Sequence record: MH159197.1
DNA from: Staphylococcus phage VB_SavM_JYL01
Direction: 5' to 3' (one strand)
Length of the DNA stretch: 64,000 nt
Both the position numbers and the translations under genes were made by a program. Under the pieces are notes generated by a model. That model made no database searches, was not told where the DNA came from, and saw nothing but the letters and a program-made list of their open reading frames with translations. Of the stretch, positions 1 to 64,000 are shown one piece after another. Within the stretch, counting starts at the first letter, position 1; the number at the start of each line of letters is the position of its first letter.

Positions 1-42
1 TGTTATTGCCATTTAAAATCACTCCTTATTTGTTATGTACTA

Positions 43-71
43 ATCATATCATAGTAAGTCATATTTGTCAA
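43..71 (-). promoter_or_regulatory. sigma-A-type promoter (TTGACA-17-TATGAT) for a leftward gene whose ATG lies at 10-12 and whose body is beyond the left edge
   Basis: Minus strand reads TTGACA (66-71), a 17-nt spacer, then TATGAT (43-48). An AAGGAGTG Shine-Dalgarno (SD) and ATG (cat at 10-12; M-A-I-T visible) follow. Confidence 0.55.
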
Positions 72-104
72 CAAAAAAAAAGAAGAACTTTTTAAAGTTC
101 TTCT
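72..104 (-). terminator. intrinsic terminator of gene 92..355
   Basis: Hairpin agaagaac/gttcttct (81-88 and 97-104) followed on the minus strand by a 9-nt U-run (forward A-run 72-80). Confidence 0.6.
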
Positions 105-355
105 AAATGAGTTTCGTATATAACCTTTTGAATTTTATTTAGTGGTTCTAAATCTAAATTCCTAATAAGTTTTTCGTATTTTCTTGAATTCTTGAAGTTA
201 ATAGTATTAGGCATAGCAAGAGCTTCATCAACGTCTTTAGTATAGCTTACAACATCTGAATAGATATCTACTTCTTTTACATATAGACCCTGAGTTAAAC
301 TTCTAAATACTACCTCATTATGTGCTATAACTTCTTCTTTCTTTTCTATGCTCAT
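92..355 (-). CDS. hypothetical protein (87 aa)
   Basis: ORF track; clean ORF framed by promoter/terminator elements. Confidence 0.55.
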   Translation of the reverse strand: MSIEKKEEVIAHNEVVFRSLTQGLYVKEVDIYSDVVSYTKDVDEALAMPNTINFKNSRKYEKLIRNLDLEPLNKIQKVIYETHLEEL

Positions 356-371
356 TTGTAAACCTCCTGGT

Positions 372-545
372 TTATTCTACCCAAACAAGTACGTACTCTA
401 AGCTAGTTAATGATACTGATTTAATATTATTTAATTCTTGCAATTTCTTAATATCTACATCATAGTTTTTACTTATAGTCCATAATGTCTCTCCTGCTCT
501 TACTTTATGGTAATACTTATTCCCCTCTTTAATAAGGTCATCCAA
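372..545 (-). CDS. small LysM-domain protein (~57 aa, TTG start); missing from the ORF track because it is shorter than 60 aa
   Basis: Translation LDDLIKEGNKYYHKVRAGETLWTISKNYDVDIKKLQELNNIKSVSLTSLEYVLVWVE matches the LysM consensus (Y-x-V-k-x-G-D/E-T-L-w-x-I-a-x-x-Y-x-v-x-x-x-x-L-x-x-x-N). An AGGAGGT SD lies 9 nt upstream of the TTG. Confidence 0.5.
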   Translation of the reverse strand: MDDLIKEGNKYYHKVRAGETLWTISKNYDVDIKKLQELNNIKSVSLTSLEYVLVWVE

Positions 546-551
546 TATTAC

Positions 552-1130
552 CTACCTCCTTGAGTAATAATTAGCCTGTAGATAACATATAAGTATAAGA
601 ACAAAGTTTACAAATTCAGTAGCTATAATATGAACATAGGTATGTGATAAAACCATACTTACTATCAACGAAGCTAATCCTAATCCAATAATAAGGAATA
701 GAAATCTGTTTGTCCCTTCTGAACTTTTAGTTTTATAAAATGTTGTTATCTGAGTTACATACGCAAGGATAATAGTAATAGTTGCTACAGTTTGTGTTAA
801 GGCTGTAAAGTCACTTAATAAAAATAGTAACAATGAGAACACAATAATAAAAGGTATAGAGAAATAATCCTTTTTTCTATATGAAGCTACTAATAAGCAA
901 ACAATACCTAGAGTTAAATTAAGACCAACTGATACTACTTGAAACATTGTAGCATCAGTTAATAGTAAATTGTAAAAACTAATACCTACTGTAGCTACAA
1001 TTAAATACCAAAAATAACTACTAACTCCTTTAACACTATCCGATTTAACTAAAGCTATTAGACCTGGTATATAACCTACTGTAACTAATATAGCATATAA
1101 TATACTCAAGTAATGTGATAAATTATCCAT
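552..1130 (-). CDS. polytopic membrane protein, PnuC-like (nicotinamide riboside / nucleoside transporter family candidate)
   Basis: 192 aa with ~6 predicted TM helices. Family assignment rests on hydropathy pattern and context only. Confidence 0.45.
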   Translation of the reverse strand: MDNLSHYLSILYAILVTVGYIPGLIALVKSDSVKGVSSYFWYLIVATVGISFYNLLLTDATMFQVVSVGLNLTLGIVCLLVASYRKKDYFSIPFIIVFSLLLFLLSDFTALTQTVATITIILAYVTQITTFYKTKSSEGTNRFLFLIIGLGLASLIVSMVLSHTYVHIIATEFVNFVLILICYLQANYYSRR

Positions 1131-1749
1131 CTTGTTCTCCTAATTTCTCTAATATTTCTAAAACTTCTTCCCAAGAGATAAATCCTTCTCCGTCTGTTAA
1201 TTCCAAAACCATACCATAAACAAATTGATTTGTACTAAATTCAGCTCTGTCCGGGTCGTCATAACCTTTTCCATGTCCTTGACGAATATCCGAGCAATAA
1301 ATTAAAACAGGTTTATTTACAATATTTTCAAGTTTTTCTACGATTAATTCCTCTTCTTCACTTAACCAAGTTTCAAATCTATCTGATATATAATTAAAGT
1401 GTTCTTCTCCATTATCATATATATGGTTAATAGTTTCTTGTGCTTGATGCTTCATACCTAGTAAAATACCAAGTTCTGCAATCGTTCCTAGCCCCTCATT
1501 AAGAATATCAAACACAAATATATCTGAGTCTTGCATAGCTTTAAAGTCATTGTTTAAAATGCGCTCTGCTAAACCAGTTTGTTCTGCATTAGCCTTATCA
1601 TTAATTGATTTATCTTTATGAGGGCTGTAAGGAGTGACTCCTACAATACCTTCTACTTGCTTATGCTGTTTGTCTCTATAATCTACCATAGCTTGGTTAA
1701 GTAGATGACCTCCCATATAAATTACTTTGTCTTTAATATAATTAACCAT
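1123..1749 (-). CDS. nucleoside 2-deoxyribosyltransferase-like protein (Ndt/Rcl fold)
   Basis: N-terminal IYMGG..., then DSDIFVFD and EGLGTIAELGILLG blocks resembling the Ndt family (IYFGAGWF / DVGLGMELGY). Confidence 0.55.
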   Translation of the reverse strand: MVNYIKDKVIYMGGHLLNQAMVDYRDKQHKQVEGIVGVTPYSPHKDKSINDKANAEQTGLAERILNNDFKAMQDSDIFVFDILNEGLGTIAELGILLGMKHQAQETINHIYDNGEEHFNYISDRFETWLSEEEELIVEKLENIVNKPVLIYCSDIRQGHGKGYDDPDRAEFSTNQFVYGMVLELTDGEGFISWEEVLEILEKLGEQDG

Positions 1750-2635
1750 TTATAGTATCTCCTTTTTCTTCTAGAATACCTCTTAAAATGTGTGGCATCT
1801 TTTTCTTAATTTGTTTTTCTATAATTTTCATCATATTTTCTTTTTCTTCTTCCATAATATCATCAACAAAATTTTGACCTACTTGTTTCATAATTAAACC
1901 AAAATTTTCTAATTCTAAATCATCTTCAGACAATCTGTTTTCTTCTATAGCTCTAAAAATCATTTTTTCCATTCTTGATTTTGTGATAGCATAATCTGCC
2001 ACAGAATCATTACTTCTAACTTCTGATTTCATTTTCTTACGACTAAACTCTTTAAATTCCTTAGATACTAATTTAAAGTAATCATCATGTTCTGATTTAC
2101 CATCTAAATATTTAATAACAATACCTTCTCCTGTATTAGGTTTAACAGTCATATCTGATTGTCCTACTAAATCTTGAATTTCTTGAGGATTTAATTCATT
2201 AAGATAAAAAGATGGTTCTACAATCATTAAAGTTTTTACAGTTTTCAAACCTAATGTTTCTGATAAAGAAATGACTTCTGAATGAGGTAAATAGGTTTCA
2301 CTATCCTTATCGTATACATCGAATACATAAAAATCATTATAACAATCTTCTTTATAATTTACCTTATGTTTAACTAACCATTCTCCAAATATAATAATAC
2401 CTTCTAATATAGATAAATCTAATTTATCTGTCATGTTTTCATGTACCCAATTATAAAAACCGTTTAATGTTTCGTTTTCATTTAATTTTTTTCTACGAGA
2501 GAAACAGACTAACTCACCATTCTCGGTAGTAAAACTTGCGTTGCTTCCATCTAATTTTTCTTGAATTACAAAACCTCTATCTTTAAATTTGTCTAAAGAT
2601 AATCCTTTATTTTTTACTTTAGTATAAGATTTCAT
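1742..2635 (-). CDS. ATP-dependent RNA/DNA ligase (covalent nucleotidyltransferase superfamily)
   Basis: Motif I EKLDGSN (KxDG), motif III FGEWL, motif IV DGEGIVIK, motif V KLVSKEFK. Confidence 0.7.
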   Translation of the reverse strand: MKSYTKVKNKGLSLDKFKDRGFVIQEKLDGSNASFTTENGELVCFSRRKKLNENETLNGFYNWVHENMTDKLDLSILEGIIIFGEWLVKHKVNYKEDCYNDFYVFDVYDKDSETYLPHSEVISLSETLGLKTVKTLMIVEPSFYLNELNPQEIQDLVGQSDMTVKPNTGEGIVIKYLDGKSEHDDYFKLVSKEFKEFSRKKMKSEVRSNDSVADYAITKSRMEKMIFRAIEENRLSEDDLELENFGLIMKQVGQNFVDDIMEEEKENMMKIIEKQIKKKMPHILRGILEEKGDTING

Positions 2636-2638
2636 TAA

Positions 2639-2863
2639 TTAGTTATCCTCCTTTGAATTATGTACTATTGAAAATAAAATAAGACTTACACTTGCTAAAA
2701 ATGCTAATACCACTAAACCAGGTAAATTTAGAACTGTTGATAAGAATAATGATATTGCACTTATAATATAAACTAAACCGCTTAGAAATAAAGTTAATAA
2801 TACAATTGTTATAAGTTTTACCAACCAACTGTTATTAATAAATACCTTAGCTAAATAATTCAT
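2639..2863 (-). CDS. small membrane protein (74 aa, 2 TM)
   Basis: ORF track; hydrophobic. Confidence 0.5.
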   Translation of the reverse strand: MNYLAKVFINNSWLVKLITIVLLTLFLSGLVYIISAISLFLSTVLNLPGLVVLAFLASVSLILFSIVHNSKEDN

Positions 2864-2892
2864 AAAAAATCCTCCTTAGTTATTATAAAGTA

Positions 2893-2921
2893 AGTATATC
2901 ATAACTAAAGAGGTTTGTCAA
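2893..2921 (-). promoter_or_regulatory. sigma-A consensus promoter (TTGACA-17-TATACT) for 2639..2863 and downstream genes
   Basis: Minus strand: TTGACA (2916-2921), 17-nt spacer, TATACT (2893-2898). Confidence 0.6.
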
Positions 2922-2930
2922 CATATTATT

Positions 2931-3671
2931 TTACCATTTAAAATTGTCTGCGTACTGAGCTAACTTAGAACGGAAATTAACTGTAAAATTATGGAATACC
3001 GCACCATCATAATTTTTAAAATATTCCATATAATCTCCAAAACCTGATTTACTTTCATTTTTTAAATCTATTTGCTTGAAATTTCCTTCAACTATTACTG
3101 TAGAATTTTTTGTATGAATCCTTGTAAGTACTTTCTTAAGTTCACTTCGTTTAAAGTTTTGTGCTTCATTTATAATTATAGTAGCATCCCTTAAATTACC
3201 GCCTCTTAAAAATAAATGTGATATTTGGGATACCCAACATTCACCTAATTTATCTTCTTTGACATTATCTTCCATCATTAACATTTCGGTTATTTGTTGT
3301 TCAGGACTCATATTAAGTTCAATAAGGGCATCATGTAATCCCATGAAATAAGCCATTTCTTTTTCTGTTTGGTTACCAGGTCTACTACCTAAATCTTCTG
3401 ATACAGGTGAAATTACAAATACTAATTTTCTGTTCTTATTTAGATAATCAGCATAAGCACAAGCTACTGAACACATTGTTTTACCCGTACCGGCTTGACT
3501 TTCATTCCAAAGTATTTCAACATTATCATTAAAGAAATCCTCACAGAAATCTAATTGCTCAGTTGTAGCTTTTTCAAGGAATTCATTGAATACTAGATGT
3601 TCTCCCATGTTATATCTTACATTAGGATAATCCTTTAACTTAAAGTCTAACTCTTTTAGTTGTATTGCCAT
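2931..3671 (-). CDS. phoH: PhoH-like ATPase
   Basis: Walker A SQAGTGKT plus PhoH-family overall pattern, 246 aa. Confidence 0.8.
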   Translation of the reverse strand: MAIQLKELDFKLKDYPNVRYNMGEHLVFNEFLEKATTEQLDFCEDFFNDNVEILWNESQAGTGKTMCSVACAYADYLNKNRKLVFVISPVSEDLGSRPGNQTEKEMAYFMGLHDALIELNMSPEQQITEMLMMEDNVKEDKLGECWVSQISHLFLRGGNLRDATIIINEAQNFKRSELKKVLTRIHTKNSTVIVEGNFKQIDLKNESKSGFGDYMEYFKNYDGAVFHNFTVNFRSKLAQYADNFKW

Positions 3672-3722
3672 ATTTTAAAGTTCCCCTATCTATAAATAGT
3701 TTTACTCTCTTTTAATATAGTA

Positions 3723-4337
3723 CTAATTACCTATATATTCACCTGTTGAAGAACAATAGTTACTGCAGTTACATTCAGGATAATTTTCACAAACTTCTTC
3801 ATCTTCATCATCAAATAAGTCTTCATGATAAATACTAGAATCAAAATCTACAATACAATTTTCCCCTTTACCTTTAGATATGCCTGTGTAAATAACTTCA
3901 TCAACCATATCCCAATCATTACTTACTAAGTAATTTACAGTATTTGATACTGAATCATTATCAGGTAAGTAGATATCACCATCTGTAAACTTAATTAAAA
4001 TATCTCCTTGAGGGAGTACATCATTAATTAAATCAATTTCTGTTTCTTCTTCAATTGTAAATACAGTTCCTTCTAGCTTTTCAGGAGTAGTATGTGTTAA
4101 ATGTTTAACATCTTCTCCTGATTCTTCATAAAATCCTACTGCATTCATTTCCTTGTTATACTTTGCAATAAATTTACCATTATCACTGACTAAATATTGA
4201 CTGTTTGCATTATAATCTTCTGCATCTTCTAAAGTCATAGATGGGTTATGGTCTTTAACATAATAACTAATTTTTCTAACATCTGTTGTTTGAATTTTCT
4301 TTCCTTCACCTTTAATTACTGAATTAATTTTTTTCAT
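3723..4337 (-). CDS. hypothetical acidic protein with Cys-rich C-terminus (CENYPECNCSNYC)
   Basis: ORF track. Confidence 0.5.
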   Translation of the reverse strand: MKKINSVIKGEGKKIQTTDVRKISYYVKDHNPSMTLEDAEDYNANSQYLVSDNGKFIAKYNKEMNAVGFYEESGEDVKHLTHTTPEKLEGTVFTIEEETEIDLINDVLPQGDILIKFTDGDIYLPDNDSVSNTVNYLVSNDWDMVDEVIYTGISKGKGENCIVDFDSSIYHEDLFDDEDEEVCENYPECNCSNYCSSTGEYIGN

Positions 4338-4352
4338 AATATTTTCTCCTTT

Positions 4353-4778
4353 TTATATATCAATTGATTTTTTTGCAAGATTATCAGCGTAGTCATTCCA
4401 TTTATCATTTGAGTGGCTTTTTACTTTTACAAAGTTTATATCTATTACTTTTTGGTATTCTCGTATCATATTAATATATGTTTTACTTAGAATATTTCTT
4501 GCAGACCAAGTACCTTCATACCAATGTATTAAACCAATATAATCTATATAAACTATTGCCTGATTGTATCCTAATTTTATAGCCTCTTCGATACCATAAC
4601 AACAAGCTAATATTTCACCTGCAACATTATTATACTTTATCAATCCTGGTTTGTCAACACTTTTACTAATTTCCGCTATTATATTTCCTTCTTTACTTAC
4701 TAAGACAGCACCTGAGCCTACTTTACCTTTATTATAAGATGAGCTACCGTCTGTGTATATATTTACACTATCCTGCAT
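4353..4778 (-). CDS. rnhA: ribonuclease H (RNase HI type)
   Basis: IYTDGS...NNVAGE...HSNDKWNDYAD catalytic pattern (DEDD). Start reassigned to the internal Met (cat 4776-4778), which has a GGAGG SD 10 nt upstream. The track ORF ran to 4907 without an RBS. Confidence 0.8.
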   Translation of the reverse strand: MQDSVNIYTDGSSSYNKGKVGSGAVLVSKEGNIIAEISKSVDKPGLIKYNNVAGEILACCYGIEEAIKLGYNQAIVYIDYIGLIHWYEGTWSARNILSKTYINMIREYQKVIDINFVKVKSHSNDKWNDYADNLAKKSIDI

Positions 4779-4959
4779 ATTTATAATCCTCCATAAATTG
4801 AGGGAATTCACAATCTGAATATACTTCTCTGCAGAAAGATACTGAAATATAATTAAAATCAAAACATTTGAAACAGTGTTCTTGAACTTCTTTTTTGTCT
4901 TTAGCAATCACATTAAATTTAAAACCATCAGCTATTACTGTAAATACTCCTTTTTTCAT
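4768..4959 (-). CDS. small Cys-containing protein (63 aa; HCFKCF...C...C possible Zn ribbon)
   Basis: GGAGGT SD 10 nt upstream of the ATG at 4959. Overlaps the rnh start by 11 nt. Confidence 0.5.
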   Translation of the reverse strand: MKKGVFTVIADGFKFNVIAKDKKEVQEHCFKCFDFNYISVSFCREVYSDCEFPQFMEDYKYAG

Positions 4960-4981
4960 AAAACAAATACCTCCACTAATT

Positions 4982-5623
4982 TTATTTTAAATTAATAACT
5001 AACTCAATAAACGATTTAATAGTTTTATTTTTACCTTCATCAATATCTGAAAAGAAATTAATTAAACTATCATCTTCATCAAATAAATCTTCAACATCAT
5101 CAAATTTATTTAATATATCTGTAACACTATAACCTTCTTCTGATATATACTCATGCAAGTCTTCTCCATCCTCTGACAGAGTTGCTTCTATCTTACCATT
5201 CTTACTTTCAATTAAATACAAAGTATTTAATACTTTAATAGAATCTACTACTACACTGTAATTACTAATAGTAGGATACTCTGTATAAAGTATTTCCACA
5301 TTAGTATTCATATAACTATCAATTACAGAATTAACTGTGTCCCTTTTTAATTCAGATACATTATGTTTTCGTATAGTAGGGAATTCTTCGTCATATTCTA
5401 CTAATTCTTTTCTATCTGTATTCAATAATTTGTCTAAAGAAGATAATAATACTATTTTATATTGATTGTCCGGTAGACTATCTGTAATTTCCATAATGGT
5501 TAAAAAAGTATCTTCACCTAAAACTTTATTTATATCTTGTAATTCAAATGAATCTACCATTTCAATAGTATCATCTATATCATCTGTAGTCATTAAAAAA
5601 TTAACTAAATTATTATTCTCCAT
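4982..5623 (-). CDS. hypothetical acidic protein (213 aa)
   Basis: ORF track. Confidence 0.55.
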   Translation of the reverse strand: MENNNLVNFLMTTDDIDDTIEMVDSFELQDINKVLGEDTFLTIMEITDSLPDNQYKIVLLSSLDKLLNTDRKELVEYDEEFPTIRKHNVSELKRDTVNSVIDSYMNTNVEILYTEYPTISNYSVVVDSIKVLNTLYLIESKNGKIEATLSEDGEDLHEYISEEGYSVTDILNKFDDVEDLFDEDDSLINFFSDIDEGKNKTIKSFIELVINLK

Positions 5624-5843
5624 CGTCTTCCTCCAATTCTTTAAATAGCTCTTTACCTGGAGTATTTAACGCCTTCTCTAACCTCATTAAATTAGCACTT
5701 CTTGGTTTCTTTTTACCATACTCCCAATAAGATATAAGAGAATAATGGACTCCTATCTCAGAAGCTAGGCTTCTTAATGTATGTCCTTTTTCTACTCTAA
5801 TTTTTTGAAGATTTAGAGGTTTACTTTCCTTTTTTTCATCCAT
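5613..5843 (-). CDS. XRE-family helix-turn-helix transcriptional regulator
   Basis: LRSLASEIGVHYSLISYWEYGKKKPRSANLMRLEKAL is a canonical HTH_3 pattern. Confidence 0.75.
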   Translation of the reverse strand: MDEKKESKPLNLQKIRVEKGHTLRSLASEIGVHYSLISYWEYGKKKPRSANLMRLEKALNTPGKELFKELEEDDGE

Positions 5844-5845
5844 AA

Positions 5846-6073
5846 CTATTTCTCCTCTACTTTTAAAAATTTAAAATCCTCAGATGCTTTTGCATTTTTT
5901 AGTATATACTCTTGTGATTTATTTCTTGCCTCTGCTTTACTTTTAGCATATAACTCTATATGAAATACATGAGGTTTTTTTAAAGATGGTGATTCATATC
6001 TCCAATAAACTTTAAAAAGTAGTGTTTCTTTTTTTAGAACATTAATTCTAAACCATCTTTTAAATTTATTCAT
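5846..6073 (-). CDS. small basic protein (75 aa)
   Basis: ORF track; lies directly downstream of the consensus promoter at 6106-6134. Confidence 0.5.
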   Translation of the reverse strand: MNKFKRWFRINVLKKETLLFKVYWRYESPSLKKPHVFHIELYAKSKAEARNKSQEYILKNAKASEDFKFLKVEEK

Positions 6074-6105
6074 TCATTATCCTCCTTTATTTATTTGTTA
6101 AACTA

Positions 6106-6134
6106 ATTATAGCATAGTTAACTTATGAAGTCAA
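6106..6134 (-). promoter_or_regulatory. sigma-A consensus promoter (TTGACT-17-TATAAT)
   Basis: Minus strand: TTGACT (6129-6134), 17-nt spacer, TATAAT (6106-6111). Confidence 0.6.
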
Positions 6135-6144
6135 CTATAATATA

Positions 6145-6174
6145 CAAAAAAGACTAAGAAATTAATCTTAGTCT
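6145..6174 (-). terminator. intrinsic terminator of 6182..6874
   Basis: Hairpin agactaaga/tcttagtct followed by a U6 run on the minus strand. Confidence 0.6.
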
Positions 6175-6181
6175 TAATATA

Positions 6182-6874
6182 TTAATAACTATTATGTGCG
6201 TTGTGGTATGCAAGAGCTCCTGATGTTGAACCGTAACGGTCAATCATATATTGTTTTGCACCTTTAGTTTGTTCTGCTATAGAACCCCCACTCCATGATT
6301 TACCTAATCCTTGGAATAGTCCTTGAGCTCCTGATGATGCATTAACGGCATTAGGATTCAGTGTAGATTCACGCATAGCAATTTCAATCATTGCCTCGTC
6401 TCCACCTGCTTGTCTAATTTGTTCTGCTACAGAACCTCCTGTAGAACTAGTTGATTGTGTAGGTTGTTTAGTTTCTTTTTGAACTGGTGCTGATGTTGGT
6501 TGTACTTCTTTTTTAGTATCTTGTTTATTTTGAGTATCAAATTGCGCTTGTTGTTGGTCTACTTTTTGTTCAGGTGTTTGTTCTTCTCCTGCTAATCTAG
6601 ATACTGTATTATCTACTTGAGTTGAACCTGAGTGATATTCGTATCCAAAATTACCATTATAATTATAGAAATGATAAGTAAATTCTCCGTCACTGAATGA
6701 GAAATCATAGTTACCTTCTTGAATTGGTTTTGTATTTACTTCTACTGAATTTGATTTAGCTTGTTCTGCTAACTTATTATAATCAATTTCGTCTGCACTA
6801 GCTTCGTTTGTAGCAATACCTCCAAAAGTAATAGCCGTACCTAATGCTAATGTTGCAAAAATTGTTTTCTTCAT
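6182..6874 (-). CDS. secreted IsaA/SceD-like lytic transglycosylase (Sec signal peptide, then a lysozyme-like domain)
   Basis: N-terminus MKKTIFATLALGTAITFGGIATNEASA is a typical signal peptide. The C-terminus AMRESTLNPNAVNASSGAQGLFQ aligns with the IsaA transglycosylase core (ARESNG..N.SGA.GLFQ). Confidence 0.7.
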   Translation of the reverse strand: MKKTIFATLALGTAITFGGIATNEASADEIDYNKLAEQAKSNSVEVNTKPIQEGNYDFSFSDGEFTYHFYNYNGNFGYEYHSGSTQVDNTVSRLAGEEQTPEQKVDQQQAQFDTQNKQDTKKEVQPTSAPVQKETKQPTQSTSSTGGSVAEQIRQAGGDEAMIEIAMRESTLNPNAVNASSGAQGLFQGLGKSWSGGSIAEQTKGAKQYMIDRYGSTSGALAYHNAHNSY

Positions 6875-7038
6875 AAATTTAAAACTCCTTAAATAATTTT
6901 TTAGAATTGTTTATTTGTAAATCGACATAAGTAATCATAACATATATCTTTAAATAACGCAAGTATAATATAGCACTAATTAGTGTAATATTATTAAAGT
7001 TTTATTACAAACATTACAGTTATCAGATAATTAAAGAC

Positions 7039-7062
7039 AAAAAAAGAGAGGTATTAACCTCC
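7039..7062 (-). terminator. weak intrinsic terminator of 7071..7865
   Basis: Short gaggt/acctc stem with a U-run on the minus strand. Confidence 0.35.
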
Positions 7063-7070
7063 CTAATTTA

Positions 7071-7865
7071 TTATTTCCCTGTTACGTCTACGATAGTTCC
7101 GTCTCCGCCAATTTGAATAGGTTGTTTACCATCCCATTTTTCAATTAACTGTTGACGTAATATCTTATCAGATAAAGAAGATTCTCTAATCTCATTGGCT
7201 TTTTTATCACCATTAGCTTCTACTTCTTTTTTCTTAGCATTTTGTTCAGCAATTTGTTTATCAACTTTAGTACGTTCTAACTCTTGGTTAGCTTTAACAC
7301 GGCTGTCAATTGCTTTTTGAGTGTTCTTATCTGCTTTAGGGCTAGATAATGCAATATCCTCAATTACAAATCCTTGTTTTTCTAAGTTATCATTTAAGCT
7401 ATCTAAAGTATCTTTTTTAATTTCTCCTGTCTTAACACCAAATGCATCAATTACAGAATATTTAGATACTGCCTGACGAACATTATCTTGCACACGTGAA
7501 CGCAAGTATCCTTTTTCTAGTTCTTCAATATCTGCACTACCAAAACGATTAAATAAATCTACAGCTTTAGTTGCATCTACTTTATAAGATACATCAATAT
7601 CCATTTGTAAATTTTTGCCGTCTGAAGTTGCTACATTTAAATCTTTATATTTATGTGTTTGTGTTTTAGTTGGATATTTATTTACCTTATCAAAAGGTGC
7701 TGTTAAGTGCCAACCAGGTGATTTAGTATCTTCCTTAACACCATTTACTGAGTATACAACTCCAACATGACCTTGTGGAATCTTTGTAATACACATTAAT
7801 AAAATAATAAATCCTATAATTGCTAAAAACCCTAATACTCCTGAAATAACTACTGACTTTCTCAT
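7071..7865 (-). CDS. SPFH/band-7 (stomatin/flotillin-like) membrane protein
   Basis: N-terminal TM, then GHVGVVYSVNGVKEDTKSPGWHLTAPFDKV (SPFH beta-sheet signature), then a long coiled-coil tail. Confidence 0.65.
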   Translation of the reverse strand: MRKSVVISGVLGFLAIIGFIILLMCITKIPQGHVGVVYSVNGVKEDTKSPGWHLTAPFDKVNKYPTKTQTHKYKDLNVATSDGKNLQMDIDVSYKVDATKAVDLFNRFGSADIEELEKGYLRSRVQDNVRQAVSKYSVIDAFGVKTGEIKKDTLDSLNDNLEKQGFVIEDIALSSPKADKNTQKAIDSRVKANQELERTKVDKQIAEQNAKKKEVEANGDKKANEIRESSLSDKILRQQLIEKWDGKQPIQIGGDGTIVDVTGK

Positions 7866-8173
7866 TACATTTCTCCTTTTTCTATTTCTTTTATTAAGCT
7901 ATTTAAAGCTTTTTCCTCTTGGTCTATTTCTTGCTTATCGGCTCTAGTTACAATTGATTGTCTGCGGTCGTTTAAGAATTGTTTTTTATACTTTACATAT
8001 TGTTCTAAACCGTATTCATCTAATGTACCTTGCCTAACTAATTCCCTGTATTGTTTTCTTATGTTACTTTTCTTTTCTTTCATTGAAAGAAAATCGAATA
8101 CATAACTTATACCAAAACCTACAAGGACTAGAAAAACAATAAAAATAGCAAAGTATGTTAAAAATAATGCCAT
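7865..8173 (-). CDS. small membrane protein translationally coupled to the SPFH gene (NfeD-like partner candidate)
   Basis: 102 aa with an N-terminal TM. Its stop overlaps the SPFH start (ATGA). Confidence 0.5.
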   Translation of the reverse strand: MALFLTYFAIFIVFLVLVGFGISYVFDFLSMKEKKSNIRKQYRELVRQGTLDEYGLEQYVKYKKQFLNDRRQSIVTRADKQEIDQEEKALNSLIKEIEKGEM

Positions 8174-8204
8174 GTAATTCCTCCTTTATTTGATTACATA
8201 TATA

Positions 8205-8233
8205 ACTATACACTATGTATTTAATTTTGTCAA
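8205..8233 (-). promoter_or_regulatory. sigma-A consensus promoter (TTGACA-17-TATAGT)
   Basis: Minus strand: TTGACA (8228-8233), 17-nt spacer, TATAGT (8205-8210). AAAGGAGG SD precedes the ATG at 8173. Confidence 0.6.
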
Positions 8234-8244
8234 CACTTTTTTGC

Positions 8245-8275
8245 AAAAAAAATAGACGGATTTTAAATCCGTCTA
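8245..8275 (-). terminator. intrinsic terminator of the endolysin gene
   Basis: Hairpin tagacgga/tccgtcta followed by a U8 run on the minus strand. Confidence 0.65.
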
Positions 8276-8285
8276 AATTTCTATT

Positions 8286-9773
8286 CTATTTGAATACTCC
8301 CCAAGCAACCCCAGGTATATGATTAGGTGGAACTCCTTGACAAGTTCTAACAGGGCAATATACTCTGTTACCATTGTAAGCATTGTAACCTATCCAAATG
8401 TGACCTGCTTGGATACAAACTTCGTCATATACAATTGTAGCTCCTGCCGGTAAGTTACCTCCTACTGGAGCATTTAAGAATGGAGAACCTATTCTAGTTA
8501 CTATAGGTTGGTTACCATTAACAAATGTTGCATTTTCCGGTTTGTACCAAGTTCCGTACTGGTTCTTTTTCCAAGAGCCTGTTACTGGTCTAGTTGCCGG
8601 TGTACTTGCGCTACTTGTTTTACCGTCTTTAACTACTGTAGAACTTGAAGTTCCTTTATCCATGTAGTTTTTAATTTGTTTAATGAAATAATCTTTTAGT
8701 TTATTCATTATTGCTTGAGATGGTCTTCCTTGTGTTACTGGATTAAATCCTGTATGAAGAACCATAGAACGATGAGGACAAGCTGTTGGAACAAATTCCA
8801 TATGCAATCTTACAGTTTTACGATTAGGAGTAAGACCCCATTCTTTAAATTTCTCTGCAGTAAATTGGAATACTGCTTGTTCGTTTTTAAGGAATTGAGC
8901 ATCACTAGCACTCATTGATTGACAGACTTCAATACCTGCAAATCTAAAGTTACCTGAGTTTGCTCCTGTTCCATCTCCTGTGTGCCAAGCAATTTGATTC
9001 TTAGCATCTATTGCTTCCCATACATAACCTTCAGAGCCATAGTAATGAGCAATACCATTAGCATATCTAGCATAACCTGCGTTAGCTAATGAATTCTCGT
9101 ATTGTTGCCCTGAAGAACGACCTGCATCGTTGTGTATTACCATTCCTTCAGGTTTCTTACCACGTTTATCCATTGTATAGTTAATATGGTTCTTAGAAAC
9201 TTTTAGTGTTGCTTTCTTTTTAGGTGCAGGTGTTTTACTTGCACTTTTCTTAGCTGTTTCTTTTTTAACAGTAGTTCCTGCTTTTACAGGTATCTCAATA
9301 AAATGAGTTAATCCGTAATAATTATCTACACGTTTTGTAGGTTTTTTATTAGCGTAACCGTTCCAGTTTTGCTCTAAAATAGTAAATGTAGAAGTATTAC
9401 CTCCATCATATACAATACCTATGTGACCCCATTGCTGATAACTACCGGATGTAAATACAGCAATCCATCCTTTTTTAGGTACTGTAGAAGGTTTATTTTC
9501 ATGTATTTTAAATCCAGTACCATAACTTTGTTTGATTTGGTCTTTAGCATTACCCCAAGTTCTAACTTTATTATCTGTTAACCATAATACATAATCAGTA
9601 ATTAAGTCTTGGCACTGTGCATGATAGTAACCATCTGCGTCAATTGCTCCTGCTTCCATTACACCAAACGATGGGTCATAGCTTGTAGCTTTTTTAATTC
9701 TATAAGGACTGTCTACTGTACCTTTTGCATAAGCGTCTAAACGTTTATTTATTTCTGCTTGAGTCTTAGCCAT
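8286..9773 (-). CDS. lysK: endolysin with CHAP, amidase_2 and SH3b domains (LysK-like), uninterrupted
   Basis: 495 aa. The N-terminus [24 protein letters not shown]... and the CHAP Cys/His region match what I recall of phage K endolysin, and there is a C-terminal SH3b domain. Confidence 0.9.
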
Positions 9774-10276
9774 TACTTAACTTCCTCCTCTGCAAATACT
9801 TTACCGTGTTCCTCGGTATCTTCTTCATCTTGAGAAGGTGCTGAACCGCCATCAATTTCATCTTCAATAGCAGGTACTTCATCACTATCATCTGTATCAG
9901 GTTCTGCATTGTTTTCATAGTTGTCTAATTCGAAAGTGCTAGCTGTGTTTGCATTTGCTTGCCATTGAACAAATTCATTAGGGTCTTTACTATCACGAGG
10001 TTTTATATAATCTGTTTGAACAATATCACTATCTTTAAGACCTTTAGTATTATTATCAACAATAATACCTAAACCTGCTAATAATGTTAGTATAGAACCT
10101 ATGATATTTACACCTTGCTCAATTTGAGCTGAGTAGTCTAAACCAAAAGCACCTGTAATTTGATTAGCAAATACTGCTACTGCTGATATAATTGCTACCC
10201 AAAATGTTTTACTCTTAGTTCTTGTGCTAAAGTTTATTCCTCCAACAACTTTAGGTTGTTTAGTTTCATTAGCCAT
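9773..10276 (-). CDS. holin
   Basis: 167 aa with 2 TM segments and a charged C-terminal tail. Sits immediately upstream of, and overlaps, the endolysin. Confidence 0.8.
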
Positions 10277-10277
10277 T

Positions 10278-10334
10278 AAAAAACCGACCTTTCTATTATA
10301 TTTATTTCTAACAATAATATAACAGTAGGTCGGT
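10278..10334 (-). terminator. large-loop hairpin plus U-run ending the 10361..10546 transcript
   Basis: accgacct (10283-10290) pairs with aggtcggt (10327-10334) and is followed by a U-run. The 36-nt loop carries the late motif. Confidence 0.4.
10315..10324 (-). promoter_or_regulatory. late-promoter motif TGTTATATTA upstream of holin-endolysin
   Basis: Exact 10-mer on the minus strand, ~40 nt upstream of the holin ATG. The same 10-mer recurs before the capsid, tape-measure and fiber operons. Confidence 0.55.
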
Positions 10335-10360
10335 CATGTTTATCTATATTAATTTAACAC

Positions 10361-10546
10361 TTACTCATTAATTTGATTTAGTTTTTTGATAACTTCAGAC
10401 ATTTGTTTGTTATCTAAATCTTCTAATTTAGTTTCAGGTAATAACTCTAATTTATCCCAAACTTCTTCTTTATTAGATACTTTATTATTAATAATTGCCT
10501 TACCAACTAAACTTTCCGTATAATATAATTGCTTTGCTGATGCCAT
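10361..10546 (-). CDS. hypothetical protein (61 aa)
   Basis: ORF track. Confidence 0.45.
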   Translation of the reverse strand: MASAKQLYYTESLVGKAIINNKVSNKEEVWDKLELLPETKLEDLDNKQMSEVIKKLNQINE

Positions 10547-10705
10547 TTGTATCTCTCCTTTTAAATATGTAAAGTATATAGCTAGTATCGTATCCTAGGA
10601 ACAAACACTTGCGCTATATACTCAATGAAACTCTACCCTCATTCGAGGACACAGCAAACCGATTCGTCAACCGCACATGTGAATTCTCAAGTTTCATTTA
10701 TGTAA

Positions 10706-10777
10706 CACACCCTCTTTGATTTGCACAAAGACTAAGGGTTTTGGAGACCCTTGTACTACTAATTATACTAAGGGTGT
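10706..10777 (-). tRNA. tRNA-Trp (anticodon CCA)
   Basis: Hand-folded cloverleaf. Acceptor ACACCCT/AGGGTGT, anticodon stem AGGGT/ACCCT, loop CTCCAAA. D- and T-loops are slightly non-canonical. Confidence 0.6.
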
Positions 10778-10783
10778 TTATTA

Positions 10784-10856
10784 TGGTTTCTATTGGATTT
10801 GAACCAATGACACCTAGAGCTTCAATCTAGTGCTCTACCATCTGAGCTAAGAAACC
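10784..10856 (-). tRNA. tRNA-Phe (anticodon GAA)
   Basis: Acceptor GGTTTCT/AGAAACC, D-stem GCTC/GAGC, anticodon stem CTAGA/TCTAG, loop TTGAAGC, T-arm ATTGG-TTCAAAT-CCAAT. Confidence 0.8.
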
Positions 10857-10862
10857 TTGTAA

Positions 10863-10936
10863 CGACTCATACGAGACTCGAACTCGTACTCTCTGCCGTG
10901 ACAGGGCAGTGTGTTAACCAGTTACACCAATGAGCC
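10863..10936 (-). tRNA. tRNA-Asp (anticodon GTC)
   Basis: Acceptor GGCTCAT/ATGAGTC, anticodon stem CTGCC/GGCAG, loop CTGTCAC, T-arm ACGAG-TTCGAGT-CTCGT. Confidence 0.8.
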
Positions 10937-11067
10937 AAAATAAATGCTATACCCTAACCTTACCTTAATGTATAGCAGGTTTTCATATAAGCTCGAAGCA
11001 ACGATTATTACCACTCATAACAACTATATATTAAGTGAAAGGAGGTGAAATGAACAAAACGTGGTAA

Positions 11068-11096
11068 TTGGTACTTATATAGGAAGTATGTATAAT
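11068..11096 (+). promoter_or_regulatory. plus-strand promoter-like element (TTGGTA-17-TATAAT) at the 5' edge of a long hairpin
   Basis: TTGGTA, then cttatataggaagtatg (17 nt), then TATAAT (11090-11095). Confidence 0.4.
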
Positions 11097-11184
11097 CTAC
11101 AAGGAGTAAGTTATTGGTTCATAAAGGAGTGTGAACAATAAATACATGAAAGAGTGAAAGTCTACTCCTTGTAGATTCTTTTTT
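11094..11184 (+). ncRNA. candidate small structured RNA / large-loop terminator
   Basis: Perfect 15-bp inverted repeat: aatctacaaggagta (11094-11108) pairs with tactccttgtagatt (11163-11177). The 54-nt loop has its own gttca/tgaac stem, and a T6 run follows (11179-11184). Confidence 0.4.
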
Positions 11185-11189
11185 AATTA

Positions 11190-11850
11190 TCAATCAAAGG
11201 AGGAAACTGATAATTGTTAATAATAAACTATAAAGAGGAAAATATTTATAGTCACATTCTGATATAATGCAACTAAATATCCAAGCATAACCCGTCTCAC
11301 GAGGAACCTACCTATAAGACCTGTTATTAAGTGAATCACTACGATTGACTCTATTAAGGAGCTACCTTAAGTCCATCTCACGCAATTTAAAAGGGACTTA
11401 CAAACCGTATAACGATAGTAAGTTTATTAAATAATGTGATATTAACATATTAGTTAATAACTTTCACATGGTCGAAGAAAAGTAAATTTATTTGATTTCC
11501 AAATTATTTTTATCAAATATAGCTTCTTTTGAACCTGTAGATTTATGCTACTCATACTAATAACCTCTATTATCTAACACATTTCTGTGCTCCAACTACA
11601 GTTAGTCGTTACAGCGTATCTTTCTAGGATTCCGCTAAGACCCTAGAAAGAAATTAAACCCTAGCCGTTATCATACTCTACAGACCTTATAAGTAAGTAC
11701 CAAGTATACCAATCGTATTTAACAATACTAATGACGACCCATCCTACCGATATATTTCCGATAGGTTTTGATTCGTTTGATTATCTTGTACCTTATGACT
11801 ACCAAATCATTATTCAGTCACTATGCTCAGATATTTAGTTGTATTATTAT
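11190..11850 (-). ncRNA. ORF-free ~0.66-kb transcribed leader downstream of two consensus promoters; candidate structured ncRNA or pseudo-tRNA region
   Basis: No ORF longer than ~20 codons on either strand despite non-extreme composition. It has many local hairpins, for example tctttctagg/cctagaaaga at ~11621-11655. It is continuous with the tRNA cluster on the same strand. Confidence 0.35.
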
Positions 11851-11856
11851 ATATTA

Positions 11857-11885
11857 ATTATAACATAATTTTTAGTACTTGTCAA
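11857..11885 (-). promoter_or_regulatory. perfect sigma-A consensus promoter (TTGACA-17-TATAAT), leftward
   Basis: Minus strand: TTGACA (11880-11885), 17-nt spacer, TATAAT (11857-11862). Confidence 0.65.
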
Positions 11886-12033
11886 GTTAATTTTAAAAAA
11901 AATTATAGAAGTAAGATAAAATTCTTACTTCCAATTAAAATTATAAGGATGATACACATTGTTATTGTTTAAACTGGAAAACAATGTAAGAAAAAACAGT
12001 GATGTGTAAGGTATTTGTTTTATTGTTAATTAC

Positions 12034-12062
12034 ATTATAGCATATACTGATACCTTTGTCAA
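12034..12062 (-). promoter_or_regulatory. perfect sigma-A consensus promoter (TTGACA-17-TATAAT), leftward
   Basis: Minus strand: TTGACA (12057-12062), 17-nt spacer, TATAAT (12034-12039). Shares the ttgtcaagttaattt context with the 11857 promoter. Confidence 0.65.
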
Positions 12063-12088
12063 GTTAATTTAATACTTTTTTTAAAATA

Positions 12089-12307
12089 TTAGTTATCTTT
12101 TGTTAGTTCTTCCTGAATAGCATCCCATCTTCTTTCTGCTTCACTACGATTATCTTCTATATGTTTTGTAGTTTTACAACATTTGATACAGTATATATCT
12201 TTGATATGACCTTCTTCTCTTTTATTTGCTCTTTTTCTTGGTACTTTGAATACATTACCACATTCTTTACATATTAAACTTGAGTAAAACATTTTTTGTC
12301 TTTTCAT
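12089..12307 (-). CDS. small zinc-ribbon protein (CxxC...CxxCC), 72 aa
   Basis: LICKECGNVFKV ... YCIKCCKTTKH. Confidence 0.55.
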   Translation of the reverse strand: MKRQKMFYSSLICKECGNVFKVPRKRANKREEGHIKDIYCIKCCKTTKHIEDNRSEAERRWDAIQEELTKDN

Positions 12308-12410
12308 AATTAATCAATTCCTTTTCTTGTTTTATTTGATAATTTAACTATATACTATATTGATAAATAAGTCAACAGTTTTCTAAAAATAATTTAAATT
12401 ATTTTGAAGA

Positions 12411-12541
12411 ATCCTTTAATACCAAGGGTTACAAGAGAAAAAGTACGTATTTAGAAAATAAGGAGTACTCCTATTATATATAATTATATTCTGATATAAG
12501 TAATTAATAATATTAAATATATAATTATAATTAATAAGGTT
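12411..12541. repeat. direct repeat unit 1 (~131 bp)
   Basis: Three conserved blocks: atcctttaRTAYCA; then aaaagtacgtatttagaaaataaggaNNNctcctattata; then aaatatataattataattaataaggtt. Contains the perfect palindrome GGAGTACTCC (12462-12471). Confidence 0.7.
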
Positions 12542-12600
12542 GGGAAAATTGAATTAAATATAATCTGATACTTGGTAAAACTACTCAATATAGAAGTAAA

Positions 12601-12732
12601 ATCCTTTAGTATCAGTACTTACAGACAAAAAAGTACGTATTTAGAAAATAAGGAACTCTCCTATTATAGTTATATATACTTATTAATTATTATTAATTAC
12701 TATCTAAATATATAATTATAATTAATAAGGTT
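12601..12732. repeat. direct repeat unit 2 (~132 bp), ~85% identical to unit 1
   Basis: Same three conserved blocks with a divergent AT-rich middle. Unit-to-unit spacing ~190 bp. Confidence 0.7.
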
Positions 12733-12787
12733 AGAGAGTCAACAAAAAGACAAATAAAAAAGTGACTACTTAAAGTCACTTGTTAAT

Positions 12788-12997
12788 TTAAAAAACTATT
12801 TTAAATGATTCAATCATTCTTGGGTTAATATAAATTAAACTAGAACTAGCATCTTCAGTTGTATTAACTTTTATTGATGCTGAATCAGAACCACTAATCA
12901 TATAGTCTATATCTTTTCTAGTGTAACCCTTTTCGTCAGATGATACTAAAAAATATTTAGCACCACTTAACATTGTTATTTCAATATGTTTTGACAT
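12788..12997 (-). CDS. hypothetical protein (69 aa)
   Basis: ORF track. Confidence 0.5.
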   Translation of the reverse strand: MSKHIEITMLSGAKYFLVSSDEKGYTRKDIDYMISGSDSASIKVNTTEDASSSLIYINPRMIESFKIVF

Positions 12998-13009
12998 CTA
13001 CAATCTCTC

Positions 13010-13342
13010 CTATGCAAATTTGTTAAAGACAAAGGATAGTATAGCACCTAGAACGAGTAAAAGAACCTTCTCAGTAGTATCCTTCTTCCTAGTATCTTTA
13101 GTTTTTGTACTTTCAGCAAGTTCTGAAATCTTTTCATCAAGTCTTTCTAATTGGACGTAAATTGCTGATTGTTTTTCACTATTGACAGCTACATCTTTAT
13201 CTATACTAACTATCATTTTTCTTAGTTCAGCTACCTCAACTTCTAAATCTTTGAAAGTTCCTCTATCTATATAATTACCTTCTTGTATCTTAGACTTAAT
13301 AGTTTCTACTTGAGAAACAAGGTTGTTTATCTCCTTATCCAA
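13010..13342 (-). CDS. coiled-coil protein with C-terminal TM anchor (tail-anchored membrane protein)
   Basis: Heptad-rich body, then a KKDTTEK stretch, then a hydrophobic C-terminus VLLLVLGAILSFVF. Confidence 0.55.
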   Translation of the reverse strand: MDKEINNLVSQVETIKSKIQEGNYIDRGTFKDLEVEVAELRKMIVSIDKDVAVNSEKQSAIYVQLERLDEKISELAESTKTKDTRKKDTTEKVLLLVLGAILSFVFNKFA

Positions 13343-13354
13343 CTAGAATCACCT

Positions 13355-13681
13355 CTAAGGTCTAACCGTTTCAGATTCAGAATGGATATCATAATTTTCT
13401 AAGAAATCATTGATAATCTCCATATAATTATCCGTAACGACTTTTCCGTAAGATGTTTTTGTATCAATTTCAAACCTAAGCTTACCAAAACTTTGGAGGT
13501 CTAATTCTTTTATTACAATATTAGGGTCATCAGAAGGAAGGTAATAATAGTCGAAGTATATAATTGAGCCATTTATTAATACTCTGTCTATTCTATAGAC
13601 GTGGAAATAGCGTCTGTCTCTTTTAAAATGGGCTAGTGCATCTTTAAACTCTAACTTAAGGATATCCTTATATTTAGTCAA
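13355..13681 (-). CDS. hypothetical protein (108 aa)
   Basis: ORF track. Confidence 0.5.
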   Translation of the reverse strand: MTKYKDILKLEFKDALAHFKRDRRYFHVYRIDRVLINGSIIYFDYYYLPSDDPNIVIKELDLQSFGKLRFEIDTKTSYGKVVTDNYMEIINDFLENYDIHSESETVRP

Positions 13682-13713
13682 AGTGGTAACCTCCTTACTA
13701 TTAATTTTTAAAT

Positions 13714-13980
13714 TTACTTATTTTGTGGTATAATAGTTATGATAAAGGCAGTTATTATAATTATATTAAGAATAATGATAATAATTATTTTTTCTGAGAA
13801 AATAAGCCAAATACTAAAAACAGATAAAGCATAGATAGCTGATAGATATACTATATTAAGAGTTACCTTACTTTTATCTTCTTTATAGATAGAATAACCT
13901 AAAGACGTTGTAACACCACTAAGTATAAAATAATAGAAACAAAAAAGAGGTATAGACAGAAAAAAAGATACGATAATCAT
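13714..13980 (-). CDS. small very hydrophobic membrane protein (88 aa, ~3 TM)
   Basis: ORF track; Ile/Leu-rich. Confidence 0.5.
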   Translation of the reverse strand: MIIVSFFLSIPLFCFYYFILSGVTTSLGYSIYKEDKSKVTLNIVYLSAIYALSVFSIWLIFSEKIIIIIILNIIIITAFIITIIPQNK

Positions 13981-14037
13981 TGTTAAACACCTATTTCTTT
14001 TTGACCTATTATTTATAGAACTTTTAGATTACACCAC

Positions 14038-14047
14038 TAATATAACA
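14038..14047 (-). promoter_or_regulatory. late-promoter motif TGTTATATTA (leftward)
   Basis: Exact 10-mer on the minus strand, ~58 nt upstream of the 13980 start. Confidence 0.5.
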
Positions 14048-14072
14048 TTAAAAGCCAGTCATAAAAGTCAAT

Positions 14073-14082
14073 TGTTAGATTA
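14073..14082 (+). promoter_or_regulatory. late-motif variant TGTTAGATTA (rightward), 1 mismatch
   Basis: Located ~40 nt upstream of the 14121 start, in the divergent region. Confidence 0.3.
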
Positions 14083-14120
14083 ATAATATAATAAAAAAAG
14101 ACAATAGGAGGTTAAAGTGG

Positions 14121-14507
14121 TTGAATAATAACATAGCTATATTCATATTCAAAACACTGGTTATCATTATATTCTTACTACTAATTTTGTCTGTTATTAA
14201 TTCCTTGTCCCTTATTTATTCAATAAGACCGAGTGTAGTTATGACATACTTTATATTTGGTGGTATTGTTTCTAATGTCGCACTTACTATAACAGATAAG
14301 TTCTTACTGAAGAAAGAAGACCCCCTACCTGAATATGTTCTTAAAAAAGTAGAGATAAATGATAAAGAAATAAGAATAATCAAGAAAATCATAGAAAGTA
14401 ACTACGGTATAACAGCAGAAGAGATAAAAGTTAGGGCTAAAGCACAAAGAAGAATAGAGGAAGATAGTAAAAAGGAAGATTACGATGAAAACAAAGAAAG
14501 AAATTAA
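14121..14507 (+). CDS. membrane protein with charged C-terminal domain (128 aa, TTG start)
   Basis: ORF track; GGAGG SD upstream. Confidence 0.5.
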   Translation: MNNNIAIFIFKTLVIIIFLLLILSVINSLSLIYSIRPSVVMTYFIFGGIVSNVALTITDKFLLKKEDPLPEYVLKKVEINDKEIRIIKKIIESNYGITAEEIKVRAKAQRRIEEDSKKEDYDENKERN

Positions 14508-14763
14508 AGAACAAAGGAAAGAGCTTAAGGATGGTGCTACATCTGTTTCTTTAGTAAAAAAAGGAGATAAGAGAATAGCTAGCCCTAGTAGAATTTGTAG
14601 CCTATGCGGTCAGCAGTTATCAGGTATGAATTACACTAAAGGAAAAGCATTATCAAAAGTTAATCATTTTCATTTACAGTATTCTAAGTATATTTATTTT
14701 GATATTTGCGCAGATATCAACAATTGTTATAAGAATTTAAGAAAAAGAGGTGAAATGGATTGA
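14485..14763 (+). CDS. small Cys/His-containing protein (CSLCG...NHFH...CADINNC), possible Zn-binding
   Basis: ORF track; overlaps neighbouring genes at both ends. Confidence 0.45.
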   Translation: MKTKKEIKEQRKELKDGATSVSLVKKGDKRIASPSRICSLCGQQLSGMNYTKGKALSKVNHFHLQYSKYIYFDICADINNCYKNLRKRGEMD

Positions 14764-15170
14764 GTGCAGAAAATATTAGAGATATAATTAACAAGAAAAA
14801 GTTAGAAGAAGAGGATACAAGAAAATATATAGCTGATGGATTTATGAATGGTATAGGTAAATTAATGTATGAATTCAATAAAAAAGTAGATAATAAAGAA
14901 ATAGAAGTTAAAGACCCTAATGATTTATATAAACTATTCGTGATATTCTCTCAAATGCAAAATATGGTTAATGAAACTTCTGAAGGTGGAGCAATACCTC
15001 AGCTATCTAGACCTCAGCAAGAATTATTTGACGAGATTACAACAGAAGATAGTAATGGAGAATCTACAGTTGATTTACAGAAGATACAAGAAATGACAGC
15101 AGAAGATATTACAGCAATGATTTCTGAAAAAGAAAAAGTAATGAATGAGGAAAATTCAGAAACATTCTAA
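14760..15170 (+). CDS. acidic protein immediately upstream of terminase large subunit (small-terminase candidate by position only)
   Basis: Gene order only; no motif seen. Confidence 0.4.
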   Translation: MSAENIRDIINKKKLEEEDTRKYIADGFMNGIGKLMYEFNKKVDNKEIEVKDPNDLYKLFVIFSQMQNMVNETSEGGAIPQLSRPQQELFDEITTEDSNGESTVDLQKIQEMTAEDITAMISEKEKVMNEENSETF

Positions 15171-15184
15171 GGAGAAAGATATAA

Positions 15185-17002
15185 ATGGATGGAAAAGAAC
15201 TAATTAAGATAGCACAAGAAACATTTCAAACTGAAAAAATAACAAGAGAACAGATAGACCATATAATCAATATGTTAAACCCTTCTACCTATATGCTTAA
15301 GTATCACACACTAAGAGGACACCCTATAACTTTCAGCATTCCTAATAGAGATAGAAGTAAAGCACAGGCTCATAGACCATGGCAAACTAGGATTGTAAAC
15401 GATACTCATCCTAATAAGGCTGTAATAAAATCACGTCAGTTAGGTCTTAGTGAGATGGGTGTAATGGAAATGGTTCATTTTGCAGATATGCATAGTTATG
15501 CCAATGCAAAGTGTTTATACACATTCCCTACAAATGAACAAATGAAAAAATTTGTTCAGTCTCGTTTGAACCCTGTATTAGAAAAAGAATATTTTAGAGA
15601 TATTGTTGATTGGGATAAAGACTCTTTAGGTTTTAAAAAGATAAGAAACTCTAGTTTATTCTTTAGAACAAGTTCTAAAGCAAGTACTGTAGAGGGTGTG
15701 GATATTGACTACTTATCCTTAGATGAGTATGATAGGGTAAACTTATTAGCAGAGTCATCTGCATTAGAGTCAATGTCTTCATCACCTTTTAAGATTGTGA
15801 GAAGATGGAGCACACCATCTGTACCCGGTATGGGTATACACAAATTATATCAACAATCTGACCAATGGTATTATGGTCATAGATGTCAACATTGTGATTA
15901 TTTAAATGAAATGAGTTATAATGATTACAACCCTGATAATCTTGAAGAAAGTGGGAATATGTTATGTGTTAACCCTGAAGGTGTAGATGAACAGGCTAAA
16001 ACAGTACAGAATGGTAGTTACCAATTTGTTTGTCAAAAATGCGGTAAACCACTAGATAGATGGTATAATGGTGAGTGGCATTGTAAGTATCCTGAGCGTA
16101 CAAAAGGTAATAAAGGGGTACGAGGATACCTAATAACACAAATGAACGCTGTATGGATTTCTGCTGATGAATTAAAAGAAAAAGAAATGAATACAGAATC
16201 TAAGCAAGCGTTTTACAATTATATTTTGGGTTATCCATTTGAAGATGTTAAACTGAGAGTTAATGAAGAAGACGTTTATGGTAACAAATCACCTATTGCA
16301 GAAACACAATTAATGAAACGAGATAGATATTCTCATATAGCTATTGGTATAGATTGGGGAAATACTCATTGGATAACTGTTCATGGTATGTTACCTAATG
16401 GTAAGGTAGACTTAATACGATTATTCTCTGTTAAAAAGATGACAAGACCTGATTTAGTTGAAGCAGATTTAGAAAAAATCATTTGGGAAATATCTAAGTA
16501 CGACCCTGATATTATAATTGCAGATAACGGAGATTCAGGAAACAATGTTCTAAAACTCATTAATCATTTTGGAAAAGATAAAGTATTTGGATGTACGTAT
16601 AAATCTTCTCCTAAGTCTACAGGACAGTTGAGACCTGAATTTAATGAGAACAATAATAGGGTTACAGTAGATAAATTAATGCAGAATAAAAGATATATAC
16701 AAGCACTTAAGACAAAGGATATAAGTGTTTATAGTACAGTAGATGATGATTTAAAAACTTTCTTAAAACATTGGCAAAATGTTGTTATTATGGATGAAGA
16801 AGATGAAAAAACTGGAGAAATGTATCAAGTTATTAAACGTAAAGGTGACGACCATTATGCACAAGCAAGTGTTTATGCCTATATAGGATTAACAAGAATA
16901 AAAGAACTTCTTAAAGAAGGAAATGGTACAAGCTTTGGTTCTACATTTGTTTCTACTGATTACAACCAAGAAGGAAATAAACAATTCTACTTTGATGAAT
17001 AG
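15185..17002 (+). CDS. terL: terminase large subunit, uninterrupted
   Basis: 605 aa. T4 gp17-like Walker A variant SRQLGLSE, Walker B DIDYLSLDEYDR, inserted Cys-rich region, nuclease domain. Confidence 0.85.
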   Translation: MDGKELIKIAQETFQTEKITREQIDHIINMLNPSTYMLKYHTLRGHPITFSIPNRDRSKAQAHRPWQTRIVNDTHPNKAVIKSRQLGLSEMGVMEMVHFADMHSYANAKCLYTFPTNEQMKKFVQSRLNPVLEKEYFRDIVDWDKDSLGFKKIRNSSLFFRTSSKASTVEGVDIDYLSLDEYDRVNLLAESSALESMSSSPFKIVRRWSTPSVPGMGIHKLYQQSDQWYYGHRCQHCDYLNEMSYNDYNPDNLEESGNMLCVNPEGVDEQAKTVQNGSYQFVCQKCGKPLDRWYNGEWHCKYPERTKGNKGVRGYLITQMNAVWISADELKEKEMNTESKQAFYNYILGYPFEDVKLRVNEEDVYGNKSPIAETQLMKRDRYSHIAIGIDWGNTHWITVHGMLPNGKVDLIRLFSVKKMTRPDLVEADLEKIIWEISKYDPDIIIADNGDSGNNVLKLINHFGKDKVFGCTYKSSPKSTGQLRPEFNENNNRVTVDKLMQNKRYIQALKTKDISVYSTVDDDLKTFLKHWQNVVIMDEEDEKTGEMYQVIKRKGDDHYAQASVYAYIGLTRIKELLKEGNGTSFGSTFVSTDYNQEGNKQFYFDE

Positions 17003-17816
17003 AGGTGAAATAGACTTGACAGATAAATTATTTTATGGTACAATTAGTAATGAAGAAATTAATAAAAGTGTATTGAATTTGTTATTAGGTGAGGAATTAT
17101 CTTTAGATTATGTTTCTAAAAATAGTGATACCTTAGATGTTAAATATGAACATGTTTATAAATCTCTAGGATTCGATAATTTCTTTGATTGTTTTTTATA
17201 TGCTAATAGAGAACCTGAAATAGTCCATAAAGGTGGAGATAAAAATCTTGGTGGGCTAAATAAGGTTAAACGTACTGTTATTCGTAATGGTAAAGAAATG
17301 GAAATGACAGTTTACGAAGACGGTAATAAAGAAAATGATAGTAAAGAAAAACAAGAAGGCAAAGAAGAAGTTAGTAGAAGTGCAGTAGGAGCAAGAGCTA
17401 TTTCTAATGGTGAAGAAGGAAAGGTAAACCCTAAAAAGGTAGCAAATTCATTATCTAGTTTAAGTAAAAAAGGTGTCGATGTATCACATGTTAGTACAAA
17501 CTCATCATTGTACAAAGAGTTTGTTGATGATAATGGGGATACATTAGGAATTACATCTTTTAAAAGAACTGAAAATGATATAATATTAGAATCTTATGCA
17601 AGTTCACCCGATTCAGATGGTGTAGGGGCTAGAGCTATTATGGAACTATTACGTTTAAGTATTAAGGAAAATAAAAATGCAGTTGTGTATGACATAGAAT
17701 TGCCTGAAGCTATAGAGTATTTAAAAACTTTAGGATTTAAACCTAATAAAGATGGATACATCTTAAGAAAAAAAGATGTAAAACAATTCTTAGGTGATTA
17801 TAGTGATTTTATTTAG
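16996..17816 (+). CDS. hypothetical protein with GNAT-like C-terminal motifs
   Basis: Start moved to ATGAATAG (MNRGEIDL...), overlapping the terL stop. The two GVGARAI-type stretches and the C-terminal LGFKPNKDGYILRKK resemble GNAT motifs A/B. Confidence 0.45.
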
Positions 17817-17976
17817 CACTGTAGTCATCTATTCTATTGTATTTATTCTCTATATTATATTAAAAACAATTTATGTAAAGTCTAATATGAATAGAATAGA
17901 TAACACAACTGAATTATTAAAAATATTACAGGAAGATATTGAAGGAAAGATAAAAAAGGAAGGAAGAAATAAATGA
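17794..17976 (+). CDS. small single-TM protein (60 aa)
   Basis: ORF track. Confidence 0.4.
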   Translation: MIIVILFSTVVIYSIVFILYIILKTIYVKSNMNRIDNTTELLKILQEDIEGKIKKEGRNK

Positions 17977-18452
17977 CTTTAGAAGAAAATAAATTAACAT
18001 TAGAAGAATCAATAACTCCACTTAGTAAAGAGGAGAAAGAGGATAGTATTAAAGAATTTAGTAGTTTATTATGTGAAATGGTAAATAGATTATACAAGTC
18101 TTACAATGTATTTAGACAAGACCCTATGGATGAAACGCAACGTTTAGATGGTTCTCTAATGGTCTTTCAAAGTAGACTAAATGACCCTTTAACAGGAGAT
18201 TTACATGACAAGATGTATAAACTTGCTTTTTCAAAACGCATTGATATTTTTGAAGCTAACAAGCAATTCAGAAAAGATGTAGAATCAGGTAAGGCAATTG
18301 AACTAGGTGATGTAGCTATTATAGATACAGCATTAAGTAATATTCTTTCAGGTAACGAGTTCCAAGGAAGTATTTCGTTTATGCTTAGAAAAGACTTTGA
18401 AGAAAAAGAAAGAATTAGAAAAGAAGAAGAAGAGAAACTTAATAACTTATAA
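17973..18452 (+). CDS. hypothetical protein (159 aa)
   Basis: ORF track. Confidence 0.5.
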   Translation: MTLEENKLTLEESITPLSKEEKEDSIKEFSSLLCEMVNRLYKSYNVFRQDPMDETQRLDGSLMVFQSRLNDPLTGDLHDKMYKLAFSKRIDIFEANKQFRKDVESGKAIELGDVAIIDTALSNILSGNEFQGSISFMLRKDFEEKERIRKEEEEKLNNL

Positions 18453-18493
18453 AAGGGAAGAATTATGAGACTATATAAAATGAGGTATCATAA

Positions 18494-19723
18494 TTGAAAA
18501 AGAAACCACAAGGCAATGAGATAATCATAACCATAATAACGGTTATGATAGCAATATTTGTAGTCATTATGACCATATTTTTTAATAAATACCAAGATGC
18601 TAAAGAAGATAAAGATAGATATCAGAGATTAGTTGAGATTTATAAAAAAGCAGATGATAATGATGGAGAGACTAAAAAGAAATACGTAAAAAGATTAAAT
18701 AAAGCTGAAGAAGAACTTAAAAAAGTAAAGAAAGAAACAAATTATAAAGACTATAATAAGAAGTCAAATAAAGAAAGACAAAAGGAAGATAAAGAAACTA
18801 GAGAGAAAATATATGATGTAACTGGTGATGATGACTTAATATTAGTAAAAAATAATATTGAGTTTAGTGATAAGGTAGATAAACCTGAAATACTTATTAG
18901 TGAAGATGGAATTGGTACGATAACTGTCCCTACAAACAGTGGTTATGAAAAACAAACAGTAGGTTCTATTATTACTAGTGTATTAGGTTCCCCGTTCTTA
19001 TCAACTGATTCACCCGGTATAGATAGTTTAGGTATCATTAATAGTAATGTTTATCCAAATACAGTAGATAGTATAGTAGAAGATACAAATACTTCTACTG
19101 ATAATGTACTAAAGGATAATCCTATTATAACAAATCCAGTTGAACCAACCACACCTTCAGATATATTACCTCCTATTGATAATCCGTCAGTTCCTATATT
19201 ACCTGAAAATCCTGTAGACAATAATTCAGGAAATATAGATAATACGGATAATCCAAACCCTCCACCTCCAGGATATACAGATGAAGATGGAGGTAGAGGC
19301 TCAGGTGGTGGAGGTAATGTTGAACCCCCACCAACGGAAGAACCTTCAGATAACGGTAATACAGGAGGAGGAGATTGGGAAGAAAAACCTGACCCAGGAG
19401 AAGAGCCATCAGATAATGGTAATACAGGAGACAATGAAGGAGAGGTAACTCCTGAACCTGACCCTACACCTTCTGAGCCTGAACAACCTAATGAAAAACC
19501 TAATGAGGGTAATGGTAATGAAGAAAAACCATCCGAACCATCAGATAATCCTGATGAAAATGGAGGATGGGAAACTGAGCCTTCCGAACCTGAAACACCT
19601 TCTGAGCCGGACGATAAGGTGGACGAAGAGGATAAAAACGAAGATACAACAGAGGATAAACAACCTACAGAACAACCGGACGATAATAATACAGATAATG
19701 AGGATAAAACTGAAGAGGAGTAA
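18494..19723 (+). CDS. membrane-anchored protein with long acidic Pro/Gly-rich repetitive C-terminus
   Basis: N-terminal TM IIITIITVMIAIFVVIMTIFF. Repeated EEPSDNGNTG units. Confidence 0.6.
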   Translation: MKKKPQGNEIIITIITVMIAIFVVIMTIFFNKYQDAKEDKDRYQRLVEIYKKADDNDGETKKKYVKRLNKAEEELKKVKKETNYKDYNKKSNKERQKEDKETREKIYDVTGDDDLILVKNNIEFSDKVDKPEILISEDGIGTITVPTNSGYEKQTVGSIITSVLGSPFLSTDSPGIDSLGIINSNVYPNTVDSIVEDTNTSTDNVLKDNPIITNPVEPTTPSDILPPIDNPSVPILPENPVDNNSGNIDNTDNPNPPPPGYTDEDGGRGSGGGGNVEPPPTEEPSDNGNTGGGDWEEKPDPGEEPSDNGNTGDNEGEVTPEPDPTPSEPEQPNEKPNEGNGNEEKPSEPSDNPDENGGWETEPSEPETPSEPDDKVDEEDKNEDTTEDKQPTEQPDDNNTDNEDKTEEE

Positions 19724-19738
19724 TTACTCCTCTTTTTT
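19715..19738 (+). terminator. intrinsic terminator
   Basis: Palindrome gaggagtaa/ttactcctc overlapping the stop codon, then a T6 run. Confidence 0.6.
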
Positions 19739-19774
19739 GTTTGCTATATTAAATAAGAGATAAATATAAAAAAA

Positions 19775-20149
19775 TTGAACATTACGGTGGTGAAAACTTT
19801 GATAGGAATGAATGTTATAACGTCACTATCAGTAGTATTTACCTGTTTAAGTCTTTTAACTTTAATGATTTTTGTTCACAGTAAGTTCTCCAGTAAAAAC
19901 GTTTTTGTTTTGTATGTAATTTATGCTATAATAGGAATAGGTACATACATAGTTTTAACTATGTTTCAAACAACATCTGTACTTATTAAGAATGATGTAA
20001 TAGATTCCATAGAAAATACTGAACATTATATTGGATTCAATGACCCTATAATTATATTTACTATAAGTTTTATAGGGGCAATACTTGGAGGAATTTGGTA
20101 CAAGATGATGAAAATTATTAAAAAGAGTAACTTTAAAGATAAAAAATAA
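19775..20149 (+). CDS. membrane protein (~3 TM)
   Basis: ORF track. The true start may be the internal ATG at ~19808. Confidence 0.5.
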   Translation: MNITVVKTLIGMNVITSLSVVFTCLSLLTLMIFVHSKFSSKNVFVLYVIYAIIGIGTYIVLTMFQTTSVLIKNDVIDSIENTEHYIGFNDPIIIFTISFIGAILGGIWYKMMKIIKKSNFKDKK

Positions 20150-20157
20150 AAAAGACG

Positions 20158-20538
20158 GTGAATAGGTTGATATTCTCTAAAGATAAGAAATGGGATGAAG
20201 CAAAAGATTTCATCAAAGGTCAAGGGATGCAAGATAATTGGATAGAGATTGTAGATTATTATAGACAGATAGGTGGAAAACACGTAGCTGTTTTTATTGC
20301 TTTAAACAAAGTAAAATACATGATTCTAGAAGCAACAAAAGACAATAAAGTAATATTAGTAGATAAAGATAATAATATACTATTAGAAGATTATGATATT
20401 GTTATGGAAAGTAAAAAAATGTTTTATTACATTGAAGAACCGTTCGAGGTTAAAATAAATATCCCTCGACATATTAGAGATGTAACTTATAATAATACTG
20501 TTGTATTAACTACAGTAAGAGGGAGTAGAGGTGACTAG
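20158..20538 (+). CDS. hypothetical protein (126 aa, GTG start)
   Basis: ORF track. Confidence 0.5.
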   Translation: MNRLIFSKDKKWDEAKDFIKGQGMQDNWIEIVDYYRQIGGKHVAVFIALNKVKYMILEATKDNKVILVDKDNNILLEDYDIVMESKKMFYYIEEPFEVKINIPRHIRDVTYNNTVVLTTVRGSRGD

Positions 20539-20541
20539 TAA

Positions 20542-22233
20542 TTGGCAGATTTATTTAAGCAATTCAGATTAGGTAAGGACTATGGTAATAATAGTACCAT
20601 TGCTCAAGTTCCTATTGATGAAGGATTACAAGCTAACATTAAAAAAATAGAACAAGACAATAAAGAGTACCAAGACTTAACTAAGTCTTTATACGGACAA
20701 CAACAGGCTTATGCAGAGCCATTTATAGAAATGATGGATACTAATCCTGAATTTAGAGATAAGAGAAGTTACATGAAGAATGAACATAATTTACACGATG
20801 TTTTGAAAAAGTTTGGTAATAATCCTATTCTTAATGCTATCATACTTACACGTTCAAATCAAGTAGCTATGTATTGTCAACCTGCAAGATACTCAGAGAA
20901 AGGTTTAGGTTTTGAGGTAAGATTAAGAGACCTAGATGCAGAACCAGGTAGAAAAGAAAAAGAAGAAATGAAACGTATAGAAGATTTTATTGTTAATACA
21001 GGTAAAGATAAAGATGTAGATAGAGATTCGTTTCAAACTTTCTGTAAGAAAATTGTTAGAGATACTTATATATATGACCAAGTTAACTTTGAAAAAGTAT
21101 TTAATAAGAACAATAAAACTAGATTAGAAAAATTCATAGCAGTAGACCCTTCTACTATTTTTTATGCAACAGATAAAAAAGGTAAAATTATTAAGGGTGG
21201 TAAGAGGTTTGTTCAAGTAGTAGATAAAAGAGTAGTAGCTAGTTTTACTTCTAGAGAATTAGCTATGGGTATAAGAAATCCTAGAACTGAATTATCTTCT
21301 TCAGGGTACGGATTATCAGAAGTAGAGATAGCTATGAAAGAATTTATTGCTTATAATAATACTGAATCATTTAACGATAGATTTTTCTCACATGGTGGTA
21401 CTACAAGAGGTATTTTACAAATACGTTCAGACCAACAACAATCACAACATGCATTAGAGAACTTCAAGCGTGAATGGAAATCAAGTTTATCGGGTATCAA
21501 TGGTTCATGGCAAATTCCAGTGGTAATGGCAGACGATATTAAATTTGTTAATATGACACCGACTGCTAATGATATGCAATTTGAGAAATGGTTAAATTAT
21601 CTTATTAATATTATATCTGCTTTGTATGGTATTGACCCTGCAGAAATTGGTTTCCCTAATAGAGGAGGAGCTACAGGTTCTAAAGGTGGTTCTACTTTAA
21701 ATGAGGCTGACCCAGGTAAAAAACAACAACAATCTCAAAATAAAGGTTTACAACCTTTACTTAGATTTATTGAAGATTTAGTTAATAGACATATTATATC
21801 AGAATATGGAGATAAATATACATTCCAATTCGTAGGTGGAGATACTAAGAGTGCTACGGACAAACTTAATATTCTTAAACTAGAAACTCAAATATTTAAA
21901 ACAGTCAATGAGGCTAGAGAAGAACAAGGTAAGAAACCTATTGAAGGTGGAGACATTATCTTAGATGCTTCATTCTTACAAGGAACAGCACAATTACAAC
22001 AAGATAAACAATATAATGATGGTAAACAGAAAGAACGTTTACAAATGATGATGAGTTTACTAGAAGGAGATAATGACGATTCAGAAGAAAGTCAATCAAC
22101 AGATTCTAGTAATGCTGATAAAGAAATAGGAACAGATGCGCAAATAAAAGGTGACGATAATGTTTACCGAACTCAAACATCTAATAAAGGTCAAGGGAGA
22201 AAAGGAGAAAAATCTTCTGACTTTAAACATTAA
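20542..22233 (+). CDS. portal protein
   Basis: 563 aa. Lies between terminase and prohead protease. Consistent with the Kayvirus portal as I recall it. Confidence 0.8.
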   Translation: MADLFKQFRLGKDYGNNSTIAQVPIDEGLQANIKKIEQDNKEYQDLTKSLYGQQQAYAEPFIEMMDTNPEFRDKRSYMKNEHNLHDVLKKFGNNPILNAIILTRSNQVAMYCQPARYSEKGLGFEVRLRDLDAEPGRKEKEEMKRIEDFIVNTGKDKDVDRDSFQTFCKKIVRDTYIYDQVNFEKVFNKNNKTRLEKFIAVDPSTIFYATDKKGKIIKGGKRFVQVVDKRVVASFTSRELAMGIRNPRTELSSSGYGLSEVEIAMKEFIAYNNTESFNDRFFSHGGTTRGILQIRSDQQQSQHALENFKREWKSSLSGINGSWQIPVVMADDIKFVNMTPTANDMQFEKWLNYLINIISALYGIDPAEIGFPNRGGATGSKGGSTLNEADPGKKQQQSQNKGLQPLLRFIEDLVNRHIISEYGDKYTFQFVGGDTKSATDKLNILKLETQIFKTVNEAREEQGKKPIEGGDIILDASFLQGTAQLQQDKQYNDGKQKERLQMMMSLLEGDNDDSEESQSTDSSNADKEIGTDAQIKGDDNVYRTQTSNKGQGRKGEKSSDFKH

Positions 22234-22238
22234 TTAAT

Positions 22239-22278
22239 AAGCCTAGAATAAATCTAGGCTTTGTTTATTTTTTTGTAA
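22239..22278 (+). terminator. intrinsic terminator after portal
   Basis: Hairpin aagcctaga/tctaggctt followed by a T-rich run. Confidence 0.6.
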
Positions 22279-22370
22279 TTTAATTTTGATAAAGGTAATA
22301 ACTATGATATACTATATGTAATTGATATTAATACATAAAAAATATTAATATTTCACTTACAAGTTATTAT

Positions 22371-22380
22371 TGTTATATTA
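22371..22380 (+). promoter_or_regulatory. late-promoter motif TGTTATATTA upstream of protease/capsid genes
   Basis: Exact 10-mer ~45 nt upstream of the 22426 ATG. Confidence 0.55.
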
Positions 22381-22425
22381 TTAACGTAAAAGTAAATAAA
22401 ATAACAAGTGGAGGTGTAGACACCT

Positions 22426-23199
22426 TTGGAAGAAATAAAATTTAATGCTTTTGTACCTATGGATTTGAAGAAATCTGTATCAACAGCTTCTGATACTAAT
22501 GAGTATTCTATAGTTTCAGGATGGGCTAGTACTCCAAGTATGGATTTACAGAATGATATAGTTAATCCTAAAGGAATAGATATAGAGTATTTTAAGTCAC
22601 AAGGGTACATTAATTATGAGCATCAAAGTGATAAAGTTGTAGGTATACCTACAGAGAATTGCTATGTGGATATAGAAAAAGGTTTATTTATTGAAGCAAA
22701 GCTATGGAAGAATGATGAAAATGTTGTTAAGATGCTTGATTTAGCTGAGAAATTAGAAAAATCAGGTAGTGGAAGACGTTTAGGTTTTTCTATTGAAGGT
22801 GCAGTTAAAAAACGTAACATAAATGACAATAGAGTTATTGATGAAGTTATGATAACAGGAGTTGCATTAGTTAAAAATCCTGCTAATCCTGAAGCAACAT
22901 GGGAAAGCTTTATGAAATCATTTTTAACTGGTCACGGTACATCACCTGACACTCAAGTTGATGCAGGAGCTTTAAGGAAAGAAGAAATAGCATCTAGCAT
23001 TACAAATTTAGCTTACGTCACTAAGATTAAAGATTTAAAAGAGTTTAATGATGTATGGAATGGCGTTGTTGAAGATTTGAGTAAATCTAATAGTATGGGA
23101 TATGAGGAATCAGTCCTTACGTTACAACTAGCTAAAGGTTTATCTCGTAAAGATGCAGAACTAGCAGTAATGGATATAAACAAACAAAAACTAGAATAG
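22426..23199 (+). CDS. prohead protease (HK97 family)
   Basis: 257 aa. Assigned by position between portal and capsid and by sequence pattern. Confidence 0.75.
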   Translation: MEEIKFNAFVPMDLKKSVSTASDTNEYSIVSGWASTPSMDLQNDIVNPKGIDIEYFKSQGYINYEHQSDKVVGIPTENCYVDIEKGLFIEAKLWKNDENVVKMLDLAEKLEKSGSGRRLGFSIEGAVKKRNINDNRVIDEVMITGVALVKNPANPEATWESFMKSFLTGHGTSPDTQVDAGALRKEEIASSITNLAYVTKIKDLKEFNDVWNGVVEDLSKSNSMGYEESVLTLQLAKGLSRKDAELAVMDINKQKLE

Positions 23200-23217
23200 G
23201 TAAGGAGAATACATTCT

Positions 23218-24177
23218 ATGAGTAAAGAAATGCAAAATATTTTAGAAGAGTATGATAAGTTAAATGCTCAAGAGGCAGTTTCGAAATCTGTAGAAGATGA
23301 TGAAAAGAATACAGTAGAATCTACCGAAGAACAAGTAGCAGAAACAACTGAAGAACCGGCTAAAGAACCTGAAAAGGTTACTGAGGAAGATGCTAAAGAA
23401 GCACAAGAGCAAGGTGAAAAAGTTGAATCTGAAGAGGTAACAGAGGACACTGAAGATGAGGAAGTTGAAAAATCAGCTAAAGAATCAAAAGACCCTGTAG
23501 ACCAAAAAGATACTAAAACAGAAAATAAAGACAACGAGAAACGTAAAAATAAAAAAGATAAAAAAGAAGATTCTGAATCTGATGATGAAGACAAAGATAC
23601 TGACGATGATAAAGATAAGAAAGAAGATAAGAAGGAAAAAACTTCTAAATCAATTTCTGATGAGGATATCACAACAGTATTTAAATCTATCCTAACATCT
23701 TTTGAAAACTTAAATAAGGAGAAAGAAAACTTTGCTACTAAAGACGATTTAAGTGAAGTTAGTAAATCTATTAATGAGTTATCAGCAAAAATTTCTGAAA
23801 TCCAATCTGAAGATGTTTCTAAATCAGTAGACACTGATGAAGAAGAAGCTGTAGAAAAATCAGTAACATCTACAAATGGGGAGCAAGAAAAAGTAGAAGG
23901 TTATGTTTCTAAATCAGTAGACACTGAAGAGCAAGCTGAAACTGGTGAAGCAAAATCAGAAGATGCTGAAGAAGTACAAGAGGATAACACATTTAAAGGA
24001 TTAAGTCAAGAAGAAAGAACTAAGTTCATGGATTCTTATAAAGCACAAGCTAAAGACCCTAGAGCTTCTAAACATGACTTACAATCAGCTTATCAATCTT
24101 ACTTGAACATTAACACTGACCCTACTAATGCATCAGAGAAAGATATTAAAACTGTAAAAGACTTTGCACAAATTTAA
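23218..24177 (+). CDS. highly acidic E/D/K-rich protein; scaffolding protein candidate
   Basis: Position between protease and major capsid. Low-complexity charged sequence. Confidence 0.5.
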   Translation: MSKEMQNILEEYDKLNAQEAVSKSVEDDEKNTVESTEEQVAETTEEPAKEPEKVTEEDAKEAQEQGEKVESEEVTEDTEDEEVEKSAKESKDPVDQKDTKTENKDNEKRKNKKDKKEDSESDDEDKDTDDDKDKKEDKKEKTSKSISDEDITTVFKSILTSFENLNKEKENFATKDDLSEVSKSINELSAKISEIQSEDVSKSVDTDEEEAVEKSVTSTNGEQEKVEGYVSKSVDTEEQAETGEAKSEDAEEVQEDNTFKGLSQEERTKFMDSYKAQAKDPRASKHDLQSAYQSYLNINTDPTNASEKDIKTVKDFAQI

Positions 24178-24193
24178 TTAATGCACAAAGTTG

Positions 24194-24203
24194 TGTTATA
24201 TTA
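24194..24203 (+). promoter_or_regulatory. late-promoter motif TGTTATATTA upstream of the major capsid gene
   Basis: Exact 10-mer, followed by an 8-bp stem hairpin (24229-24250) in the leader. Confidence 0.55.
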
Positions 24204-24292
24204 TACGGTGTAACTAAAGAATATAAATAGGGTACATTTTACTGTACCCTACATAAAATAAAAAGAACACAAATGAAAGGTGATAAATTTAT

Positions 24293-25684
24293 ATGACTAT
24301 CGAAAAGAACCTGTCAGACGTTCAACAAAAGTACGCTGACCAATTCCAAGAAGACGTAGTAAAGTCATTCCAAACTGGTTATGGAATCACTCCTGATACA
24401 CAAATTGACGCAGGAGCTTTACGTAGAGAAATTTTAGATGACCAAATCACAATGTTAACATGGACTAATGAAGATTTAATCTTCTATCGTGATATCTCAC
24501 GCCGTCCTGCTCAATCTACAGTAGTAAAATACGACCAATATTTACGTCACGGTAACGTAGGTCACTCTCGTTTCGTTAAAGAAATCGGAGTAGCACCAGT
24601 ATCTGACCCAAATATCCGTCAAAAAACCGTATCAATGAAATACGTTTCTGATACTAAAAACATGTCAATTGCATCAGGTTTAGTAAATAACATTGCTGAC
24701 CCATCACAAATCCTTACAGAAGATGCTATCGCAGTTGTTGCAAAAACAATTGAGTGGGCTTCATTCTACGGTGATGCTTCATTAACTTCTGAAGTTGAAG
24801 GTGAAGGTTTAGAATTTGATGGTTTAGCTAAATTGATTGACAAAAATAACGTAATTAACGCTAAAGGTAACCAATTAACTGAGAAACACTTAAACGAGGC
24901 GGCTGTACGTATCGGTAAAGGTTTCGGTACAGCTACAGATGCTTACATGCCTATTGGTGTACACGCAGACTTCGTTAACTCAATCTTAGGTCGTCAAATG
25001 CAATTAATGCAAGACAACAGCGGTAACGTTAACACTGGTTACAGTGTAAATGGTTTCTACTCATCTCGTGGATTCATTAAATTACATGGTTCTACAGTAA
25101 TGGAAAATGAATTAATCTTAGATGAATCATTACAACCATTACCAAACGCTCCTCAACCTGCTAAAGTTACAGCTACAGTTGAAACTAAGCAAAAAGGTGC
25201 TTTTGAAGATGAAGAAGACCGTGCAGGATTATCATATAAAGTAGTAGTTAACTCAGATGACGCTCAATCAGCTCCTTCTGAAGAAGTAACAGCTACAGTA
25301 TCTAACGTTGACGATGGTGTTAAACTTTCAATCAGTGTTAACGCTATGTACCAACAACAACCACAATTTGTTTCTATCTACCGTCAAGGTAAAGAAACAG
25401 GTATGTACTTCCTAATCAAACGTGTACCAGTTAAAGATGCACAAGAAGATGGAACAATCGTATTCGTAGATAAGAACGAAACATTGCCTGAAACAGCAGA
25501 CGTATTCGTTGGTGAAATGTCACCACAAGTAGTTCACTTATTCGAATTACTTCCAATGATGAAATTACCATTAGCTCAAATTAATGCTTCTATTACATTT
25601 GCAGTATTATGGTATGGTGCATTAGCATTACGTGCTCCTAAAAAATGGGCTCGTATTAAAAACGTTCGTTATATCGCAGTTTAA
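24293..25684 (+). CDS. major capsid protein
   Basis: 463 aa, HK97-fold-type composition. Highest codon quality in the window. Position. Confidence 0.85.
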   Translation: MTIEKNLSDVQQKYADQFQEDVVKSFQTGYGITPDTQIDAGALRREILDDQITMLTWTNEDLIFYRDISRRPAQSTVVKYDQYLRHGNVGHSRFVKEIGVAPVSDPNIRQKTVSMKYVSDTKNMSIASGLVNNIADPSQILTEDAIAVVAKTIEWASFYGDASLTSEVEGEGLEFDGLAKLIDKNNVINAKGNQLTEKHLNEAAVRIGKGFGTATDAYMPIGVHADFVNSILGRQMQLMQDNSGNVNTGYSVNGFYSSRGFIKLHGSTVMENELILDESLQPLPNAPQPAKVTATVETKQKGAFEDEEDRAGLSYKVVVNSDDAQSAPSEEVTATVSNVDDGVKLSISVNAMYQQQPQFVSIYRQGKETGMYFLIKRVPVKDAQEDGTIVFVDKNETLPETADVFVGEMSPQVVHLFELLPMMKLPLAQINASITFAVLWYGALALRAPKKWARIKNVRYIAV

Positions 25685-25714
25685 TAGAATAAGAAAAACT
25701 GAATACAAGAGAAT

Positions 25715-25747
25715 AGGGATAAACTTAGGGTTTATCCCTTTTTTATT
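25715..25747 (+). terminator. intrinsic terminator after the capsid gene
   Basis: Hairpin agggataaa/tttatccct followed by a T7 run. Confidence 0.65.
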
Positions 25748-25756
25748 AAAATAAAC

Positions 25757-25785
25757 TTGAAGGGACTCAATAAATATGTTATACT
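25757..25785 (+). promoter_or_regulatory. promoter-like TTGAAG-17-TATACT; its -10 region overlaps a TGTTATACTA late-motif variant
   Basis: Seen in sequence. The first ATG of the track ORF lies inside this element. Confidence 0.4.
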
Positions 25786-25808
25786 ATAAGAAATTACTAA
25801 ATACAAAA

Positions 25809-26072
25809 ATGGCTACCATTTATGGTACAGTAGATATTGACAAAGATGGAGTAGTTAAAGGATTAACTAAGGAACAAGAAAAAGAGTTTGCAAATGTTCC
25901 AGGTTTTGAATTTGAAGAAGAAAAGAAAACTACTAGAAAACAATCAGCTTCTACTAGTAAAGAAGAAGAACCTAAAGAAGAGGAAAAGAAAGCCTCTACT
26001 AGAAAAACTACAAGTACTACTAGAAAATCTACAGCACGTAAAACAACAGCCAAAAAAGATGAAAATAAGTAA
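25809..26072 (+). CDS. small basic Lys/Thr-rich protein (start moved to the internal Met, MATIYG...)
   Basis: The track start at 25776 lies inside the promoter element, so the start was reassigned to 25809. Confidence 0.5.
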   Translation: MATIYGTVDIDKDGVVKGLTKEQEKEFANVPGFEFEEEKKTTRKQSASTSKEEEPKEEEKKASTRKTTSTTRKSTARKTTAKKDENK

Positions 26073-26084
26073 AGGGTGAATTAA

Positions 26085-26993
26085 ATGGTTAACTCAATGT
26101 TTGGAGGGGACTTAGACCCTTATGAAAAATCATTAAACTATGAATATCCTTATCATCCTAGTGGTAATCCTAAACATATAGACGTAAGTGAGATAGATAA
26201 CTTAACATTAGCTGATTATGGATGGTCACCTGATGCAGTTAAAGCTTATATGTTTGGTATTGTAGTACAAAACCCTGATACAGGACAGCCCATGGGTGAT
26301 GAGTTTTATAACCATATATTAGAAAGAGCAGTAGGTAAAGCTGAGAGAGCGCTAGATATTTCTATACTACCTGATACTCAACATGAGATGAGAGATTATC
26401 ATGAGACAGAGTTTAATAGTTATATGTTTGTACATGCTTACAGAAAACCTATATTACAGGTAGAGAACTTACAGCTACAATTTAATGGTAGACCTATATA
26501 TAAATACCCTGCTAACTGGTGGAAAGTAGAGCATTTAGCAGGTCATGTTCAATTGTTCCCTACAGCACTTATGCAAACAGGACAATCAATGTCATATGAT
26601 GCTGTATTCAATGGATACCCTCAATTAGCAGGTGTATACCCACCATCAGGAGCAACCTTTGCACCTCAAATGATACGACTAGAATACGTATCAGGTATGC
26701 TTCCACGTAAAAAAGCAGGTAGAAATAAACCTTGGGAGATGCCTCCTGAGTTAGAACAGCTAGTTATAAAATATGCATTGAAAGAAATATACCAAGTATG
26801 GGGTAACTTAATCATTGGTGCCGGTATTGCTAATAAAACATTAGAAGTAGACGGTATCACAGAAACAATAGGAACTACTCAATCAGCTATGTATGGTGGA
26901 GCTAGTGCTCAGATACTTCAAATAAATGAAGATATAAAAGAACTATTGGATGGTTTAAGAGCTTACTTTGGATATAATATGATAGGATTATAA
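26085..26993 (+). CDS. virion structural protein (head-tail joining region), function unassigned
   Basis: Position in the morphogenesis block. Confidence 0.55.
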   Translation: MVNSMFGGDLDPYEKSLNYEYPYHPSGNPKHIDVSEIDNLTLADYGWSPDAVKAYMFGIVVQNPDTGQPMGDEFYNHILERAVGKAERALDISILPDTQHEMRDYHETEFNSYMFVHAYRKPILQVENLQLQFNGRPIYKYPANWWKVEHLAGHVQLFPTALMQTGQSMSYDAVFNGYPQLAGVYPPSGATFAPQMIRLEYVSGMLPRKKAGRNKPWEMPPELEQLVIKYALKEIYQVWGNLIIGAGIANKTLEVDGITETIGTTQSAMYGGASAQILQINEDIKELLDGLRAYFGYNMIGL

Positions 26994-27006
26994 GGAGGGT
27001 TAGAAA

Positions 27007-27885
27007 ATGGAAAAACCGTATATGATAGGAGCCAACTCTAACCCTAATATTATTAATAAGTCAACAACATACACTACTACAACACAAGCAGATGAACAGG
27101 ATAAACCTAAGTATACTACTAGGCTAGAGTTTGATACTATTGATATGATTAGGTTTATTAATGATAGGGGTATAAAAGTACTATGGGAAGAAGCATATTT
27201 TTGTCCGTGTCTTAATCCTGACACAGGTCATCCTAGAGTAGATTGTCCTAGATGTCATGGTAAAGGTATTGCTTATTTACCTCCTAAAGAGACTATAATG
27301 GCAATACAGTCCCAAGAGAAAGGAACTAACCAATTAGATATAGGGATATTAGATACAGGTACTGCAATAGGTACAACTCAATTAGAAAAGAGAATATCCT
27401 ATAGAGATAGGTTTACTGTTCCTGAAGTATTAATGCCTCAACAAATGATTTATTTTGTAAATAAAGATAGAATTAAAAAAGGTATACCATTATACTACGA
27501 TGTAAAAGAAGTAACTTATATAGCCACTCAAGATGGTACAGTCTATGAAGAAGATTATGAAATTAAGAATAATAGATTGTATTTAAATGAAAAATATGAG
27601 AACCATACAGTAACTTTAAAGATACTTATGACTTTAAGATATGTAGTATCAGATATACTAAAGGAAAGTCGTTATCAATATACTAAATTTAATCAACCTA
27701 AATCAAAATTTGAAAACTTACCTCAAAAATTACTTCTTAAAAGGGAAGATGTTATTGTACTACAAGACCCTTATAAAGTTAATGATGGTATAGAAGAAGA
27801 CCTAGAAATTCAAGTAGATGACCCTAAAGCTTCCGCATCTAATCCTAGTAATTTAGGTGGATTCTTCGGAGGTGCATTTAAATAA
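27007..27885 (+). CDS. virion structural protein with CxC...CxxC metal-binding cluster
   Basis: CPCLNPDTGHPRVDCPRCHGKG. Confidence 0.55.
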   Translation: MEKPYMIGANSNPNIINKSTTYTTTTQADEQDKPKYTTRLEFDTIDMIRFINDRGIKVLWEEAYFCPCLNPDTGHPRVDCPRCHGKGIAYLPPKETIMAIQSQEKGTNQLDIGILDTGTAIGTTQLEKRISYRDRFTVPEVLMPQQMIYFVNKDRIKKGIPLYYDVKEVTYIATQDGTVYEEDYEIKNNRLYLNEKYENHTVTLKILMTLRYVVSDILKESRYQYTKFNQPKSKFENLPQKLLLKREDVIVLQDPYKVNDGIEEDLEIQVDDPKASASNPSNLGGFFGGAFK

Positions 27886-28505
27886 TGCCAGTTCACGGAA
27901 AGAGACCTAATTTATTTAAAAATAAAAACTATAAGCAGGTAGGTAAGAGAACCATTGATGGCATGCGTTCAGAAGTTCTTGACAAGCTACAAGCAACAGC
28001 ACAGCAAGTAGAGAATACTAGTATTAAACGTATGCCTACTTATCTACAAGTAACAGAGAAAAAGCTTGAAAAAGAAGGAGTAGTAGACCTTAAAAAAGCA
28101 TTTGCTCACTCATCTAAAAAGAAAACTAGTAAAGACGGAGGATGGTATTTAACTGTACCAATCCGCATTAAAACTAGTAGAATGAACAACAGTACTTATC
28201 AAGATATGAGGACTTTAAAAGTAGATAAAGGCACAGGTTCAGTTTCTAAGATAACTGATTATCTAGAAGGACGTAGAAAGAATGTAAGTCACCCGTCAAT
28301 GAAACCGGAACCTATGACTCATAACATGACTAAAGTTAAAAGAGGAAAGCAATCTTCTTACTTTATATTTAGAACTGTTTCTAGTAAATCACCTGCTAGT
28401 TCCTGGATACTTAATAGAGATAAAGTTAATGAGAATAATTTCTCTAAAACAACTCTAAAAACTGTTAAGCAACTAATGAACTGGAAGATGAAAAATTTAA
28501 ATTAA
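27885..28505 (+). CDS. virion structural protein (206 aa)
   Basis: Position; translational coupling (ATGA overlap). Confidence 0.5.
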   Translation: MPVHGKRPNLFKNKNYKQVGKRTIDGMRSEVLDKLQATAQQVENTSIKRMPTYLQVTEKKLEKEGVVDLKKAFAHSSKKKTSKDGGWYLTVPIRIKTSRMNNSTYQDMRTLKVDKGTGSVSKITDYLEGRRKNVSHPSMKPEPMTHNMTKVKRGKQSSYFIFRTVSSKSPASSWILNRDKVNENNFSKTTLKTVKQLMNWKMKNLN

Positions 28506-28523
28506 GAGGAGGGTTAGTATTAA

Positions 28524-29360
28524 ATGGCAATAACATCAGTTGATTCATATTTATTATCAGAAATAAAGCCTAGACTTAACACTGTGCTAGAGAATTGTTA
28601 TATTATAGATGAAGTTTTAAAAGACTTTGATTATCAAACTAGAGAGAGCTTTAAAGAAGCTTTCTGCGGTAAGAATGCACAACATGAAGTAACGGTAGGA
28701 TTTAACTTCCCAAAATTTAAAAATAACTATGAAGCTCATTACTTGATACAATTAGGTCAAGGACAAGAGACAAAAAACTCTTTAGGGAGTATTCAGTCAT
28801 CTTACTTTGAGGCAACAGGAGATACCTTAGTCGAATCTTCTACAGCAATAAGAGAAGATGATAAGTTAGTTTTTACTGTTTCTAAACCTATAGGAGAATT
28901 AATAAAAGTAGAAGATATAGAGTTTGCTAAATACGATAATCTTCAAGTTGAAGGTAATAAGGTATCATTTAAGTACCAAACAAATGAAGATTATGAGAAT
29001 TATAATGCTAATATTATCTTTACTGAAAAGAAAAACGACTCTAAAGGTTTAGTAAAAGGATTCACAGTTGAAGAACAAGTAACAGTTGTAGGTCTATCAT
29101 TTAATGTAGATGTTGCACGATGTTTAGATGCTGTATTAAAAATGATTTTAATATCTATGAGAGATAGTATAGAAGAGCAACAAACATTCCAATTACAGAA
29201 TTTGTCCTTTGGTGATATTGCACCAATAATAGAAGACGGTGACTCAATAATTTTTGGTAGACCGACAATTATTAAGTACACAAGTTCTCTAGACTTGGAT
29301 TATACTATTACACAAGATATTAATAAACTAACTTTTAAAGAAAGAAAGGATTGGAAGTAG
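28524..29360 (+). CDS. virion structural protein (278 aa)
   Basis: Position. Confidence 0.5.
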   Translation: MAITSVDSYLLSEIKPRLNTVLENCYIIDEVLKDFDYQTRESFKEAFCGKNAQHEVTVGFNFPKFKNNYEAHYLIQLGQGQETKNSLGSIQSSYFEATGDTLVESSTAIREDDKLVFTVSKPIGELIKVEDIEFAKYDNLQVEGNKVSFKYQTNEDYENYNANIIFTEKKNDSKGLVKGFTVEEQVTVVGLSFNVDVARCLDAVLKMILISMRDSIEEQQTFQLQNLSFGDIAPIIEDGDSIIFGRPTIIKYTSSLDLDYTITQDINKLTFKERKDWK

Positions 29361-29361
29361 G

Positions 29362-29577
29362 ATGGCTAGAAAAAAGACACCTGAAAATAACACTCCTAAA
29401 TTTAATGGTTATGTTCATATAGATACATTCCTTGATACTGCAAAAACCCTTTTTAACATGAGGGATTCACAAGTAGCAGGATTTAAAGCTTATATGGAAG
29501 GTAGTCATTATTTGTTTAGTGAGCAAGAATTCTTACCATCATTAGAGAAGTATTTAGGTAGGAAATTAGATATATAA
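29362..29577 (+). CDS. small protein (71 aa) upstream of tail sheath
   Basis: ORF track. Confidence 0.45.
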   Translation: MARKKTPENNTPKFNGYVHIDTFLDTAKTLFNMRDSQVAGFKAYMEGSHYLFSEQEFLPSLEKYLGRKLDI

Positions 29578-29603
29578 TAACATTCAGATAAGGAGAATTA
29601 AAT

Positions 29604-31367
29604 ATGGCAGTAGAACCATTCCCAAGAAGACCTATTACCCGTCCTCATGCATCTATTGAAGTAGATACTTCAGGTATCGGTGGCTCAGCAGGTTCAAGTG
29701 AAAAAGTATTTTGCTTAATCGGTCAGGCTGAAGGCGGAGAACCAAATACAGTTTATGAATTACGTAACTATGCACAAGCTAAACGTTTATTCCGTTCAGG
29801 AGAATTACTTGATGCAATTGAATTAGCATGGGGTTCTAACCCTAACTATACAGCAGGACGTATTTTAGCTATGCGTATAGAAGATGCTAAACCTGCAACA
29901 GCAGAAGTTGGCGGACTAAAAATTACATCTAAAATCTTCGGTAATGTTGCTAACAACATTCAAGTAGGATTGGAAAAGAACACATTAAGTGATTCATTAC
30001 GTTTAAGAGTAATATTCCAAGATGACCGTTTCAATGAGGTTTATGATAATATCGGTAATATCTTCACAATCAAGTATAAAGGAGAAGAAGCTAACGCAAC
30101 TTTTTCTGTAGAACATGATGAAGAAACTCAAAAAGCAAGTCGTTTAGTATTAAAAGTTGGAGACCAAGAAGTTAAGTCATATGATTTAACTGGCGGAGCT
30201 TATGACTATACTAATGCTATTATTACAGACATTAATCAATTACCTGATTTCGAAGCTAAATTATCACCTTTCGGAGATAAGAACTTAGAATCTAGTAAAT
30301 TAGATAAAATTGAAAATGCAGATATTAAAGACAAAGCTGTATATGTTAAAGCAGTTTTCGGTGACTTAGAAAAACAAACAGCATATAACGGTATTGTATC
30401 TTTCGAGCAACTTAATGCAGAAGGAGAAGTACCAAGTAATGTAGAGGTTGAAGCAGGAGAAGAATCAGCTACAGTAACTGCTACTTCACCTATTAAAACT
30501 ATTGAGCCGTTCGAATTAACTAAGTTAAAAGGCGGTACTAACGGTGAACCACCTGCTACATGGGCAGATAAATTAGATAAATTTGCACATGAAGGTGGAT
30601 ACTACATTGTTCCATTATCATCTAAACAATCAGTTCATGCAGAGGTAGCTTCTTTCGTTAAAGAACGTTCTGACGCAGGAGAACCAATGAGAGCTATTGT
30701 TGGTGGAGGATTCAATGAATCTAAAGAACAATTGTTCGGTAGACAAGCATCATTATCTAATCCACGTGTATCATTAGTAGCTAACTCAGGTACTTTTGTT
30801 ATGGATGATGGACGTAAAAACCATGTACCTGCTTATATGGTAGCTGTAGCTTTAGGTGGTCTTGCAAGTGGTTTAGAAATCGGTGAATCAATCACATTCA
30901 AACCATTACGTGTAAGTTCATTAGACCAAATCTATGAATCAATAGACTTAGATGAATTAAATGAAAATGGTATTATTAGTATAGAGTTTGTTCGTAACCG
31001 TACTAATACATTCTTCAGAATCGTTGATGACGTAACTACATTCAATGATAAATCAGACCCAGTTAAGGCTGAAATGGCTGTTGGGGAAGCTAATGACTTC
31101 TTAGTAAGTGAGCTTAAAGTTCAACTTGAAGACCAATTTATTGGTACTCGTACTATCAATACAAGTGCTTCAATTATTAAAGACTTTATCCAATCTTACT
31201 TGGGTCGTAAGAAACGTGATAATGAAATTCAAGACTTCCCTGCTGAAGACGTACAAGTTATTGTTGAAGGTAACGAAGCAAGAATTTCAATGACAGTTTA
31301 CCCAATCAGAAGCTTCAAGAAAATCTCTGTTAGCTTGGTTTACAAGCAACAGACATTACAAGCCTAA
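29604..31367 (+). CDS. tail sheath protein
   Basis: 587 aa, directly upstream of the tube gene. Contractile-tail sheath size and composition. Confidence 0.8.
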   Translation: MAVEPFPRRPITRPHASIEVDTSGIGGSAGSSEKVFCLIGQAEGGEPNTVYELRNYAQAKRLFRSGELLDAIELAWGSNPNYTAGRILAMRIEDAKPATAEVGGLKITSKIFGNVANNIQVGLEKNTLSDSLRLRVIFQDDRFNEVYDNIGNIFTIKYKGEEANATFSVEHDEETQKASRLVLKVGDQEVKSYDLTGGAYDYTNAIITDINQLPDFEAKLSPFGDKNLESSKLDKIENADIKDKAVYVKAVFGDLEKQTAYNGIVSFEQLNAEGEVPSNVEVEAGEESATVTATSPIKTIEPFELTKLKGGTNGEPPATWADKLDKFAHEGGYYIVPLSSKQSVHAEVASFVKERSDAGEPMRAIVGGGFNESKEQLFGRQASLSNPRVSLVANSGTFVMDDGRKNHVPAYMVAVALGGLASGLEIGESITFKPLRVSSLDQIYESIDLDELNENGIISIEFVRNRTNTFFRIVDDVTTFNDKSDPVKAEMAVGEANDFLVSELKVQLEDQFIGTRTINTSASIIKDFIQSYLGRKKRDNEIQDFPAEDVQVIVEGNEARISMTVYPIRSFKKISVSLVYKQQTLQA

Positions 31368-31439
31368 TCTAGGTGATGGAGTACCTGGATTAGGTACTCC
31401 TATTAATATAATTTGAATACTTTAGGAGAGTGAATACAG

Positions 31440-31868
31440 ATGGCATCAGAAGCTAAACAAACCGTCCATACTGGTAATACCGTCCTACTTATGATTAAAG
31501 GTAAACCGGTAGGAAGAGCACAATCAGCATCAGGTCAACGTGAATACGGTACAACTGGTGTATACGAAATCGGTTCTATCATGCCTCAAGAACACGTATA
31601 CTTACGTTATGAAGGTACAATTACAGTAGAACGTTTACGTATGAAAAAAGAAAACTTTGCAGATTTAGGATATGCTTCACTTGGTGAAGAAATTCTTAAG
31701 AAAGATATCATTGATATTTTAGTTGTAGATAACTTAACGAAACAAGTTATTATCTCATATCATGGTTGCTCTGCAAATAACTACAATGAAACTTGGCAGA
31801 CAAATGAAATTGTAACAGAAGAAATCGAGTTTAGTTACTTAACAGCAAGTGACAAAGCACGTACTTAA
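31440..31868 (+). CDS. tail tube protein
   Basis: 142 aa, immediately after the sheath. Confidence 0.75.
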   Translation: MASEAKQTVHTGNTVLLMIKGKPVGRAQSASGQREYGTTGVYEIGSIMPQEHVYLRYEGTITVERLRMKKENFADLGYASLGEEILKKDIIDILVVDNLTKQVIISYHGCSANNYNETWQTNEIVTEEIEFSYLTASDKART

Positions 31869-31874
31869 TATACT

Positions 31875-31903
31875 AGACCAACTAAAAAGTTGGTCTTTTT
31901 TTA
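31875..31903 (+). terminator. intrinsic terminator after the tube gene
   Basis: Hairpin agaccaac/gttggtct followed by a T7 run. Confidence 0.7.
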
Positions 31904-31932
31904 TTGACATTATAAAATTTATATGATATTAT
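31904..31932 (+). promoter_or_regulatory. sigma-A-type promoter TTGACA-17-TATTAT
   Basis: Seen in sequence, directly abutting the terminator. Confidence 0.5.
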
Positions 31933-31957
31933 AATAAACAGGTTAGGAGTAATGAGT

Positions 31958-32116
31958 ATGAATAATAGACAAGCTAAAATAAAAGGTTATAATCAATTTC
32001 ATTATTATGATTTTCCAACAACTAAAGGTAAGTTTAAAGATATAATGAAAAGAAAGTCTAGAACAGAACTTAAAAAAGATTTACAAAAAGAGAGGAAAGA
32101 TTATCTTGACAAATAA
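31958..32116 (+). CDS. basic mini-protein A (52 aa, MNNRQAKIKGYNQFHYYDF...KDYLDK)
   Basis: AGGAG SD 8 nt upstream. Not in the ORF track (<60 aa). Confidence 0.4.
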   Translation: MNNRQAKIKGYNQFHYYDFPTTKGKFKDIMKRKSRTELKKDLQKERKDYLDK

Positions 32117-32135
32117 GAGAAAAACAATAGGAAAA

Positions 32136-32246
32136 ATGAGTAATACGAGAGCAACATGGAATATCAACCCTGTAACTAAGGTTAAAAAAGATAAAACAAA
32201 ATATTCTAGAAAAAATAAGCATAAAGGTCTTGACAACTATAATTAA
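32136..32246 (+). CDS. basic mini-protein B (36 aa, MSNTRATWNINPVTKVKKDKTKYSRKNKHKGLDNYN)
   Basis: Weak RBS. Lys-rich like mini-protein A. Its 3' end carries the next TTGACA box. Confidence 0.3.
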   Translation: MSNTRATWNINPVTKVKKDKTKYSRKNKHKGLDNYN

Positions 32247-32258
32247 CTAAGGTATATT
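32230..32258 (+). promoter_or_regulatory. sigma-A-type promoter TTGACA-17-TATATT
   Basis: Seen in sequence. Confidence 0.45.
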
Positions 32259-32288
32259 ATTAGTATAACAAAAAAGGAGATGAATTAC

Positions 32289-32741
32289 ATGAGTACATTT
32301 TGGTCAAAAAGAAGAACAACAGGTAAGGACAGACAAGTAAAGAAACATTATACTCAAATGTCTTTACAAGAAAAGAAGAAGTGTGTTAATCTATTACAAG
32401 ATACAATTAATACGCATAAGTATTTAGAACTATCAAGTCATTGTAAAACTAAACTTAAAAATAAAATTAATTTTAGTAATCTAGTAAGATTTATTTTTAA
32501 GGATAGAAATGCACCATTTAATATTATTGAGTATAATATTACAGATTTTCATGGTAAAGAACAAAGAAGAATAATTTTTAAAAGCCCTACTATTGTAACT
32601 ATAGAAGGAGTAAGTAGTTATCAGTACTTAGTTATTAACTTAGAAGATGGTACAATAATAACTACATACTATAATGGTATTACAGATACACATAAAACAT
32701 TAGATTTAAAATATTATAATAAAAACTTGACAATTAAATAA
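32289..32741 (+). CDS. hypothetical basic protein (150 aa; start at the second ATG)
   Basis: AAGGAG SD is 9 nt before the ATG at 32289. The track ATG at 32280 has no usable spacing. Confidence 0.55.
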   Translation: MSTFWSKRRTTGKDRQVKKHYTQMSLQEKKKCVNLLQDTINTHKYLELSSHCKTKLKNKINFSNLVRFIFKDRNAPFNIIEYNITDFHGKEQRRIIFKSPTIVTIEGVSSYQYLVINLEDGTIITTYYNGITDTHKTLDLKYYNKNLTIK

Positions 32742-32753
32742 GGAGGAATTATA

Positions 32754-32948
32754 ATGGGATTAATATTTGTAAATAGTTATTTTATAATATCAAACATATT
32801 AATTATTGTGTTTAGTAAATTAAATAGTAAAAAAAAGGTAACAGAAAAAACTCTAGCTACAAGTAATCTTTTATTAACAATATCATATATTCAACTATTA
32901 GCATTTTTAATCATTAATGGTATTTACTACTCATTAAAATATATGTAA
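32754..32948 (+). CDS. two-TM hydrophobic peptide (64 aa) with Lys-rich loop (holin-like or type-I-toxin-like architecture)
   Basis: Strong AAGGAGG SD. TM1 spans res 3-21, then KLNSKKKVTEK, then TM2 spans res 36-56. Confidence 0.55.
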   Translation: MGLIFVNSYFIISNILIIVFSKLNSKKKVTEKTLATSNLLLTISYIQLLAFLIINGIYYSLKYM

Positions 32949-32956
32949 AAAAAGTA

Positions 32957-32985
32957 TTGACAGAATAAAAATAATAAACTATAAT
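32957..32985 (+). promoter_or_regulatory. perfect sigma-A consensus promoter TTGACA-17-TATAAT
   Basis: Seen in sequence. Confidence 0.6.
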
Positions 32986-33018
32986 ACAGATATAACAAAT
33001 TAAAGGAGAAGATATAAA

Positions 33019-33330
33019 ATGTCACAAGATAAATTAAGAGCAATTTACACAGAAATGAAAGTAGAATTACACAAATTTCCTAAAGAGGTAGATGTAACAA
33101 GTAAATCAACTGCAATTGCAATCAATCAGATTCTAGATAAATTTAAAACATTAACTGAACAAGCAGGGAAAATTACGAGAAAATATCTAGAAGGTCAAGA
33201 AATATTAACTATTGATTATGAGTATTATGATTCATTACAAGAATACTATATCTACCTACTTAGAAACAGTGAAAAGATTGAACAAAGTTTACAAGAAATC
33301 ACTAAGCGTACAGGTGAATATGTAAAGTAA
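33019..33330 (+). CDS. hypothetical helical protein (103 aa)
   Basis: AAAGGAGAAG SD. Confidence 0.55.
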   Translation: MSQDKLRAIYTEMKVELHKFPKEVDVTSKSTAIAINQILDKFKTLTEQAGKITRKYLEGQEILTIDYEYYDSLQEYYIYLLRNSEKIEQSLQEITKRTGEYVK

Positions 33331-33391
33331 TTTTGATTTAAAAACAAAATATGATATACTATGTTTAAAGTAGTAAGCCTACACTAGTCCG

Positions 33392-33401
33392 TGTTATATT
33401 A
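33392..33401 (+). promoter_or_regulatory. late-promoter motif TGTTATATTA for the tail-chaperone/tape-measure operon, inside the loop of an 8-bp inverted repeat (33375-33427)
   Basis: Exact 10-mer. Flanking repeat arms are aagcctac and gtaggctt. Confidence 0.55.
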
Positions 33402-33461
33402 ATATTGAATCGGATAAGCGTAGGCTTTATTAATATTTAAAAAAGGAAGGTATATCATATT

Positions 33462-33920
33462 ATGGCAGAAGAAATTAAAAAGGAACAAGATGTACAAGAA
33501 ACAACTAAAGAAGATAAAAAAGATGTTAGTAAAATGACACCGGAAGAAATAGATAAATTAAAATATCAAGATAAGCAAGAAAAAGAACAAGTAATTAACA
33601 AAGTTATTAAAGGTGTTAATGATACTTGGGAAAAAGAATATAACTTTGAAGAATTAGATTTAAGATTTAAAGTTAAAATTAAATTACCTAATGCACGAGA
33701 ACAAGGTAACATATTTGCGTTACGTTCTGCTTACTTAGGTGGTATGGATATGTATCAAACAGACCAAGTAATTAGAGCATACCAAATGTTAGCTACATTA
33801 CAAGAAGTAGGTATTGAAGTTCCTAAGGAATTCCAAGACCCTGATGATATCTATAACTTATATCCTTTAACTGTTATGTATGAAGATTGGTTAGGATTCT
33901 TAAACTCCTTTCGTTACTAA
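33462..33920 (+). CDS. tail assembly chaperone candidate (152 aa)
   Basis: First of two ORFs directly upstream of the tape-measure gene. Confidence 0.5.
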   Translation: MAEEIKKEQDVQETTKEDKKDVSKMTPEEIDKLKYQDKQEKEQVINKVIKGVNDTWEKEYNFEELDLRFKVKIKLPNAREQGNIFALRSAYLGGMDMYQTDQVIRAYQMLATLQEVGIEVPKEFQDPDDIYNLYPLTVMYEDWLGFLNSFRY

Positions 33921-33954
33921 TAGTATAGAAACATTAGATAAAGATATAGAACGA

Positions 33955-34500
33955 TTGGGTGGTATGGAATCAATTGTTAAACAACCTTTATCTAGAAATC
34001 TATGGGCTATTATGAAAGAGTTTAATGTTTTGCCTACTGAGCAAAGATTTAAGGATTTAGACGATTATCAAATAGAGTTTATTATTGGTAATATGAATAG
34101 AGATGTTTATGAACATAATAAACAACTTAAACAAGCTCAAAAAGGTGGAAAATTCGATAGTCAATTTGAAGATGACGATAGTAGTTGGTGGAATGAATCT
34201 CATGAAGACTTTGACCCGGTACCTGATTTCTTAGATGCCGATGACTTAGCACAACAGATGGAAGCTAAATTATCTGATAGAGATAAGGAAGAAAGAGCTA
34301 AGAGAAATGATGCAGAGTTAAATGATGAAACAGAAGGACTCACTACACAACATCTTGCTATGATGGAATACATTAGAAGAAAACAAGAAGAATTAGATGA
34401 TGAAGTAGGAAATGGTAAAACTAGTGAAGATGATGCTACTATAACACAAGAGAGCGTTAATAAAGCACTAGAAGACCTAGATGATGACTGGTATATGTAA
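33955..34500 (+). CDS. tail assembly chaperone candidate (181 aa, acidic C-terminus)
   Basis: Second of two ORFs directly upstream of the tape-measure gene. Confidence 0.5.
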   Translation: MGGMESIVKQPLSRNLWAIMKEFNVLPTEQRFKDLDDYQIEFIIGNMNRDVYEHNKQLKQAQKGGKFDSQFEDDDSSWWNESHEDFDPVPDFLDADDLAQQMEAKLSDRDKEERAKRNDAELNDETEGLTTQHLAMMEYIRRKQEELDDEVGNGKTSEDDATITQESVNKALEDLDDDWYM

Positions 34501-34501
34501 A

Positions 34502-34537
34502 GGGTGGTAGGTGATACTACCATCCTTATTTTTTTAA
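34502..34537 (+). terminator. hairpin plus T-run between the chaperone and tape-measure genes
   Basis: ggtggtag/ctaccatcc stem with one G-U pair, then ttatttttttaaaa. Confidence 0.5.
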
Positions 34538-34552
34538 AATGGATGGTGAATA

Positions 34553-37500
34553 ATGATGGCAATGAATGACGATTATAGATTGGTCTTATCCGGTGATAGT
34601 TCGGATTTAGAGAATAGTCTGAAGGCAATAGAACTTTATATGGATTCCCTAGAATCTAAAAATATTGATGCCCCTTTAGACAATTTCTTAAAGAAATTAA
34701 AAGTAATTGCTAAAGAAGTTAAAAATGTACAGAACTCAATGGATAAACAAGAAGGTAAATCTGTCATATCTTCTAAAGATATGGATGAATCTATTAAATC
34801 CACTCAATCTGCTACAAAGAATATAAATGAATTAAAGAAAGCCTTAGATGACCTTCAAAAAGAAAATATATCTAAAGGTATTGCACCTGACCCTGAAGTT
34901 GAAAAAGCATATGCTAAGATGGGTAAAGTTGTAGATGAAACTCAAGAAAAACTTGAGAAAATGTCTTCACAAAAAATAGGCTCAGACGCTAGTATACAAA
35001 ATAGAATTAAGGAAATGAAAACCTTAAATCAAGTAACAGAAGAATATAATAAGATAAGTAAAGATTCTAGTGCTACTAAAGACTATACTAAACGTTTAAG
35101 AGCTAATCGTAATATGACTAGAGGGTATATGGAGCGTTCAGAAGGAACAGGACGTTTAACATATGACCAAGGGGCACGAGTTAGAAGTGAACTAGGTAAG
35201 ATAGGTTCTTATGAAAGTCAAAGAAAACAAAATCAACGCAACTTAGGTCAAGCAAGAGAACAATATAGTAATTATAGAAACCAACAACAAGACCTGACTA
35301 AACGTAGAGCTAGTGGTCAAATAAATAAAGCTCAGTATGAACAAGAATTAGCTTCTATTAAGCAGGAAATGAAAGCTAGAGAAGAACTTATATCTAACTA
35401 TGAGAAATTAGGAGCAGAGCTTGATAAAACTGTTCAATACTATAAAGGTTCAGTTCAGAAAGATTTCCAATCTAGAGATGTAGACCAACAACGAGGAACA
35501 TTTGGTAGAATGGTTCAAGAGCGTTTACCATCTATCGGTTCTCATGCTATGATGGGAACTACAGCTATGGCTACGGGTTTATACATGAAAGGTGCTTCAT
35601 TAAGTGAAACTAATAGACCAATGGTTACATCACTAGGTCAAAACTCAGATAATATGGATATAGATTCTGTAAGAAATGCATATGGAGACTTGTCAATTGA
35701 TAACAAATTAGGTTATAATAGTACTGACATGTTGAAAATGGCTACTTCATATGAAGCATCTGTAGGACATAAAAGTGATGAGGATACAATGGCAGGAACT
35801 AAACAACTTGCTATTGGAGGACGTTCTTTAGGTATTAAAGACCAAGAAGCTTATCAAGAGTCTATGGGTCAGATAATGCATACTGGTGGAGTAAATTCCG
35901 ATAACATGAAGGAGATGCAAGATGCATTCCTAGGCGGGATTAAACAATCAGGTATGGTTGGTCGTCAAGATGAACAACTTAAAGCATTAGGTTCTATAGC
36001 TGAACAATCAGGAGAAGGAAGAACTTTAACTAAAGACCAAATGAGTAATCTTACTGCTATGCAATCTACTTTTGCAGAGTCAGGAAGTAAAGGATTACAA
36101 GGTGAACAAGGTGCCAATGCTATTAATAGTATAGACCAAGGACTTAAAAATGGTATGAATAGTTCTTATGCTCGTATAGCAATGGGATGGGGAACACAGT
36201 ACCAAGGTCTTGAAGGTGGATATGATTTACAAAAACGTATGGATGAAGGTATATCTAACCCTGAAAACTTGACAGACATGGCTGATATGGCTACTCAAAT
36301 GGGTGGTAGTGAAAAAGAACAAAAATACCTATTCAATAGAAGTATGAAAGAAATAGGTGCTAACTTAACTATGGAGCAATCTGATGAGATATTTAAAGAT
36401 GCTCAATCCGGAAAATTATCTAAAGAAGAGTTAGCTAAAAAAGCTAAGAAAATGGAAAAAGAAGGTAAAAAAGAAGGAGAAGATAACGCCACTGATTATA
36501 AAGAATCTAAATCAGGAAAAAATGACCAAAATAAATCTAAGACTGATGATAAGGCAGAAGATACTTATGATATGGCTCAACCATTAAGAGATGCTCATAG
36601 TGCTTTAGCAGGGCTACCTGCTCCTATATATTTAGCAATAGGAGCTATTGGAGCATTTACAGCATCACTAATTGCATCTGCAAGTCAATTTGGGGCAGGT
36701 CATTTAATAGGTAAAGGAGCTAAAGGACTTAGAAATAAATTTGGCAGAAATAAGGGTGGTAGCTCCGGAGGTAACCCTATGGCAGGAGGAATGCCTACTG
36801 GAGGAGGTTCACCTAAAGGCGGAGGCTCTCCTAAAGGTGGCGGTACTCGTTCTACTGGAGGTAAAATACTTGATAGTGCTAAAGGATTAGGAGGATTCCT
36901 AGTCGGTGGAGCAGGATGGAAAGGTATGTTTGGTGGAGAATCTAAAGGTAAAGGATTTAAACAAACATCTAAAGAAGCCTGGTCAGGTACTAGAAAAGTA
37001 TTTAACAGAGACAATGGTAGAAAAGCCATGGATAAATCTAAAGATATAGCTAAAGGTACTGGTAGCGGTCTTAAAGATATTTATAATGATAGTATATTTG
37101 GAAAAGAAAGAAGACAAAATCTAGGAGATAAAGCTAAAGGTTTTGGTGGAAAAGCTAAAGGTCTCTATGGTAAATTTGCTGATAAGTTTGGTGATGGTGG
37201 TAAAAATGGTATCCTTTCACAATCACCAAAAGCAGGCGGTAGCGGGCTAGGAAAACTAGGAAAACTTGCAGGTGGACTTGGAAAAGGAGCCGGAGTTTTA
37301 GGTGTTGCTACATCTGCCTTATCATTGATACCTGCTTTAGCTTCCGGTGATAGTAAAGCTATCGGCGGAGGTATAGGCTCTATGGGCGGAGGAATGGCAG
37401 GTGCATCAGCAGGAGCTTCTATTGGAGCTTTATTTGGTGGTGTAGGTGCAATACCTGGAGCTTTAATAGGCGGAGCTATAGGTTCTTTTGGTGGAGGAGC

Positions 37501-38611
37501 TGTTGGTGAAAAAGTCGGAGACATGGCTAAGAAGGCTAACACTAAAGAAGGATGGAACCTAGGATGGACTAATGGAGATAAAGACGGTAAGAATAAATTC
37601 CAAGATTCTTTATTAGGAAAACCTATATCTAAAGCATGGAGCGGTATAACAGGTCTCTTTGATAATGACGCTGAAGCATCTGAAGAAGATAGCAAAGATA
37701 AGAAAAAAGGCGTTAAAGGTGTTAAAGGAGATACTAAGAAGAAAGAAAAAATGACAGCAGAACAACTTAGAGAAAAGAATAACCAATCTGAAACTAAGAA
37801 TCTTAAAATCTATAGTGATTTACTTGATAGGGCTCAGAAAATTATTGAGAGTGCTAAAGGTATTAATATAGATGGAGGAACTTCTGATAGTGGTTCTGAT
37901 AGCGGAGGCTCTGCATCTGATGTAGGTGGAGAAGGCGCAGAGAAAATGTATAAGTTCCTTAAAGGAAAAGGACTATCTGACAATCAGGTAGGAGCTGTTA
38001 TGGGGAACTTACAACAAGAATCTAATCTTGACCCTAATGCTAAGAATGCCTCTAGTGGTGCATTTGGTATTGCTCAGTGGTTAGGGGCTAGAAAAACAGG
38101 ATTAGAAAACTTTGCTAAATCTAAAGGTAAAAAATCTAGTGACATGGATGTTCAATTAGATTACCTATGGAAAGAGATGCAGTCTGATTATGAAAGTAAT
38201 AATCTTAAAAATGCCGGATGGAGTAAAGGCGGAAGCTTAGAACAGAATACAAAAGCATTTGCTACCGGATTTGAACGTATGGGAGCAAACGAGGCTATGA
38301 TGGGTACTCGTGTTAACAATGCTAAAGAATTCAAGAAGAAATACGGAGGCTCCGGTGGCGGAGGAGGTGGAGGAGCTCTATCCTCTACTTACCAAGAAGC
38401 TATGAGTAACCCTGTATTAACTACTGGTTCTAACTATAAAGGCTCTAATGATGCTTCTAATGCTTCTACAACTAATAGAATAACAGTTAATGTTAACGTT
38501 CAAGGTGGAAATAATCCTGAAGAAACTGGAGACATTATCGGAGGAAGAATTAGAGAAGTTCTAGACAGCAACATGGATATTTTTGCAAATGAACATAAGA
38601 GAAGTTACTAG
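34553..38611 (+). CDS. tail tape-measure protein with Gly-rich linker and C-terminal lysozyme-like (lytic transglycosylase) domain
   Basis: 1352 aa. Gly-rich blocks GGSPKGGGSPKGGG and GGGGGGG. C-terminal LQQESNLDPNAKNASSGAFGIAQW resembles phage tail lysozyme / SLT motifs. Confidence 0.85.
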   Translation: MMAMNDDYRLVLSGDSSDLENSLKAIELYMDSLESKNIDAPLDNFLKKLKVIAKEVKNVQNSMDKQEGKSVISSKDMDESIKSTQSATKNINELKKALDDLQKENISKGIAPDPEVEKAYAKMGKVVDETQEKLEKMSSQKIGSDASIQNRIKEMKTLNQVTEEYNKISKDSSATKDYTKRLRANRNMTRGYMERSEGTGRLTYDQGARVRSELGKIGSYESQRKQNQRNLGQAREQYSNYRNQQQDLTKRRASGQINKAQYEQELASIKQEMKAREELISNYEKLGAELDKTVQYYKGSVQKDFQSRDVDQQRGTFGRMVQERLPSIGSHAMMGTTAMATGLYMKGASLSETNRPMVTSLGQNSDNMDIDSVRNAYGDLSIDNKLGYNSTDMLKMATSYEASVGHKSDEDTMAGTKQLAIGGRSLGIKDQEAYQESMGQIMHTGGVNSDNMKEMQDAFLGGIKQSGMVGRQDEQLKALGSIAEQSGEGRTLTKDQMSNLTAMQSTFAESGSKGLQGEQGANAINSIDQGLKNGMNSSYARIAMGWGTQYQGLEGGYDLQKRMDEGISNPENLTDMADMATQMGGSEKEQKYLFNRSMKEIGANLTMEQSDEIFKDAQSGKLSKEELAKKAKKMEKEGKKEGEDNATDYKESKSGKNDQNKSKTDDKAEDTYDMAQPLRDAHSALAGLPAPIYLAIGAIGAFTASLIASASQFGAGHLIGKGAKGLRNKFGRNKGGSSGGNPMAGGMPTGGGSPKGGGSPKGGGTRSTGGKILDSAKGLGGFLVGGAGWKGMFGGESKGKGFKQTSKEAWSGTRKVFNRDNGRKAMDKSKDIAKGTGSGLKDIYNDSIFGKERRQNLGDKAKGFGGKAKGLYGKFADKFGDGGKNGILSQSPKAGGSGLGKLGKLAGGLGKGAGVLGVATSALSLIPALASGDSKAIGGGIGSMGGGMAGASAGASIGALFGGVGAIPGALIGGAIGSFGGGAVGEKVGDMAKKANTKEGWNLGWTNGDKDGKNKFQDSLLGKPISKAWSGITGLFDNDAEASEEDSKDKKKGVKGVKGDTKKKEKMTAEQLREKNNQSETKNLKIYSDLLDRAQKIIESAKGINIDGGTSDSGSDSGGSASDVGGEGAEKMYKFLKGKGLSDNQVGAVMGNLQQESNLDPNAKNASSGAFGIAQWLGARKTGLENFAKSKGKKSSDMDVQLDYLWKEMQSDYESNNLKNAGWSKGGSLEQNTKAFATGFERMGANEAMMGTRVNNAKEFKKKYGGSGGGGGGGALSSTYQEAMSNPVLTTGSNYKGSNDASNASTTNRITVNVNVQGGNNPEETGDIIGGRIREVLDSNMDIFANEHKRSY

Positions 38612-38621
38612 TAATTTTGTA

Positions 38622-38650
38622 TTGACACAAGAGTAGTATCATAGTATACT
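38622..38650 (+). promoter_or_regulatory. promoter TTGACA-17-TATACT overlapped by a 10-bp inverted repeat (38630-38655)
   Basis: Arms agagtagtat and atactactct, 6-nt loop, spanning the spacer and -10 box. Confidence 0.5.
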
Positions 38651-38682
38651 ACTCTTATACATATAAAAATAAAAGGAAGTAT

Positions 38683-41115
38683 GTGTATATGAAAAGATTA
38701 AGAAGACCTAAGGTAAGAATAGAGATAGTTACAGATGATAATACATTTACATTAAGATTTGAAGATACACGTGACTACAATGGTGATGAGTTCGGAGCTA
38801 AACTTTTAGGTTTCCAAACTAAAAACTCTATGGAAGATGATAGTTCTGTATTCCAAATCAATATGGCAGGAGATACTTACTGGGATAAGTTAGTTATGGC
38901 TAACGATATAATCAGAATATTTATTACACCTAATGATGACCCTAATGATAAAGAAGGTCGTCAAGAACGTTTAATCCAAGTAGGTATGGTATCACAAGTA
39001 TCAAAAGTAGGTAGTTATGGTAATGACCAAACTCAATTTAGGATAACAGGTCAATCTTTTGTAAAACCTTTTATGAAATTTGGATTAGGAGTTATTCAGG
39101 AAGTTCAAGCTGTATTACCTGAAGTAGGTTGGCTTATTGATGGTGACGGAGATAATGAAGTAAAATTTACTGGTAGCTCAGCCCATGAAGTAATGACAGG
39201 AATTATACGTAGATTCATACCATATATGAAGTATAACTATACTGAAAAAACATATAATACAATTGATAACTATCTTGATTATGATGATTTAAGTAGTTGG
39301 GATGAATTTGAAAATTTGACAGAAGTATCTGCTTTTACTAATTTTGATGGCTCATTAAAACAGTTGATGGATATGGTAACAGCTAGACCCTTTAATGAAT
39401 TGTTCTTCAAAAACTCTGAAAAAACACCTGGTAAAGCACAACTTGTATTAAGAAAAACCCCTTTTAATCCTACTGAGTGGAGAGCTTTAGATATGATTAA
39501 AGTACCTACTGAAGACTTTATTGAAGAAGATGTAGGTAAAAGTGACGTAGAGACATATTCTATATTTACAGCTACACCTGCAGGTATGTTAAAAGAACTT
39601 AATGGTGATGTATTTTCTAAACCACAATTTCACCCTGAATTGACTGATAGATATGGGTATACTAAATTTGAAGTAGAAAATATCTATCTTAGTACTAAAT
39701 CAGGTTCAGCTACTGAAGACTCAGATTCTTCGGGTGATGACAATGGTACTGAAAGAGGAACTTACTCTAAAATTATGAAAGATTTAAGTAACTATGGAAG
39801 AGATAATATATCTAAAGGTATAGATAAGTATACAAGTAAATTATCTTCAAAATATAAAAACTTAAAAAAAGCTCAAGCTAAAAAAATTATAGAGAAATTT
39901 GTCAAAGAAGGAAAAGTAACAGAAAAAGAATACGAGAAGATAACAGGTAATAAAGTAGATGATGAATTAACATCAGATAACAGACCGAAGTTGACAAAGG
40001 ATAAATTAAAGAGTATACTAAAAGAGAAGTTTAAAACACAAGATGATTTTAATAACTCTAAGAAAAAGAAAAAAGCTAAGACAGATGCACTTAAAGAATT
40101 GACAACTAAATATCGTTTCGGTAACAAAACACACGCTACAACTTTGTTAGATGAATATATTAAATACAAAGGAGAACCACCGAATGATGAAGCTTTTGAT
40201 AAATATCTTAAAGCTATTGAAGGTGTTAGTAACGTAGCTACAGACACAGGTTCAGATGCAAGTGATAGTCCTTTAGTTATGTTCTCTAGAATGCTATTTA
40301 ATTGGTATCATGGGAACCCTAACTTCTACGCAGGAGATATTATTGTTTTAGGAGACCCTAAGTATGACCTAGGTAAAAGGTTATTTATTGAGGATAAACA
40401 ACGGGGAGATACTTGGGAATTCTATATTGAGTCTGTAGAACATAAATTTGATTATAAACAAGGTTATTATACAACTGTAGGAGTAACTAGAGGTTTAAAA
40501 GATGCTATCCTAGAAGATGGTAAGGGTAGTCCTCATAGGTTTGCAGGTTTATGGAATCAATCATCAGACTTCATGGGAGGTCTTATGGGTGAAGATACTT
40601 CTAAAGAACTCAAAGAAAAAGGTGTAGCAGAGAAGAAAAGTAGTGGAGATAAAGACGGTGGCTCTGATAGTGGTGGAGCACAAGATGGAGGTTCTCTAGA
40701 TTCACTTAAAAAATATAATGGTAAACTTCCTAAACATGACCCAAGTTTCGTTCAGCCCGGTAACCGACATTACAAGTATCAATGTACTTGGTATGCTTAT
40801 AATAGAAGAGGTCAATTAGGCATTCCTGTGCCTTTATGGGGGGATGCCGCCGACTGGATTGGTGGTGCTAAAAGTGCAGGATATGGAGTAGGTAAGACAC
40901 CAAAACAAGGTGCCTGTGTTATTTGGCAACGAGGAGACAAAGGTGGTTCTAATGCTTATGGTCACGTTGCCTTTGTGGAAAAAGTTTTAGATGGTGGGAA
41001 GAAAATATTCATTTCTGAACATAACTGGGCTACGCCTAATGGTTATGGTACTAGAACAATAGACATGAGCTCTCAAATAGGTAAAGAAGCTCAATTCATT
41101 TACGATAAGAAATAA
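38683..41115 (+). CDS. tail-associated peptidoglycan hydrolase with C-terminal CHAP domain
   Basis: 810 aa. The C-terminal QCTWYAYNRRGQLG...GHVAFVEKV is a CHAP Cys/His signature. Confidence 0.8.
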   Translation: MYMKRLRRPKVRIEIVTDDNTFTLRFEDTRDYNGDEFGAKLLGFQTKNSMEDDSSVFQINMAGDTYWDKLVMANDIIRIFITPNDDPNDKEGRQERLIQVGMVSQVSKVGSYGNDQTQFRITGQSFVKPFMKFGLGVIQEVQAVLPEVGWLIDGDGDNEVKFTGSSAHEVMTGIIRRFIPYMKYNYTEKTYNTIDNYLDYDDLSSWDEFENLTEVSAFTNFDGSLKQLMDMVTARPFNELFFKNSEKTPGKAQLVLRKTPFNPTEWRALDMIKVPTEDFIEEDVGKSDVETYSIFTATPAGMLKELNGDVFSKPQFHPELTDRYGYTKFEVENIYLSTKSGSATEDSDSSGDDNGTERGTYSKIMKDLSNYGRDNISKGIDKYTSKLSSKYKNLKKAQAKKIIEKFVKEGKVTEKEYEKITGNKVDDELTSDNRPKLTKDKLKSILKEKFKTQDDFNNSKKKKKAKTDALKELTTKYRFGNKTHATTLLDEYIKYKGEPPNDEAFDKYLKAIEGVSNVATDTGSDASDSPLVMFSRMLFNWYHGNPNFYAGDIIVLGDPKYDLGKRLFIEDKQRGDTWEFYIESVEHKFDYKQGYYTTVGVTRGLKDAILEDGKGSPHRFAGLWNQSSDFMGGLMGEDTSKELKEKGVAEKKSSGDKDGGSDSGGAQDGGSLDSLKKYNGKLPKHDPSFVQPGNRHYKYQCTWYAYNRRGQLGIPVPLWGDAADWIGGAKSAGYGVGKTPKQGACVIWQRGDKGGSNAYGHVAFVEKVLDGGKKIFISEHNWATPNGYGTRTIDMSSQIGKEAQFIYDKK

Positions 41116-41128
41116 AGGAGGATAGTCT

Positions 41129-42016
41129 ATGGCAACAGATAAAGAAGCTAAAGATGTTATTGATAAATTTATAGATAATGTGTTTAATTTTGATGTATTA
41201 ACTACGGAAAGAGTTAAAGAAAAAGATGAAGAAATCAAAAAAATAACTACAGATGATATGTATGAAAAAGTTGTGTATATACGACCTTATGTTGGAGTAA
41301 TACAAAGTCTTAACCCTCAACATGTACAATATGAATCATTTTCTAATAATGGTTACGATATAGAAGCAGAATTAAGTTTTAGGAAAGTAAGTTATTTAGT
41401 TGATAAAGGGTCTATACCTACAGATTCTTTATCCACTTTAACAGTTCACTTAGTAGAAAGAAATCAGGAGTTATTAATAGATTACTTTGATGAGATACAA
41501 GATGTGTTGTATGGGGAGTATATGGAAGAAGAATATGTATTTGATGAAGATGTACCATTAAGTACTATACTAGCATTAGACTTAAATGATAATCTTAAAT
41601 CCTTATCAAATATAAAGTATATGTTCAAAGGAGCCCCTAAAGATAATCCTTTTGGAACAGATAAAGATGTTTATATAGATACTTATAATTTATTATATTG
41701 GTTGTATTTAGGTGAAGATGAAGAATTAGCATATCCTATGAATATTAACTATTTCTTTACAGAAGGTAGATTTTTTACTGTTTTTGGTAAAGGTCATAAG
41801 TATAAAGTAGATGTTAGTAAATTTATAGTTGGAGATATATTATTCTTTGGTAGAAGTGATACTAATATAGGTATTTATGTAGGTGATGGAGAGTTTATAT
41901 CTATGATAGGTAAATTTCCAAAAGATGAGACACCTATAGGAAAATACAAACTTGATGATTACTGGAATGAATTTAACGGAAGAGTTATGAGATTCGATGA
42001 AGAGGTGTATATTTAA
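41129..42016 (+). CDS. tail/baseplate protein with NlpC/P60-like C-terminal motif
   Basis: GDILFFGRSDTNIGIYVGDGEFISM resembles the NlpC/P60 GDLxFF...HVGIYxGNG block. The catalytic Cys could not be placed. Confidence 0.5.
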   Translation: MATDKEAKDVIDKFIDNVFNFDVLTTERVKEKDEEIKKITTDDMYEKVVYIRPYVGVIQSLNPQHVQYESFSNNGYDIEAELSFRKVSYLVDKGSIPTDSLSTLTVHLVERNQELLIDYFDEIQDVLYGEYMEEEYVFDEDVPLSTILALDLNDNLKSLSNIKYMFKGAPKDNPFGTDKDVYIDTYNLLYWLYLGEDEELAYPMNINYFFTEGRFFTVFGKGHKYKVDVSKFIVGDILFFGRSDTNIGIYVGDGEFISMIGKFPKDETPIGKYKLDDYWNEFNGRVMRFDEEVYI

Positions 42017-44562
42017 TGGTAGTAAGATTCCAATCTTCCATGGGGAGAAGTCTAAAAAGAGTAGATTCAGATGACTTAAATGTAAAAGGGTTAGTTTTAG
42101 CTACAGTTAGTAAAATTAATTATAAGTATCAATCAGTAGAAGTTAAAGTTAATAACTTGACTTTAGGAAGCCGTATAGGTGATGATGGTAGCTTAGCTGT
42201 ACCTTATCCTAAATCTTTCATAGGTAGAACACCTGAGGGAAGCGTATTCGGTACAAAACCACTTATTACTGAAGGTTCTGTAGTATTAATAGGGTTCCTA
42301 AATGATGATATAAATAGTCCTATAATCTTGAGTGTTTATGGTGATAATGAACAAAATAAAATGATTAATACTAACCCCTTAGATGGAGGTAAGTTTGATA
42401 CAGAAAGTGTTTACAAATACAGTAGTTCACTATATGAAATTTTACCATCTTTAAATTATAAATATGATGATGGAGAAGGGACAAGTATTAGAACTTATAA
42501 TGGTAAATCATTCTTCTCTATGACATCAGGTGAAGAAGAGAAACCGCAGGCAACAGATTTTTATACTGGAACTGAGTATCAAGATTTATTTACTTCCTAT
42601 TATGGTAATAAAACATTGATTGAACCTAGAATACAAAAGGCTCCTAATATGTTATTCAAACATCAAGGAGTTTTTTATGATGATGGCACGCCGGATAATC
42701 ACATAACTACTTTATTTATATCTGAAAGAGGAGATATCAGAGCTTCAGTTTTAAATACAGAAACACAGAAAAGAACTACACAAGAAATGTCAAGTGATGG
42801 TTCTTATAGGGTTATTAAACAGGATGACGATTTAATGTTGGATGAGGCTCAAGTTTGGATTGAATATGGTATTAGTGAAGATAATAAATTTTATATTAAA
42901 AATGATAAGCATAAATTTGAATTTACTGATGAAGGAATTTATATAGACGATAAGCCTATGCTAGAAAATTTAGATGAGAGTATAGCAGAGGCTATGAAGA
43001 ATTTAAATGAAATACAAAAAGAACTAGATGATATAAACTATCTTCTTGAGGGTGTAGGTAAGGATAATTTAGAAGAACTAATAGAATCCACAAAAGAGTC
43101 TATAGAAGCGTCTAAAAAAGCAACTTCAGATGTTAATAGACTTACAACTCAGATATCAGAGGTTAGTGGTAGAACTGAGGGTATTATAACTCAATTCCAA
43201 AAATTTAGAGATGAGACTTTTAAAGACTTTTATGAAGATGCTTCTACTGTTATTAATGAAGTAAATCAGAATTTCCCTAGTATGAAAACAGATGTTAATA
43301 ATCTAAAAACTAAAGTTAATAACTTAGAGAAAACTGAGATACCAAATATCAAAAATAGGTTAACAGAACTAGAGAATAATAATAACAATGCAGATAAAAT
43401 AATTTCAGATAGAGGAGAGCATATAGGTGCTATGATACAGTTAGAGGAAAATGTTACTGTACCAATGAGAAAATATATGCCAATACCTTGGAGTAAAGTT
43501 ACTTATAATAATGCTGAGTTTTGGGATTCTAATAACCCTACTAGATTAGTAGTACCTAAGGGAATAACAAAAGTAAGAGTTGCAGGTAATGTCCTATGGG
43601 ATTCTAACGCTACAGGACAACGTATGTTGAGAATATTGAAAAATGGTACTTATAGTTTAGGGTTACCTTATACAAGGGATGTAGCTATATCTACCGCACC
43701 TCAGAATGGTACTAGTGGAGTTATTCCTGTTAAAGAAGGAGACTACTTTGAGTTTGAGGCTTTTCAAGATTCAGAAGGTGACAGACAATTCAGAGCAGAC
43801 CCTTATACATGGTTTAGTATTGAAGCTATAGAATTAGAAACTGAAACCATGGAGAAAGACTTTATGCTTATAGGTCATAGGGGAGCAACTGGATATACAG
43901 ATGAACATACAATAAAAGGGTATCAAATGGCTTTAGATAAAGGTGCAGATTATATAGAATTGGATTTACAATTAACAAAAGATAATAAGTTATTGTGTAT
44001 GCATGATTCTACTATAGATAGAACAACAACAGGAACAGGTAAGGTAGGGGATATGACTTTATCTTATATACAAACTAACTTTACATCTCTTAATGGTGAG
44101 CCTATACCATCTCTTGATGATGTATTAAATCATTTTGGAACAAAAGTTAAATACTATATAGAAACTAAACGTCCTTTTGATGCTAATATGGATAAAGAAT
44201 TATTAACTCAGTTAAAATCAAAAGGATTAATAGGAATTGGTTCAGAAAGATTCCAAGTAATTATTCAATCATTTGCTAGGGAATCATTAATTAATATTCA
44301 TAACCAATTTTCTAATATACCTTTAGCTTATTTAACAAGTACATTCTCTGAAAGTGAAATGGATGATTGTTTAAGTTATGGTTCTTATGCTATTGCTCCT
44401 AAATATACAACGATAACTAAAGAGTTAGTAGATTTAGCGCATAGCAAAGGGCTTAAAGTACATGCATGGACGGTAAATACAAAAGAAGAAATGCAAAGTT
44501 TAATACAAATGGGTGTAGATGGATTCTTTACAAATTACCTAGATGAATATAAAAAGATTTAA
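42016..44562 (+). CDS. tail/baseplate protein with C-terminal glycerophosphodiester phosphodiesterase (GDPD) domain
   Basis: 848 aa. FMLIGHRGATGYTDEHTIKGYQMALDKGADYIELDLQLTKDNKLLCMHDSTIDRTT carries the GDPD HR(G)...E.D..H.D motif. Confidence 0.85.
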   Translation: MVVRFQSSMGRSLKRVDSDDLNVKGLVLATVSKINYKYQSVEVKVNNLTLGSRIGDDGSLAVPYPKSFIGRTPEGSVFGTKPLITEGSVVLIGFLNDDINSPIILSVYGDNEQNKMINTNPLDGGKFDTESVYKYSSSLYEILPSLNYKYDDGEGTSIRTYNGKSFFSMTSGEEEKPQATDFYTGTEYQDLFTSYYGNKTLIEPRIQKAPNMLFKHQGVFYDDGTPDNHITTLFISERGDIRASVLNTETQKRTTQEMSSDGSYRVIKQDDDLMLDEAQVWIEYGISEDNKFYIKNDKHKFEFTDEGIYIDDKPMLENLDESIAEAMKNLNEIQKELDDINYLLEGVGKDNLEELIESTKESIEASKKATSDVNRLTTQISEVSGRTEGIITQFQKFRDETFKDFYEDASTVINEVNQNFPSMKTDVNNLKTKVNNLEKTEIPNIKNRLTELENNNNNADKIISDRGEHIGAMIQLEENVTVPMRKYMPIPWSKVTYNNAEFWDSNNPTRLVVPKGITKVRVAGNVLWDSNATGQRMLRILKNGTYSLGLPYTRDVAISTAPQNGTSGVIPVKEGDYFEFEAFQDSEGDRQFRADPYTWFSIEAIELETETMEKDFMLIGHRGATGYTDEHTIKGYQMALDKGADYIELDLQLTKDNKLLCMHDSTIDRTTTGTGKVGDMTLSYIQTNFTSLNGEPIPSLDDVLNHFGTKVKYYIETKRPFDANMDKELLTQLKSKGLIGIGSERFQVIIQSFARESLINIHNQFSNIPLAYLTSTFSESEMDDCLSYGSYAIAPKYTTITKELVDLAHSKGLKVHAWTVNTKEEMQSLIQMGVDGFFTNYLDEYKKI

Positions 44563-44567
44563 TATTA

Positions 44568-44597
44568 AAGACCTATTAATTTAGGTCTTTTTTTAGT
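44568..44597 (+). terminator. intrinsic terminator after the GDPD gene
   Basis: Hairpin aaagaccta/taggtcttt followed by a T-run. Confidence 0.65.
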
Positions 44598-44668
44598 TGT
44601 AATTTAAACTAGTTCGTGATATATTAGTAGTATGAGATTTATATACATACTGAAAAGGAGAGGATAAA

Positions 44669-45460
44669 ATGCCACAATCAGATGGAATAAGTAATCTTCA
44701 TAGAATAGCTTTACGCTTCCCTAAAGAAGGCGGTGGTTATGATATGTATAGGTTTAAAGTTAATCCTGAGAATTACACAATAGATTCACCACAACGTACG
44801 ACAGCAATTAAAACAAAATCAGATATTGTAATAGAAGATTATGGTAAAGACATAGAAGTTATTAACTTCACAGGTACAACTGGTTTTAGACCTGTTAGAG
44901 AAGCAGATGGATTAAAAACAGGTAAGCAGAAGATGGAAGAGTTACAGAGTAGAGTTAGTGAATATGCTATGCAAGGTGGTAGTGGTAACGTAAGTGGCTC
45001 TTATTTACAATTTTTTAACTTTACAGATGATAGCTACTATAAAGTTCATTTAGCCCCTCAAGGGTTAAAGGTAACTAGGTCTAAGGATGAACCGTTACTT
45101 TTTAGATATGAAATAACATTAGTAGTCATCGGTTCATTAACAGAAGCAGATAGAAGTGCTGTAACAACAGAAGAGTTTGGTAATGTTAAACCTAACGCTT
45201 CTCAAAGAGTAGATGAAGGCATAAAAGAACTAGATAAAAATGCTCGTAAAACGAGAGATAGAAATAACCAAGAAATATCTAGAAGAGAAAATACAATACC
45301 TAAATCTACAGGAGATAATACAAACGAGGGTAATAGGTTAAAGCAAAGTTTCCCTAGTAGTTCTATATATAATCCTAGACAATCTACTAATGGATTAAAA
45401 GGTAATATTGACAATATGGCTTTAATAATCGGTTATGGTGATGGAGGTGTATCTAGCTAA
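44669..45460 (+). CDS. baseplate protein (263 aa)
   Basis: Position. A late-motif variant TGATATATTA lies at 44617-44626 upstream. Confidence 0.5.
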   Translation: MPQSDGISNLHRIALRFPKEGGGYDMYRFKVNPENYTIDSPQRTTAIKTKSDIVIEDYGKDIEVINFTGTTGFRPVREADGLKTGKQKMEELQSRVSEYAMQGGSGNVSGSYLQFFNFTDDSYYKVHLAPQGLKVTRSKDEPLLFRYEITLVVIGSLTEADRSAVTTEEFGNVKPNASQRVDEGIKELDKNARKTRDRNNQEISRRENTIPKSTGDNTNEGNRLKQSFPSSSIYNPRQSTNGLKGNIDNMALIIGYGDGGVSS

Positions 45461-45984
45461 TGAATAATTTTATACCACAACCTCAAGGGTTACTTAGGTT
45501 TTTAAACGCCCTAGATACAGATTTAACTTCTTCTCATATGAATTTACTTGATGAAGAGGTATCATTTGTATCTAAATTTTATACACCGCAATTACAATTA
45601 AGTGAATTAGCAAAAAAAGTATTGACAAATATAAAGACAGATGATATACCTGTATTAGAAAGAGAATTTAATGACAATACAATTATTCATAAAGCTAACG
45701 ATACATTACTAAAAGTACAAGCCCCTAGAATGTATATGATTCTACAATCTATTGTACTTGAAGCGTATGCTATTGTTAATTGCTTTGTAGAAAATCCAAG
45801 TTCTTTAAAATATCTAACTGAAGAAGATGTTAGAATAACACGAGAAAATTTAAATTATGTAGCAGACTATTTAGGTAACTATGATGATTACAATAGTGTT
45901 GTCTTAGATTTACGAGACCTAGATTTATGTTTTAGTGCTATAGAGTTACAATTACCTCTAATTAAAAAGGAGGCTAACGTATAA
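45460..45984 (+). CDS. baseplate protein (174 aa)
   Basis: Translational coupling within the baseplate block. Confidence 0.5.
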   Translation: MNNFIPQPQGLLRFLNALDTDLTSSHMNLLDEEVSFVSKFYTPQLQLSELAKKVLTNIKTDDIPVLEREFNDNTIIHKANDTLLKVQAPRMYMILQSIVLEAYAIVNCFVENPSSLKYLTEEDVRITRENLNYVADYLGNYDDYNSVVLDLRDLDLCFSAIELQLPLIKKEANV

Positions 45985-46688
45985 TGAGATTTAAGAAGCA
46001 TGTTGTTCAACATGAAGAAACTATGCAAGCAATAGCACAGAGATACTATGGTGATGTTAGTTATTGGATAGACCTAGTAGAACATAATAACTTAAAGTAT
46101 CCTTACCTAGTAGAAACTGATGAAGAAAAAATGAAAGACCCTGAAAGGCTAGCTTCTACAGGTGATACATTGATTATACCTATTGAATCAGACTTAACAG
46201 ATGTATCAGCAAAGGAAATTAATTCTAGAGATAAAGATGTATTAGTTGAGTTAGCTTTAGGAAGAGATTTAAATATTACTGCAGATGAAAAGTATTTTAA
46301 TGAACACGGTACTAGTGATAACATACTGGCATTTAGTACAAATGGTAATGGGGATTTAGATACTGTAAAAGGCATAGATAATATGAAACAGCAGTTACAA
46401 GCACGTTTATTAACTCCTAGAGGTTCTTTAATGTTACACCCTAACTATGGCTCAGATTTGCATAATTTATTTGGTCTTAATATACCTGAACAAGCTACAT
46501 TAATAGAAATGGAAGTATTGAGAACATTAACATCAGATAATAGAGTAAAATCTGCTAATCTAATTGATTGGAAAATACAAGGTAATGTTTATTCAGGTCA
46601 ATTTTCAGTGGAAATAAAATCTGTTGAAGAATCAATAAATTTTGTTTTAGGACAAGATGAGGAAGGAATTTTTGCTTTATTTGAATAG
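45984..46688 (+). CDS. baseplate wedge protein with LysM-like N-terminal segment
   Basis: HVVQHEETMQAIAQRYYGDVSYWIDLVEHNNL resembles a LysM core. Confidence 0.5.
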   Translation: MRFKKHVVQHEETMQAIAQRYYGDVSYWIDLVEHNNLKYPYLVETDEEKMKDPERLASTGDTLIIPIESDLTDVSAKEINSRDKDVLVELALGRDLNITADEKYFNEHGTSDNILAFSTNGNGDLDTVKGIDNMKQQLQARLLTPRGSLMLHPNYGSDLHNLFGLNIPEQATLIEMEVLRTLTSDNRVKSANLIDWKIQGNVYSGQFSVEIKSVEESINFVLGQDEEGIFALFE

Positions 46689-46702
46689 GAAAGGATTAAA
46701 TT

Positions 46703-47749
46703 ATGAAAACTAGAAAATTAACTAACATATTATCAAAATTAATAGATAAGACAATGGCAGGTACAAGTAAGATAACAGATTTTACCCCTGGTTCAGCCTC
46801 TAGGTCATTATTAGAAGCTGTATCATTAGAGATAGAGCAATTTTATATCTTGACAAAAGAAAATATTGATTGGGGTATACAAGAAGGTATTATTGAAGCT
46901 TTTGATTTCCAAAAGAGACAATCTAAAAGAGCTTATGGTGATGTTATCATTCAATTTTATCAACCTTTAGATATGAGAATGTATATACCTGCAGGAACAA
47001 CTTTTACTTCAACACGACAAGAATACCCTCAGCAATTTGAAACATTAGTTGATTATTATGCAGAGCCTGACTCTACTGAGATTGTTGTTGAGGTTTATTG
47101 TAAAGAAACAGGAGTTGCAGGTAATGTTCCTGAAGGAACAATTAATACTATAGCATCAGGTTCTAGTTTGATTAGAAGTGTTAATAATGAGTATTCTTTT
47201 AATACAGGAACTAAAGAAGAAAGCCAAGAAGACTTTAAACGTAGATTTCACTCTTTTGTAGAATCTAGAGGTAGAGCAACTAATAAATCGGTAAGATATG
47301 GAGCATTGCAGATACCTGATGTAGAAGGTGTTTATGTTTATGAAGAAACAGGACATATTACAGTATTTGCACATGATAGAAATGGTAATTTATCAGATAC
47401 TTTAAAAGAAGATATAATTGATGCTTTACAAGACTATAGACCGAGTGGTATAATGTTAGATGTTACAGGTGTAGAAAAAGAAGAAGTTAATGTTTCTGCT
47501 ACAGTAACTATATCTAATAAATCTAGAATTGGTGATACATTGCAAAAACATATTGAAGGTGTTATTAGAAGCTACTTAAATAATTTAAAAACTTCTGATG
47601 ACCTGATAATTACAGACCTTATTCAAGCTATAATGAATATTGATGATGTATTAATATATGATGTATCGTTTGAGAACTTAGATGAGAACATTATAGTACC
47701 ACCACAAGGAATTATTAGAGCAGGAGAAATAAAAGTAGAATTAAAGTAA
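46703..47749 (+). CDS. baseplate J-like protein
   Basis: 348 aa, typical size and position for baseplate J. Confidence 0.55.
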   Translation: MKTRKLTNILSKLIDKTMAGTSKITDFTPGSASRSLLEAVSLEIEQFYILTKENIDWGIQEGIIEAFDFQKRQSKRAYGDVIIQFYQPLDMRMYIPAGTTFTSTRQEYPQQFETLVDYYAEPDSTEIVVEVYCKETGVAGNVPEGTINTIASGSSLIRSVNNEYSFNTGTKEESQEDFKRRFHSFVESRGRATNKSVRYGALQIPDVEGVYVYEETGHITVFAHDRNGNLSDTLKEDIIDALQDYRPSGIMLDVTGVEKEEVNVSATVTISNKSRIGDTLQKHIEGVIRSYLNNLKTSDDLIITDLIQAIMNIDDVLIYDVSFENLDENIIVPPQGIIRAGEIKVELK

Positions 47750-47769
47750 AGAGAGGTGAAACTTAAGTC

Positions 47770-50700
47770 GTGGCTAATTTTTTAAAGAATCTTCATCCAT
47801 TATTAAGAAGAGATAGAAATAAAAAAGATAATCAAGACCCTAACTTTGCTCTGATAGATGCACTCAATGAAGAGATGAATCAAGTAGAGAAAGATGCTAT
47901 AGAAAGCAAGTTACAATCTTCTCTAAAGACAGCAACGAGTGAATATTTAGACAAATTTGGAGATTGGTTTGGGGTTTATAGAAAGACCGATGAAAAAGAT
48001 GATGTTTATAGAGCAAGAATTATAAAATACTTACTCTTGAAAAGAGGAACTAACAATGCTATAATAGATGCTATAAGAGATTATTTAGGTAAGGATGATA
48101 TTGATGTAAGCGTGTATGAACCCTTTACCAATATTTTCTATACTAACAAATCATACTTAAATGGTGAAGACCATTTAATGGGATACTATTATAGATTTGC
48201 TGTTATAAATGTTTCTATAGGTGACTATTTCCCTATAGAGATTATAGATGTAATTAACGAATTTAAACCTGCAGGTGTAACATTATATGTTACTTATGAT
48301 GGAGCTTCTACTATCAGAGGTGGAGCAATTATTAAGTGGTTAGATGGACTACCTAAAATTGAAACATATCAAGAGTTTGATAGGTTTACAGGTTATGATG
48401 ATACATTTTATGGTCATATTAATATGAATCAAAGTAAAGATACTGATAATAGTTCATCAGACATTTTTAAAACAAATCATAGTTTAATTAATAGTTTAGA
48501 TGTTTTAACAGGTTCCTCTAGTGTAGGTAGACAATATGTTAACTATGGATATGTAACATCATATGTTTATAATCCAGGTATGACATCTTCTGTAAACCAA
48601 ATAAGTGCTAGTACAGAAGGTAGAGGTCAGGAAGTACCTACTGATTATTATATGTATACTAGTACCAAGAATAATAATACAGTAGAACTTAATATGCAAA
48701 CTACTTCCGGTGTATCTTATCTCTATAATAACTTTAATTTTAGAGATTATATGAGTAAGTATAGACCTCAAGTAGATTTACAATCTGATGAGGCTAGAAG
48801 AATTGTATCTGATTATATAAAAGAATTAAGTATTGATTATTATCTCAGTGCTGTTATACCTCCTGACGAAAGTATAGAAATTAAATTACAAGTTTATGAC
48901 TTTTCTATTAATAGATGGCTTACAGTATCAATTAGTAACTTATCTTTCTATGAAAAAAATATTGGTAGCAATATAGGTTATATAAAAGATTATTTAAATA
49001 GTGAATTAAATATGTTTACTAGATTAGAGATAAATGCAGGTAAAAGAGACTCAGTAGATATTAAAGTTAACTATCTAGATTTAATGTTTTATTACTATGA
49101 ACGAGGAATTTACACAATAAAACCTTATAAAGCATTAGTAGAAAATTACTTAGATATATCTAGAGAGACTTATGTAGAGGCGTTTAAAATAGCATCATTA
49201 TTGAATGGAGACATTATAACTAAAACAGGTTTCCAACCTATAGGATACTTAAAATTAGTTGGTAGTTATGAGAATACAAGACCTAGCGCAGTAAACATAG
49301 TAGCTAAAGATACAGATAATAATCCTATAGAATCTACTGAGTTAGATGTGTATAGTACAATAGAAAACAGGAATCTATTACAGTCTTATAAAGGTGTAAA
49401 TAATATAGCTAGAGAAATAACATCTACGGAAGAGTTTACCGTATCAGGATGGGCTAAAGAGATATATTCAACTAATTATTTGTCTAAAGTACTAAAACCA
49501 GGTAAAGTATACACTTTATCTTTCGATATGGAAATAACAAATAATGACCTGACTCTTAAATCTTATTCTGATAATCATGGTATATATTTATACAGTAATA
49601 CCAAAGGAATTGTTGTTAATGGTGTTAAATCTATGGAGCGCACCGTAGGTAACAAAGTATCTATAACTCAGACTTTTACAGCACCTACTATTACCGACCA
49701 CAGGTTATTAATTTATACTGGAAGATATACATCTGATGGGAAAGCATCAACCCCTCCAGTGTTCTTTAATACAGTTAAAATTACTGAACTAAAATTATCT
49801 GAAGGTGACTCTAAATTAGCTTACTCACCTGCCCCTGAAGATAAACCTAATGTAATAGAAAAAGGAATTCAATTTAATAATATCAAAACTAATATACAGA
49901 CTTTAAATATCAATTCAGATATTAATCTAAAGAATGTAACTTTATACTATTCTTACTATGGTGATAGTTGGGTAGAATTAAAAACTATAGGTAATATTAG
50001 TACAGGAGAAACAACAGAAACTAATAATTTAATAGATTTATATGGATTACAGACAGTAGATTACTCTAACATAAATCCAATGTCAAAAGTATCATTACGT
50101 TCTATTTGGAATGTTAAATTAGGTGAACTTAATAATCAAGAAGGTTCTTTATCTAATATGCCTAATGATTATTTTAATGCTGTATGGCAAGACATAGATA
50201 AACTATCAGATATTGATTTAGGTTCTATGAGAATGGTCAAAGACACTGAAGGTGGAGTATTTGATGGAGCTACAGGTGAAATTATTAAGGCTACTTTATT
50301 TAACGTTGGTGTTTATACTGATTTAGATATGTTAGCTTATACTTTGACTAATTACACTGAACCATTAACTTTAGGTTCTAGTAGATTGATAAGTGAGCTA
50401 AAAGAAGAATTACTAACATCAGAATCATTTAATGTTGATAATAGAATTAAAGTAATTGACTCAATCTCTGAGCAATTACCTAATAATAATATATTGAGTA
50501 ACTCTTATCAAACACAAACGATTACACAGAATGGATTTGCTAAATATAATTTGAAAGAACCTATAGAACAAAGAAAACAATACAACCTAAGAATACATGG
50601 AGATTTTAAAGAAGGACTAGAAAGATTAGCTATAGGTAATTCTAATGGGTCATTTAATGAAGTATTTGTTTATCCTGAAAATATTAAAGATGGTATAGTA

Positions 50701-50835
50701 GATATTACTTATACTTCTAGAGATGATAATTATGCAGAAGGAAAACAAAGACTTAATAATGATTATAGAGTTTATGCTCAACCATATGATAGTGGTGTAG
50801 TTACAATTTACAGTCTAGAGTTAATAAAAGTTTAA
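47770..50835 (+). CDS. large baseplate/tail-fiber structural protein (1021 aa, GTG start)
   Basis: Position and size. Confidence 0.6.
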   Translation: MANFLKNLHPLLRRDRNKKDNQDPNFALIDALNEEMNQVEKDAIESKLQSSLKTATSEYLDKFGDWFGVYRKTDEKDDVYRARIIKYLLLKRGTNNAIIDAIRDYLGKDDIDVSVYEPFTNIFYTNKSYLNGEDHLMGYYYRFAVINVSIGDYFPIEIIDVINEFKPAGVTLYVTYDGASTIRGGAIIKWLDGLPKIETYQEFDRFTGYDDTFYGHINMNQSKDTDNSSSDIFKTNHSLINSLDVLTGSSSVGRQYVNYGYVTSYVYNPGMTSSVNQISASTEGRGQEVPTDYYMYTSTKNNNTVELNMQTTSGVSYLYNNFNFRDYMSKYRPQVDLQSDEARRIVSDYIKELSIDYYLSAVIPPDESIEIKLQVYDFSINRWLTVSISNLSFYEKNIGSNIGYIKDYLNSELNMFTRLEINAGKRDSVDIKVNYLDLMFYYYERGIYTIKPYKALVENYLDISRETYVEAFKIASLLNGDIITKTGFQPIGYLKLVGSYENTRPSAVNIVAKDTDNNPIESTELDVYSTIENRNLLQSYKGVNNIAREITSTEEFTVSGWAKEIYSTNYLSKVLKPGKVYTLSFDMEITNNDLTLKSYSDNHGIYLYSNTKGIVVNGVKSMERTVGNKVSITQTFTAPTITDHRLLIYTGRYTSDGKASTPPVFFNTVKITELKLSEGDSKLAYSPAPEDKPNVIEKGIQFNNIKTNIQTLNINSDINLKNVTLYYSYYGDSWVELKTIGNISTGETTETNNLIDLYGLQTVDYSNINPMSKVSLRSIWNVKLGELNNQEGSLSNMPNDYFNAVWQDIDKLSDIDLGSMRMVKDTEGGVFDGATGEIIKATLFNVGVYTDLDMLAYTLTNYTEPLTLGSSRLISELKEELLTSESFNVDNRIKVIDSISEQLPNNNILSNSYQTQTITQNGFAKYNLKEPIEQRKQYNLRIHGDFKEGLERLAIGNSNGSFNEVFVYPENIKDGIVDITYTSRDDNYAEGKQRLNNDYRVYAQPYDSGVVTIYSLELIKV

Positions 50836-50843
50836 TAAATAAG

Positions 50844-50872
50844 TTGACAGAAAGTTAATAATATGGTATACT
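50844..50872 (+). promoter_or_regulatory. sigma-A-type promoter TTGACA-17-TATACT
   Basis: Seen in sequence. Confidence 0.5.
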
Positions 50873-50900
50873 TATAAAGTAATATTTAGTGGGTATACCA

Positions 50901-50910
50901 TGTTATATTA
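50901..50910 (+). promoter_or_regulatory. late-promoter motif TGTTATATTA, directly abutting the inverted repeat atggtatac/gtataccat (50864-50901)
   Basis: Exact 10-mer ~35 nt upstream of the 50946 ATG. Confidence 0.55.
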
Positions 50911-50930
50911 ATAAAGAAAACAACAGATGA

Positions 50931-51467
<537 letters not shown>

Positions 51468-51487
51468 AGAAAGGGAGATAATTCTAA

Positions 51488-54400
51488 ATGGCAATTAATT
51501 TTAAAGGTTCACCTTATTTAGATAGATTTGACCCGTCTAAAGATAGAACAAAAGTATTATTTAATCCTGATAGACCTCTACAACAGGCAGAATTAAATGA
51601 AATGCAGTCTATAGACCAATATTATTTAAAAAATCTAGGAGACGCTATTTTTAAAGACGGAGATAAGCAATCAGGACTTGGATTCACATTGTCTGAAGAT
51701 AATGTATTGACAGTAAACCCTGGTTATGTATATATCAACGGTAAAATAAGATATTACGATAATGATGATTCAGTTAAAATAACTGGTGTAGGTAAAGAAA
51801 CTATCGGTATTAAGTTAACAGAACGTATTGTTACACCTGATGAAGATGCTAGCCTATTAGACCAAACTAGTGGGGTACCAAGTTACTTCTCCAAAGGTGC
51901 AGATAGATTAGAAGAAAAGATGTCATTAACAGTTAATGACCCTACTTCAGCAACTATTTATACTTTCATGGATGGAGATTTATATATCCAATCAACTAAT
52001 GCTGAAATGGATAAAATCAATAAAGTATTAGCTGAACGTACTTACGATGAGTCAGGTTCATATAAAGTAAATGGTTTTGAGTTATTCTCAGAAGGTAACG
52101 CTGAGGATGATGACCACGTTTCTGTAGTTGTAGATGCAGGTAAAGCATACGTAAAAGGTTTTAAAGTAGATAAACCAGTATCAACAAGAATTAGTGTACC
52201 TAAATCTTATGACCTAGGAACAGCAGAAAACGAAAGTACTATATTTAATAAGTCTAATAATTCTATTAGTTTAGCTAATAGCCCTGTAAAAGAAATTAGA
52301 CGTGTTACAGGTCAAGTACTTATTGAAAAAGAACGAGTTACAAGAGGAGCTCAAGGTGATGGTCAAGACTTTCTTTCAAATAACACAGCATTTGAAATTG
52401 TAAAAGTTTGGACTGAAACAAGTCCTGGAGTTACTACAAAAGAGTATAAACAAGGAGAAGACTTCAGATTAACAGATGGTCAAACTATTGACTGGTCACC
52501 TCAAGGTCAAGAACCTTCAGGCGGTACCTCATACTATGTTTCTTATAAATATAATAAACGTATGGAAGCCGGTAAAGATTATGAAGTAACAACACAGGGT
52601 GAAGGGTTAAGTAAGAAATGGTACATTAACTTTACACCTTCAAATGGAGCTAAACCTATTGACCAAACAGTAGTATTAGTAGACTATACTTACTACCTGG
52701 CTCGTAAAGATTCAGTGTTTATTAATAAGTATGGTGATATTGCAATACTACCTGGTGAACCTAATATTATGAGATTAGTGACACCACCGTTAAATACAGA
52801 CCCTGAGAATTTACAATTAGGTACGGTTACAGTATTACCTGATTCAGATGAAGCAGTATGTATTTCGTTTGCAATCACTAGATTGTCTATGGAAGACTTA
52901 CAGAAAGTTAAAACAAGAGTAGATAACTTAGAGTATAACCAAGCAGTAAATGCTCTAGATGATGGTGCTATGGAAGGACAGAACCCTTTAACGCTACGTT
53001 CAGTATTTAGTGAAGGTTTCATTAGTCTTGACAAAGCAGATATTACACATCCTGACTTCGGAATTGTATTTAGTTTTGAAGACGCAGAAGCTACTCTAGC
53101 GTATACAGAAGCAGTTAACCAACCTAAGATTATTACTGGAGATACAACAGCTCATATTTGGGGTAGATTAATTTCAGCACCATTTACTGAGGAACGTACA
53201 ATCTATCAAGGTCAAGCATCAGAAACATTAAATGTTAACCCTTATAATATCCCTAATAAACAAGGTGTACTTAAGTTAACACCTAGTGAGGATAACTGGA
53301 TTGATACTGAAAATGTTACAATAACTGAACAAAAAACTAAGAAAGTAACTATGAAACGATTTTGGAGACACAACGAAAGTTACTATGGTGAGACTGAACA
53401 TTACTTGTATTCTAATTTACAATTAGATGCAGGACAAAAGTGGAAAGGTGAAACTTACGCTTACGATAGAGAGCATGGACGTACTGGTACTTTATTAGAA
53501 TCAGGAGGACAGCGTACTCTAGAAGAAATGATTGAATTCATTAGAATTAGAGATGTATCCTTCGAGGTTAAAGGTCTAAACCCTAATGATAATAACTTAT
53601 ATTTATTATTTGATGGTGTAAGATGCCCTATTACCCCTGCAACTGGTTACAGAAAAGGTTCTGAAGATGGAACTATTATGACAGATGCAAAAGGAACAGC
53701 TAAAGGTAAATTTACTATTCCTGCAGGTATTCGTTGTGGTAACCGAGAAGTTACACTCAAGAATGCTAACTCTACAAGTGCTACAACTTACACAGCTCAA
53801 GGACGTAAAAAAATCGTTCAAGATATTATTATTAGAACTCGTGTAACAGTAAACTTAGTAGACCCATTAGCACAATCATTCCAGTATGATGAGAACAGAA
53901 CTATATCATCACTAGGGTTATACTTTGCTTCTAAAGGTGATAAACAATCTAACGTTGTTATCCAAATTAGAGGTATGGGTGACCAAGGTTATCCTAATAA
54001 AACAATCTATGCAGAGACAGTTATGAATGCAGATGACATTAAAGTATCTAATAATGCTAGTGCTGAAACTAGAGTATACTTTGATGACCCTATGATGGCT
54101 GAAGGCGGTAAAGAATACGCTATTGTTATTATTACTGAGAACAGTGATTATACAATGTGGGTAGGTACTAGAACTAAGCCTAAGATTGATAAACCTAATG
54201 AGGTTATCTCAGGTAACCCATATCTTCAAGGTGTGTTATTCAGTTCATCAAACGCATCAACATGGACTCCTCATCAAAACTCTGACCTTAAATTTGGTAT
54301 CTATACTTCTAAATTTAATGAAACAGCAACAATTGAATTCGAACCAATTAAAGATGTATCTGCAGATAGAATCGTTCTTATGTCTACGTACTTAACTCCT

Positions 54401-54946
54401 GAGAGAACAGGATGTACATGGGAAATGAAATTAATTCTAGATGATATGGCATCTTCTACAACATTCGACCAGTTGAAATGGGAGCCTATCGGTAACTATC
54501 AAGACTTAGATGTTTTAGGTCTAGCAAGACAAGTTAAACTAAGAGCAACTTTTGAATCAAATAGATATATCTCACCATTAATGAGTTCTAGTGATTTAAC
54601 ATTCACTACATTCTTAACAGAATTAACAGGTTCATATGTTGGTAGAGCTATTGATATGACAGAGGCTCCTTACAATACAATAAGATTTAGTTATGAAGCT
54701 TTCTTACCTAAAGGTACTAAAGTTGTTCCTAAGTATTCTGCAGACGATGGAAAAACTTGGAAAACATTTACTAAATCCCCTACAACTACTAGAGCCAATA
54801 ATGAGTTTACACGCTATGTCATTGACGAGAAAGTAAAATCATCAGGAACAAATACTAAACTACAAGTTAGATTAGATTTATCAACTGAAAATAGCTTTTT
54901 ACGTCCTCGTGTTCGTAGACTTATGGTTACTACTAGGGATGAATAA
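51488..54946 (+). CDS. large tail fiber / adsorption-associated protein (1152 aa)
   Basis: Size and position. The N-terminal MAINFKG... is related to the N-termini of the two downstream fiber proteins. Confidence 0.65.
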   Translation: MAINFKGSPYLDRFDPSKDRTKVLFNPDRPLQQAELNEMQSIDQYYLKNLGDAIFKDGDKQSGLGFTLSEDNVLTVNPGYVYINGKIRYYDNDDSVKITGVGKETIGIKLTERIVTPDEDASLLDQTSGVPSYFSKGADRLEEKMSLTVNDPTSATIYTFMDGDLYIQSTNAEMDKINKVLAERTYDESGSYKVNGFELFSEGNAEDDDHVSVVVDAGKAYVKGFKVDKPVSTRISVPKSYDLGTAENESTIFNKSNNSISLANSPVKEIRRVTGQVLIEKERVTRGAQGDGQDFLSNNTAFEIVKVWTETSPGVTTKEYKQGEDFRLTDGQTIDWSPQGQEPSGGTSYYVSYKYNKRMEAGKDYEVTTQGEGLSKKWYINFTPSNGAKPIDQTVVLVDYTYYLARKDSVFINKYGDIAILPGEPNIMRLVTPPLNTDPENLQLGTVTVLPDSDEAVCISFAITRLSMEDLQKVKTRVDNLEYNQAVNALDDGAMEGQNPLTLRSVFSEGFISLDKADITHPDFGIVFSFEDAEATLAYTEAVNQPKIITGDTTAHIWGRLISAPFTEERTIYQGQASETLNVNPYNIPNKQGVLKLTPSEDNWIDTENVTITEQKTKKVTMKRFWRHNESYYGETEHYLYSNLQLDAGQKWKGETYAYDREHGRTGTLLESGGQRTLEEMIEFIRIRDVSFEVKGLNPNDNNLYLLFDGVRCPITPATGYRKGSEDGTIMTDAKGTAKGKFTIPAGIRCGNREVTLKNANSTSATTYTAQGRKKIVQDIIIRTRVTVNLVDPLAQSFQYDENRTISSLGLYFASKGDKQSNVVIQIRGMGDQGYPNKTIYAETVMNADDIKVSNNASAETRVYFDDPMMAEGGKEYAIVIITENSDYTMWVGTRTKPKIDKPNEVISGNPYLQGVLFSSSNASTWTPHQNSDLKFGIYTSKFNETATIEFEPIKDVSADRIVLMSTYLTPERTGCTWEMKLILDDMASSTTFDQLKWEPIGNYQDLDVLGLARQVKLRATFESNRYISPLMSSSDLTFTTFLTELTGSYVGRAIDMTEAPYNTIRFSYEAFLPKGTKVVPKYSADDGKTWKTFTKSPTTTRANNEFTRYVIDEKVKSSGTNTKLQVRLDLSTENSFLRPRVRRLMVTTRDE

Positions 54947-54949
54947 ACT

Positions 54950-54977
54950 AGAGGGGTTGATTGACCCCTCTTTATTT
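54950..54977 (+). terminator. intrinsic terminator
   Basis: Hairpin gaggggt-tgattg-acccctc followed by tttattt. Confidence 0.65.
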
Positions 54978-54994
54978 AATAAGGAGAGATTTAT

Positions 54995-55153
54995 ATGCCT
55001 AGAGAAGTTAGAGACCCTTATTCTCAAGCTAAGCTATTTATACCTACAGTTGAAGAAAAATCAATTAAGGAATTAGAAAGAACATATAAGGAAAAAATTA
55101 ATGAAGTTGATAGACTTCTTAATGAATTAAAGAAAGAGAGAGGAGAAAAATAG
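54995..55153 (+). CDS. small coiled-coil protein (52 aa) whose stop abuts the next start
   Basis: AAGGAGAG SD. The TAG stop is immediately followed by the ATG of the next gene. Confidence 0.45.
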   Translation: MPREVRDPYSQAKLFIPTVEEKSIKELERTYKEKINEVDRLLNELKKERGEK

Positions 55154-57076
55154 ATGGCATTTAATTACACGCCTCTTACTGAAACACAAAAGTTAAAAGA
55201 TATGTACCCGAAGGTAAATGATATTGGTAACTTTTTAAAAACAGAGGTTAACCTTAGTGATGTAAAACAGATATCACAGCCTGATTTTAATAATATTTTA
55301 TCATCTATACCTGATAGCGGTAACTATTATGTAACTAATTCAAGAAATGCTCCTGCAGGAGAAGCAACAGCAGGATTTGTAAGATTAGATAAAAGAAATG
55401 TAAATTATTACAAAATATATTATTCACCTTATAGCAGTAATAAAATGTATATTAAGACTTATGCTAATGGAACAGTATATGATTGGATTAGTTTTAAATT
55501 AGATGAAGGTAGTTTATATAATGAGGGTAATACTATTAACGTCAAAGAACTTACTGAATCTACAACACAATATGCAACACTAGTTAATCCTCCTAAAGAG
55601 AACTTAAACACTGGATGGGTTAATTATAAAGAAAGTAAGAATGGTGTTTCTTCTTTAGTAGAATTTAATCCAGTTAACTCTACTTCAACTTTTAAAATGA
55701 TAAGAAAACTACCAGTACAAGAGCAAAAACCTAACTTACTTAGAGATAGTTTATTTGTTTATCCTGAAACAAGCTCTTCTAACATTAAAACGGATAATTG
55801 GGCTACACCTCCATTTTGGGGATATACAGCTAATAGTGGTCGTTCAGGAGTTAGATTTAGAGGAGAAAACACTATACAGATTGATGATGGTAATAGCACA
55901 TACCCTACAGCAATGACTAATAGATTTAAAATGGGTAATGAGCTTTCTGTAGGGGATACTATAACTGTATCAGTATATGCTAAAATTAATGACCCTGCTT
56001 TACTTAAAGATAACTTAGTTTATTTTGAACTGGCAGGATATGATACTGTAGATAGAACAGATAATCCTTATACAGGTGGTCGAAGAGAAATAACAGCAAG
56101 TGAAATAACTACTGAGTGGAAAAAGTATTCATTTACATTTACAATACCTGAAAATACGATTGGTGCGTCAGGTGTTAAAGTTAATTATGTGTCACTACTT
56201 TTACGAATGAATTGTTCTTCTAGTAAAGGAAATGGTGCAGTAGTATATTATGCTTTACCTAAATTAGAGAAATCATCTAAAGTAACTCCGTTTATTACAC
56301 ATGTAAACGATGTTCGTAAATATGATGAGATTTGGTCTAATTGGCAGGAAGTTATTAGTAAAGATGAATTAAAGGGTCATTCCCCTGTAGACATTGAGTA
56401 TAATGATTACTTCAAGTACCAATGGTGGAAGTCAGAAGTTAATGAGAAAAACTTAAAAGATTTAGCTATGACTGTACCTCAAGGCTATCATACTTTCTAT
56501 TGTCAAGGTTCTATTGAAGGGACACCTAAAGGACGCTCTATTAGAGGAACTATACAAGTGGATTATGATAAAGGTGACCCTTATAGAGCTAATAAGTTTG
56601 TTAAGTTATTATTTACAGATACAGAAGGTATACCATATACATTATATTATGGTGGTTACAACCAAGGTTGGAAGCCTTTAAAACAGCAAAGAACATCTAC
56701 AATACTTTGGGAAGGCACTTTGGATTACGGTTCAAAAGATACTATTCCTTTAAATGATTCATGGACTAACTATGACTTATTAGAAGTTGTATATCTGACT
56801 CAATCAGCGGGACATTATAAAACAATGTTTTTAGATTTAAGAATACCTACGACTCCGTATTTATATATAAGAGATTTTAATTTATCTAACAACTCTACAG
56901 GTTCAGGAGTAGACTTCTTTGAAGGATATTTAACTTTCCCTACAAATACTTCAGCAACACCAACTATGGTTAAAAAGGTTACTTTAAATGGGTCTACTAA
57001 TACAACATCTGTAACAGATTTTAATGCACAAGGAATAATAACTATATATAGAATAGCAGGAATTAACACACTTTAG
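55154..57076 (+). CDS. receptor-binding protein candidate 1 (640 aa)
   Basis: N-terminal MAFNYTPLTETQK...VNDIGNFL anchor, then a large variable C-terminal domain. Its position resembles what I recall of the Kayvirus receptor-binding-protein pair. Confidence 0.6.
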   Translation: MAFNYTPLTETQKLKDMYPKVNDIGNFLKTEVNLSDVKQISQPDFNNILSSIPDSGNYYVTNSRNAPAGEATAGFVRLDKRNVNYYKIYYSPYSSNKMYIKTYANGTVYDWISFKLDEGSLYNEGNTINVKELTESTTQYATLVNPPKENLNTGWVNYKESKNGVSSLVEFNPVNSTSTFKMIRKLPVQEQKPNLLRDSLFVYPETSSSNIKTDNWATPPFWGYTANSGRSGVRFRGENTIQIDDGNSTYPTAMTNRFKMGNELSVGDTITVSVYAKINDPALLKDNLVYFELAGYDTVDRTDNPYTGGRREITASEITTEWKKYSFTFTIPENTIGASGVKVNYVSLLLRMNCSSSKGNGAVVYYALPKLEKSSKVTPFITHVNDVRKYDEIWSNWQEVISKDELKGHSPVDIEYNDYFKYQWWKSEVNEKNLKDLAMTVPQGYHTFYCQGSIEGTPKGRSIRGTIQVDYDKGDPYRANKFVKLLFTDTEGIPYTLYYGGYNQGWKPLKQQRTSTILWEGTLDYGSKDTIPLNDSWTNYDLLEVVYLTQSAGHYKTMFLDLRIPTTPYLYIRDFNLSNNSTGSGVDFFEGYLTFPTNTSATPTMVKKVTLNGSTNTTSVTDFNAQGIITIYRIAGINTL

Positions 57077-57089
57077 GAGGTTAGATAAA

Positions 57090-57464
57090 ATGGCTAGACA
57101 ATTTGATATTGGTAGAGACGAAATAGTATTACACCTTAGAGATGGTAAATATATTACAGGATTTACAACGGCAGGAGCTTATGATGAAGACTTTGGTCAG
57201 GTTAAGGTTAATAGAGAAATTTTACCTGCTTACTTCTTTGATAACTTTGCTCTTGATAGATATCTATACTATAAAAAACCGGAAGAGGTTATAGAGAATA
57301 AAAACTATGTACCTCCTCAAATTAATAATAGTGATGAGGAATCTCAACAAAATACTGTACCTAAAGAACAATATGATAGTTTAAAAGAAGAGCTAGAACT
57401 TATGAGACAGCAACAAGAAGCTATGATGAAAATGCTTCAACAACTCTTAGGTCAAAAGGGGTAA
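57090..57464 (+). CDS. small protein between the two fiber genes (fiber assembly/chaperone candidate)
   Basis: Position only. Confidence 0.4.
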   Translation: MARQFDIGRDEIVLHLRDGKYITGFTTAGAYDEDFGQVKVNREILPAYFFDNFALDRYLYYKKPEEVIENKNYVPPQINNSDEESQQNTVPKEQYDSLKEELELMRQQQEAMMKMLQQLLGQKG

Positions 57465-57470
57465 TAATAA

Positions 57471-58847
57471 ATGGCATTAAATTTTACTACAATAACGGAA
57501 AACAATGTTATTAGAGACCTGACTATTCAGGTCAATAACATTGGAGAAGAATTAACAAAAGAAAGAAATATATTTGACATTACGGATGATTTAGTTTATA
57601 ATTTTAATAAATCACAAAAAGTTAAATTAACAGATGATAAGGGTTTATCTAAATCTTATGGGAATATAACTGTAATTAGGGATATAAAAGAACCAGGTTA
57701 TTATTATATAAATGCAAGAACATTAGCTACATTATTAGATAAACCTGATATGGAATCAATAGATGTTTTACTTCATGTACTACCTTTAGATTCATCTACT
57801 AGAGTAGTACAGCATATATATACATTGTCTACTAATAACAATCAAATTAAGACATTATATAGGTTTGTTTCGGGAAACTCTAGTTCAGAATGGCAGTTTA
57901 TAACTGGATTACCTAGTAATAAAAATGCTGTTATTTCAGGAACTAATATCCTGGATATATCTTCACCAGGTATTTACTTTGTTATGGGAATGACAGGAGG
58001 AATGCCAAAAGGTGTAAGTTCGGGATTTTTAGATTTGAATATAGATGCTAATGATAATAGATTAGCTAAGTTAACTGATTCTGAAACAGGTAAAGAATAC
58101 ACTAGTATTAAAAAACCTACAGGTGTATACACAGAGTGGAAAAAAGAATTAGAACCTCAAGATATGCAAAAATATTTATTAAGTAGTATCAGGGATGATG
58201 GTAGTGCATCTTTCCCATTACTTGTGTACACTAGTGATAATAAGACTTTTCAACAGGCTGTTATAGACCATATAGATAGAACAGGGCAAACAACCTTTAC
58301 CTTTTATGTTCAAGGTGGTGTGACAGGTTCTCCTATGTCTAATAGCTGTAGAGGATTATTCATGTCAGATACACCTAATACATCTAGTTTACATGGTGTT
58401 TATAATGCAGTAGGTACTGATGGTAGAAATGTAACAGGCTCAGTAGTAGGTAGTAGTTGGACTTTTCCTAAAACATCACCGTCACATAAAGAATTATGGA
58501 CGGGAGCACAATCATTCTTATCCACAGGTACTACTAAGAATTTAGCAGATGATATTAGTAATTATTCTTATGTAGAAGTTTATACTAAACATAAGACATC
58601 AGAGAAAACTAAAGGTAATGATGATACAGGTACAATTTGTCATAAATTTTATCTAGACGGTAGTGGTACCTACGTTTGCTCAGGTACATTTGTATCAGGA
58701 GATAGAACCGATACAAAACCACCAATTACAGAATTTTATAGAGTAGGTGTATCCTTTAAAGGTTCAACATGGACTCTTGTAGATAGCGCAGTGCAAAATA
58801 GTAAAACTCAATATGTTACAAGAATTATAGGTATTAATATGCCATAG
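57471..58847 (+). CDS. receptor-binding protein candidate 2 (458 aa)
   Basis: N-terminal MALNFTTITENNV...VNNIGEEL is paralogous to the N-terminus of the 55154 gene. Confidence 0.6.
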   Translation: MALNFTTITENNVIRDLTIQVNNIGEELTKERNIFDITDDLVYNFNKSQKVKLTDDKGLSKSYGNITVIRDIKEPGYYYINARTLATLLDKPDMESIDVLLHVLPLDSSTRVVQHIYTLSTNNNQIKTLYRFVSGNSSSEWQFITGLPSNKNAVISGTNILDISSPGIYFVMGMTGGMPKGVSSGFLDLNIDANDNRLAKLTDSETGKEYTSIKKPTGVYTEWKKELEPQDMQKYLLSSIRDDGSASFPLLVYTSDNKTFQQAVIDHIDRTGQTTFTFYVQGGVTGSPMSNSCRGLFMSDTPNTSSLHGVYNAVGTDGRNVTGSVVGSSWTFPKTSPSHKELWTGAQSFLSTGTTKNLADDISNYSYVEVYTKHKTSEKTKGNDDTGTICHKFYLDGSGTYVCSGTFVSGDRTDTKPPITEFYRVGVSFKGSTWTLVDSAVQNSKTQYVTRIIGINMP

Positions 58848-58876
58848 ACTAGGAAACTTATCCTAGTCTTTTTTTC
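58848..58876 (+). terminator. intrinsic terminator ending the structural module
   Basis: Hairpin gactagga/tcctagtc followed by a T7 run. Confidence 0.7.
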
Positions 58877-58877
58877 T

Positions 58878-58906
58878 TGACTTGAGAAGGATTATGTGAT
58901 ATACTA
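58878..58906 (+). promoter_or_regulatory. sigma-A-type promoter TTGACT-17-TATACT for the replication genes
   Basis: Seen in sequence. Confidence 0.55.
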
Positions 58907-58936
58907 TAACTCGTGTAAGGATATAAGGAGATTAAA

Positions 58937-60685
58937 ATGAGATTAAGAATTAAGAACTTATATACCTATGTAGAATTTGAGGAGGATGATAAATACTTAA
59001 AAGATATATTTTTAAAGAGAGTTCATACGACTATAGGAGCAAGGCAGGAGGGATTCCAGTATAGCCCTGCTTACAAAAGAGGTAGTTGGGATGGGTATGT
59101 AGACTTTTATGTTTATGAAGAAGATAAATTTCCCACTGGACTTTTATTTAAGATTGAGTTATTATTAGGGGAGTTACAATCAAGATATAACTTCCAGTTT
59201 GAAACAATTGATGAGCGTGATGAAAGTTTCTTAGCTGAGGAAGATATTGATGATGAAATAACATTACTTGATAATAATATTGGTCAAATTACTTTAAGAG
59301 ATTACCAATATGAAGCAGTATATAATAGCTTAACATTTTACAATGGTATTGCTCACTTAGCCACTAACGGAGGTAAAACGGAAGTTGCTAGTGGTATTAT
59401 AGACCAACTATTACCTCAGTTAGAAAAAGGAGAAAGAGTAGCATTTTTCACAGGCTCTACAGAGATATTCCATCAATCTGCAGATAGATTAAGAGAACGT
59501 TTAAATATTCCTATAGGTAAAGTTGGTGCAGGTAAGTTTGATGTTAAGCAGGTTACAGTTGTAATGATACCTACATTGAATGCAAACCTTAAAGACCCTA
59601 CACAAGGGGTTAAGGTTACACCTAAACAAAATATTAGTAAAAAAATTGCACAAGAGATATTACCTAAATTTGAAGGTGGTACAAACCAAAAGAAATTATT
59701 AAAAGTATTACTTGATAATACAACACCTAAAACAAAAGTAGAACAAAATGTATTAAATGTTTTAGAATTAATTTACCAAAATAGTAAAACTGATGCAGAG
59801 GTCTTGTTAAACTTAAAAAAACATAATGCACATTTCCAAAAAGTTGTTAGAGAAAAGAATGAAAAGAAATATGATAAATATCAAGATATGAGAGACTTTT
59901 TAGATTCAGTGACTGTTATGATAGTTGATGAAGCACATCACTCTAAATCAGATTCGTGGTATAATAATCTAATGACATGTGAAAAAGCTTTGTATAGGAT
60001 TGCATTAACGGGTTCTATAGATAAAAAAGATGAATTACTATGGATGAGATTGCAGGCTCTATTTGGTAATGTTATTGCACGAACTACTAATAAGTTTTTA
60101 ATTGATGAAGGTCATTCTGCTAGACCAACAATAAATATTATACCTGTAGCTAATCCTAATGACATAGATAGAATTGATGATTACAGGGAAGCTTATGATA
60201 AAGGTATAACAAATAATGATTTTAGAAATAAACTTATTGCAAAACTAACAGAAAAGTGGTATAATCAAGATAAAGGGACATTGATTATTGTAAACTTCAT
60301 CGAACATGGAGATACAATATCAGAAATGTTAAATGATTTAGATGTAGAGCACTACTTCTTACATGGAGAAATAGACTCTGAAACTCGTAGAGAAAAATTA
60401 AATGATATGAGAAGTGGTAAGCTTAAAGTAATGATAGCTACATCACTTATTGATGAGGGTGTAGATATATCCGGTATTAATGCGCTAATATTAGGTGCAG
60501 GAGGTAAATCGTTAAGACAAACATTACAACGTATTGGTCGTGCGTTACGTAAGAAGAAAGACGATAATACAACACAAATATTTGATTTTAATGATATGAC
60601 AAATAGATTTTTATATACTCATGCTAATGAGCGTAGGAAAATTTATGAAGAGGAAGATTTTGAAATAAAAGACTTAGGAAAATAG
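58937..60685 (+). CDS. SF2 DNA helicase (DEAH box), uninterrupted
   Basis: Walker A ATNGGKTEVA and a DEAH box in MIVDEAHHS. Confidence 0.8.
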   Translation: MRLRIKNLYTYVEFEEDDKYLKDIFLKRVHTTIGARQEGFQYSPAYKRGSWDGYVDFYVYEEDKFPTGLLFKIELLLGELQSRYNFQFETIDERDESFLAEEDIDDEITLLDNNIGQITLRDYQYEAVYNSLTFYNGIAHLATNGGKTEVASGIIDQLLPQLEKGERVAFFTGSTEIFHQSADRLRERLNIPIGKVGAGKFDVKQVTVVMIPTLNANLKDPTQGVKVTPKQNISKKIAQEILPKFEGGTNQKKLLKVLLDNTTPKTKVEQNVLNVLELIYQNSKTDAEVLLNLKKHNAHFQKVVREKNEKKYDKYQDMRDFLDSVTVMIVDEAHHSKSDSWYNNLMTCEKALYRIALTGSIDKKDELLWMRLQALFGNVIARTTNKFLIDEGHSARPTINIIPVANPNDIDRIDDYREAYDKGITNNDFRNKLIAKLTEKWYNQDKGTLIIVNFIEHGDTISEMLNDLDVEHYFLHGEIDSETRREKLNDMRSGKLKVMIATSLIDEGVDISGINALILGAGGKSLRQTLQRIGRALRKKKDDNTTQIFDFNDMTNRFLYTHANERRKIYEEEDFEIKDLGK

Positions 60686-60696
60686 GAGGGTAAGAG

Positions 60697-62310
60697 ATGG
60701 CAACAAGAACACAACGAAAGTTATACCAATATCTAGAAGAAAATGCTACAGAAAATAAATTTCATATTTCTACTAAGAAAGAGTTAGCAGATTCTCTAGG
60801 CGTTTCCATCTCTGCTTTATCCAATAACCTTAAAAAGTTAGAAGAAGAAAATAAAGTTGTTACTGTTTCTAAAAGAGGAAAAAATGGTGGAGTAATAATA
60901 ACTTTAGTTAGGGAATATGACACAGAAGAATTGAAAGAATTTAATAATTCTACAGATAATATCATTACTTCTGATTTACAGTATGCTAAAGCATTAAGAG
61001 AAAAGCACTTTCCTTCTTATAGATACGAGAGGAAAGAACAGCGTAGACGTACTAAGTTAGAAATGGCACAGTATAATGCTATTAAAGATGAAAAGAGAAG
61101 AATTATAGCAGATATGAACTTTCATTCAGAAGGTCTTCCTTATCCTTCTAAAGATATATTTAATATGTCTTATGACCCGGAAGGATTTTATAAAGCATAC
61201 ATTCTATGTAAGTTATATGACCAATATGCTATTTCTCATATGGATGCTAAACATACAAGCCATCTTAAAGCAATGAGTAAGGCAACAACTAAAGATGAAT
61301 ATGATTACCATCAACATATGTCTGAATACTATAGAAATAAAATGATTCAAAATTTACCTAGAAATAGTGTTAGTGATAATTTCTTCGGTAGTAAAATGTT
61401 TAATACTTTCTATAATTTTTATTTAAAAATAAAAGATAAAAATATTAATGTATTTAAATATATGCAAAACGTATTTAAGAATGTAACATTTTATTATGAG
61501 AATGGTATGCAACCTAATCCAATACCTTCTCCTAACTTCTTTAGTTCAGATAAGTATTTTAAAAACTATAATAATTATATTAAAGGAATAAAAAAAGGTG
61601 TTAATAGTACAAATAGACACTTAGGGGATACAGATAGTATTATTAATTCATCAGATTATGTTAAGAACCCTGCTGTATTACATTTACATCAATTATATAC
61701 TACAGGATTAAATTCTACTTTACATGATATTGATACTATGTTTGAGCAAGCCTTAGACCTTGAGAATGCTTCTTATGGACTATTTGGAGATATGAAACAT
61801 ATTATTTTACTACAATATAATTCTATGATTGAAGAAGAAATTAAGAACTTACCTACAGAAGAGAAAAGTATTATTAATAAATATGTAAAACAATGCATAA
61901 TTAATGATTACTCCCCAACAAGCATATCACCATCTGCAAGATTATCAATGTTTACTATGCAGAAAGAGCATATAGTTTATAATAAACAGTTAAACAGAGG
62001 AATCAAGAGAGAAGATTTATTACCATTAAGTCTAGGAGGTATAGTGAATAAAGATTCACTAAGTGGTATGGATATACAAAACTTAGAGCAGAATGGTAAT
62101 GAGTACCTATATATGAGACAACATACTTCAACTTATTATATACTAAGAATGTTTGGTGATTATCTAGGATATGAAGTAAACTTAAGAGAAGTAAAATATA
62201 TTGTAGAGAAATATAATTTAATTGATAAAATACCATTGACAAAAGAGGGTATGTTGGATTATAATAAACTTATACATTTAGTAGAGGAAGAGGTTAATAA
62301 CTATGAGTAA
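60697..62310 (+). CDS. Rep-like replication initiation protein with N-terminal winged HTH
   Basis: ISTKKELADSLGVSISALSNNLKKLEEENKV. Position between two helicase genes. Confidence 0.55.
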   Translation: MATRTQRKLYQYLEENATENKFHISTKKELADSLGVSISALSNNLKKLEEENKVVTVSKRGKNGGVIITLVREYDTEELKEFNNSTDNIITSDLQYAKALREKHFPSYRYERKEQRRRTKLEMAQYNAIKDEKRRIIADMNFHSEGLPYPSKDIFNMSYDPEGFYKAYILCKLYDQYAISHMDAKHTSHLKAMSKATTKDEYDYHQHMSEYYRNKMIQNLPRNSVSDNFFGSKMFNTFYNFYLKIKDKNINVFKYMQNVFKNVTFYYENGMQPNPIPSPNFFSSDKYFKNYNNYIKGIKKGVNSTNRHLGDTDSIINSSDYVKNPAVLHLHQLYTTGLNSTLHDIDTMFEQALDLENASYGLFGDMKHIILLQYNSMIEEEIKNLPTEEKSIINKYVKQCIINDYSPTSISPSARLSMFTMQKEHIVYNKQLNRGIKREDLLPLSLGGIVNKDSLSGMDIQNLEQNGNEYLYMRQHTSTYYILRMFGDYLGYEVNLREVKYIVEKYNLIDKIPLTKEGMLDYNKLIHLVEEEVNNYE

Positions 62311-63745
62311 GAAGATAAAGGAGCTTATCCTTCATAAATCAATGAAGGATATACATTTTGCAAGAGAAGTACTAGATAACTTACCTAAGAACCTATTTTC
62401 AGCAGAATCTGAAGATATGGGTTACTTATTTACAGCTATAAAAAGAACAGCACATATTTCCGATAAGATGTCTAATGAAGCATTAGCAATTAAAGTAGAA
62501 CAGCTTATGGGAAATAATAAGGAAGATGAAGAAAAAGTAACCAAGACATTGACTTACTTAGAAGATTTATATAAAGTAGATGTTAATGAAAAAGATGAAT
62601 CTGTTAATTATGAAATAGAGAAATATATTAAAACAGAAATGTCTAAGGAAGTATTAGTTAAGTTTATTGCAGAAAATAAACAAGAAGACTCAGACAATTT
62701 ACATGAACTTGTAGATAAATTAAAACAAATAGAAGTAAGTGATATTTCAGGAGGTAACGGAGAATTTATTGATTTCTTCGAAGACACTGAAAAGAAACAA
62801 GAATTATTAAGTAATTTAGCTACAAATAAATTCTCTACAGGATTTAACTCTATTGATAATCATATTGAAGGTGGTATAGCAAGAGGAGAGGTTGGATTAA
62901 TTATAGCTCCAACTGGTAGAGGTAAATCATTAATGGCTTCTAACTTAGCTAAAAATTATGTGAAGAGTGGATTAAGTGTTTTATATATTGCATTAGAGGA
63001 AAAAATGGATAGAATGGTATTACGTGCAGAGCAACAAATGGCAGGAGCAGAAAAAAGCCAAATTGTAAACCAAGACATGTCTTTAAACAGTAAAGTTTAT
63101 GATGCAATACAAAACCATTATCAGAAGAATAGAAAGTTACTAGGTGACTTTTATATTTCTAAACATATGCCAGGAGAAGTTACACCAAACCAACTAGAGC
63201 AAATTATTGTTAATACAACAATCAAGAAAGATAAGCATATTGATGTTGTTATTATTGACTACCCTCACTTGATGAGAAATCCATATGCTAAATATCACTC
63301 AGAATCAGATGCAGGAGGAAAACTGTTTGAAGATATTCGTAGATTATCACAGCAATATGGGTTTGTATGTTGGACTTTAGCTCAGACCAACCGTGGAGCT
63401 TATGGTTCAGATGTTATTACAAGTGAGCATGTAGAAGGTTCTCGTAAGATTGTCAATGCTGTTGAGGTTTCTCTAGCAGTAAACCAAAAAGATGAAGAAT
63501 TCAAGAGTGGTTTCCTAAGATTATACTTAGATAAAATTCGTAACAGTTCTAATACAGGGGAACGATTTGTTAATCTTAAGGTAGAACCAACTAAGATGAT
63601 TGTAAGAGATGAAACACCGGAAGAAAAACAAGAACATATACAGCTATTATCTGACAATGGAAAAGAAGATACAAGTAAATTCCAAAATAAAGATAATAAA
63701 ATAGAAGCTATAAATAACACATTCGGAGGATTACCGGGAGTTTAA
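62303..63745 (+). CDS. DnaB-like replicative helicase / RecA-fold ATPase
   Basis: Walker A GLIIAPTGRGKS and Walker B VVIIDYPHLM. Confidence 0.7.
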   Translation: MSKKIKELILHKSMKDIHFAREVLDNLPKNLFSAESEDMGYLFTAIKRTAHISDKMSNEALAIKVEQLMGNNKEDEEKVTKTLTYLEDLYKVDVNEKDESVNYEIEKYIKTEMSKEVLVKFIAENKQEDSDNLHELVDKLKQIEVSDISGGNGEFIDFFEDTEKKQELLSNLATNKFSTGFNSIDNHIEGGIARGEVGLIIAPTGRGKSLMASNLAKNYVKSGLSVLYIALEEKMDRMVLRAEQQMAGAEKSQIVNQDMSLNSKVYDAIQNHYQKNRKLLGDFYISKHMPGEVTPNQLEQIIVNTTIKKDKHIDVVIIDYPHLMRNPYAKYHSESDAGGKLFEDIRRLSQQYGFVCWTLAQTNRGAYGSDVITSEHVEGSRKIVNAVEVSLAVNQKDEEFKSGFLRLYLDKIRNSSNTGERFVNLKVEPTKMIVRDETPEEKQEHIQLLSDNGKEDTSKFQNKDNKIEAINNTFGGLPGV

Positions 63746-63763
63746 ATTTTTACTATATACCAC

Positions 63764-63792
63764 TTGACATTTTATATGTTAGGTGGTATAAT
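63764..63792 (+). promoter_or_regulatory. perfect sigma-A consensus promoter TTGACA-17-TATAAT
   Basis: Seen in sequence. Confidence 0.6.
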
Positions 63793-63833
63793 TATTTTAT
63801 AAAGAATAAAAGGAGAGATTAATATGAAAATTA

Positions 63834-64000
63834 AACAAATATTACCTAGTAATAATCCAAACAAATATCACCTTTTGATTGAGAGCAAGCTAATACCTAG
63901 TTACTACTCAACAAGAGATGATGTTTATAATGATTATTATGATTTAAATCTATATGGTATGTTTGATGATAGTGAAAATTTATTATGTTCATGTGCAATA
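63834..64000 (+). CDS. 5' part of a gene continuing beyond the window
   Basis: AAAGGAGAG SD. The ORF runs to the window edge. Confidence 0.5.

What the first reader, a model, noticed from the sequence alone, without database searches (positions are those of the whole stretch)
7071..8173. SPFH (stomatin/flotillin-like) gene translationally coupled to a small TM gene, directly upstream of holin-endolysin
A band-7/SPFH protein (264 aa) overlaps by ATGA with a 102-aa single-TM protein. This mirrors the bacterial SPFH-NfeD operon logic. The pair has its own consensus early promoter (8205-8233) and sits immediately next to the lysis cassette. Membrane-microdomain scaffolds in a virulent phage could organise holin rafts or delay lysis. 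They could also remodel host membrane proteases or block superinfection.
Basis: partly seen in the sequence, partly recalled or inferred. Interest (0 to 1): 0.55.

Follow-up and report, generated by a model that had tools for sequence, protein, structure and literature searches.

The report
Phage prohibitin-like membrane cage gene pair
This is the already-named MbpV/MbpS gene pair of Staphylococcus Kayvirus phages, a prohibitin-type membrane scaffold with a small membrane partner that is switched on well before the lysis genes next to it; its job in infection has never been tested.

Summary
On the minus strand, a 102-aa single-pass membrane protein (8173..7865) is translationally coupled to a 264-aa SPFH protein (7865..7071). 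The pair has its own sigma-70-type promoter and terminator. The window is a G15-like Kayvirus, and the genes are the published MbpV and MbpS (phage K gp196/gp197, annotated "prohibitin family").

Three points in the finding need correction:
- The pair lies downstream of holin-endolysin, not upstream.
- The first stop codon is TAA, giving a 1-nt overlap (TAATGA).
- Published RNA-seq shows early/middle, abundant, constant expression, whereas holin and endolysin are late.

MbpS is prohibitin/erlin/HflKC-like. It is predicted to face outward from the membrane, so it is not flotillin-like. MbpV is all-helical and is not NfeD.

A small transmembrane ORF sits directly upstream of the SPFH gene in 150 of 157 related loci. 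These include a fixed chromosomal operon in Macrococcus. None of the other phage loci examined links the pair to lysis genes.

Best reading: a self-contained cage-forming membrane module shared with Bacillales chromosomes, acting from early infection. Its target is unknown; FtsH-type proteostasis or membrane stabilisation is inferred by family analogy. The pair is already known, and interest is moderate to low.

The parts
8253..8275 (-). Intrinsic terminator ending the holin-LysK late transcript; it separates the lysis cassette from the mbpV-mbpS unit.
   Evidence: 10-bp stem followed by a T-run. The same hairpin is listed as a terminator after gp195 in the phage K RNA-seq study.
8205..8233 (-). 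Sigma-70-type promoter of the mbpV-mbpS unit: TTGACA, 17-nt spacer, TATAGT.
   Evidence: 11 of 12 consensus matches. It equals phage K promoter 29 for gp196, class 'middle'. Transcripts are already at full level at 5 min in phage 515A1. No late -10 motif lies nearby.
8180..8186 (-). Shine-Dalgarno sequence AAGGAGG of mbpV.
   Evidence: Read directly from the sequence.
7865..8173 (-). mbpV (phage K gp196). A 102-aa small membrane protein with an N-terminal TM (about aa 2-30, nt 8084-8170) and a charged helical tail predicted to be cytoplasmic.
   Evidence: ORF. Hydropathy. AF2 model all-helical, pLDDT 67. No Pfam, NCBIfam or PADLOC family. Named MbpV in GenBank and in PMC7150955. K+R bias places the tail inside.
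7873..7876 (-). GGAG Shine-Dalgarno of mbpS, embedded in the last codons (K-G-E) of mbpV. The TAATGA junction lies at 7867-7862.
   Evidence: Read directly from the sequence. The same tight junction (gaps mostly -8 to +10 nt) is seen in related loci.
7071..7865 (-). mbpS (phage K gp197). A 264-aa prohibitin-type SPFH protein. Segments: TM anchor aa 2-25 (nt 7791-7862), SPFH domain aa 26-178 (nt 7332-7790), long helices aa 180-242 (nt 7140-7328), and a conserved C-terminal KWDGKxP...G.IV tail.
   Evidence: Pfam PF01145 E=2e-32. phrog_200 E=2e-90. AF2 pLDDT 82.9. Foldseek top hits are the prohibitin, erlin and HflK/C complexes. Conserved columns.
7045..7064 (-). Intrinsic terminator ending the mbpV-mbpS unit.
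   Evidence: 8-bp stem followed by a T-run. Phage K also has a terminator after gp197.
9773..10324 (-). Context only: holin gene (10276..9773) with its late-promoter -10 motif TGTTATATTA at 10315-10324. It is a separate late transcription unit together with LysK (9773..8286).
   Evidence: Pfam Phage_holin_1 for the holin; CHAP, Amidase_2 and SH3_5 for LysK. Motif. Late class in RNA-seq.

Best explanation
mbpV-mbpS is a self-contained two-gene membrane module, not a component of the lysis cassette.

MbpS is a prokaryotic prohibitin-type SPFH protein. It has a short cytoplasmic N-terminus and one TM anchor. The SPFH domain, the long oligomerisation helices and the C-terminal cap motif lie on the outer face of the cytoplasmic membrane. 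By analogy with prohibitin, erlin and HflK/C, it most likely assembles into a multimeric ring or cage that fences off a patch of membrane.

MbpV is its conserved, translationally coupled partner. It is a single-pass protein with the opposite orientation (N-out, charged helical tail in the cytoplasm), and it probably sits in or at the cage through its TM segment.

The host RNA polymerase transcribes the pair from a strong sigma-70-type promoter within minutes of infection and keeps it abundant throughout.

Shown: gene structure, family, fold, expression timing, conservation of the pair, and its existence as a chromosomal operon in Macrococcus and Bacillaceae.

Inferred: topology, cage formation and MbpV-MbpS contact.

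Most likely effect (inference by family analogy, low certainty): the cages compartmentalise the infected cell's membrane to restrain or redirect membrane quality control, with an FtsH-type protease as the classic client of this SPFH branch. They may also stabilise the membrane until the holin fires. On this view the phage supplies S. aureus with a scaffold type that was not seen in its own chromosome in these searches.
For: - Family and fold: Pfam Band_7 E=2e-32. Best PDB sequence hits are erlin-1/2 and prohibitin-1/2. The AF2 model (pLDDT 82.9) has TM, SPFH, a 50-residue helix, a second helix and a tail. Foldseek top matches are the full-length human prohibitin complex (1.7e-16), erlin1/2 and HflK/C with FtsH; flotillin is weaker.
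- Outward topology: K/R bias is N-side > C-side in 38 of 53 SPFH homologues and the reverse in 89 of 108 partners. Homologues with true lipoboxes are anchored at the same position (phiE125 gp43 LAAGC; S. pseudintermedius LLTAC/LLAAC). This matches the prediction for SPFH4 p-prohibitins (PMC2636767).
- Partner: a small TM ORF lies directly upstream in 150 of 157 loci, against 15.6% for other genes. Profile cross-hits link partner groups, while 636 decoy TM ORFs gave only one hit at E<=0.01, and that ORF is a genuine partner from a locus that had been left out. The long-form family is collinear across Kayvirus, Sepunavirus, Sextaecvirus, staphylococcal prophages and Macrococcus.
- Cellular origin: the pair sits at a fixed site, greA-pnp-yqeG-[pair]-yqeH-aroE, in the Macrococcus/Macrococcoides genomes examined. 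Identity to MbpS is 58-67%.
- Timing: mbpS about 16-21k and mbpV about 6-7k normalised counts at 5, 15 and 30 min, whereas holA and lysK.2 rise about 100-fold. TU29 is 'middle' and TU31 is 'late' in phage K.
- Protein made: LC-MS/MS detection.
- Near-universal in Kayvirus: 224 and 222 records, against 230 with the Kayvirus-type holin.
Against: - No experiment addresses function, topology, oligomerisation or MbpV-MbpS contact. All four are predictions.
- Neither chromosomal nor phage neighbourhoods contain FtsH or any recurrent protease partner, so the FtsH link rests only on analogy with HflK/C and prohibitin.
- The opposite predicted orientations of MbpV and MbpS leave only TM-TM contact. In lipoprotein homologues the SPFH protein would have no TM left, which weakens a TM-mediated complex model.
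- The MbpV model has low confidence (pLDDT 67).
- In all Kayviruses the pair does sit between LysK and the secreted lytic enzyme Tgl, so a lysis- or envelope-related role cannot be excluded.
Confidence: 0.5

Rival explanations
1. Lysis-timing device. The SPFH cage organises holin rafts, or acts as an antiholin-like brake that delays holin triggering. MbpV would be a holin-like or antiholin-like small TM protein.
For: In Kayviruses the pair lies immediately next to holin-LysK and before the secreted lytic transglycosylase Tgl. MbpV has the TM-plus-charged-tail look of small holins, as noted in PMC7150955. Antiholins such as T4 RI can be made early (own knowledge).
Against: A terminator and a separate promoter isolate the pair from the cassette. 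Expression is early/middle and flat, while holin and endolysin are strictly late. There is no late-promoter motif. The module occurs without neighbouring lysis genes in other staphylococcal, Bacillus, Enterococcus, Streptococcus, Burkholderia and gut phages, and as a chromosomal operon in bacteria. MbpV matches no holin family. A bona fide Phage_holin_1 holin is present.
Confidence: 0.12
2. Superinfection exclusion or protection from lysis-from-without. An abundant early protein layer on the outer face of the membrane blocks DNA ejection or the virion-borne wall hydrolases of secondary phages.
For: Expression is early and abundant. The location is predicted extracytoplasmic, with lipoprotein homologues. 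Known exclusion proteins are early membrane proteins or lipoproteins, for example T4 Imm/Sp and TP-J34 Ltp (own knowledge). The SPFH gene is widespread in unrelated phages: 795 records.
Against: The same module is a fixed, non-prophage chromosomal operon in Macrococcus and sits in a recurrent housekeeping region in Bacillaceae, which argues for a general membrane function. In prophages it lies in the lytic early/replication region rather than in a lysogeny-expressed position. There is no PADLOC match.
Confidence: 0.15
3. Secretion helper for Tgl (proposal of Glowacka-Rutkowska et al. 2020). MbpS builds a microdomain that promotes Sec/SpsB-dependent export of the phage transglycosylase encoded just downstream.
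For: tgl is the next gene in this window (6874..6182) and Tgl is Sec-secreted. Flotillin microdomains support Sec function in Bacillus (cited).
Against: tgl has its own weak early and late promoters and is a separate transcription unit. The SPFH module occurs in many phages and bacteria with no Tgl next to it. MbpS is not flotillin-type and is predicted to face outward.
Confidence: 0.08
4. Dispensable accessory cargo. The operon was picked up from a Staphylococcaceae chromosome and gives no measurable benefit under laboratory conditions.
For: High identity (58-67%) to cellular homologues indicates gene exchange. SPFH deletions are often phenotypically silent in bacteria (PMC13086221 abstract).
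Against: The pair is retained in about 97% of Kayvirus-type records and in several other staphylococcal phage genera. It has a strong promoter and very high transcript levels. The coupled gene pair is conserved across deep divergence.
Confidence: 0.1

Closest known systems
MbpV / MbpS of Kayvirus phages (phage K gp196/gp197; MSA6, A3R, 515A1 annotation)
   Same: These are the same genes: 98-100% (MbpV) and 88-100% (MbpS) identity, with the same order, promoter and terminators. The SPFH domain of MbpS and the holin-like look of MbpV were published in 2020 (PMC7150955). RefSeq phage K already names gp197 a prohibitin-family protein.
   Different: Nothing differs in substance. This G15-type genome lacks the extra 636-nt gene (K gp198) between mbpS and tgl. 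It also carries a divergent MbpS C-terminal tail.
HflK/HflC, prohibitin 1/2 and erlin 1/2 cages (SPFH3/SPFH4 branch)
   Same: Type-II anchoring with the SPFH domain on the non-cytoplasmic side. The same domain order: TM, SPFH, long helix, C-terminal cap segment. These are the best sequence and fold matches.
   Different: MbpS is a single SPFH gene, so presumably a homo-oligomer rather than a hetero-pair. It has a small single-pass partner that those systems lack. No FtsH or m-AAA link has been shown. Identity is only 17-20%.
SPFH-NfeD operons (QmcA-YbbJ, YqiK-YqiJ, FloT-YuaF, PH1511-PH1510)
   Same: An SPFH gene is co-transcribed and tightly coupled with a membrane-protein partner gene.
   Different: The partner has no NfeD/OB-fold domain and is all-helical. 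The SPFH protein belongs to the p-prohibitin branch, for which no NfeD partner exists. Its orientation is predicted outward, whereas the NfeD-associated stomatin- and flotillin-type proteins face the cytoplasm.
Bacterial flotillins FloA/FloT (functional membrane microdomains of S. aureus and B. subtilis)
   Same: SPFH superfamily; membrane scaffolds proposed to organise microdomains.
   Different: Flotillins have a hairpin anchor, a cytoplasmic SPFH domain and a much longer C-terminal flotillin domain. The fold match is clearly weaker (E about 1e-8, target TM-score about 0.31).

Membership tests
SPFH / Band 7 superfamily (PF01145) | Significant match to the SPFH domain profile. | tested here: met
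   PF01145 E=2e-32, 113.1 bits against a cut-off of 23.6, covering aa 28-208.
SPFH / Band 7 superfamily (PF01145) | Alpha/beta SPFH fold followed by a long oligomerisation helix, with an N-terminal membrane anchor. | tested here: met
   AF2 model with pLDDT 82.9: H2-25, strands 26-96, helices 98-162, H180-230. Foldseek probability is 1.00 to many SPFH cage subunits.
SPFH / Band 7 superfamily (PF01145) | Assembly into high-order rings or cages. | not testable with these tools
   Only monomer prediction was available. Needs cryo-EM, native PAGE or multimer modelling.
Prohibitin / HflK-C type (SPFH3/4; outward-facing cages) | Closest similarity to prohibitin, erlin or HflC rather than to stomatin or flotillin. 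| tested here: met
   PDB sequence search: erlin-1/2 and prohibitin-1/2 only. NCBIfam's best (sub-threshold) match is HflC. Foldseek rank 1-13 are prohibitin, erlin and HflK/C. Databases name homologues 'prohibitin family protein'.
Prohibitin / HflK-C type (SPFH3/4; outward-facing cages) | N-in / C-out topology, with the SPFH domain on the non-cytoplasmic side. | tested here: inconclusive
   This is a prediction only. The positive-inside bias favours N-in in 38 of 53 homologues (4 opposite). Lipobox-bearing homologues are anchored at the same position. No experimental topology exists.
Prohibitin / HflK-C type (SPFH3/4; outward-facing cages) | Functional or physical association with an FtsH-type AAA protease. 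| not testable with these tools
   No FtsH or protease gene recurs next to the module in phages or chromosomes. Needs co-purification.
Flotillin (FloA/FloT type) | Flotillin-type architecture (hairpin anchor, cytoplasmic SPFH, extended flotillin C-terminal domain) and best similarity to flotillins. | tested here: not met
   The protein is 264 aa with a single TM. Flotillin hits are weak and partial (E about 1e-8, TMt 0.31-0.32) compared with prohibitin (1.7e-16, TMt 0.59). Predicted topology is outward.
NfeD (SPFH operon partner) | C-terminal NfeD OB-fold beta-barrel domain (PF01957), with or without a ClpP-like protease domain. | tested here: not met
   No Pfam or NCBIfam hit for MbpV or for 7 diverse partners. 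The AF2 model contains only helices. The literature finds no NfeD partner for SPFH4.
Holin (MbpV) | Membership of a holin family, late expression with the endolysin, and lethal hole formation. | tested here: not met
   No holin family match. MbpV is expressed from 5 min at a constant level in a different transcription unit from LysK. The cassette has its own Phage_holin_1 holin. Lethality was not testable.
Bacterial lipoprotein (database label 'lipoprotein', phrog_200) | Lipobox [LVI][ASTVI][GAS]C at the end of the signal peptide. | tested here: not met
   MbpS has L-L-M-C, with a non-canonical -1 residue. Canonical lipoboxes exist in some homologues (LTAC, AAGC) but in only 5 of 160 sampled loci. 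MbpS is more likely an uncleaved signal-anchor.
Known anti-phage defence proteins (PADLOC) | Match to a defence-system protein model. | tested here: not met
   No PADLOC family for MbpS. MbpV gave only chance-level hits (E 0.004-0.03).

The most novel reading that the evidence does not exclude
MbpV-MbpS may be the phage copy of a so far undescribed two-component prohibitin system of Firmicutes. The system would consist of an outward-facing SPFH cage plus an obligatory small N-out/C-in single-pass partner whose charged tail reaches into the cytoplasm. Kayviruses and many other phages would import it early in infection to cage a specific host membrane client, such as FtsH. The effect would be to protect phage membrane proteins, or to shut the membrane to secondary phages. 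This would be a new kind of host-takeover device, and the first function assigned to bacterial p-prohibitins.
Probability: 0.2. Interest if true: 0.65.

Novelty: already known. Interest (0 to 1): 0.33.

Why it matters
Kayviruses are leading therapeutic phages, and MbpS is among their most highly transcribed non-structural genes. Its role is nevertheless untested. Bacterial prohibitin-type SPFH proteins were still unstudied when the family was classified in 2009 (PMC2636767), and I found no functional study of this clade. If the pair were shown to cage a host protease or to seal the membrane against other phages, two things would follow. It would explain why SPFH genes recur in hundreds of unrelated phages. 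It would also give a handle on a conserved but unnamed small partner family. As it stands, the finding restates a published annotation. The suggested tie to lysis is positional only.

Tried and rejected
- NfeD analogy: rejected. No PF01957 or OB-fold match, and an all-helical model.
- MbpV as holin: rejected on family and timing.
- 'Lipoprotein' label for MbpS: the lipobox is not canonical.
- Defence or anti-defence identity: no PADLOC match. The literature searches found no functional study of any phage SPFH protein.
- Weak resemblance of the short Bacillus partners to TatA (E=0.0024, 17.7 bits against a cut-off of 104): treated as chance or compositional.
- Conserved lysis neighbours in other phages: none in seven annotated or gene-called loci. 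None among the Pfam families shared by 2 or more flanking ORFs of 14 viral loci. Singleton families beyond the 25 listed were not visible, so isolated cases cannot be excluded.
- A recurrent functional neighbour (FtsH, protease) in 26 Bacillaceae loci: none, only the lexA/tkt/sirA/ccdA region.
- Single-sequence search with MbpV: reached only Kayviruses. Distant partners were recognised only through synteny and profiles.
- Whether S. aureus itself lacks this SPFH type: could not be tested exhaustively. S. aureus-labelled hits sat on phage-sized contigs, and none appeared among the 80 genome loci kept.
Full report
**Identity of the window and of the genes**

The 1.5-kb region is 100% identical to Staphylococcus phages qdsa002, ESa2 and SDQ, and 99.8% identical to G15 (genus Kayvirus, Herelleviridae).

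On the minus strand the gene order is as follows:
- holin, 10276..9773 (Pfam Phage_holin_1)
- endolysin LysK, 9773..8286 (CHAP, Amidase_2, SH3_5)
- a terminator hairpin, 8275..8253
- a TTGACA-17-TATAGT promoter, 8233..8205
- a 102-aa ORF, 8173..7865
- a 264-aa ORF, 7865..7071
- a second terminator, 7064..7045
- the SceD-like transglycosylase tgl, 6874..6182

The two ORFs are the published mbpV and mbpS. GenBank records for A3R, Staph1N and others name MbpV. Phage K calls the genes gp196 ('putative membrane protein') and gp197 ('prohibition [sic] family protein'). Glowacka-Rutkowska et al. 2020 had already reported three things. MbpS carries the PF01145 SPFH motif, MbpV is a 102-aa TM protein that 'resembles holins', and MbpS might help Tgl secretion (PMC7150955).

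**Check of the observation**

Lengths, coordinates, the SPFH match (E=2e-32), the single N-terminal hydrophobic segments and the promoter are all correct.

The junction reads GAA-ATG-TAA-TGA-G. The first stop is TAA and shares one base with the mbpS ATG. The ATGA string exists only through a second in-frame stop. A GGAG ribosome-binding site sits inside the last codons of mbpV.

The pair is downstream of the lysis cassette on the coding strand, not upstream.

**Transcription**

Two independent RNA-seq studies of close relatives settle the regulation.

In phage 515A1, normalised counts at 5, 15 and 30 min were about 16.4-17.7k, 18.1-21.5k and 19.3-23.8k for mbpS, and about 6.2-8.0k throughout for mbpV. 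Fold changes were 1.0-1.3. In contrast, lysK.2 and holA rose from about 50-100 to about 3,500-10,800, roughly 92- and 106-fold (Table S1 of PMC7698491).

That paper lists TU15 among the five most abundantly transcribed early units and the only one of them with a single promoter. From its position between TU13 (tgl) and TU16 (lysK/holA), I infer that TU15 is most likely this pair.

In phage K the same promoter (TTGACAAAATTAATACATAGTGTATAGT) is promoter 29 in the study's promoter table. gp196 and gp197 form TU29, class 'middle'. Holin and endolysin are TU31, class 'late'. Terminators follow gp195 and gp197 (supplement of PMC9241854).

In this window the late -10 motif TGTTATATTA occurs exactly upstream of the holin (10315-10324). 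A one-mismatch copy lies upstream of tgl (6966-6975). None lies upstream of mbpV.

MbpS peptides were found by LC-MS/MS in fRuSau02 preparations (PMC5618024).

**What MbpS is**

Sequence searches of solved structures return only erlin-1/2 and prohibitin-1/2 (E 2e-9 to 5e-3). NCBIfam's best match, below threshold, is HflC.

An AlphaFold2 model built on 53 homologues has a mean pLDDT of 82.9. It shows a TM helix (aa 2-25), the SPFH alpha/beta domain (26-175), a 50-residue helix (180-230), a short helix (233-242) and a tail. The tail carries the nearly invariant K243, W244, G246 and P249.

Foldseek ranks the human prohibitin complex first (1.7e-16). Erlin1/2, HflK/C (with FtsH) and stomatin follow. 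Flotillin is clearly weaker (about 1e-8, target TM-score 0.31).

In the classification of Hinderhofer et al. 2009 this places MbpS with the p-prohibitins (SPFH4). That paper describes SPFH4 as a group with no NfeD partner and no studied bacterial member, predicted to face the periplasm (PMC2636767).

**Topology (predicted)**

K+R residues are enriched on the N-terminal side of the anchor in 38 of 53 MbpS homologues and on the opposite side in 4. This predicts N-in / C-out.

Independent support comes from homologues in which the anchor is a genuine lipobox at the same position, just before the conserved (I/V)PxG motif. Examples are Burkholderia phage phiE125 gp43 (LAAGC-D) and the S. pseudintermedius prophage proteins (LLTAC, LLAAC). 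Lipoproteins are extracytoplasmic.

MbpS itself has LLMC, which is not a canonical lipobox. The database label 'lipoprotein' (phrog_200) is therefore probably wrong for this protein.

For the small partners the bias is reversed: the C-flank exceeds the N-flank in 89 of 108 and the opposite holds in 7. This predicts N-out with the charged tail in the cytoplasm.

**What MbpV is**

MbpV matches no Pfam, NCBIfam or PADLOC family. The AF2 model is entirely helical, with no beta-barrel (pLDDT 67). It is therefore not an NfeD protein.

By single-sequence search it is confined to Kayviruses and a few Mammaliicoccus phages. Synteny, however, reveals diverged counterparts immediately upstream of the SPFH gene in several lineages:
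- Sepunavirus BE06 (90 aa)
- Sextaecvirus CF9 (91 aa)
- Mammaliicoccus phage phi6255 (101 aa)
- large S. pseudintermedius prophages (103 aa)
- Macrococcus chromosomes (103 aa)

These proteins are collinear. Each has a TM segment, a juxtamembrane S-(K/R)-L-Y-D-Y motif and a C-terminal EIKxLExELxExNxLI helix. A profile of them retrieves only 'hypothetical' or 'MbpV' proteins with no Pfam domain.

**Generality of the pair**

I collected 160 loci encoding MbpS relatives: 80 viral contigs and 80 bacterial genomes.

A small ORF (160 aa or fewer) with a TM segment ends within -150 to +130 nt of the SPFH start in 150 of 157 usable loci. The rate for other long ORFs in the same loci is 144 of 923, or 15.6%. 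Many viral loci are near-duplicates, but there are 108 distinct partner sequences. Estimated gaps cluster between -8 and +10 nt, which implies translational coupling.

Profiles built from the short Bacillaceae partners hit all 25 distinct gut-phage partners at E<=0.01, and the reverse search hit 50 of 55. Both profiles reach the long MbpV group more weakly (4e-4 to 1e-3). Only one of 636 decoy TM ORFs scores, and it is a true partner from an excluded locus.

The link between the long and short forms is therefore plausible but not proven.

**Cellular counterpart**

In the Macrococcus/Macrococcoides genomes examined, the pair occupies the same chromosomal site, greA-pnp-yqeG-[partner-SPFH]-yqeH-aroE. 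Identity to MbpS is 58-67%.

In Bacillaceae the pair recurs near lexA/tkt/sirA/ccdA. No other conserved neighbour was seen: there were 144 Pfam families among 149 flanking ORFs, and no FtsH or other recurrent protease partner among the 25 most frequent families shown.

S. aureus-labelled hits lie on phage-sized contigs. No S. aureus chromosomal copy surfaced, but this was not tested exhaustively.

**Link to lysis**

The SPFH gene is found by tblastn in 795 phage records from many hosts. In every other lineage inspected it sits among early or DNA-metabolism genes:
- RNA ligase in BE06
- DNA polymerase in CF9 and in Bacillus phage B5S
- thymidylate synthase and ribonucleotide reductase in Enterococcus phage TJE1
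- the replication region in Streptococcus prophage 315.1
- the ligase, methylase and RNR region in S. pseudintermedius prophages

In 14 representative viral loci the recurrent flanking families are DNA methylase, RNA ligase, RNR, NrdI, adenylosuccinate synthetase and AAA_24. No lysis family is among those shared by two or more ORFs.

Adjacency to holin-endolysin is thus specific to Kayvirus. Within Kayvirus the pair is near-universal: 224 (MbpS) and 222 (MbpV) records at 80% identity or more, against 230 for the Kayvirus-type holin.

**Mechanism**

What is shown is a tightly coupled, highly and early-expressed gene pair. It encodes a prohibitin-fold scaffold and a conserved small membrane partner, and it is shared with bacterial chromosomes.

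What is inferred:
- outward-facing cage formation, by analogy with prohibitin, erlin and HflK/C structures
- TM-level association with MbpV
- a role in compartmentalising the infected membrane

The most family-faithful guess for the client is an FtsH-type protease or general membrane proteostasis and stability. Neither genomic context nor any experiment supports a specific client.

The rivals are lysis timing, superinfection exclusion, Tgl secretion and dispensable cargo. They are weighed in the Rival explanations section. None is excluded. The lysis and Tgl ideas are weakened by timing, by transcription-unit structure and by the absence of these neighbours elsewhere.

**Verdict**

The feature is real and correctly located, but it is already named and annotated in the literature. 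The proposed tie to the lysis cassette is not supported by expression or comparative data. The NfeD and flotillin analogies fail their membership tests.

The analysis adds four things:
- the recognition of a conserved, unnamed small-partner family
- the predicted opposite topologies of the two proteins
- the cellular operon in Macrococcus and Bacillaceae
- the early/DNA-metabolism context in other phages

Noticed in passing
window 6875-7070: This G15-type genome has only a 195-bp spacer between mbpS and tgl. Phages K and 515A1 carry an extra 636-nt hypothetical gene there (K gp198, 515A1 ORF00068) with its own promoter and terminator.
   Followed up: partly
window 7071-7166 (MbpS aa 233-264): The C-terminal tail of MbpS is only about 55% identical between the G15-type and K-type alleles, whereas the TM and SPFH parts are 93-100% identical. 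The K-type tail (...SIGSDSVITNLNK) reappears in a more distant homologue (P0092). This suggests mosaic exchange of the putative cap segment.
   Followed up: partly
window 7788-7790 (MbpS Cys25); alignment A1: A cysteine at the outer end of the anchor, three residues before the (I/V)PQG motif, is present in many staphylococcal and macrococcal homologues. It is preceded by non-canonical residues (LLMC, AFMC, AILC). Only a few homologues have a true lipobox (LTAC).
   Followed up: partly
L010 8783-9388; also L009, L011, L018 6717-7310, L020 6765-7370: In large S. pseudintermedius prophage-like elements a third gene overlaps the SPFH stop codon by one base. It encodes a roughly 200-aa multi-pass membrane protein with PQ-loop similarity, giving a three-gene membrane operon. 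Kayviruses lack it at this position.
   Followed up: no
window 8286-9773: LysK is a single uninterrupted 495-aa ORF here. In phages K and 515A1 it is split by a group I intron carrying an HNH endonuclease gene with its own promoter.
   Followed up: no
window 8337-8364 (+ strand): A near-consensus promoter-like site (TTGACA-16-TATACT, 11 of 12 matches) lies antisense within the 3' end of lysK. It may be chance, since the scan found no more sites than shuffled sequence would give.
   Followed up: no
L013 1-6011: In one Macrococcus equipercicus genome a phage- or satellite-like block (DnaB-type helicase, Encapsidation_CP3 and others) replaces the usual greA-pnp-yqeG flank immediately upstream of the chromosomal partner-SPFH pair. 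The site may be an integration hotspot.
   Followed up: no
proteins P0047, P0096, P0137: Near-identical MbpS and MbpV fragments are deposited under Klebsiella pneumoniae and Histophilus somni on contigs of 1-2 kb. This is most likely phage or sample contamination in those assemblies.
   Followed up: no
L007 4262-4417; L008 3789-3938: In Enterococcus phage TJE1 a 51-aa TM protein overlaps the SPFH stop codon by one base, so it lies downstream rather than upstream. In Burkholderia phage phiE125 a 49-aa hydrophobic ORF (gp44) overlaps the start of the SPFH lipoprotein gene. Small membrane partners may therefore be more general than the Bacillales clade.
   Followed up: partly

What the first reader, a model, noticed from the sequence alone, without database searches (positions are those of the whole stretch)
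10315..50910. Recurrent 10-mer TGTTATATTA marks the late transcription units (six exact copies)
Exact copies occur at 10315-10324 (minus, before holin-endolysin), 14038-14047 (minus, before the leftward membrane-protein block), 22371-22380 (before protease), 24194-24203 (before major capsid), 33392-33401 (before chaperones and tape-measure) and 50901-50910 (before the fiber block). One-mismatch variants lie at 14073 (plus), 25776 and 44617. Six exact copies of a 10-mer in 64 kb, every one 35-60 nt upstream of a lysis or structural gene and none inside the early arm's coding regions, is far beyond chance. It matches my recollection of a proposed late-promoter motif in Twort-like phages. The copy at 14038 predicts that genes 12788..13980 (a tail-anchored coiled-coil protein and a very hydrophobic membrane protein) are late genes, expressed with the lysis cassette.
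Basis: partly seen in the sequence, partly recalled or inferred. Interest (0 to 1): 0.55.

Follow-up and report, generated by a model that had tools for sequence, protein, structure and literature searches.

The report
Known late-promoter box of Kayvirus phages

Summary
The window is a Staphylococcus Kayvirus genome segment, 100% identical over 14 kb to phage vB_SauH_IME522. TGTTATATTA is real and non-random. All seven lie on the sense strand. Six lie in the 9% of the window that is non-coding, where about 0.1 is expected, and there it is the most frequent 10-mer.

The motif is the published late-promoter "-10 box" of Kayviruses (Kornienko 2020; Finstrlova 2022). With 30-nt flanks, six copies match named promoters pL74, pL82, pL95, pL97, pL102 and pL110. 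Four of these rest on RNA-seq coverage steps.

Corrections:
- The copy at 50901 showed no late induction in the published data.
- The "variants" at 25777 and 44617 are the -10 elements of early, sigma-70-type promoters.
- One copy lies inside a coding region.

My additions are small. The box sits at orthologous positions in Sepunavirus, Baoshanvirus and Listeria phages (there as TGCTATATTA), and downstream of the sigma-factor gene in seven genera. At lysis genes it is embedded in a terminator hairpin that also pairs with the ribosome-binding site.

Verdict: already known; low interest.

The parts
10315..10324 (-). Late-promoter box, equal to published pL74. It lies 38 nt upstream of the holin gene (9773..10276), which is followed by the endolysin gene (8286..9773).
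   Evidence: Exact match. 30/30 identity to pL74, which was used to build the published matrix and so rests on an RNA-seq step. holA rises 106-fold at 30 vs 5 min.
14038..14047 (-). Late-promoter box, equal to published pL82. It lies 57 nt upstream of the leftward block 12788..13980 (mbpW, mbpC and two hypothetical proteins; TU18).
   Evidence: TU18 is late-only; its genes rise 17- to 154-fold. The box is at the same place in Sepunavirus and Baoshanvirus.
22371..22380 (+). Late-promoter box, equal to published pL95, 45 nt upstream of the prohead protease gene (22426..23199).
   Evidence: based on an RNA-seq step. An orthologous box precedes the protease gene in Sepunavirus, Baoshanvirus and a Listeria phage.
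24194..24203 (+). Late-promoter box, equal to published pL97, 89 nt upstream of the major capsid gene (24293..25684).
   Evidence: matrix prediction only in 515A1. Listed as late in phage K, before gp173. In a four-genus alignment of the region upstream of the capsid gene, the box and the ribosome-binding site are the only conserved blocks.
28596..28605 (+). Late-promoter box, equal to published pL102. It is internal, 72 nt into the neck-protein CDS 28524..29360, upstream of the tail sheath and tail tube genes.
   Evidence: based on an RNA-seq step. It is in frame as Cys-Tyr-Ile-Ile. The synonymous positions are invariant in four genera, and the Listeria copy follows that lineage's TGC variant. 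The tail sheath gene rises 41-fold.
33392..33401 (+). Late-promoter box, equal to published pL110 (start of TU22), 60 nt upstream of 33462..33920 and followed by the tape-measure gene.
   Evidence: The upstream gene 00109 changes -1.9-fold while the downstream gene 00110 rises 29-fold. Listed as late in phage K, before gp160.
50901..50910 (+). Consensus box 35 nt upstream of bmpC (50946..51467) and 28 nt downstream of the -10 hexamer of early promoter p121. Its function as a late promoter is unproven.
   Evidence: It is absent from the published list of 12, and the paper says the site before bmpC gives no significant rise. bmpC changes 1.3-fold. The tandem arrangement of early -10 hexamer, hairpin and box is nevertheless conserved before the bmpC orthologue of a Listeria phage.
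6966..6975 (-). Variant late box TGCTATATTA, equal to published pL67, upstream of the transglycosylase gene tgl (6182..6874). It overlaps early promoter p67.
   Evidence: 30/30 identity; based on an RNA-seq step.
19742..19751 (+). Variant late box TGCTATATTA, equal to published pL92, 23 nt upstream of 19775..20149. It abuts the U-run of terminator 19712-19735.
   Evidence: (28/30 identity). Listed as late in phage K, before gp178. The Sepunavirus orthologue carries the exact TGTTATATTA.
13726..13735 (+). Published pL83 (TGGTATAATA). This atypical box lies antisense inside ORF 13714..13980, 385 nt upstream of the rightward operon.
   Evidence: Classed as late in 515A1 but as 'middle' (nc005) in phage K, so its class is unsettled.
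14073..14082 (+). Candidate divergent late box TGTTAGATTA, 38 nt upstream of the rightward packaging and morphogenesis operon (14121...). It appears in neither published promoter table I read.
   Evidence: A box-like sequence sits at the equivalent place in Sepunavirus (TGTTAGATTA), Baoshanvirus (TATTATATTA) and a Listeria phage (TGCTAAATTA). No RNA-seq support.
10282..10335 (-). Terminator hairpin (published t75) that encloses the pL74 box. Its 3' arm carries the holin ribosome-binding site and is followed by a U-run and the start codon AUG.
   Evidence: dG -22.9 kcal/mol, z -5.5. The Table S3 sequence for t75 contains the box. Unpaired probability of the ribosome-binding site is 0.11 in read-through RNA and 0.43 in late RNA.
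33371..33432 (+). Terminator hairpin (published t109) that encloses the pL110 box.
   Evidence: dG -23.0 kcal/mol, z -5.1. Table S3. The Sepunavirus orthologue has a hairpin with a different stem sequence.
50844..50872 (+). Early sigma-70-type promoter p121 (TTGACA, 17-nt spacer, TATACT) just upstream of the 50901 box. It probably masks any late contribution from that box.
   Evidence: Classed as 'middle' in phage K, before gp149.
25777..25786 (+). Not a late box. TGTTATACTA is the extended -10 element of early promoter p98 (-35 box TTGAAG).
44617..44626 (+). Not classed as late. TGATATATTA is the -10 element of promoter p116 (-35 box TTGTAA), called early in 515A1 and middle in phage K.

Best explanation
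TGTTATATTA is the extended '-10' box of the Kayvirus late-promoter class. Late in infection, host core RNA polymerase carrying a phage-specified specificity factor starts transcription about 6 nt downstream of the box, without using a -35 element. This switches on the lysis cassette, the leftward membrane-protein block, and the head, neck, tail and tape-measure genes.

The factor is most likely the phage 'Sig' protein, a homologue of SPO1 gp34 that is encoded outside this window.

Shown (by published RNA-seq on identical sequence, plus the statistics and conservation found here): the boxes are late promoters. Inferred: which factor reads them. Inferred and weaker: that the 50901 and 14073 sites are active.
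For: Position and statistics:
- All 7 exact copies are on the sense strand, and 6 of 7 are in non-coding DNA. Expectation there is about 0.1 (P about 1e-9), and it is the top 10-mer.
- Six copies, plus variants pL67 and pL92, are identical with flanks to published late promoters defined by RNA-seq.

Published late induction of downstream genes:
- holA 106-fold
- TU18 genes 17- to 154-fold
- tail sheath 41-fold
- gene 00110 29-fold, while its upstream neighbour changes -1.9-fold

Promoter anatomy:
- No -35 element. The best TTGACA match at 16-18 bp is no better than background for 6 of 7 copies.
- Information content is about zero at every position upstream of the box in 32 sites from four genera.
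- G is enriched at the 6th nt after the box (17 of 32 against about 15% background), which matches the published start nucleotide.

Conservation:
- The box is kept at orthologous positions in Sepunavirus, Baoshanvirus and Listeria phages while the flanks diverge.
- Cappable-seq in Listeria phage CKA15 gives the late motif TDTGCTATATTA.

The factor:
- The box lies directly downstream of the sig gene in 7 Herelleviridae genera.
- The N-terminal part of Sig is homologous to that of SPO1 gp34, the late sigma factor (hhalign probability 98.4%, E = 6e-15; 39% identity over 80 aa).
- Host rpoC mutations at sigma-contacting regions of the beta-prime subunit abolish phage K late expression.
Against: - No transcription start-site mapping exists for this exact phage. 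Two of the six matched promoters (pL97, pL110) were matrix predictions in 515A1.
- The 50901 copy shows no late induction in published data.
- pL154, a perfect box elsewhere in the genome, also showed no step. The box is therefore not sufficient in every context.
- The box reads as a good host extended -10 element (TGn + TATATT), so sequence alone does not exclude use by host sigma-A.
- Sig has no Pfam sigma domain and no hit in the PDB by sequence. Its role has not been shown biochemically.
- A 2024 phage K paper still describes late-promoter structure and function as not understood.
Confidence: 0.88

Rival explanations
1. The boxes are ordinary host sigma-A extended -10 promoters (TGnTATAAT-like, independent of a -35 box). 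Their late timing would come from redistribution or modification of host holoenzyme, for example by the phage anti-sigma protein Asf (G1 gp67 family) or by template replication, and not from a phage sigma factor.
For: - The box contains TG at the extended -10 position and TATATT, a 5/6 match to TATAAT.
- Most early promoters of this phage also carry TG-extended -10 elements. Some have TGGTATATTA or TGATATATTA and were scored as meeting both early and late criteria.
- Sig has no recognisable sigma-70 domain by sequence.
Against: - Genes behind the boxes are nearly silent at 5 and 15 min, when sigma-A promoters are fully active.
- Positions that sigma-A does not require are invariant across genera: T1, pyrimidine 3, T at hexamer position 5, and A10.
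- The box co-occurs family-wide with the gp34-like sig gene.
- rpoC mutations specifically abolish late expression.
Confidence: 0.09
2. The repeats are a chance or compositional by-product of AT-rich intergenic DNA.
For: - The window has about 30% G+C.
- The raw whole-window count is not significant after correcting for 54,181 10-mers.
- One-mismatch neighbours are not enriched.
Against: - Six copies in 5.8 kb of non-coding DNA against about 0.1 expected under Markov models of order 0 to 3.
- Seven of seven on the sense strand.
- Conserved at orthologous sites in four genera while the flanks diverge.
- RNA-seq steps published for the identical sequences.
Confidence: 0.005
3. The box acts mainly as something other than a promoter: a protein operator, or an RNA-level element that forms part of terminator or processing hairpins.
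For: Several boxes lie inside or next to strong hairpins. In the window these are 10315, 33392, 19742 and 50901; the same is seen at pL158 in 515A1 and at several orthologues.
Against: - The other boxes (22371, 24194, 28596, 6966) have no significant structure, with z-scores from -2.0 to +0.2.
- The stems differ in sequence between genera while the box stays the same.
- Published coverage steps begin just downstream of the box.
Confidence: 0.025

Closest known systems
Late promoters pL32-pL158 of Kayvirus vB_SauM-515A1 (Kornienko et al. 2020, PMC7698491) and the late promoters of phage K (Finstrlova et al. 2022, PMC9241854)
   Same: This is the same element. The box is TGTTATATTA with no -35 element, and the same genes lie downstream. 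Identity with flanks is 30/30 for six exact copies and for pL67, and 28/30 for pL92.
   Different: Nothing of substance. This window's phage (IME522-like) lacks the lysK and terminase introns of 515A1. The 50901 and 14073 sites are not in the published late lists.
Late promoters of Listeria P100-like phage CKA15 (TDTGCTATATTA; ONT-cappable-seq, PMC12282133)
   Same: An extended -10-like box without a -35 element, placed before the endolysin, capsid and other late genes. The boxes sit at orthologous positions, including the site inside the neck-protein gene and the site before the bmpC orthologue.
   Different: Position 3 is C rather than T in most Listeria-phage copies.
Bacillus phage SPO1 late promoters read by gp34 (sigma) plus gp33: CGTTAGA-N17-19-GATATT (consensus as quoted in PMC3601020)
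   Same: - Same virus family.
- The -10 core is nearly the same, GATATT against TATATT. SPO1 has TGTGATATTA inside a terminator hairpin before its protease gene.
- The N-terminal domain of Kayvirus Sig is homologous to that of gp34.
- The sigma gene is preceded by a small overlapping gene in both.
   Different: - There is no CGTTAGA-type -35 element here.
- The C-terminal halves of Sig and gp34 do not align.
- The small upstream protein shows no detectable homology to gp33.
Phage T4 late promoters (TATAAATA; gp55 + gp33 + sliding clamp gp45), recalled from general knowledge
   Same: Works alike in outline. A late promoter consists only of an extended -10-type box, has no -35 element, and is read by a small phage sigma-like protein on host core polymerase.
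   Different: The box sequence differs. No homology was tested between Sig and gp55. Nothing here shows dependence on the sliding clamp or on replication.
Host sigma-A extended -10 promoters (TGnTATAAT)
   Same: TG two bases upstream of a hexamer that matches TATAAT at 5 of 6 positions.
   Different: These boxes are silent early, when sigma-A is active. They also have extra invariant positions (T1, Y3, T8, A10), and conserved T in place of A at hexamer position 5.

Membership tests
Kayvirus/Herelleviridae late-promoter class (Kornienko 2020) | 10-bp box TGTTATATTA (TGYTATATTA) | tested here: met
   Seven exact copies and two TGCTATATTA variants on the sense strand.
Kayvirus/Herelleviridae late-promoter class (Kornienko 2020) | No -35 hexamer or UP element | tested here: met
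   The best TTGACA match at 16-18 bp is 1-4 of 6 for six copies, no better than background. Only 28596 has TTAACA (5 of 6), and that is not conserved in Sepunavirus. Information content upstream of the box is about zero in 32 sites.
Kayvirus/Herelleviridae late-promoter class (Kornienko 2020) | Located upstream, on the sense strand, of lysis or morphogenesis genes | tested here: met
   Six copies are intergenic, 35-89 nt from a start codon. One is internal to the neck-protein gene, upstream of the tail sheath gene.
Kayvirus/Herelleviridae late-promoter class (Kornienko 2020) | Late-time transcript starts about 6 nt downstream of the box, usually at G | not testable with these tools
   No RNA data exist for this phage. 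In 515A1, RNA-seq steps were published for the identical pL74, pL82, pL95, pL102 and pL67. Indirect support found here: G at the 6th nt after the box in 17 of 32 sites.
Kayvirus/Herelleviridae late-promoter class (Kornienko 2020) | Downstream genes induced late | not testable with these tools
   Published Table S1: holA 106-fold, TU18 genes 17- to 154-fold, gene 00110 29-fold, tail sheath 41-fold. bmpC, behind the 50901 copy, changes only 1.3-fold, so that copy does not meet this criterion in the published data.
SPO1-type late promoter (gp33/gp34) | -35 element CGTTAGA placed 17-19 bp upstream of GATATT | tested here: not met
   Nothing is conserved upstream of the box. A pattern search with one mismatch per element finds only three hits, all inside coding regions and unrelated to the boxes.
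SPO1-type late promoter (gp33/gp34) | -10 element GATATT | tested here: inconclusive
   The core here is TATATT, a 5/6 match. SPO1's protease-upstream site reads TGTGATATTA, one mismatch from the box.
SPO1-type late promoter (gp33/gp34) | Cognate gp34-like sigma and gp33-like accessory protein encoded by the phage | tested here: inconclusive
   The genes lie outside the window. In the near-identical 515A1 genome, the N-terminal 80 aa of Sig are homologous to gp34. The adjacent 117-aa protein is in the same gene position as gp33 but shows no detectable homology to it.
Host sigma-A extended -10 promoter | TG at -15/-14 plus a TATAAT-like hexamer | tested here: met
   TG-T-TATATT.
Host sigma-A extended -10 promoter | Active with host holoenzyme from the start of infection | not testable with these tools
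   Published counts argue against it: holA reads run about 50, 160 and 5,200 at 5, 15 and 30 min.
T4-type late promoter | TATAAATA box read by gp55 | tested here: not met
   The box sequence is different. Homology between gp55 and Sig was not tested.

The most novel reading that the evidence does not exclude
In Herelleviridae, the late box at lysis genes is built into a terminator hairpin whose 5' arm acts as an anti-Shine-Dalgarno sequence. Transcripts reading through from early promoters terminate there and have the ribosome-binding site paired. Late transcripts start in the loop, lack the 5' arm and are translatable. This would be a two-level lock against premature lysis.

The arrangement recurs with unrelated stem sequences in Kayvirus, Sepunavirus, Listeria, Enterococcus and Mammaliicoccus phages. 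The box-in-terminator part alone also occurs before the SPO1 protease gene, which is not a lysis gene. I did not find it discussed in the papers I read.
Probability: 0.4. Interest if true: 0.45.

Novelty: already known. Interest (0 to 1): 0.12.

Why it matters
The motif itself adds nothing new. It has been in the literature since 2020, as a sequence logo, a promoter table and expression data for a near-identical phage. Its practical value is for annotation: it lets one call late transcription units in any Kayvirus genome, which matters for therapeutic phages.

The open questions are which phage factor reads the box, why some perfect boxes (50901, pL154) show no step, and whether the promoter-inside-terminator arrangement at lysis genes is a real timing lock. 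These are modestly interesting and can be tested directly.

Tried and rejected
- **Blind 10-mer census of the whole window.** The motif ranks only 2nd, and its count is not significant after correction. The other top 10-mers are coding-sequence coincidences, the -35 context TGTTGACAAA, or terminator tails.
- **One-mismatch search.** Not enriched overall. It is useful only after filtering for strand and position.
- **SPO1-type bipartite pattern.** No credible hits in the window.
- **Pfam and PDB sequence searches with Sig and with a seven-genus Sig profile.** No significant hit. The best was RpoH at E = 0.54.
- **Profile comparison of the small protein upstream of sig with SPO1 gp33.** No homology.
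- **Search for the primary A511 late-promoter paper (primer extension).** Not in the library.
- **Keyword search for earlier descriptions of promoter-in-terminator or anti-Shine-Dalgarno locks at holin genes.** Nothing relevant.
- **Rfam scan of the non-coding stretch 10400-14200.** Only the three tRNAs.
- **Large protein-database searches and structure prediction.** I chose not to use them. The cis element is already explained, and the factor's gene lies outside the window.

Full report
**What the window is.** The segment 20000-34000 is 100% identical to Staphylococcus phage vB_SauH_IME522. It is 95-99% identical to many other Kayviruses (Herelleviridae, Twortvirinae), such as JD007, ISP and G1. 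Genes run leftward up to about 14,000: an early arm, then lysK and the holin gene, three tRNAs, and a membrane-protein block. From about 14,100 they run rightward: terminase, portal, protease, capsid, neck, sheath, tape measure, baseplate and helicases.

**Check of the observation.**
- TGTTATATTA occurs seven times, not six: 10315(-), 14038(-), 22371(+), 24194(+), 28596(+), 33392(+) and 50901(+).
The copy at 28596 was missed.
- Shuffles give 1.03 expected, and none of 100 reaches 7.
In a blind census of all 54,181 10-mers it ranks second with p = 2e-6, which does not survive correction. One-mismatch neighbours are not enriched, 38 against 28.
- The signal is positional. All seven copies are on the sense strand of the local genes. 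Six lie in the 5,830 non-coding bases (9.1% of the window).
- Markov models of order 0 to 3 expect 0.08-0.13 copies there (P about 1e-9), and it is the most frequent 10-mer in that sequence. Its density is about 60 times that in coding sequence.
- Distances from box end to start codon are 38, 57, 45, 89, 60 and 35 nt. The seventh copy is 72 nt inside the CDS 28524..29360.

**What it is.** The motif is in the abstract of Kornienko et al. 2020 (PMC7698491). RNA-seq of Kayvirus vB_SauM-515A1 at 5, 15 and 30 min gave 58 early sigma-70-type promoters and 12 late promoters. [quoted passage not shown] Finstrlova et al. 2022 found the same for phage K, and a 2023 review repeats it.

I matched the published Table S2 entries (10-nt flank, box, 10-nt flank) to the window:

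| Window position | Published name | Identity | Basis in 515A1 |
|---|---|---|---|
| 10315 | pL74 | 30/30 | RNA-seq step |
| 14038 | pL82 | 30/30 | RNA-seq step |
| 22371 | pL95 | 30/30 | RNA-seq step |
| 24194 | pL97 | 30/30 | matrix search |
| 28596 | pL102 | 30/30 | RNA-seq step |
| 33392 | pL110 | 30/30 | matrix search |
| 6966 (TGCTATATTA) | pL67 | 30/30 | RNA-seq step |
| 19742 (TGCTATATTA) | pL92 | 28/30 | matrix search |
| 13726 (TGGTATAATA) | pL83 | 30/30 | RNA-seq step |

Phage K lists pL97 and pL110 as late as well.

The copy at 14038 was predicted to make genes 12788..13980 late. This is correct and already published. pL82 starts the late-only unit TU18. Fold changes at 30 vs 5 min are 17 (mbpW), 108 (mbpC), 154 (00081) and 19 (00080). 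For comparison, holA rises 106-fold and lysK.2 92-fold.

- *The 50901 copy.* It is not among the 12 published late promoters. [quoted passage not shown] Its box starts 28 nt downstream of the -10 hexamer of the active early promoter p121.
- *The variants at 25777 and 44617.* These are the -10 elements of p98 and p116, which have -35 boxes. They are classed as early in 515A1 and middle in phage K.
- *The gene after 50901.* It is a baseplate protein (bmpC), not a fibre protein.

**Independent tests of the promoter anatomy.**
- For six of the seven copies, the best TTGACA match at a 16-18 bp spacer is 1-4 of 6, the same as random positions.
- Only 28596 has TTAACA (5 of 6). That hexamer lies in coding sequence and is not kept in Sepunavirus.
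- I pooled 32 boxes from the window and three other genera. Information content is about zero at every position from -20 to -1.
- The only enriched flanking position is G at the 6th nt after the box, 17 of 32 sites. This agrees with the published start site.

**Conservation.** I fetched the homologous regions of Sepunavirus BE06, Baoshanvirus PSU4 and Listeria phage LMTA-148.
- The exact box, or TGCTATATTA in the Listeria phage, sits before the holin or endolysin gene, the leftward block, the protease gene, the capsid gene and the chaperone/tape-measure block. It also sits at the same codon position inside the neck-protein gene.
- In a four-genus alignment of the region upstream of the capsid gene (58% mean identity), the box and the ribosome-binding site are the only conserved blocks.
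- The internal site encodes Cys-Tyr-Ile-Ile. Its synonymous positions are invariant while neighbouring codons drift, and the Listeria copy has the lineage-typical TGC. This argues for selection on the DNA sequence itself.
- Cappable-seq on Listeria phage CKA15 has already reported TDTGCTATATTA as the late motif. The family-wide conservation is therefore also largely known.

**Two small refinements.**
- *The 50901 site.* The tandem arrangement of an early -10 hexamer, a hairpin and a late box before bmpC is also present before the 173-aa orthologue in the Listeria phage. The 50901 box is therefore probably functional, with the early promoter upstream masking its contribution.
No RNA-seq study lists it. 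The published pL83 lies 385 nt upstream and is called late in one study and middle in another.

**How it most likely works.** Host core polymerase needs a late specificity factor.
- Kayviruses encode 'Sig' (220 aa), outside this window and just upstream of late promoter pL158.
- Sig belongs to PHROG 1025, 'RNA polymerase sigma factor'. It has relatives in phages of Staphylococcus, Listeria, Enterococcus, Bacillus and Lactobacillus, among other hosts.
- Its N-terminal 80 residues are homologous to SPO1 gp34, the late sigma factor: 39% identity, hhalign probability 98.4%. The C-terminal halves do not align.
- This fits the cis elements. The -10 cores are nearly the same (TATATT against SPO1's GATATT). 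SPO1's CGTTAGA -35 element (PMC3601020) has no counterpart here.
- In seven genera, sig is preceded by a small overlapping gene and followed directly by a TG[TC]TATATTA box. SPO1 has gene 33 in the position of that small gene, but I found no homology between the two.
- Host rpoC mutations in sigma-contacting regions of the beta-prime subunit abolish phage K late expression.

The identity of the factor remains an inference. Sig has no Pfam sigma domain and no match in the PDB by sequence. The main rival is that host sigma-A uses the box as an extended -10 promoter. The early silence of these genes and the extra invariant positions argue against this, but do not exclude it.

**Noticed along the way: boxes inside terminators.** Several boxes lie inside or right next to terminators.
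- The 10315 box is inside a hairpin (dG -22.9 kcal/mol, z -5.5) whose 3' arm runs into the U-tract and the holin start codon.
- The 33392 box is inside another hairpin (dG -23.0, z -5.1).
- The 19742 box abuts a terminator U-run.
- The 50901 box abuts a hairpin (z -4.75).

Table S3 of the 515A1 paper lists these hairpins as t75 and t109, but the main text does not discuss the overlap.

The predicted start site falls in the loop, so late RNA would lack the 5' arm. The same arrangement, with unrelated stem sequences, occurs at the following sites:
- before the holin or endolysin gene of Sepunavirus, Listeria, Enterococcus and Mammaliicoccus phages;
- at pL158 in 515A1;
- before the SPO1 protease gene, as TGTGATATTA.

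In a partition-function model, the Shine-Dalgarno region of the lysis gene is far less accessible in read-through RNA than in late RNA:

| Phage | Read-through RNA | Late RNA |
|---|---|---|
| Kayvirus (window) | 0.11 | 0.43 |
| Sepunavirus | 0.10 | 0.40 |
| Listeria LMTA-148 | 0.04 | 0.69 |
| Enterococcus ZJGS4 | 0.03 | 0.63 |
| Mammaliicoccus PMS2 | 0.26 | 0.61 |
| Bacillus Juglone | 0.21 | 0.71 |

There is no such difference at the protease, capsid, pL82 or bmpC sites. The 33392 (pL110) site does show one, 0.11 against 0.47, so the effect is not limited to lysis genes. This points to a termination-plus-translation lock on lysis genes. It is a computational inference only.

**Verdict.** The finding is already in the literature in full detail, so novelty is nil and interest is low. 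What remains worth testing is the identity of the factor, the status of the silent perfect boxes, and the hairpin lock at lysis genes.

Noticed in passing
window 10282-10335 (-), 33371-33432 (+), 19712-19751 (+), 50860-50910 (+); L002 8950-9040, L004 7090-7145, L007 1188-1243, L011 1262-1330, L005 24564-24618, L013 29095-29135: Late boxes are often embedded in, or abut, terminator hairpins. At lysis genes the 3' arm carries the ribosome-binding site, so only transcripts that start inside the loop would be translatable. The stems differ in sequence between genera. Modelled accessibility of the ribosome-binding site is 0.03-0.26 in read-through RNA against 0.40-0.71 in late RNA.
   Followed up: partly
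window 50834-50945; L004 37035-37165: The tandem arrangement before bmpC (early -10 hexamer TATGGTATAcT, then a hairpin, then the late box) is conserved between the Kayvirus and a Listeria P100-like phage. The 50901 box is therefore probably functional even though published RNA-seq shows no late step.
   Followed up: partly
window 14073-14082 (+): TGTTAGATTA lies 38 nt upstream of the rightward packaging operon and diverges from pL82. It has box-like counterparts at the same position in Sepunavirus (identical), Baoshanvirus (TATTATATTA) and a Listeria phage (TGCTAAATTA). It appears in neither published promoter table I read.
   Followed up: partly
window 28596-28605 (+), inside CDS 28524..29360: The internal late promoter pL102 encodes Cys-Tyr-Ile-Ile at codons 25-28 of the neck protein. 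Across four genera its synonymous sites are frozen. The Listeria copy has TGC, which matches that lineage's box variant.
   Followed up: yes
window 13726-13735 (+), antisense inside ORF 13714..13980: Published pL83 (TGGTATAATA) lies 385 nt upstream of the operon it is said to drive. It is called late in 515A1 but 'middle' (non-coding RNA nc005) in phage K. Its class and role look unsettled.
   Followed up: no
window 1086-1095 (-): A third TGCTATATTA, the same variant as pL67 and pL92, lies on the sense strand 35 nt inside early-arm ORF 552..1130. It is not in the 515A1 late-promoter table; I did not check it against the phage K table. It may be chance or an unrecognised site.
   Followed up: no
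window 25776-25790 (+): The -10 hexamer of early promoter p98 (25780-25785) lies downstream of the ATG at 25776 that opens ORF 25776..26072, which is annotated the same way in 515A1. Either the start codon or the promoter assignment is probably wrong.
   Followed up: no
L005 23554-24700; L006-L011; L012 26741-27636: In seven Herelleviridae genera the gene order is: a UvsX-like recombinase, a small protein of about 90-125 aa (phrog_1089 for the Kayvirus member) that overlaps the start of sig, then sig, then a TG[TC]TATATTA box directly downstream. In several phages the next gene is the holin gene. SPO1 has gp33 in the position of the small protein, but no homology to it was detectable.
   Followed up: partly
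window 10547-12088 and 12308-12787: These are two large non-coding stretches. tRNA-Trp, tRNA-Phe and tRNA-Asp lie at 10706-10937 (-). The rest, roughly where the published highly expressed lncRNA2 would lie by rough coordinate offset, matches no Rfam family at E <= 0.1.
   Followed up: partly

What the first reader, a model, noticed from the sequence alone, without database searches (positions are those of the whole stretch)
10560..11900. 1.3-kb ORF-free, hairpin-rich region containing the tRNA cluster, downstream of two perfect consensus promoters
Two perfect TTGACA-17-TATAAT promoters (12034-12062 and 11857-11885) share the core ttgtcaagttaattt and fire leftward into ~1.3 kb that has no ORF longer than ~20 codons on either strand. 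Composition is not unusually AT-rich, so random sequence would be expected to contain ORFs. The region holds three tRNAs (Trp, Phe, Asp) at its distal end, many local hairpins and a 15-bp perfect inverted repeat. This looks like a dedicated early non-coding transcript. It could be a tRNA precursor with long structured leaders, pseudo-tRNAs or regulatory RNAs, and it would be abundantly expressed early.
Basis: seen in the sequence. Interest (0 to 1): 0.7.

Follow-up and report, generated by a model that had tools for sequence, protein, structure and literature searches.

The report
Divergent ROOL RNA in staphylococcal phage
The gene-free stretch of this Staphylococcus phage K-like genome encodes a large, elaborately folded RNA of the ROOL class (RNAs that self-assemble into hollow cages and whose function is unknown), followed by a hairpin spacer and three tRNAs; it is the published but unclassified 'lncRNA2', the most abundant phage transcript in infected cells.

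Summary
The window is a Kayvirus (phage K-like, 100% identical to OPT-SA02 and SYL). The two perfect promoters, the three tRNAs, the 15-bp inverted repeat and the lack of genes are real. "No ORF above 20 codons" is not: ORFs reach 40 aa, which shuffles do not make unusual. P1 does not feed the region. It drives a short conserved element that ends at a terminator. P2 drives a ~585-nt RNA (11847-11264, minus strand) closed by a 26-bp terminal helix. This core is conserved in six Twortvirinae genera, with or without downstream tRNAs. Of 153 proposed pairs, 98 show compensatory changes, including two pseudoknots. Rfam's ROOL model matches it full length when the core is scanned alone: 30.8 bits here, 51-88 bits in homologues. 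All scores are below the 99.1-bit gathering cut-off, which explains why it goes unannotated. It coincides with 'lncRNA2' from three RNA-seq studies, none of which demonstrated ROOL homology. I conclude it is a divergent member of a known class. Function remains unknown; cage assembly is inferred. Side finds are anti-Shine-Dalgarno-like CU-rich loops in the spacer and a conserved hairpin after P1.

The parts
12034..12062 (-). Promoter P1 (TTGACA-17-TATAAT with TG extension)
   Evidence: 12/12 match. Annotated as a promoter in Sb1_8383. Conserved in Kayvirus-like, Sciuriunavirus and Sepunavirus loci.
11945..12027 (-). Conserved short RNA element downstream of P1. It is a hairpin (ACATTGTT / AACAATGT) carrying the near-invariant loop UUUUCCAGUnnAAACAAUAAC (11961-11981), preceded by CACUGUUUUUU.
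   Evidence: alignment A2; 2 covarying pairs. Single copy in the window. Present once per genome on the ROOL strand in 22 loci. In Baoshanvirus it sits about 260 nt downstream of ROOL with an unrelated, still complementary stem. No Rfam match.
11896..11933 (-). Intrinsic terminator (11-bp hairpin plus U run) that ends the P1 unit before P2
   Evidence: Annotated as a terminator at the homologous place in phage K NC_005880.2. In Stab22, PG19 and EW5 this hairpin is missing and the P1 element's own hairpin is followed by a U run.
11857..11885 (-). Promoter P2 (TTGACA-17-TATAAT with TG extension). The predicted start near 11850 is about 3 nt before the terminal helix.
   Evidence: The literature describes lncRNA2 as transcribed from its own typical early promoter (PMC7698491, PMC9241854).
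11264..11847 (-). ROOL-class RNA, the published Kayvirus 'lncRNA2' (phage K 38024-38566 maps to about window 11280-11822). The terminal helix arms are 11822-11847 and 11264-11289.
   Evidence: Rfam ROOL RF03087 matches full length at 11274-11840, 30.8 bits, E=2e-4. Homologues score 88.2, 51.3 and 60.4 bits. Covariation: 153 pairs, 98 compensatory, 95.7% paired against 78.5% in shuffles and 35-39% in slid controls. G.U cells number 272 against 38 A.C cells, which fixes the minus strand as the RNA strand, and no ORF is conserved. Model R1 finds a single copy at 11533-11675.
11536..11600 (-). Pseudoknot UGUAG (11600-11596) with CUACA (11540-11536). It spans the conserved UUGGAG + GAAA-tetraloop hairpin (motif 11570-11596) and the GUAnnAGUAGC motif.
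   Evidence: 5 pairs, 100% paired, 3 covarying. The ROOL consensus has complementary uGcc/Ggca at the same place.
11613..11636 (-). Hairpin-loop pseudoknot AGCG (11636-11633) with CGCU (11616-11613)
   Evidence: 4 pairs, 100% paired, 2 covarying; Silviavirus has GGUG/CACC. The ROOL consensus has GUGGc/gCCA at the equivalent place.
11480..11535 (-). Variable A-rich linker inside the ROOL fold
   Evidence: Alignment columns ~378-445 of A1/A3 differ freely in length and sequence. They align to the unstructured A-rich stretch of the ROOL model. ROOL has a disordered internal linker of low conservation (PMC12286853).
11354..11370 (-). Hairpin UUAAGG-UAGCU-CCUUAA with a self-complementary loop core (AGCU; UGCA in SscM-1). 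It is a candidate homotypic kissing loop.
   Evidence: 5 of 6 stem pairs covary. It aligns to GGUcGCUCC of the ROOL model. A 4-bp L15-L15'' kissing loop joins the two halves of the E. faecalis ROOL octamer (PMC12990946). Assigning this hairpin to L15 is my inference. Twort has CGCU, which is not fully palindromic.
10938..11263 (-). Spacer of five stem-loops between ROOL and the tRNAs. It includes the 15-bp perfect inverted repeat (11094-11108 / 11163-11177). Loops are CU-rich and anti-Shine-Dalgarno-like; 11048-11036 reads UCACCUCCUUUCA.
   Evidence: A4; 61 pairs, 6 covarying among close relatives; z = -4.3. CTCC|CCTC occurs 7 times against 1.2 expected, P about 6e-4. The 12/13 match to the 16S 3' tail is the best in the whole window on either strand. 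CUCCUUU loops also follow ROOL in Sepuna-, Sciuriuna-, Twort- and Baoshanvirus, but not in Silviavirus.
10706..10937 (-). tRNA-Asp(GUC) 10862-10937, tRNA-Phe(GAA) 10784-10856 and tRNA-Trp(CCA) 10706-10777
   Evidence: ARAGORN. Rfam tRNA at 64.6, 70.2 and 56.2 bits. The tRNA set varies between relatives from none to three.
10634..10651 (-). Weak terminator-like hairpin after tRNA-Trp, upstream of the small ORF and lysis genes
   Evidence: 7-bp stem, poor U run. Function not tested.

Best explanation
The ORF-free stretch is a non-coding RNA locus of a phage K-like Kayvirus. Read 5' to 3' on the minus strand, it has three units.

1. P1 drives a short conserved hairpin element that ends at an intrinsic terminator.
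2. P2 drives a ~585-nt RNA whose two ends pair in a 26-bp helix. Its interior forms about 20 covariation-supported helices, two pseudoknots, a GAAA-tetraloop hairpin and a variable A-rich linker. This RNA is a divergent member of the ROOL class and is identical to the published 'lncRNA2'.
3. The same transcript can continue through a 325-nt array of hairpins with CU-rich loops into tRNA-Asp, tRNA-Phe and tRNA-Trp.

Shown here: the homology to ROOL, the fold, the functional strand, its conservation across Twortvirinae, and its independence from the tRNAs.

Shown by others: very high abundance from 2 min onwards.

Inferred:
- The compact fold and the terminal helix make the ROOL module a stable processed species, while the flanking RNA turns over.
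- Like the solved ROOL RNAs, it self-assembles into a hexameric or octameric hollow particle.
- That particle serves the phage in a translation- or tRNA-related takeover role. This last step is the weakest; no function is known for any ROOL.
For: Identity and transcription.
- The window is 100% identical to Kayvirus genomes.
- P2 is consensus and lies directly upstream of the terminal helix.

Conservation and synteny.
- The core is conserved in Kayvirus, Silviavirus, Baoshanvirus, Sepunavirus, Sciuriunavirus and Twortvirus.
- The neighbourhood is syntenic: zinc-ribbon ORF, then the RNA, then 0-3 tRNAs, then holin and lysin.

Structure.
- The terminal helix has an entirely different sequence in Silviavirus and Baoshanvirus yet stays complementary.
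- RNAalifold predicts 138 pairs, 81 of them compensatory.
- G.U cells exceed A.C cells 272 to 38.

ROOL homology.
- Rfam ROOL hits are full length: 30.8 bits, E=2e-4 in the window; 88.2 bits, E=2e-18 in SEP1; 60.4 bits, E=1e-11 in Twort; and 51.3 bits, E=2e-9 in Remus (model 185-523 only).
- The ROOL model predicts a GCAU/AUGU helix that RNAalifold missed. In the alignment it covaries U-A to C-G in 7 versus 9 sequences.
- Both pseudoknots fall where the ROOL consensus is self-complementary.
- The two-motif signature GTACAAGTAGC-N60-90-GTGAAAGTT occurs in 85 viral contigs.

Literature.
- Abundance and timing: PMC7698491, PMC9241854, PMC11598898.
- ROOL cages, phage and tRNA context, and the disordered linker: PMC12286853, PMC12990946, PMC5737381.
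Against: - Every Rfam score is below ROOL's gathering threshold of 99.1 bits.
- The window's own hit carries a large composition correction (bias 40 bits). It was lost by the filters in the 3.5-kb and whole-window scans.
- My Twortvirinae-only model of the central domain hits only 5 of 75 putative ROOL contigs from other phages, at 29-36 bits. The lineage is therefore far from the others.
- Helices near the 3' domain (helices 17-19) are only 72-87% paired, because alignment register differs between clades.
- I did not map every helix onto the published P1-P19 scheme.
- Multimer formation, processing sites and any function are untested.
- The published RNA-seq boundaries (about 11822 to 11280) fall inside the terminal helix rather than at its ends. 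That could mean cleavage within the helix, or simply coverage fall-off.
Confidence: 0.85

Rival explanations
1. It is a lineage-specific large structured RNA of Twortvirinae that is unrelated to ROOL. On this view the Rfam match reflects AT-rich composition plus a few short shared motifs.
For: All scores are below the gathering threshold. The window hit is only 30.8 bits with a 40-bit bias correction. R1 barely recognises other phages' candidate ROOLs.
Against: The matches are full length (model 1-574) on the correct strand in three genera, with E down to 2e-18. Independent covariation confirms helices and pseudoknots that the ROOL model implies. Size, closing helix, A-rich linker and phage context all agree.
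Confidence: 0.07
2. It is only a long structured 5' leader or precursor spacer of the tRNA cluster, with no function apart from tRNA expression.
For: It lies on the same strand as three tRNAs, directly upstream of them, with no strong terminator between.
Against: The core is conserved in Sepuna-, Sciuriuna-, Baoshan- and Twortvirus, in LSA2311 and in EW5, none of which has a tRNA downstream. Elsewhere the tRNA set differs: Ser, Asp, or Asp+Lys. The core is far more abundant than the tRNAs in RNA-seq (PMC11598898).
Confidence: 0.03
3. The region encodes small proteins. Several GenBank records annotate 29-41-aa 'hypothetical proteins' here.
For: ORFs of 21-40 aa exist and are annotated in V1SA15 and others.
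Against: No ORF is conserved in position or length across the 16 aligned sequences. Substitutions are compensatory for RNA pairing rather than codon-like. The longest ORF is shorter than in most shuffles.
Confidence: 0.02
4. It is a DNA-level element, such as part of the replication origin, a packaging site or a protein-binding array, and not a functional RNA.
For: It lies next to the AT-rich, iteron-bearing putative origin (12314-12790). It is rich in inverted repeats.
Against: Pairing tolerates G.U but not A.C (272 versus 38 cells). That is strand-specific and points to RNA. The region is the most highly transcribed of the genome, whereas the origin region is untranscribed (PMC9241854).
Confidence: 0.03

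Closest known systems
ROOL RNA (Rfam RF03087; Weinberg et al. 2017, Cousin et al. 2017; cryo-EM in Kretsch et al. 2025 and the work reviewed in PMC12990946)
   Same: - Length of about 580 nt.
- A long helix pairing the 5' and 3' ends.
- Many multistem junctions and pseudoknots.
- Shared motifs: UGAAnAA, UUGrAG + GAAA hairpin, GUAnnAGUAGC, GUGAAAGUU and GGUnGCUCC.
- A variable A-rich internal linker.
- Phage location, often beside tRNAs.
- Abundance comparable to rRNA.
   Different: - It scores 31-88 bits against the family's 99.1-bit cut-off.
- One 5'-domain hairpin of the consensus is missing, and the central-domain arm differs.
- It sits in strictly lytic ~140-kb staphylococcal myoviruses, at a fixed place upstream of the lysis genes.
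- In most genera it has no adjacent tRNA.
- Oligomerisation is untested.
GOLLD RNA
   Same: A large ornate RNA of phages and prophages, near tRNAs, induced during lytic growth, that forms cages. PMC9241854 named it as a look-alike.
   Different: No Rfam match, even at E <= 10 on the isolated core. GOLLD is larger (about 800 nt) and has a different fold.
Kayvirus 'lncRNA1' (phage K 13688-14215; outside this window)
   Same: The second very abundant ~530-nt non-coding transcript of the same phages, also beside a tRNA (Met).
   Different: - No sequence similarity to lncRNA2.
- No ROOL hit.
- Not hit by model R1.
- Its 3' part matches the DUF3800-I RNA motif at 43.4 bits against a cut-off of 44.2.
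Stable non-tRNA RNAs of the phage T4 tRNA cluster (species 1 and 2), and phi29 pRNA
   Same: These are phage-encoded stable RNAs. The T4 species are co-transcribed with tRNAs; phi29 pRNA acts as a homo-oligomeric RNA ring. This comparison rests on my own knowledge and on PMC12990946 for pRNA.
   Different: Both are much smaller and unrelated in sequence and fold. pRNA has a defined packaging role and sits on the prohead.
C-rich/CU-rich seed loops of S. aureus regulatory RNAs (RNAIII, RsaE and others), which pair with Shine-Dalgarno sequences
   Same: The spacer hairpins present CUCCUUU / CCUCC in loops, and one 12/13 copy of the 16S 3' tail. From my own knowledge, this is how staphylococcal sRNAs present anti-SD seeds.
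   Different: No target is known. The motif could instead be a by-product of other constraints. It lies outside the abundant 543-nt species. It is absent in Silviavirus.

Membership tests
ROOL RNA (RF03087) | Covariance-model score at or above Rfam's gathering threshold (99.1 bits) | tested here: not met
   Window 30.8 bits. Homologues: SEP1 88.2, Twort 60.4, Remus 51.3 bits. There is no hit in the gathering-mode scan of the window.
ROOL RNA (RF03087) | Statistically significant, full-length similarity to the ROOL model on the transcribed strand | tested here: met
   Model positions 1-574 of 574 are matched. E=2e-4 (window), 2e-18 (SEP1), 1e-11 (Twort). Remus gives a local match at E=2e-9. These sequences are mutually alignable and syntenic.
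ROOL RNA (RF03087) | Long terminal helix (P1) pairing the 5' and 3' ends | tested here: met
   The arms are 26 nt each, 11822-11847 and 11264-11289. The counted structure has 25 pairs in this helix, 13 with compensatory changes and 98% of cells paired. The helix is replaced wholesale in Silviavirus and Baoshanvirus.
ROOL RNA (RF03087) | Ornate fold with several multistem junctions and pseudoknots, supported by covariation | tested here: met
   22 helices, 153 pairs, 98 compensatory; two pseudoknots are 100% paired. The helices coincide with the structure line of the ROOL alignment. One-to-one mapping to the published P1-P19 was not completed.
ROOL RNA (RF03087) | Family sequence signatures (GUAnnAGUAGC, GUGAAAGUU, UUGrAG + GAAA hairpin, GGUnGCUCC) | tested here: met
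   They are aligned to the model consensus, and invariant in A3. The first two motifs at ROOL spacing occur in 85 viral contigs.
ROOL RNA (RF03087) | Poorly conserved internal linker | tested here: met
   Columns ~378-445 of A3 vary in length and sequence and are A-rich. They align to the model's unstructured A-rich insert.
ROOL RNA (RF03087) | Phage or prophage context, often beside tRNAs; very high cellular abundance | tested here: met
   The host genome is a lytic phage. Three tRNAs lie 325 nt downstream, although many relatives have none. Abundance comes from the literature only (PMC7698491, PMC9241854, PMC11598898).
ROOL RNA (RF03087) | Self-assembly into a homo-hexameric or homo-octameric cage | not testable with these tools
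   There is only an indirect hint: a conserved hairpin whose loop core is self-complementary (AGCU; UGCA in SscM-1), placed like the L15 kissing loop (PMC12990946).
GOLLD RNA | Match to the GOLLD covariance model | tested here: not met
   No GOLLD hit at E <= 10 on the isolated core, nor on the homologues.
tRNA-like or pseudo-tRNA elements in the leader | Cloverleaf detectable by ARAGORN or the Rfam tRNA model outside the three annotated tRNAs | tested here: not met
   Only the three tRNAs are found, even at E <= 10.

The most novel reading that the evidence does not exclude
The locus is a phage translation-takeover module. A ROOL cage RNA is made in ribosome-like amounts. It is physically linked to an array of hairpins whose loops mimic the anti-Shine-Dalgarno tail of 16S rRNA (one copy is 12/13 identical), and to phage tRNAs. 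The CU-rich loops, the cage, or both would capture or mask Shine-Dalgarno regions of mRNAs, or a factor that recognises the 16S 3' end. Candidate targets are host messages, or the holin and lysin messages immediately downstream. That would give ROOL its first function.
Probability: 0.1. Interest if true: 0.85.

Novelty: new member of a known kind. Interest (0 to 1): 0.55.

Why it matters
ROOL and GOLLD are among the largest bacterial and phage RNAs without a known function. Their cage structures were solved in 2025, but there is no good biological system for them.

This work places a ROOL RNA in the best-studied therapeutic staphylococcal phages: K, 812, ISP, Sb-1, Twort, SEP1 and Remus. Three time-resolved transcriptomes already exist for these phages. 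A host rpoC mutant study exists, and CRISPR-Cas9 editing of phage K has been published (PMC12442396). That makes ROOL function directly testable by deletion, point mutation and pull-down in a lytic infection.

It also explains an unexplained observation in those transcriptomes, namely which RNA makes up the largest share of phage reads. It shows that Rfam's threshold misses a whole ROOL lineage present in about 325 deposited phage genomes. It matters as well for the safety and engineering dossiers of phage-therapy products.

Tried and rejected
1. lncRNA1 as a paralogue of lncRNA2. There is no blastn similarity, no ROOL hit and no R1 hit. Rejected.
2. Pseudo-tRNAs or other Rfam families in the leader. 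None at E <= 10.
3. Coding potential. Rejected.
4. My first scan for other ORF-poor stretches in the window was a script artefact, because open-ended runs were not counted. For example, 47770-50835 is a 1021-aa ORF. It was redone.
5. Motif scan of 185,579 bacterial and archaeal genomes with GTTGGAGNNNNGAAANNNNTTNGATAA. It returned 18 hits in unrelated taxa, about the number I estimate by chance, and none was confirmed by R1. Five non-Twortvirinae IMG/VR hits were likewise unconfirmed.
6. Searching for covariation between loop L2 and a later loop that would support the intermolecular L2-L13' contact. This was inconclusive by eye and not pursued.
7. Tool alignment of the P1 hairpin element including the Baoshanvirus copies. 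MAFFT could not register the different stem lengths, so the outer-stem replacement is seen only by eye.
8. The zinc-ribbon ORF 'iro' (12089-12307) upstream. It gives only weak sub-threshold Pfam zinc-ribbon hits. The RefSeq label 'ribosome associated inhibitor A' is not supported by that search.
Full report
**What the window is.** The interval 10560-12100 is 100% identical to Staphylococcus phages OPT-SA02 and SYL. It is 96-98% identical to phage K, 812, ISP and about 200 other Kayvirus genomes. In annotated relatives the neighbourhood on the minus strand reads: small membrane and hypothetical genes, a putative origin with iterons, a 72-aa zinc-ribbon ORF ('iro', intergenic region ORF), the non-coding stretch, three tRNAs, a 61-aa ORF, holin, and endolysin.

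**Checking the observation.**
- Both promoters are perfect TTGACA-17-TATAAT sites with a TG extension, and they share the stated 15-mer.
- ARAGORN and Rfam confirm tRNA-Trp, tRNA-Phe and tRNA-Asp, and nothing else tRNA-like even at E <= 10.
- The 15-bp perfect inverted repeat is at 11094-11108 / 11163-11177.
- The claim of no ORF above ~20 codons is wrong, since ORFs reach 40 aa.
- Dinucleotide shuffles of the region give a longest ORF of 57 +/- 14 codons, with 8% at or below 40. ORF absence is therefore not significant against random sequence.
- ORF absence is striking against the genome. 10595-12091 is the longest stretch of the window without a 60-codon stop-free run, at 1497 nt against 477 nt for the runner-up.
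- Folding energies are well below shuffles, with z = -6.5 for 11264-11847 and z = -4.3 for 10938-11263.
- An intrinsic terminator (11933-11906 plus U run, annotated in phage K) separates P1 from P2. Only P2 feeds the long non-coding region.

**What was already known.** Three RNA-seq studies of kayviruses report this region as 'lncRNA2' (also called lnc001/002).
- It spans 525-543 nt on the minus strand and has its own typical early promoter.
- It accounts for 8.4% of counts in one study.
- It has the highest read number of the genome in another.
- Together with lncRNA1 it makes up 27% of reads in the third.
- It is detectable at 2 min and rises about 45-fold by 30 min.
- The downstream tRNAs are much less abundant, with no evident terminator between (PMC7698491, PMC9241854, PMC11598898).

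Function is unknown in all three studies. PMC9241854 says the lncRNAs 'resemble GOLLD and ROOL' by location and abundance. A 2023 review paraphrases this as sequence similarity without analysis. I found no paper that demonstrates homology. Phage K coordinates 38024-38566 map to about window 11280-11822.

**A discrete, closed module.** Distant BLAST shows that only ~540-560 nt of the region is conserved beyond Kayvirus. That core is found in Silviavirus, Baoshanvirus, Sepunavirus, Sciuriunavirus and Twortvirus, about 325 phage records in all, every one a staphylococcal Twortvirinae.

The conserved core is bounded by a 26-bp helix, with arms at 11822-11847 and 11264-11289. The helix starts about 3 nt after the predicted P2 start. 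In Silviavirus and Baoshanvirus its sequence is entirely different yet still complementary.

The downstream tRNAs are not conserved with the core:
- none in Sepuna-, Sciuriuna-, Baoshanvirus, LSA2311 or EW5;
- Ser in Remus;
- Asp in Stab22 and PG18;
- Asp plus Lys in PG19;
- Asp, Phe and Trp here.

So the core is not a tRNA leader.

**Structure.**
- A 14-sequence alignment (A1) gives an RNAalifold consensus of 138 pairs, 81 with compensatory changes.
- After adding Twort and one metagenomic relative (A3), I removed three weak helices. I then added five helices and two pseudoknots suggested by covariation and by the ROOL model.
- The result is 153 pairs, 98 with changes on both sides. 95.7% of cells are paired, against 78.5% in shuffles (0 of 500 reach it) and 35-39% when partners are slid by 1-3 columns.
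- G.U cells outnumber A.C cells 272 to 38. This fixes the minus strand as the functional RNA strand and argues against a DNA element.
- No ORF is conserved.
- The fold also contains a GAAA-tetraloop hairpin and a ~55-nt A-rich linker of free sequence (11480-11535).
- Only some kayviruses carry an optional extra hairpin at about 11394-11431.

**Identity.**
- A 3.5-kb Rfam scan and a whole-window gathering scan found only the tRNAs.
- Scanning the core alone, which relaxes the filters, gave ROOL (RF03087) over the whole model (1-574) at 11274-11840 on the minus strand: 30.8 bits, E=2e-4.
- The homologous cores score higher: SEP1 88.2 bits (E=2e-18, full length), Twort 60.4 bits (E=1e-11, full length) and Remus 51.3 bits (E=2e-9, model 185-523).
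- All are below the 99.1-bit gathering score, which is why no pipeline annotates them.
- The model's structure line coincides with my independently derived helices.
- The model also predicted a helix (GCAU/AUGU) that RNAalifold had missed. That helix covaries U-A to C-G in 7 versus 9 sequences.
- Both pseudoknots fall where the ROOL consensus is itself complementary.
- The two-motif signature GTACAAGTAGC-N60-90-GTGAAAGTT occurs in 85 viral contigs. I estimate about six by chance.
- A covariance model built only from Twortvirinae central domains (R1) finds one copy in the window, at 11533-11675. It finds none in the lncRNA1 locus or in chance motif hits. It recognises only 5 of 75 of those other contigs, at 29-36 bits.

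I conclude that this is a real but distant ROOL lineage.

**How it probably works.** ROOL RNAs average 581 nt, occur in phages and prophages often near tRNAs, and can be as abundant as 16S rRNA. In vitro they assemble without protein into hexameric or octameric hollow cages, held together by kissing loops and A-minor contacts. A disordered linker faces the interior. No function is known (PMC5737381, PMC5643018, PMC12286853, PMC12990946).

By homology I infer that the Kayvirus RNA folds the same way. I also infer that it accumulates because the closed, compact fold resists turnover while the flanks are degraded.

One conserved hairpin (11354-11370) has a self-complementary loop core: AGCU, UGCA in SscM-1, and the extended UAGCUA in SEP1. 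Its position is like that of the L15-L15'' kissing loop that joins the two halves of the E. faecalis octamer. This is a hint only, and Twort's CGCU weakens it. Assembly and function are untested.

**The rest of the region.**
- The 325-nt spacer (10938-11263) folds into five stem-loops, including the 15-bp repeat.
- On the RNA strand its loops are CU-rich. CTCC/CCTC occurs 7 times against 1.2 expected (P about 6e-4).
- 11048-11036 reads UCACCUCCUUUCA. This is 12 of 13 identical to the 3' tail of Firmicute 16S rRNA as I recall it, and CCUCC is confirmed as the S. aureus anti-SD core in PMC13009471. It is the best match in the whole window on either strand.
- Similar CUCCUUU loops follow ROOL in four other genera but not in Silviavirus. 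Their meaning is unknown. I list an anti-SD or translation role only as the novel case.

P1 drives a ~80-nt element with a near-invariant loop, UUUUCCAGUnnAAACAAUAAC. It is single copy and always lies on the ROOL strand. It is upstream of ROOL in three genera and downstream in Baoshanvirus, where its stem has a different sequence. In Sepunavirus there is no P2, so ROOL appears to be transcribed through this element.

**Verdict.** The transcript is already published as an abundant RNA of unknown nature. What is new here is the evidence that it is a divergent ROOL-class RNA conserved throughout Twortvirinae. That makes it a new member of a known kind, with practical value as a tractable system for an RNA class whose function is still open.

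Noticed in passing
window 10938-11263 (minus strand), especially 11036-11048: Hairpin loops of the ROOL-tRNA spacer are CU-rich and anti-Shine-Dalgarno-like. One copy (UCACCUCCUUUCA) is 12/13 identical to the 16S rRNA 3' tail, the best match in the window on either strand. On the plus strand the same sites read as strong SD sequences followed only by 3-17-codon mini-ORFs. Similar loops follow ROOL in Sepuna-, Sciuriuna-, Twort- and Baoshanvirus.
   Followed up: partly
window 11945-12027 (minus strand); loop motif 11961-11981: A short, very conserved hairpin element lies behind promoter P1 (loop UUUUCCAGUnnAAACAAUAAC, preceded by CACUGUUUUUU). It is single copy, always on the ROOL strand, and relocated downstream of ROOL in Baoshanvirus with a different stem. 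No Rfam family matches, and I did not find it among the small RNAs listed in the phage K RNA-seq paper.
   Followed up: partly
L005 633-769 minus strand (phage K NC_005880.2, about 13632-13768; outside the window): The 3' part of the other abundant Kayvirus non-coding RNA, lncRNA1, matches the DUF3800-I RNA motif at 43.4 bits, just under its 44.2-bit gathering score (E=3e-5). lncRNA1 shows no similarity to lncRNA2 or ROOL.
   Followed up: partly
window 12314-12790: This is the second-longest ORF-free stretch of the window (477 nt). It corresponds to the AT-rich iteron region annotated in phage Sb1 and to the only untranscribed locus of phage K, proposed as the replication origin (PMC9241854).
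   Followed up: no
window 12089-12307 (minus strand): The 72-aa 'iro' ORF immediately upstream of P1 keeps this position next to ROOL in Kay-, Silvia-, Sepuna- and Sciuriunavirus. RefSeq calls it 'ribosome associated inhibitor A; zinc finger domain'. Pfam gives only sub-threshold zinc-ribbon hits, so it could be tested as an RNA partner.
   Followed up: partly
L007 2013-3301 (phage Remus): In Silviavirus Remus the ROOL 3' helix is followed within a few bases by tRNA-Ser and then a 369-aa 'transposase' gene. The sister phage LSA2311 has neither. The ROOL 3' flank therefore looks like an insertion hot spot for tRNAs and mobile elements.
   Followed up: no
L025 2332-2586 (IMG/VR contig, Baoshanvirus-like): A match above the gathering score to 'Staphylococcus sRNA 808' (RF02897, 80.2 bits) lies about 4 kb from the ROOL copy on a phage contig. 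The present window has no such match.
   Followed up: no
window 11394-11431 (minus strand): An extra hairpin inside the ROOL 3' domain is present in this phage, K, Stab22 and PG19, and in a different form in Silviavirus. It is cleanly absent in PG18, EW5, Baoshan-, Sepuna-, Sciuriuna- and Twortvirus. It is a natural variable site that could tolerate engineering.
   Followed up: no
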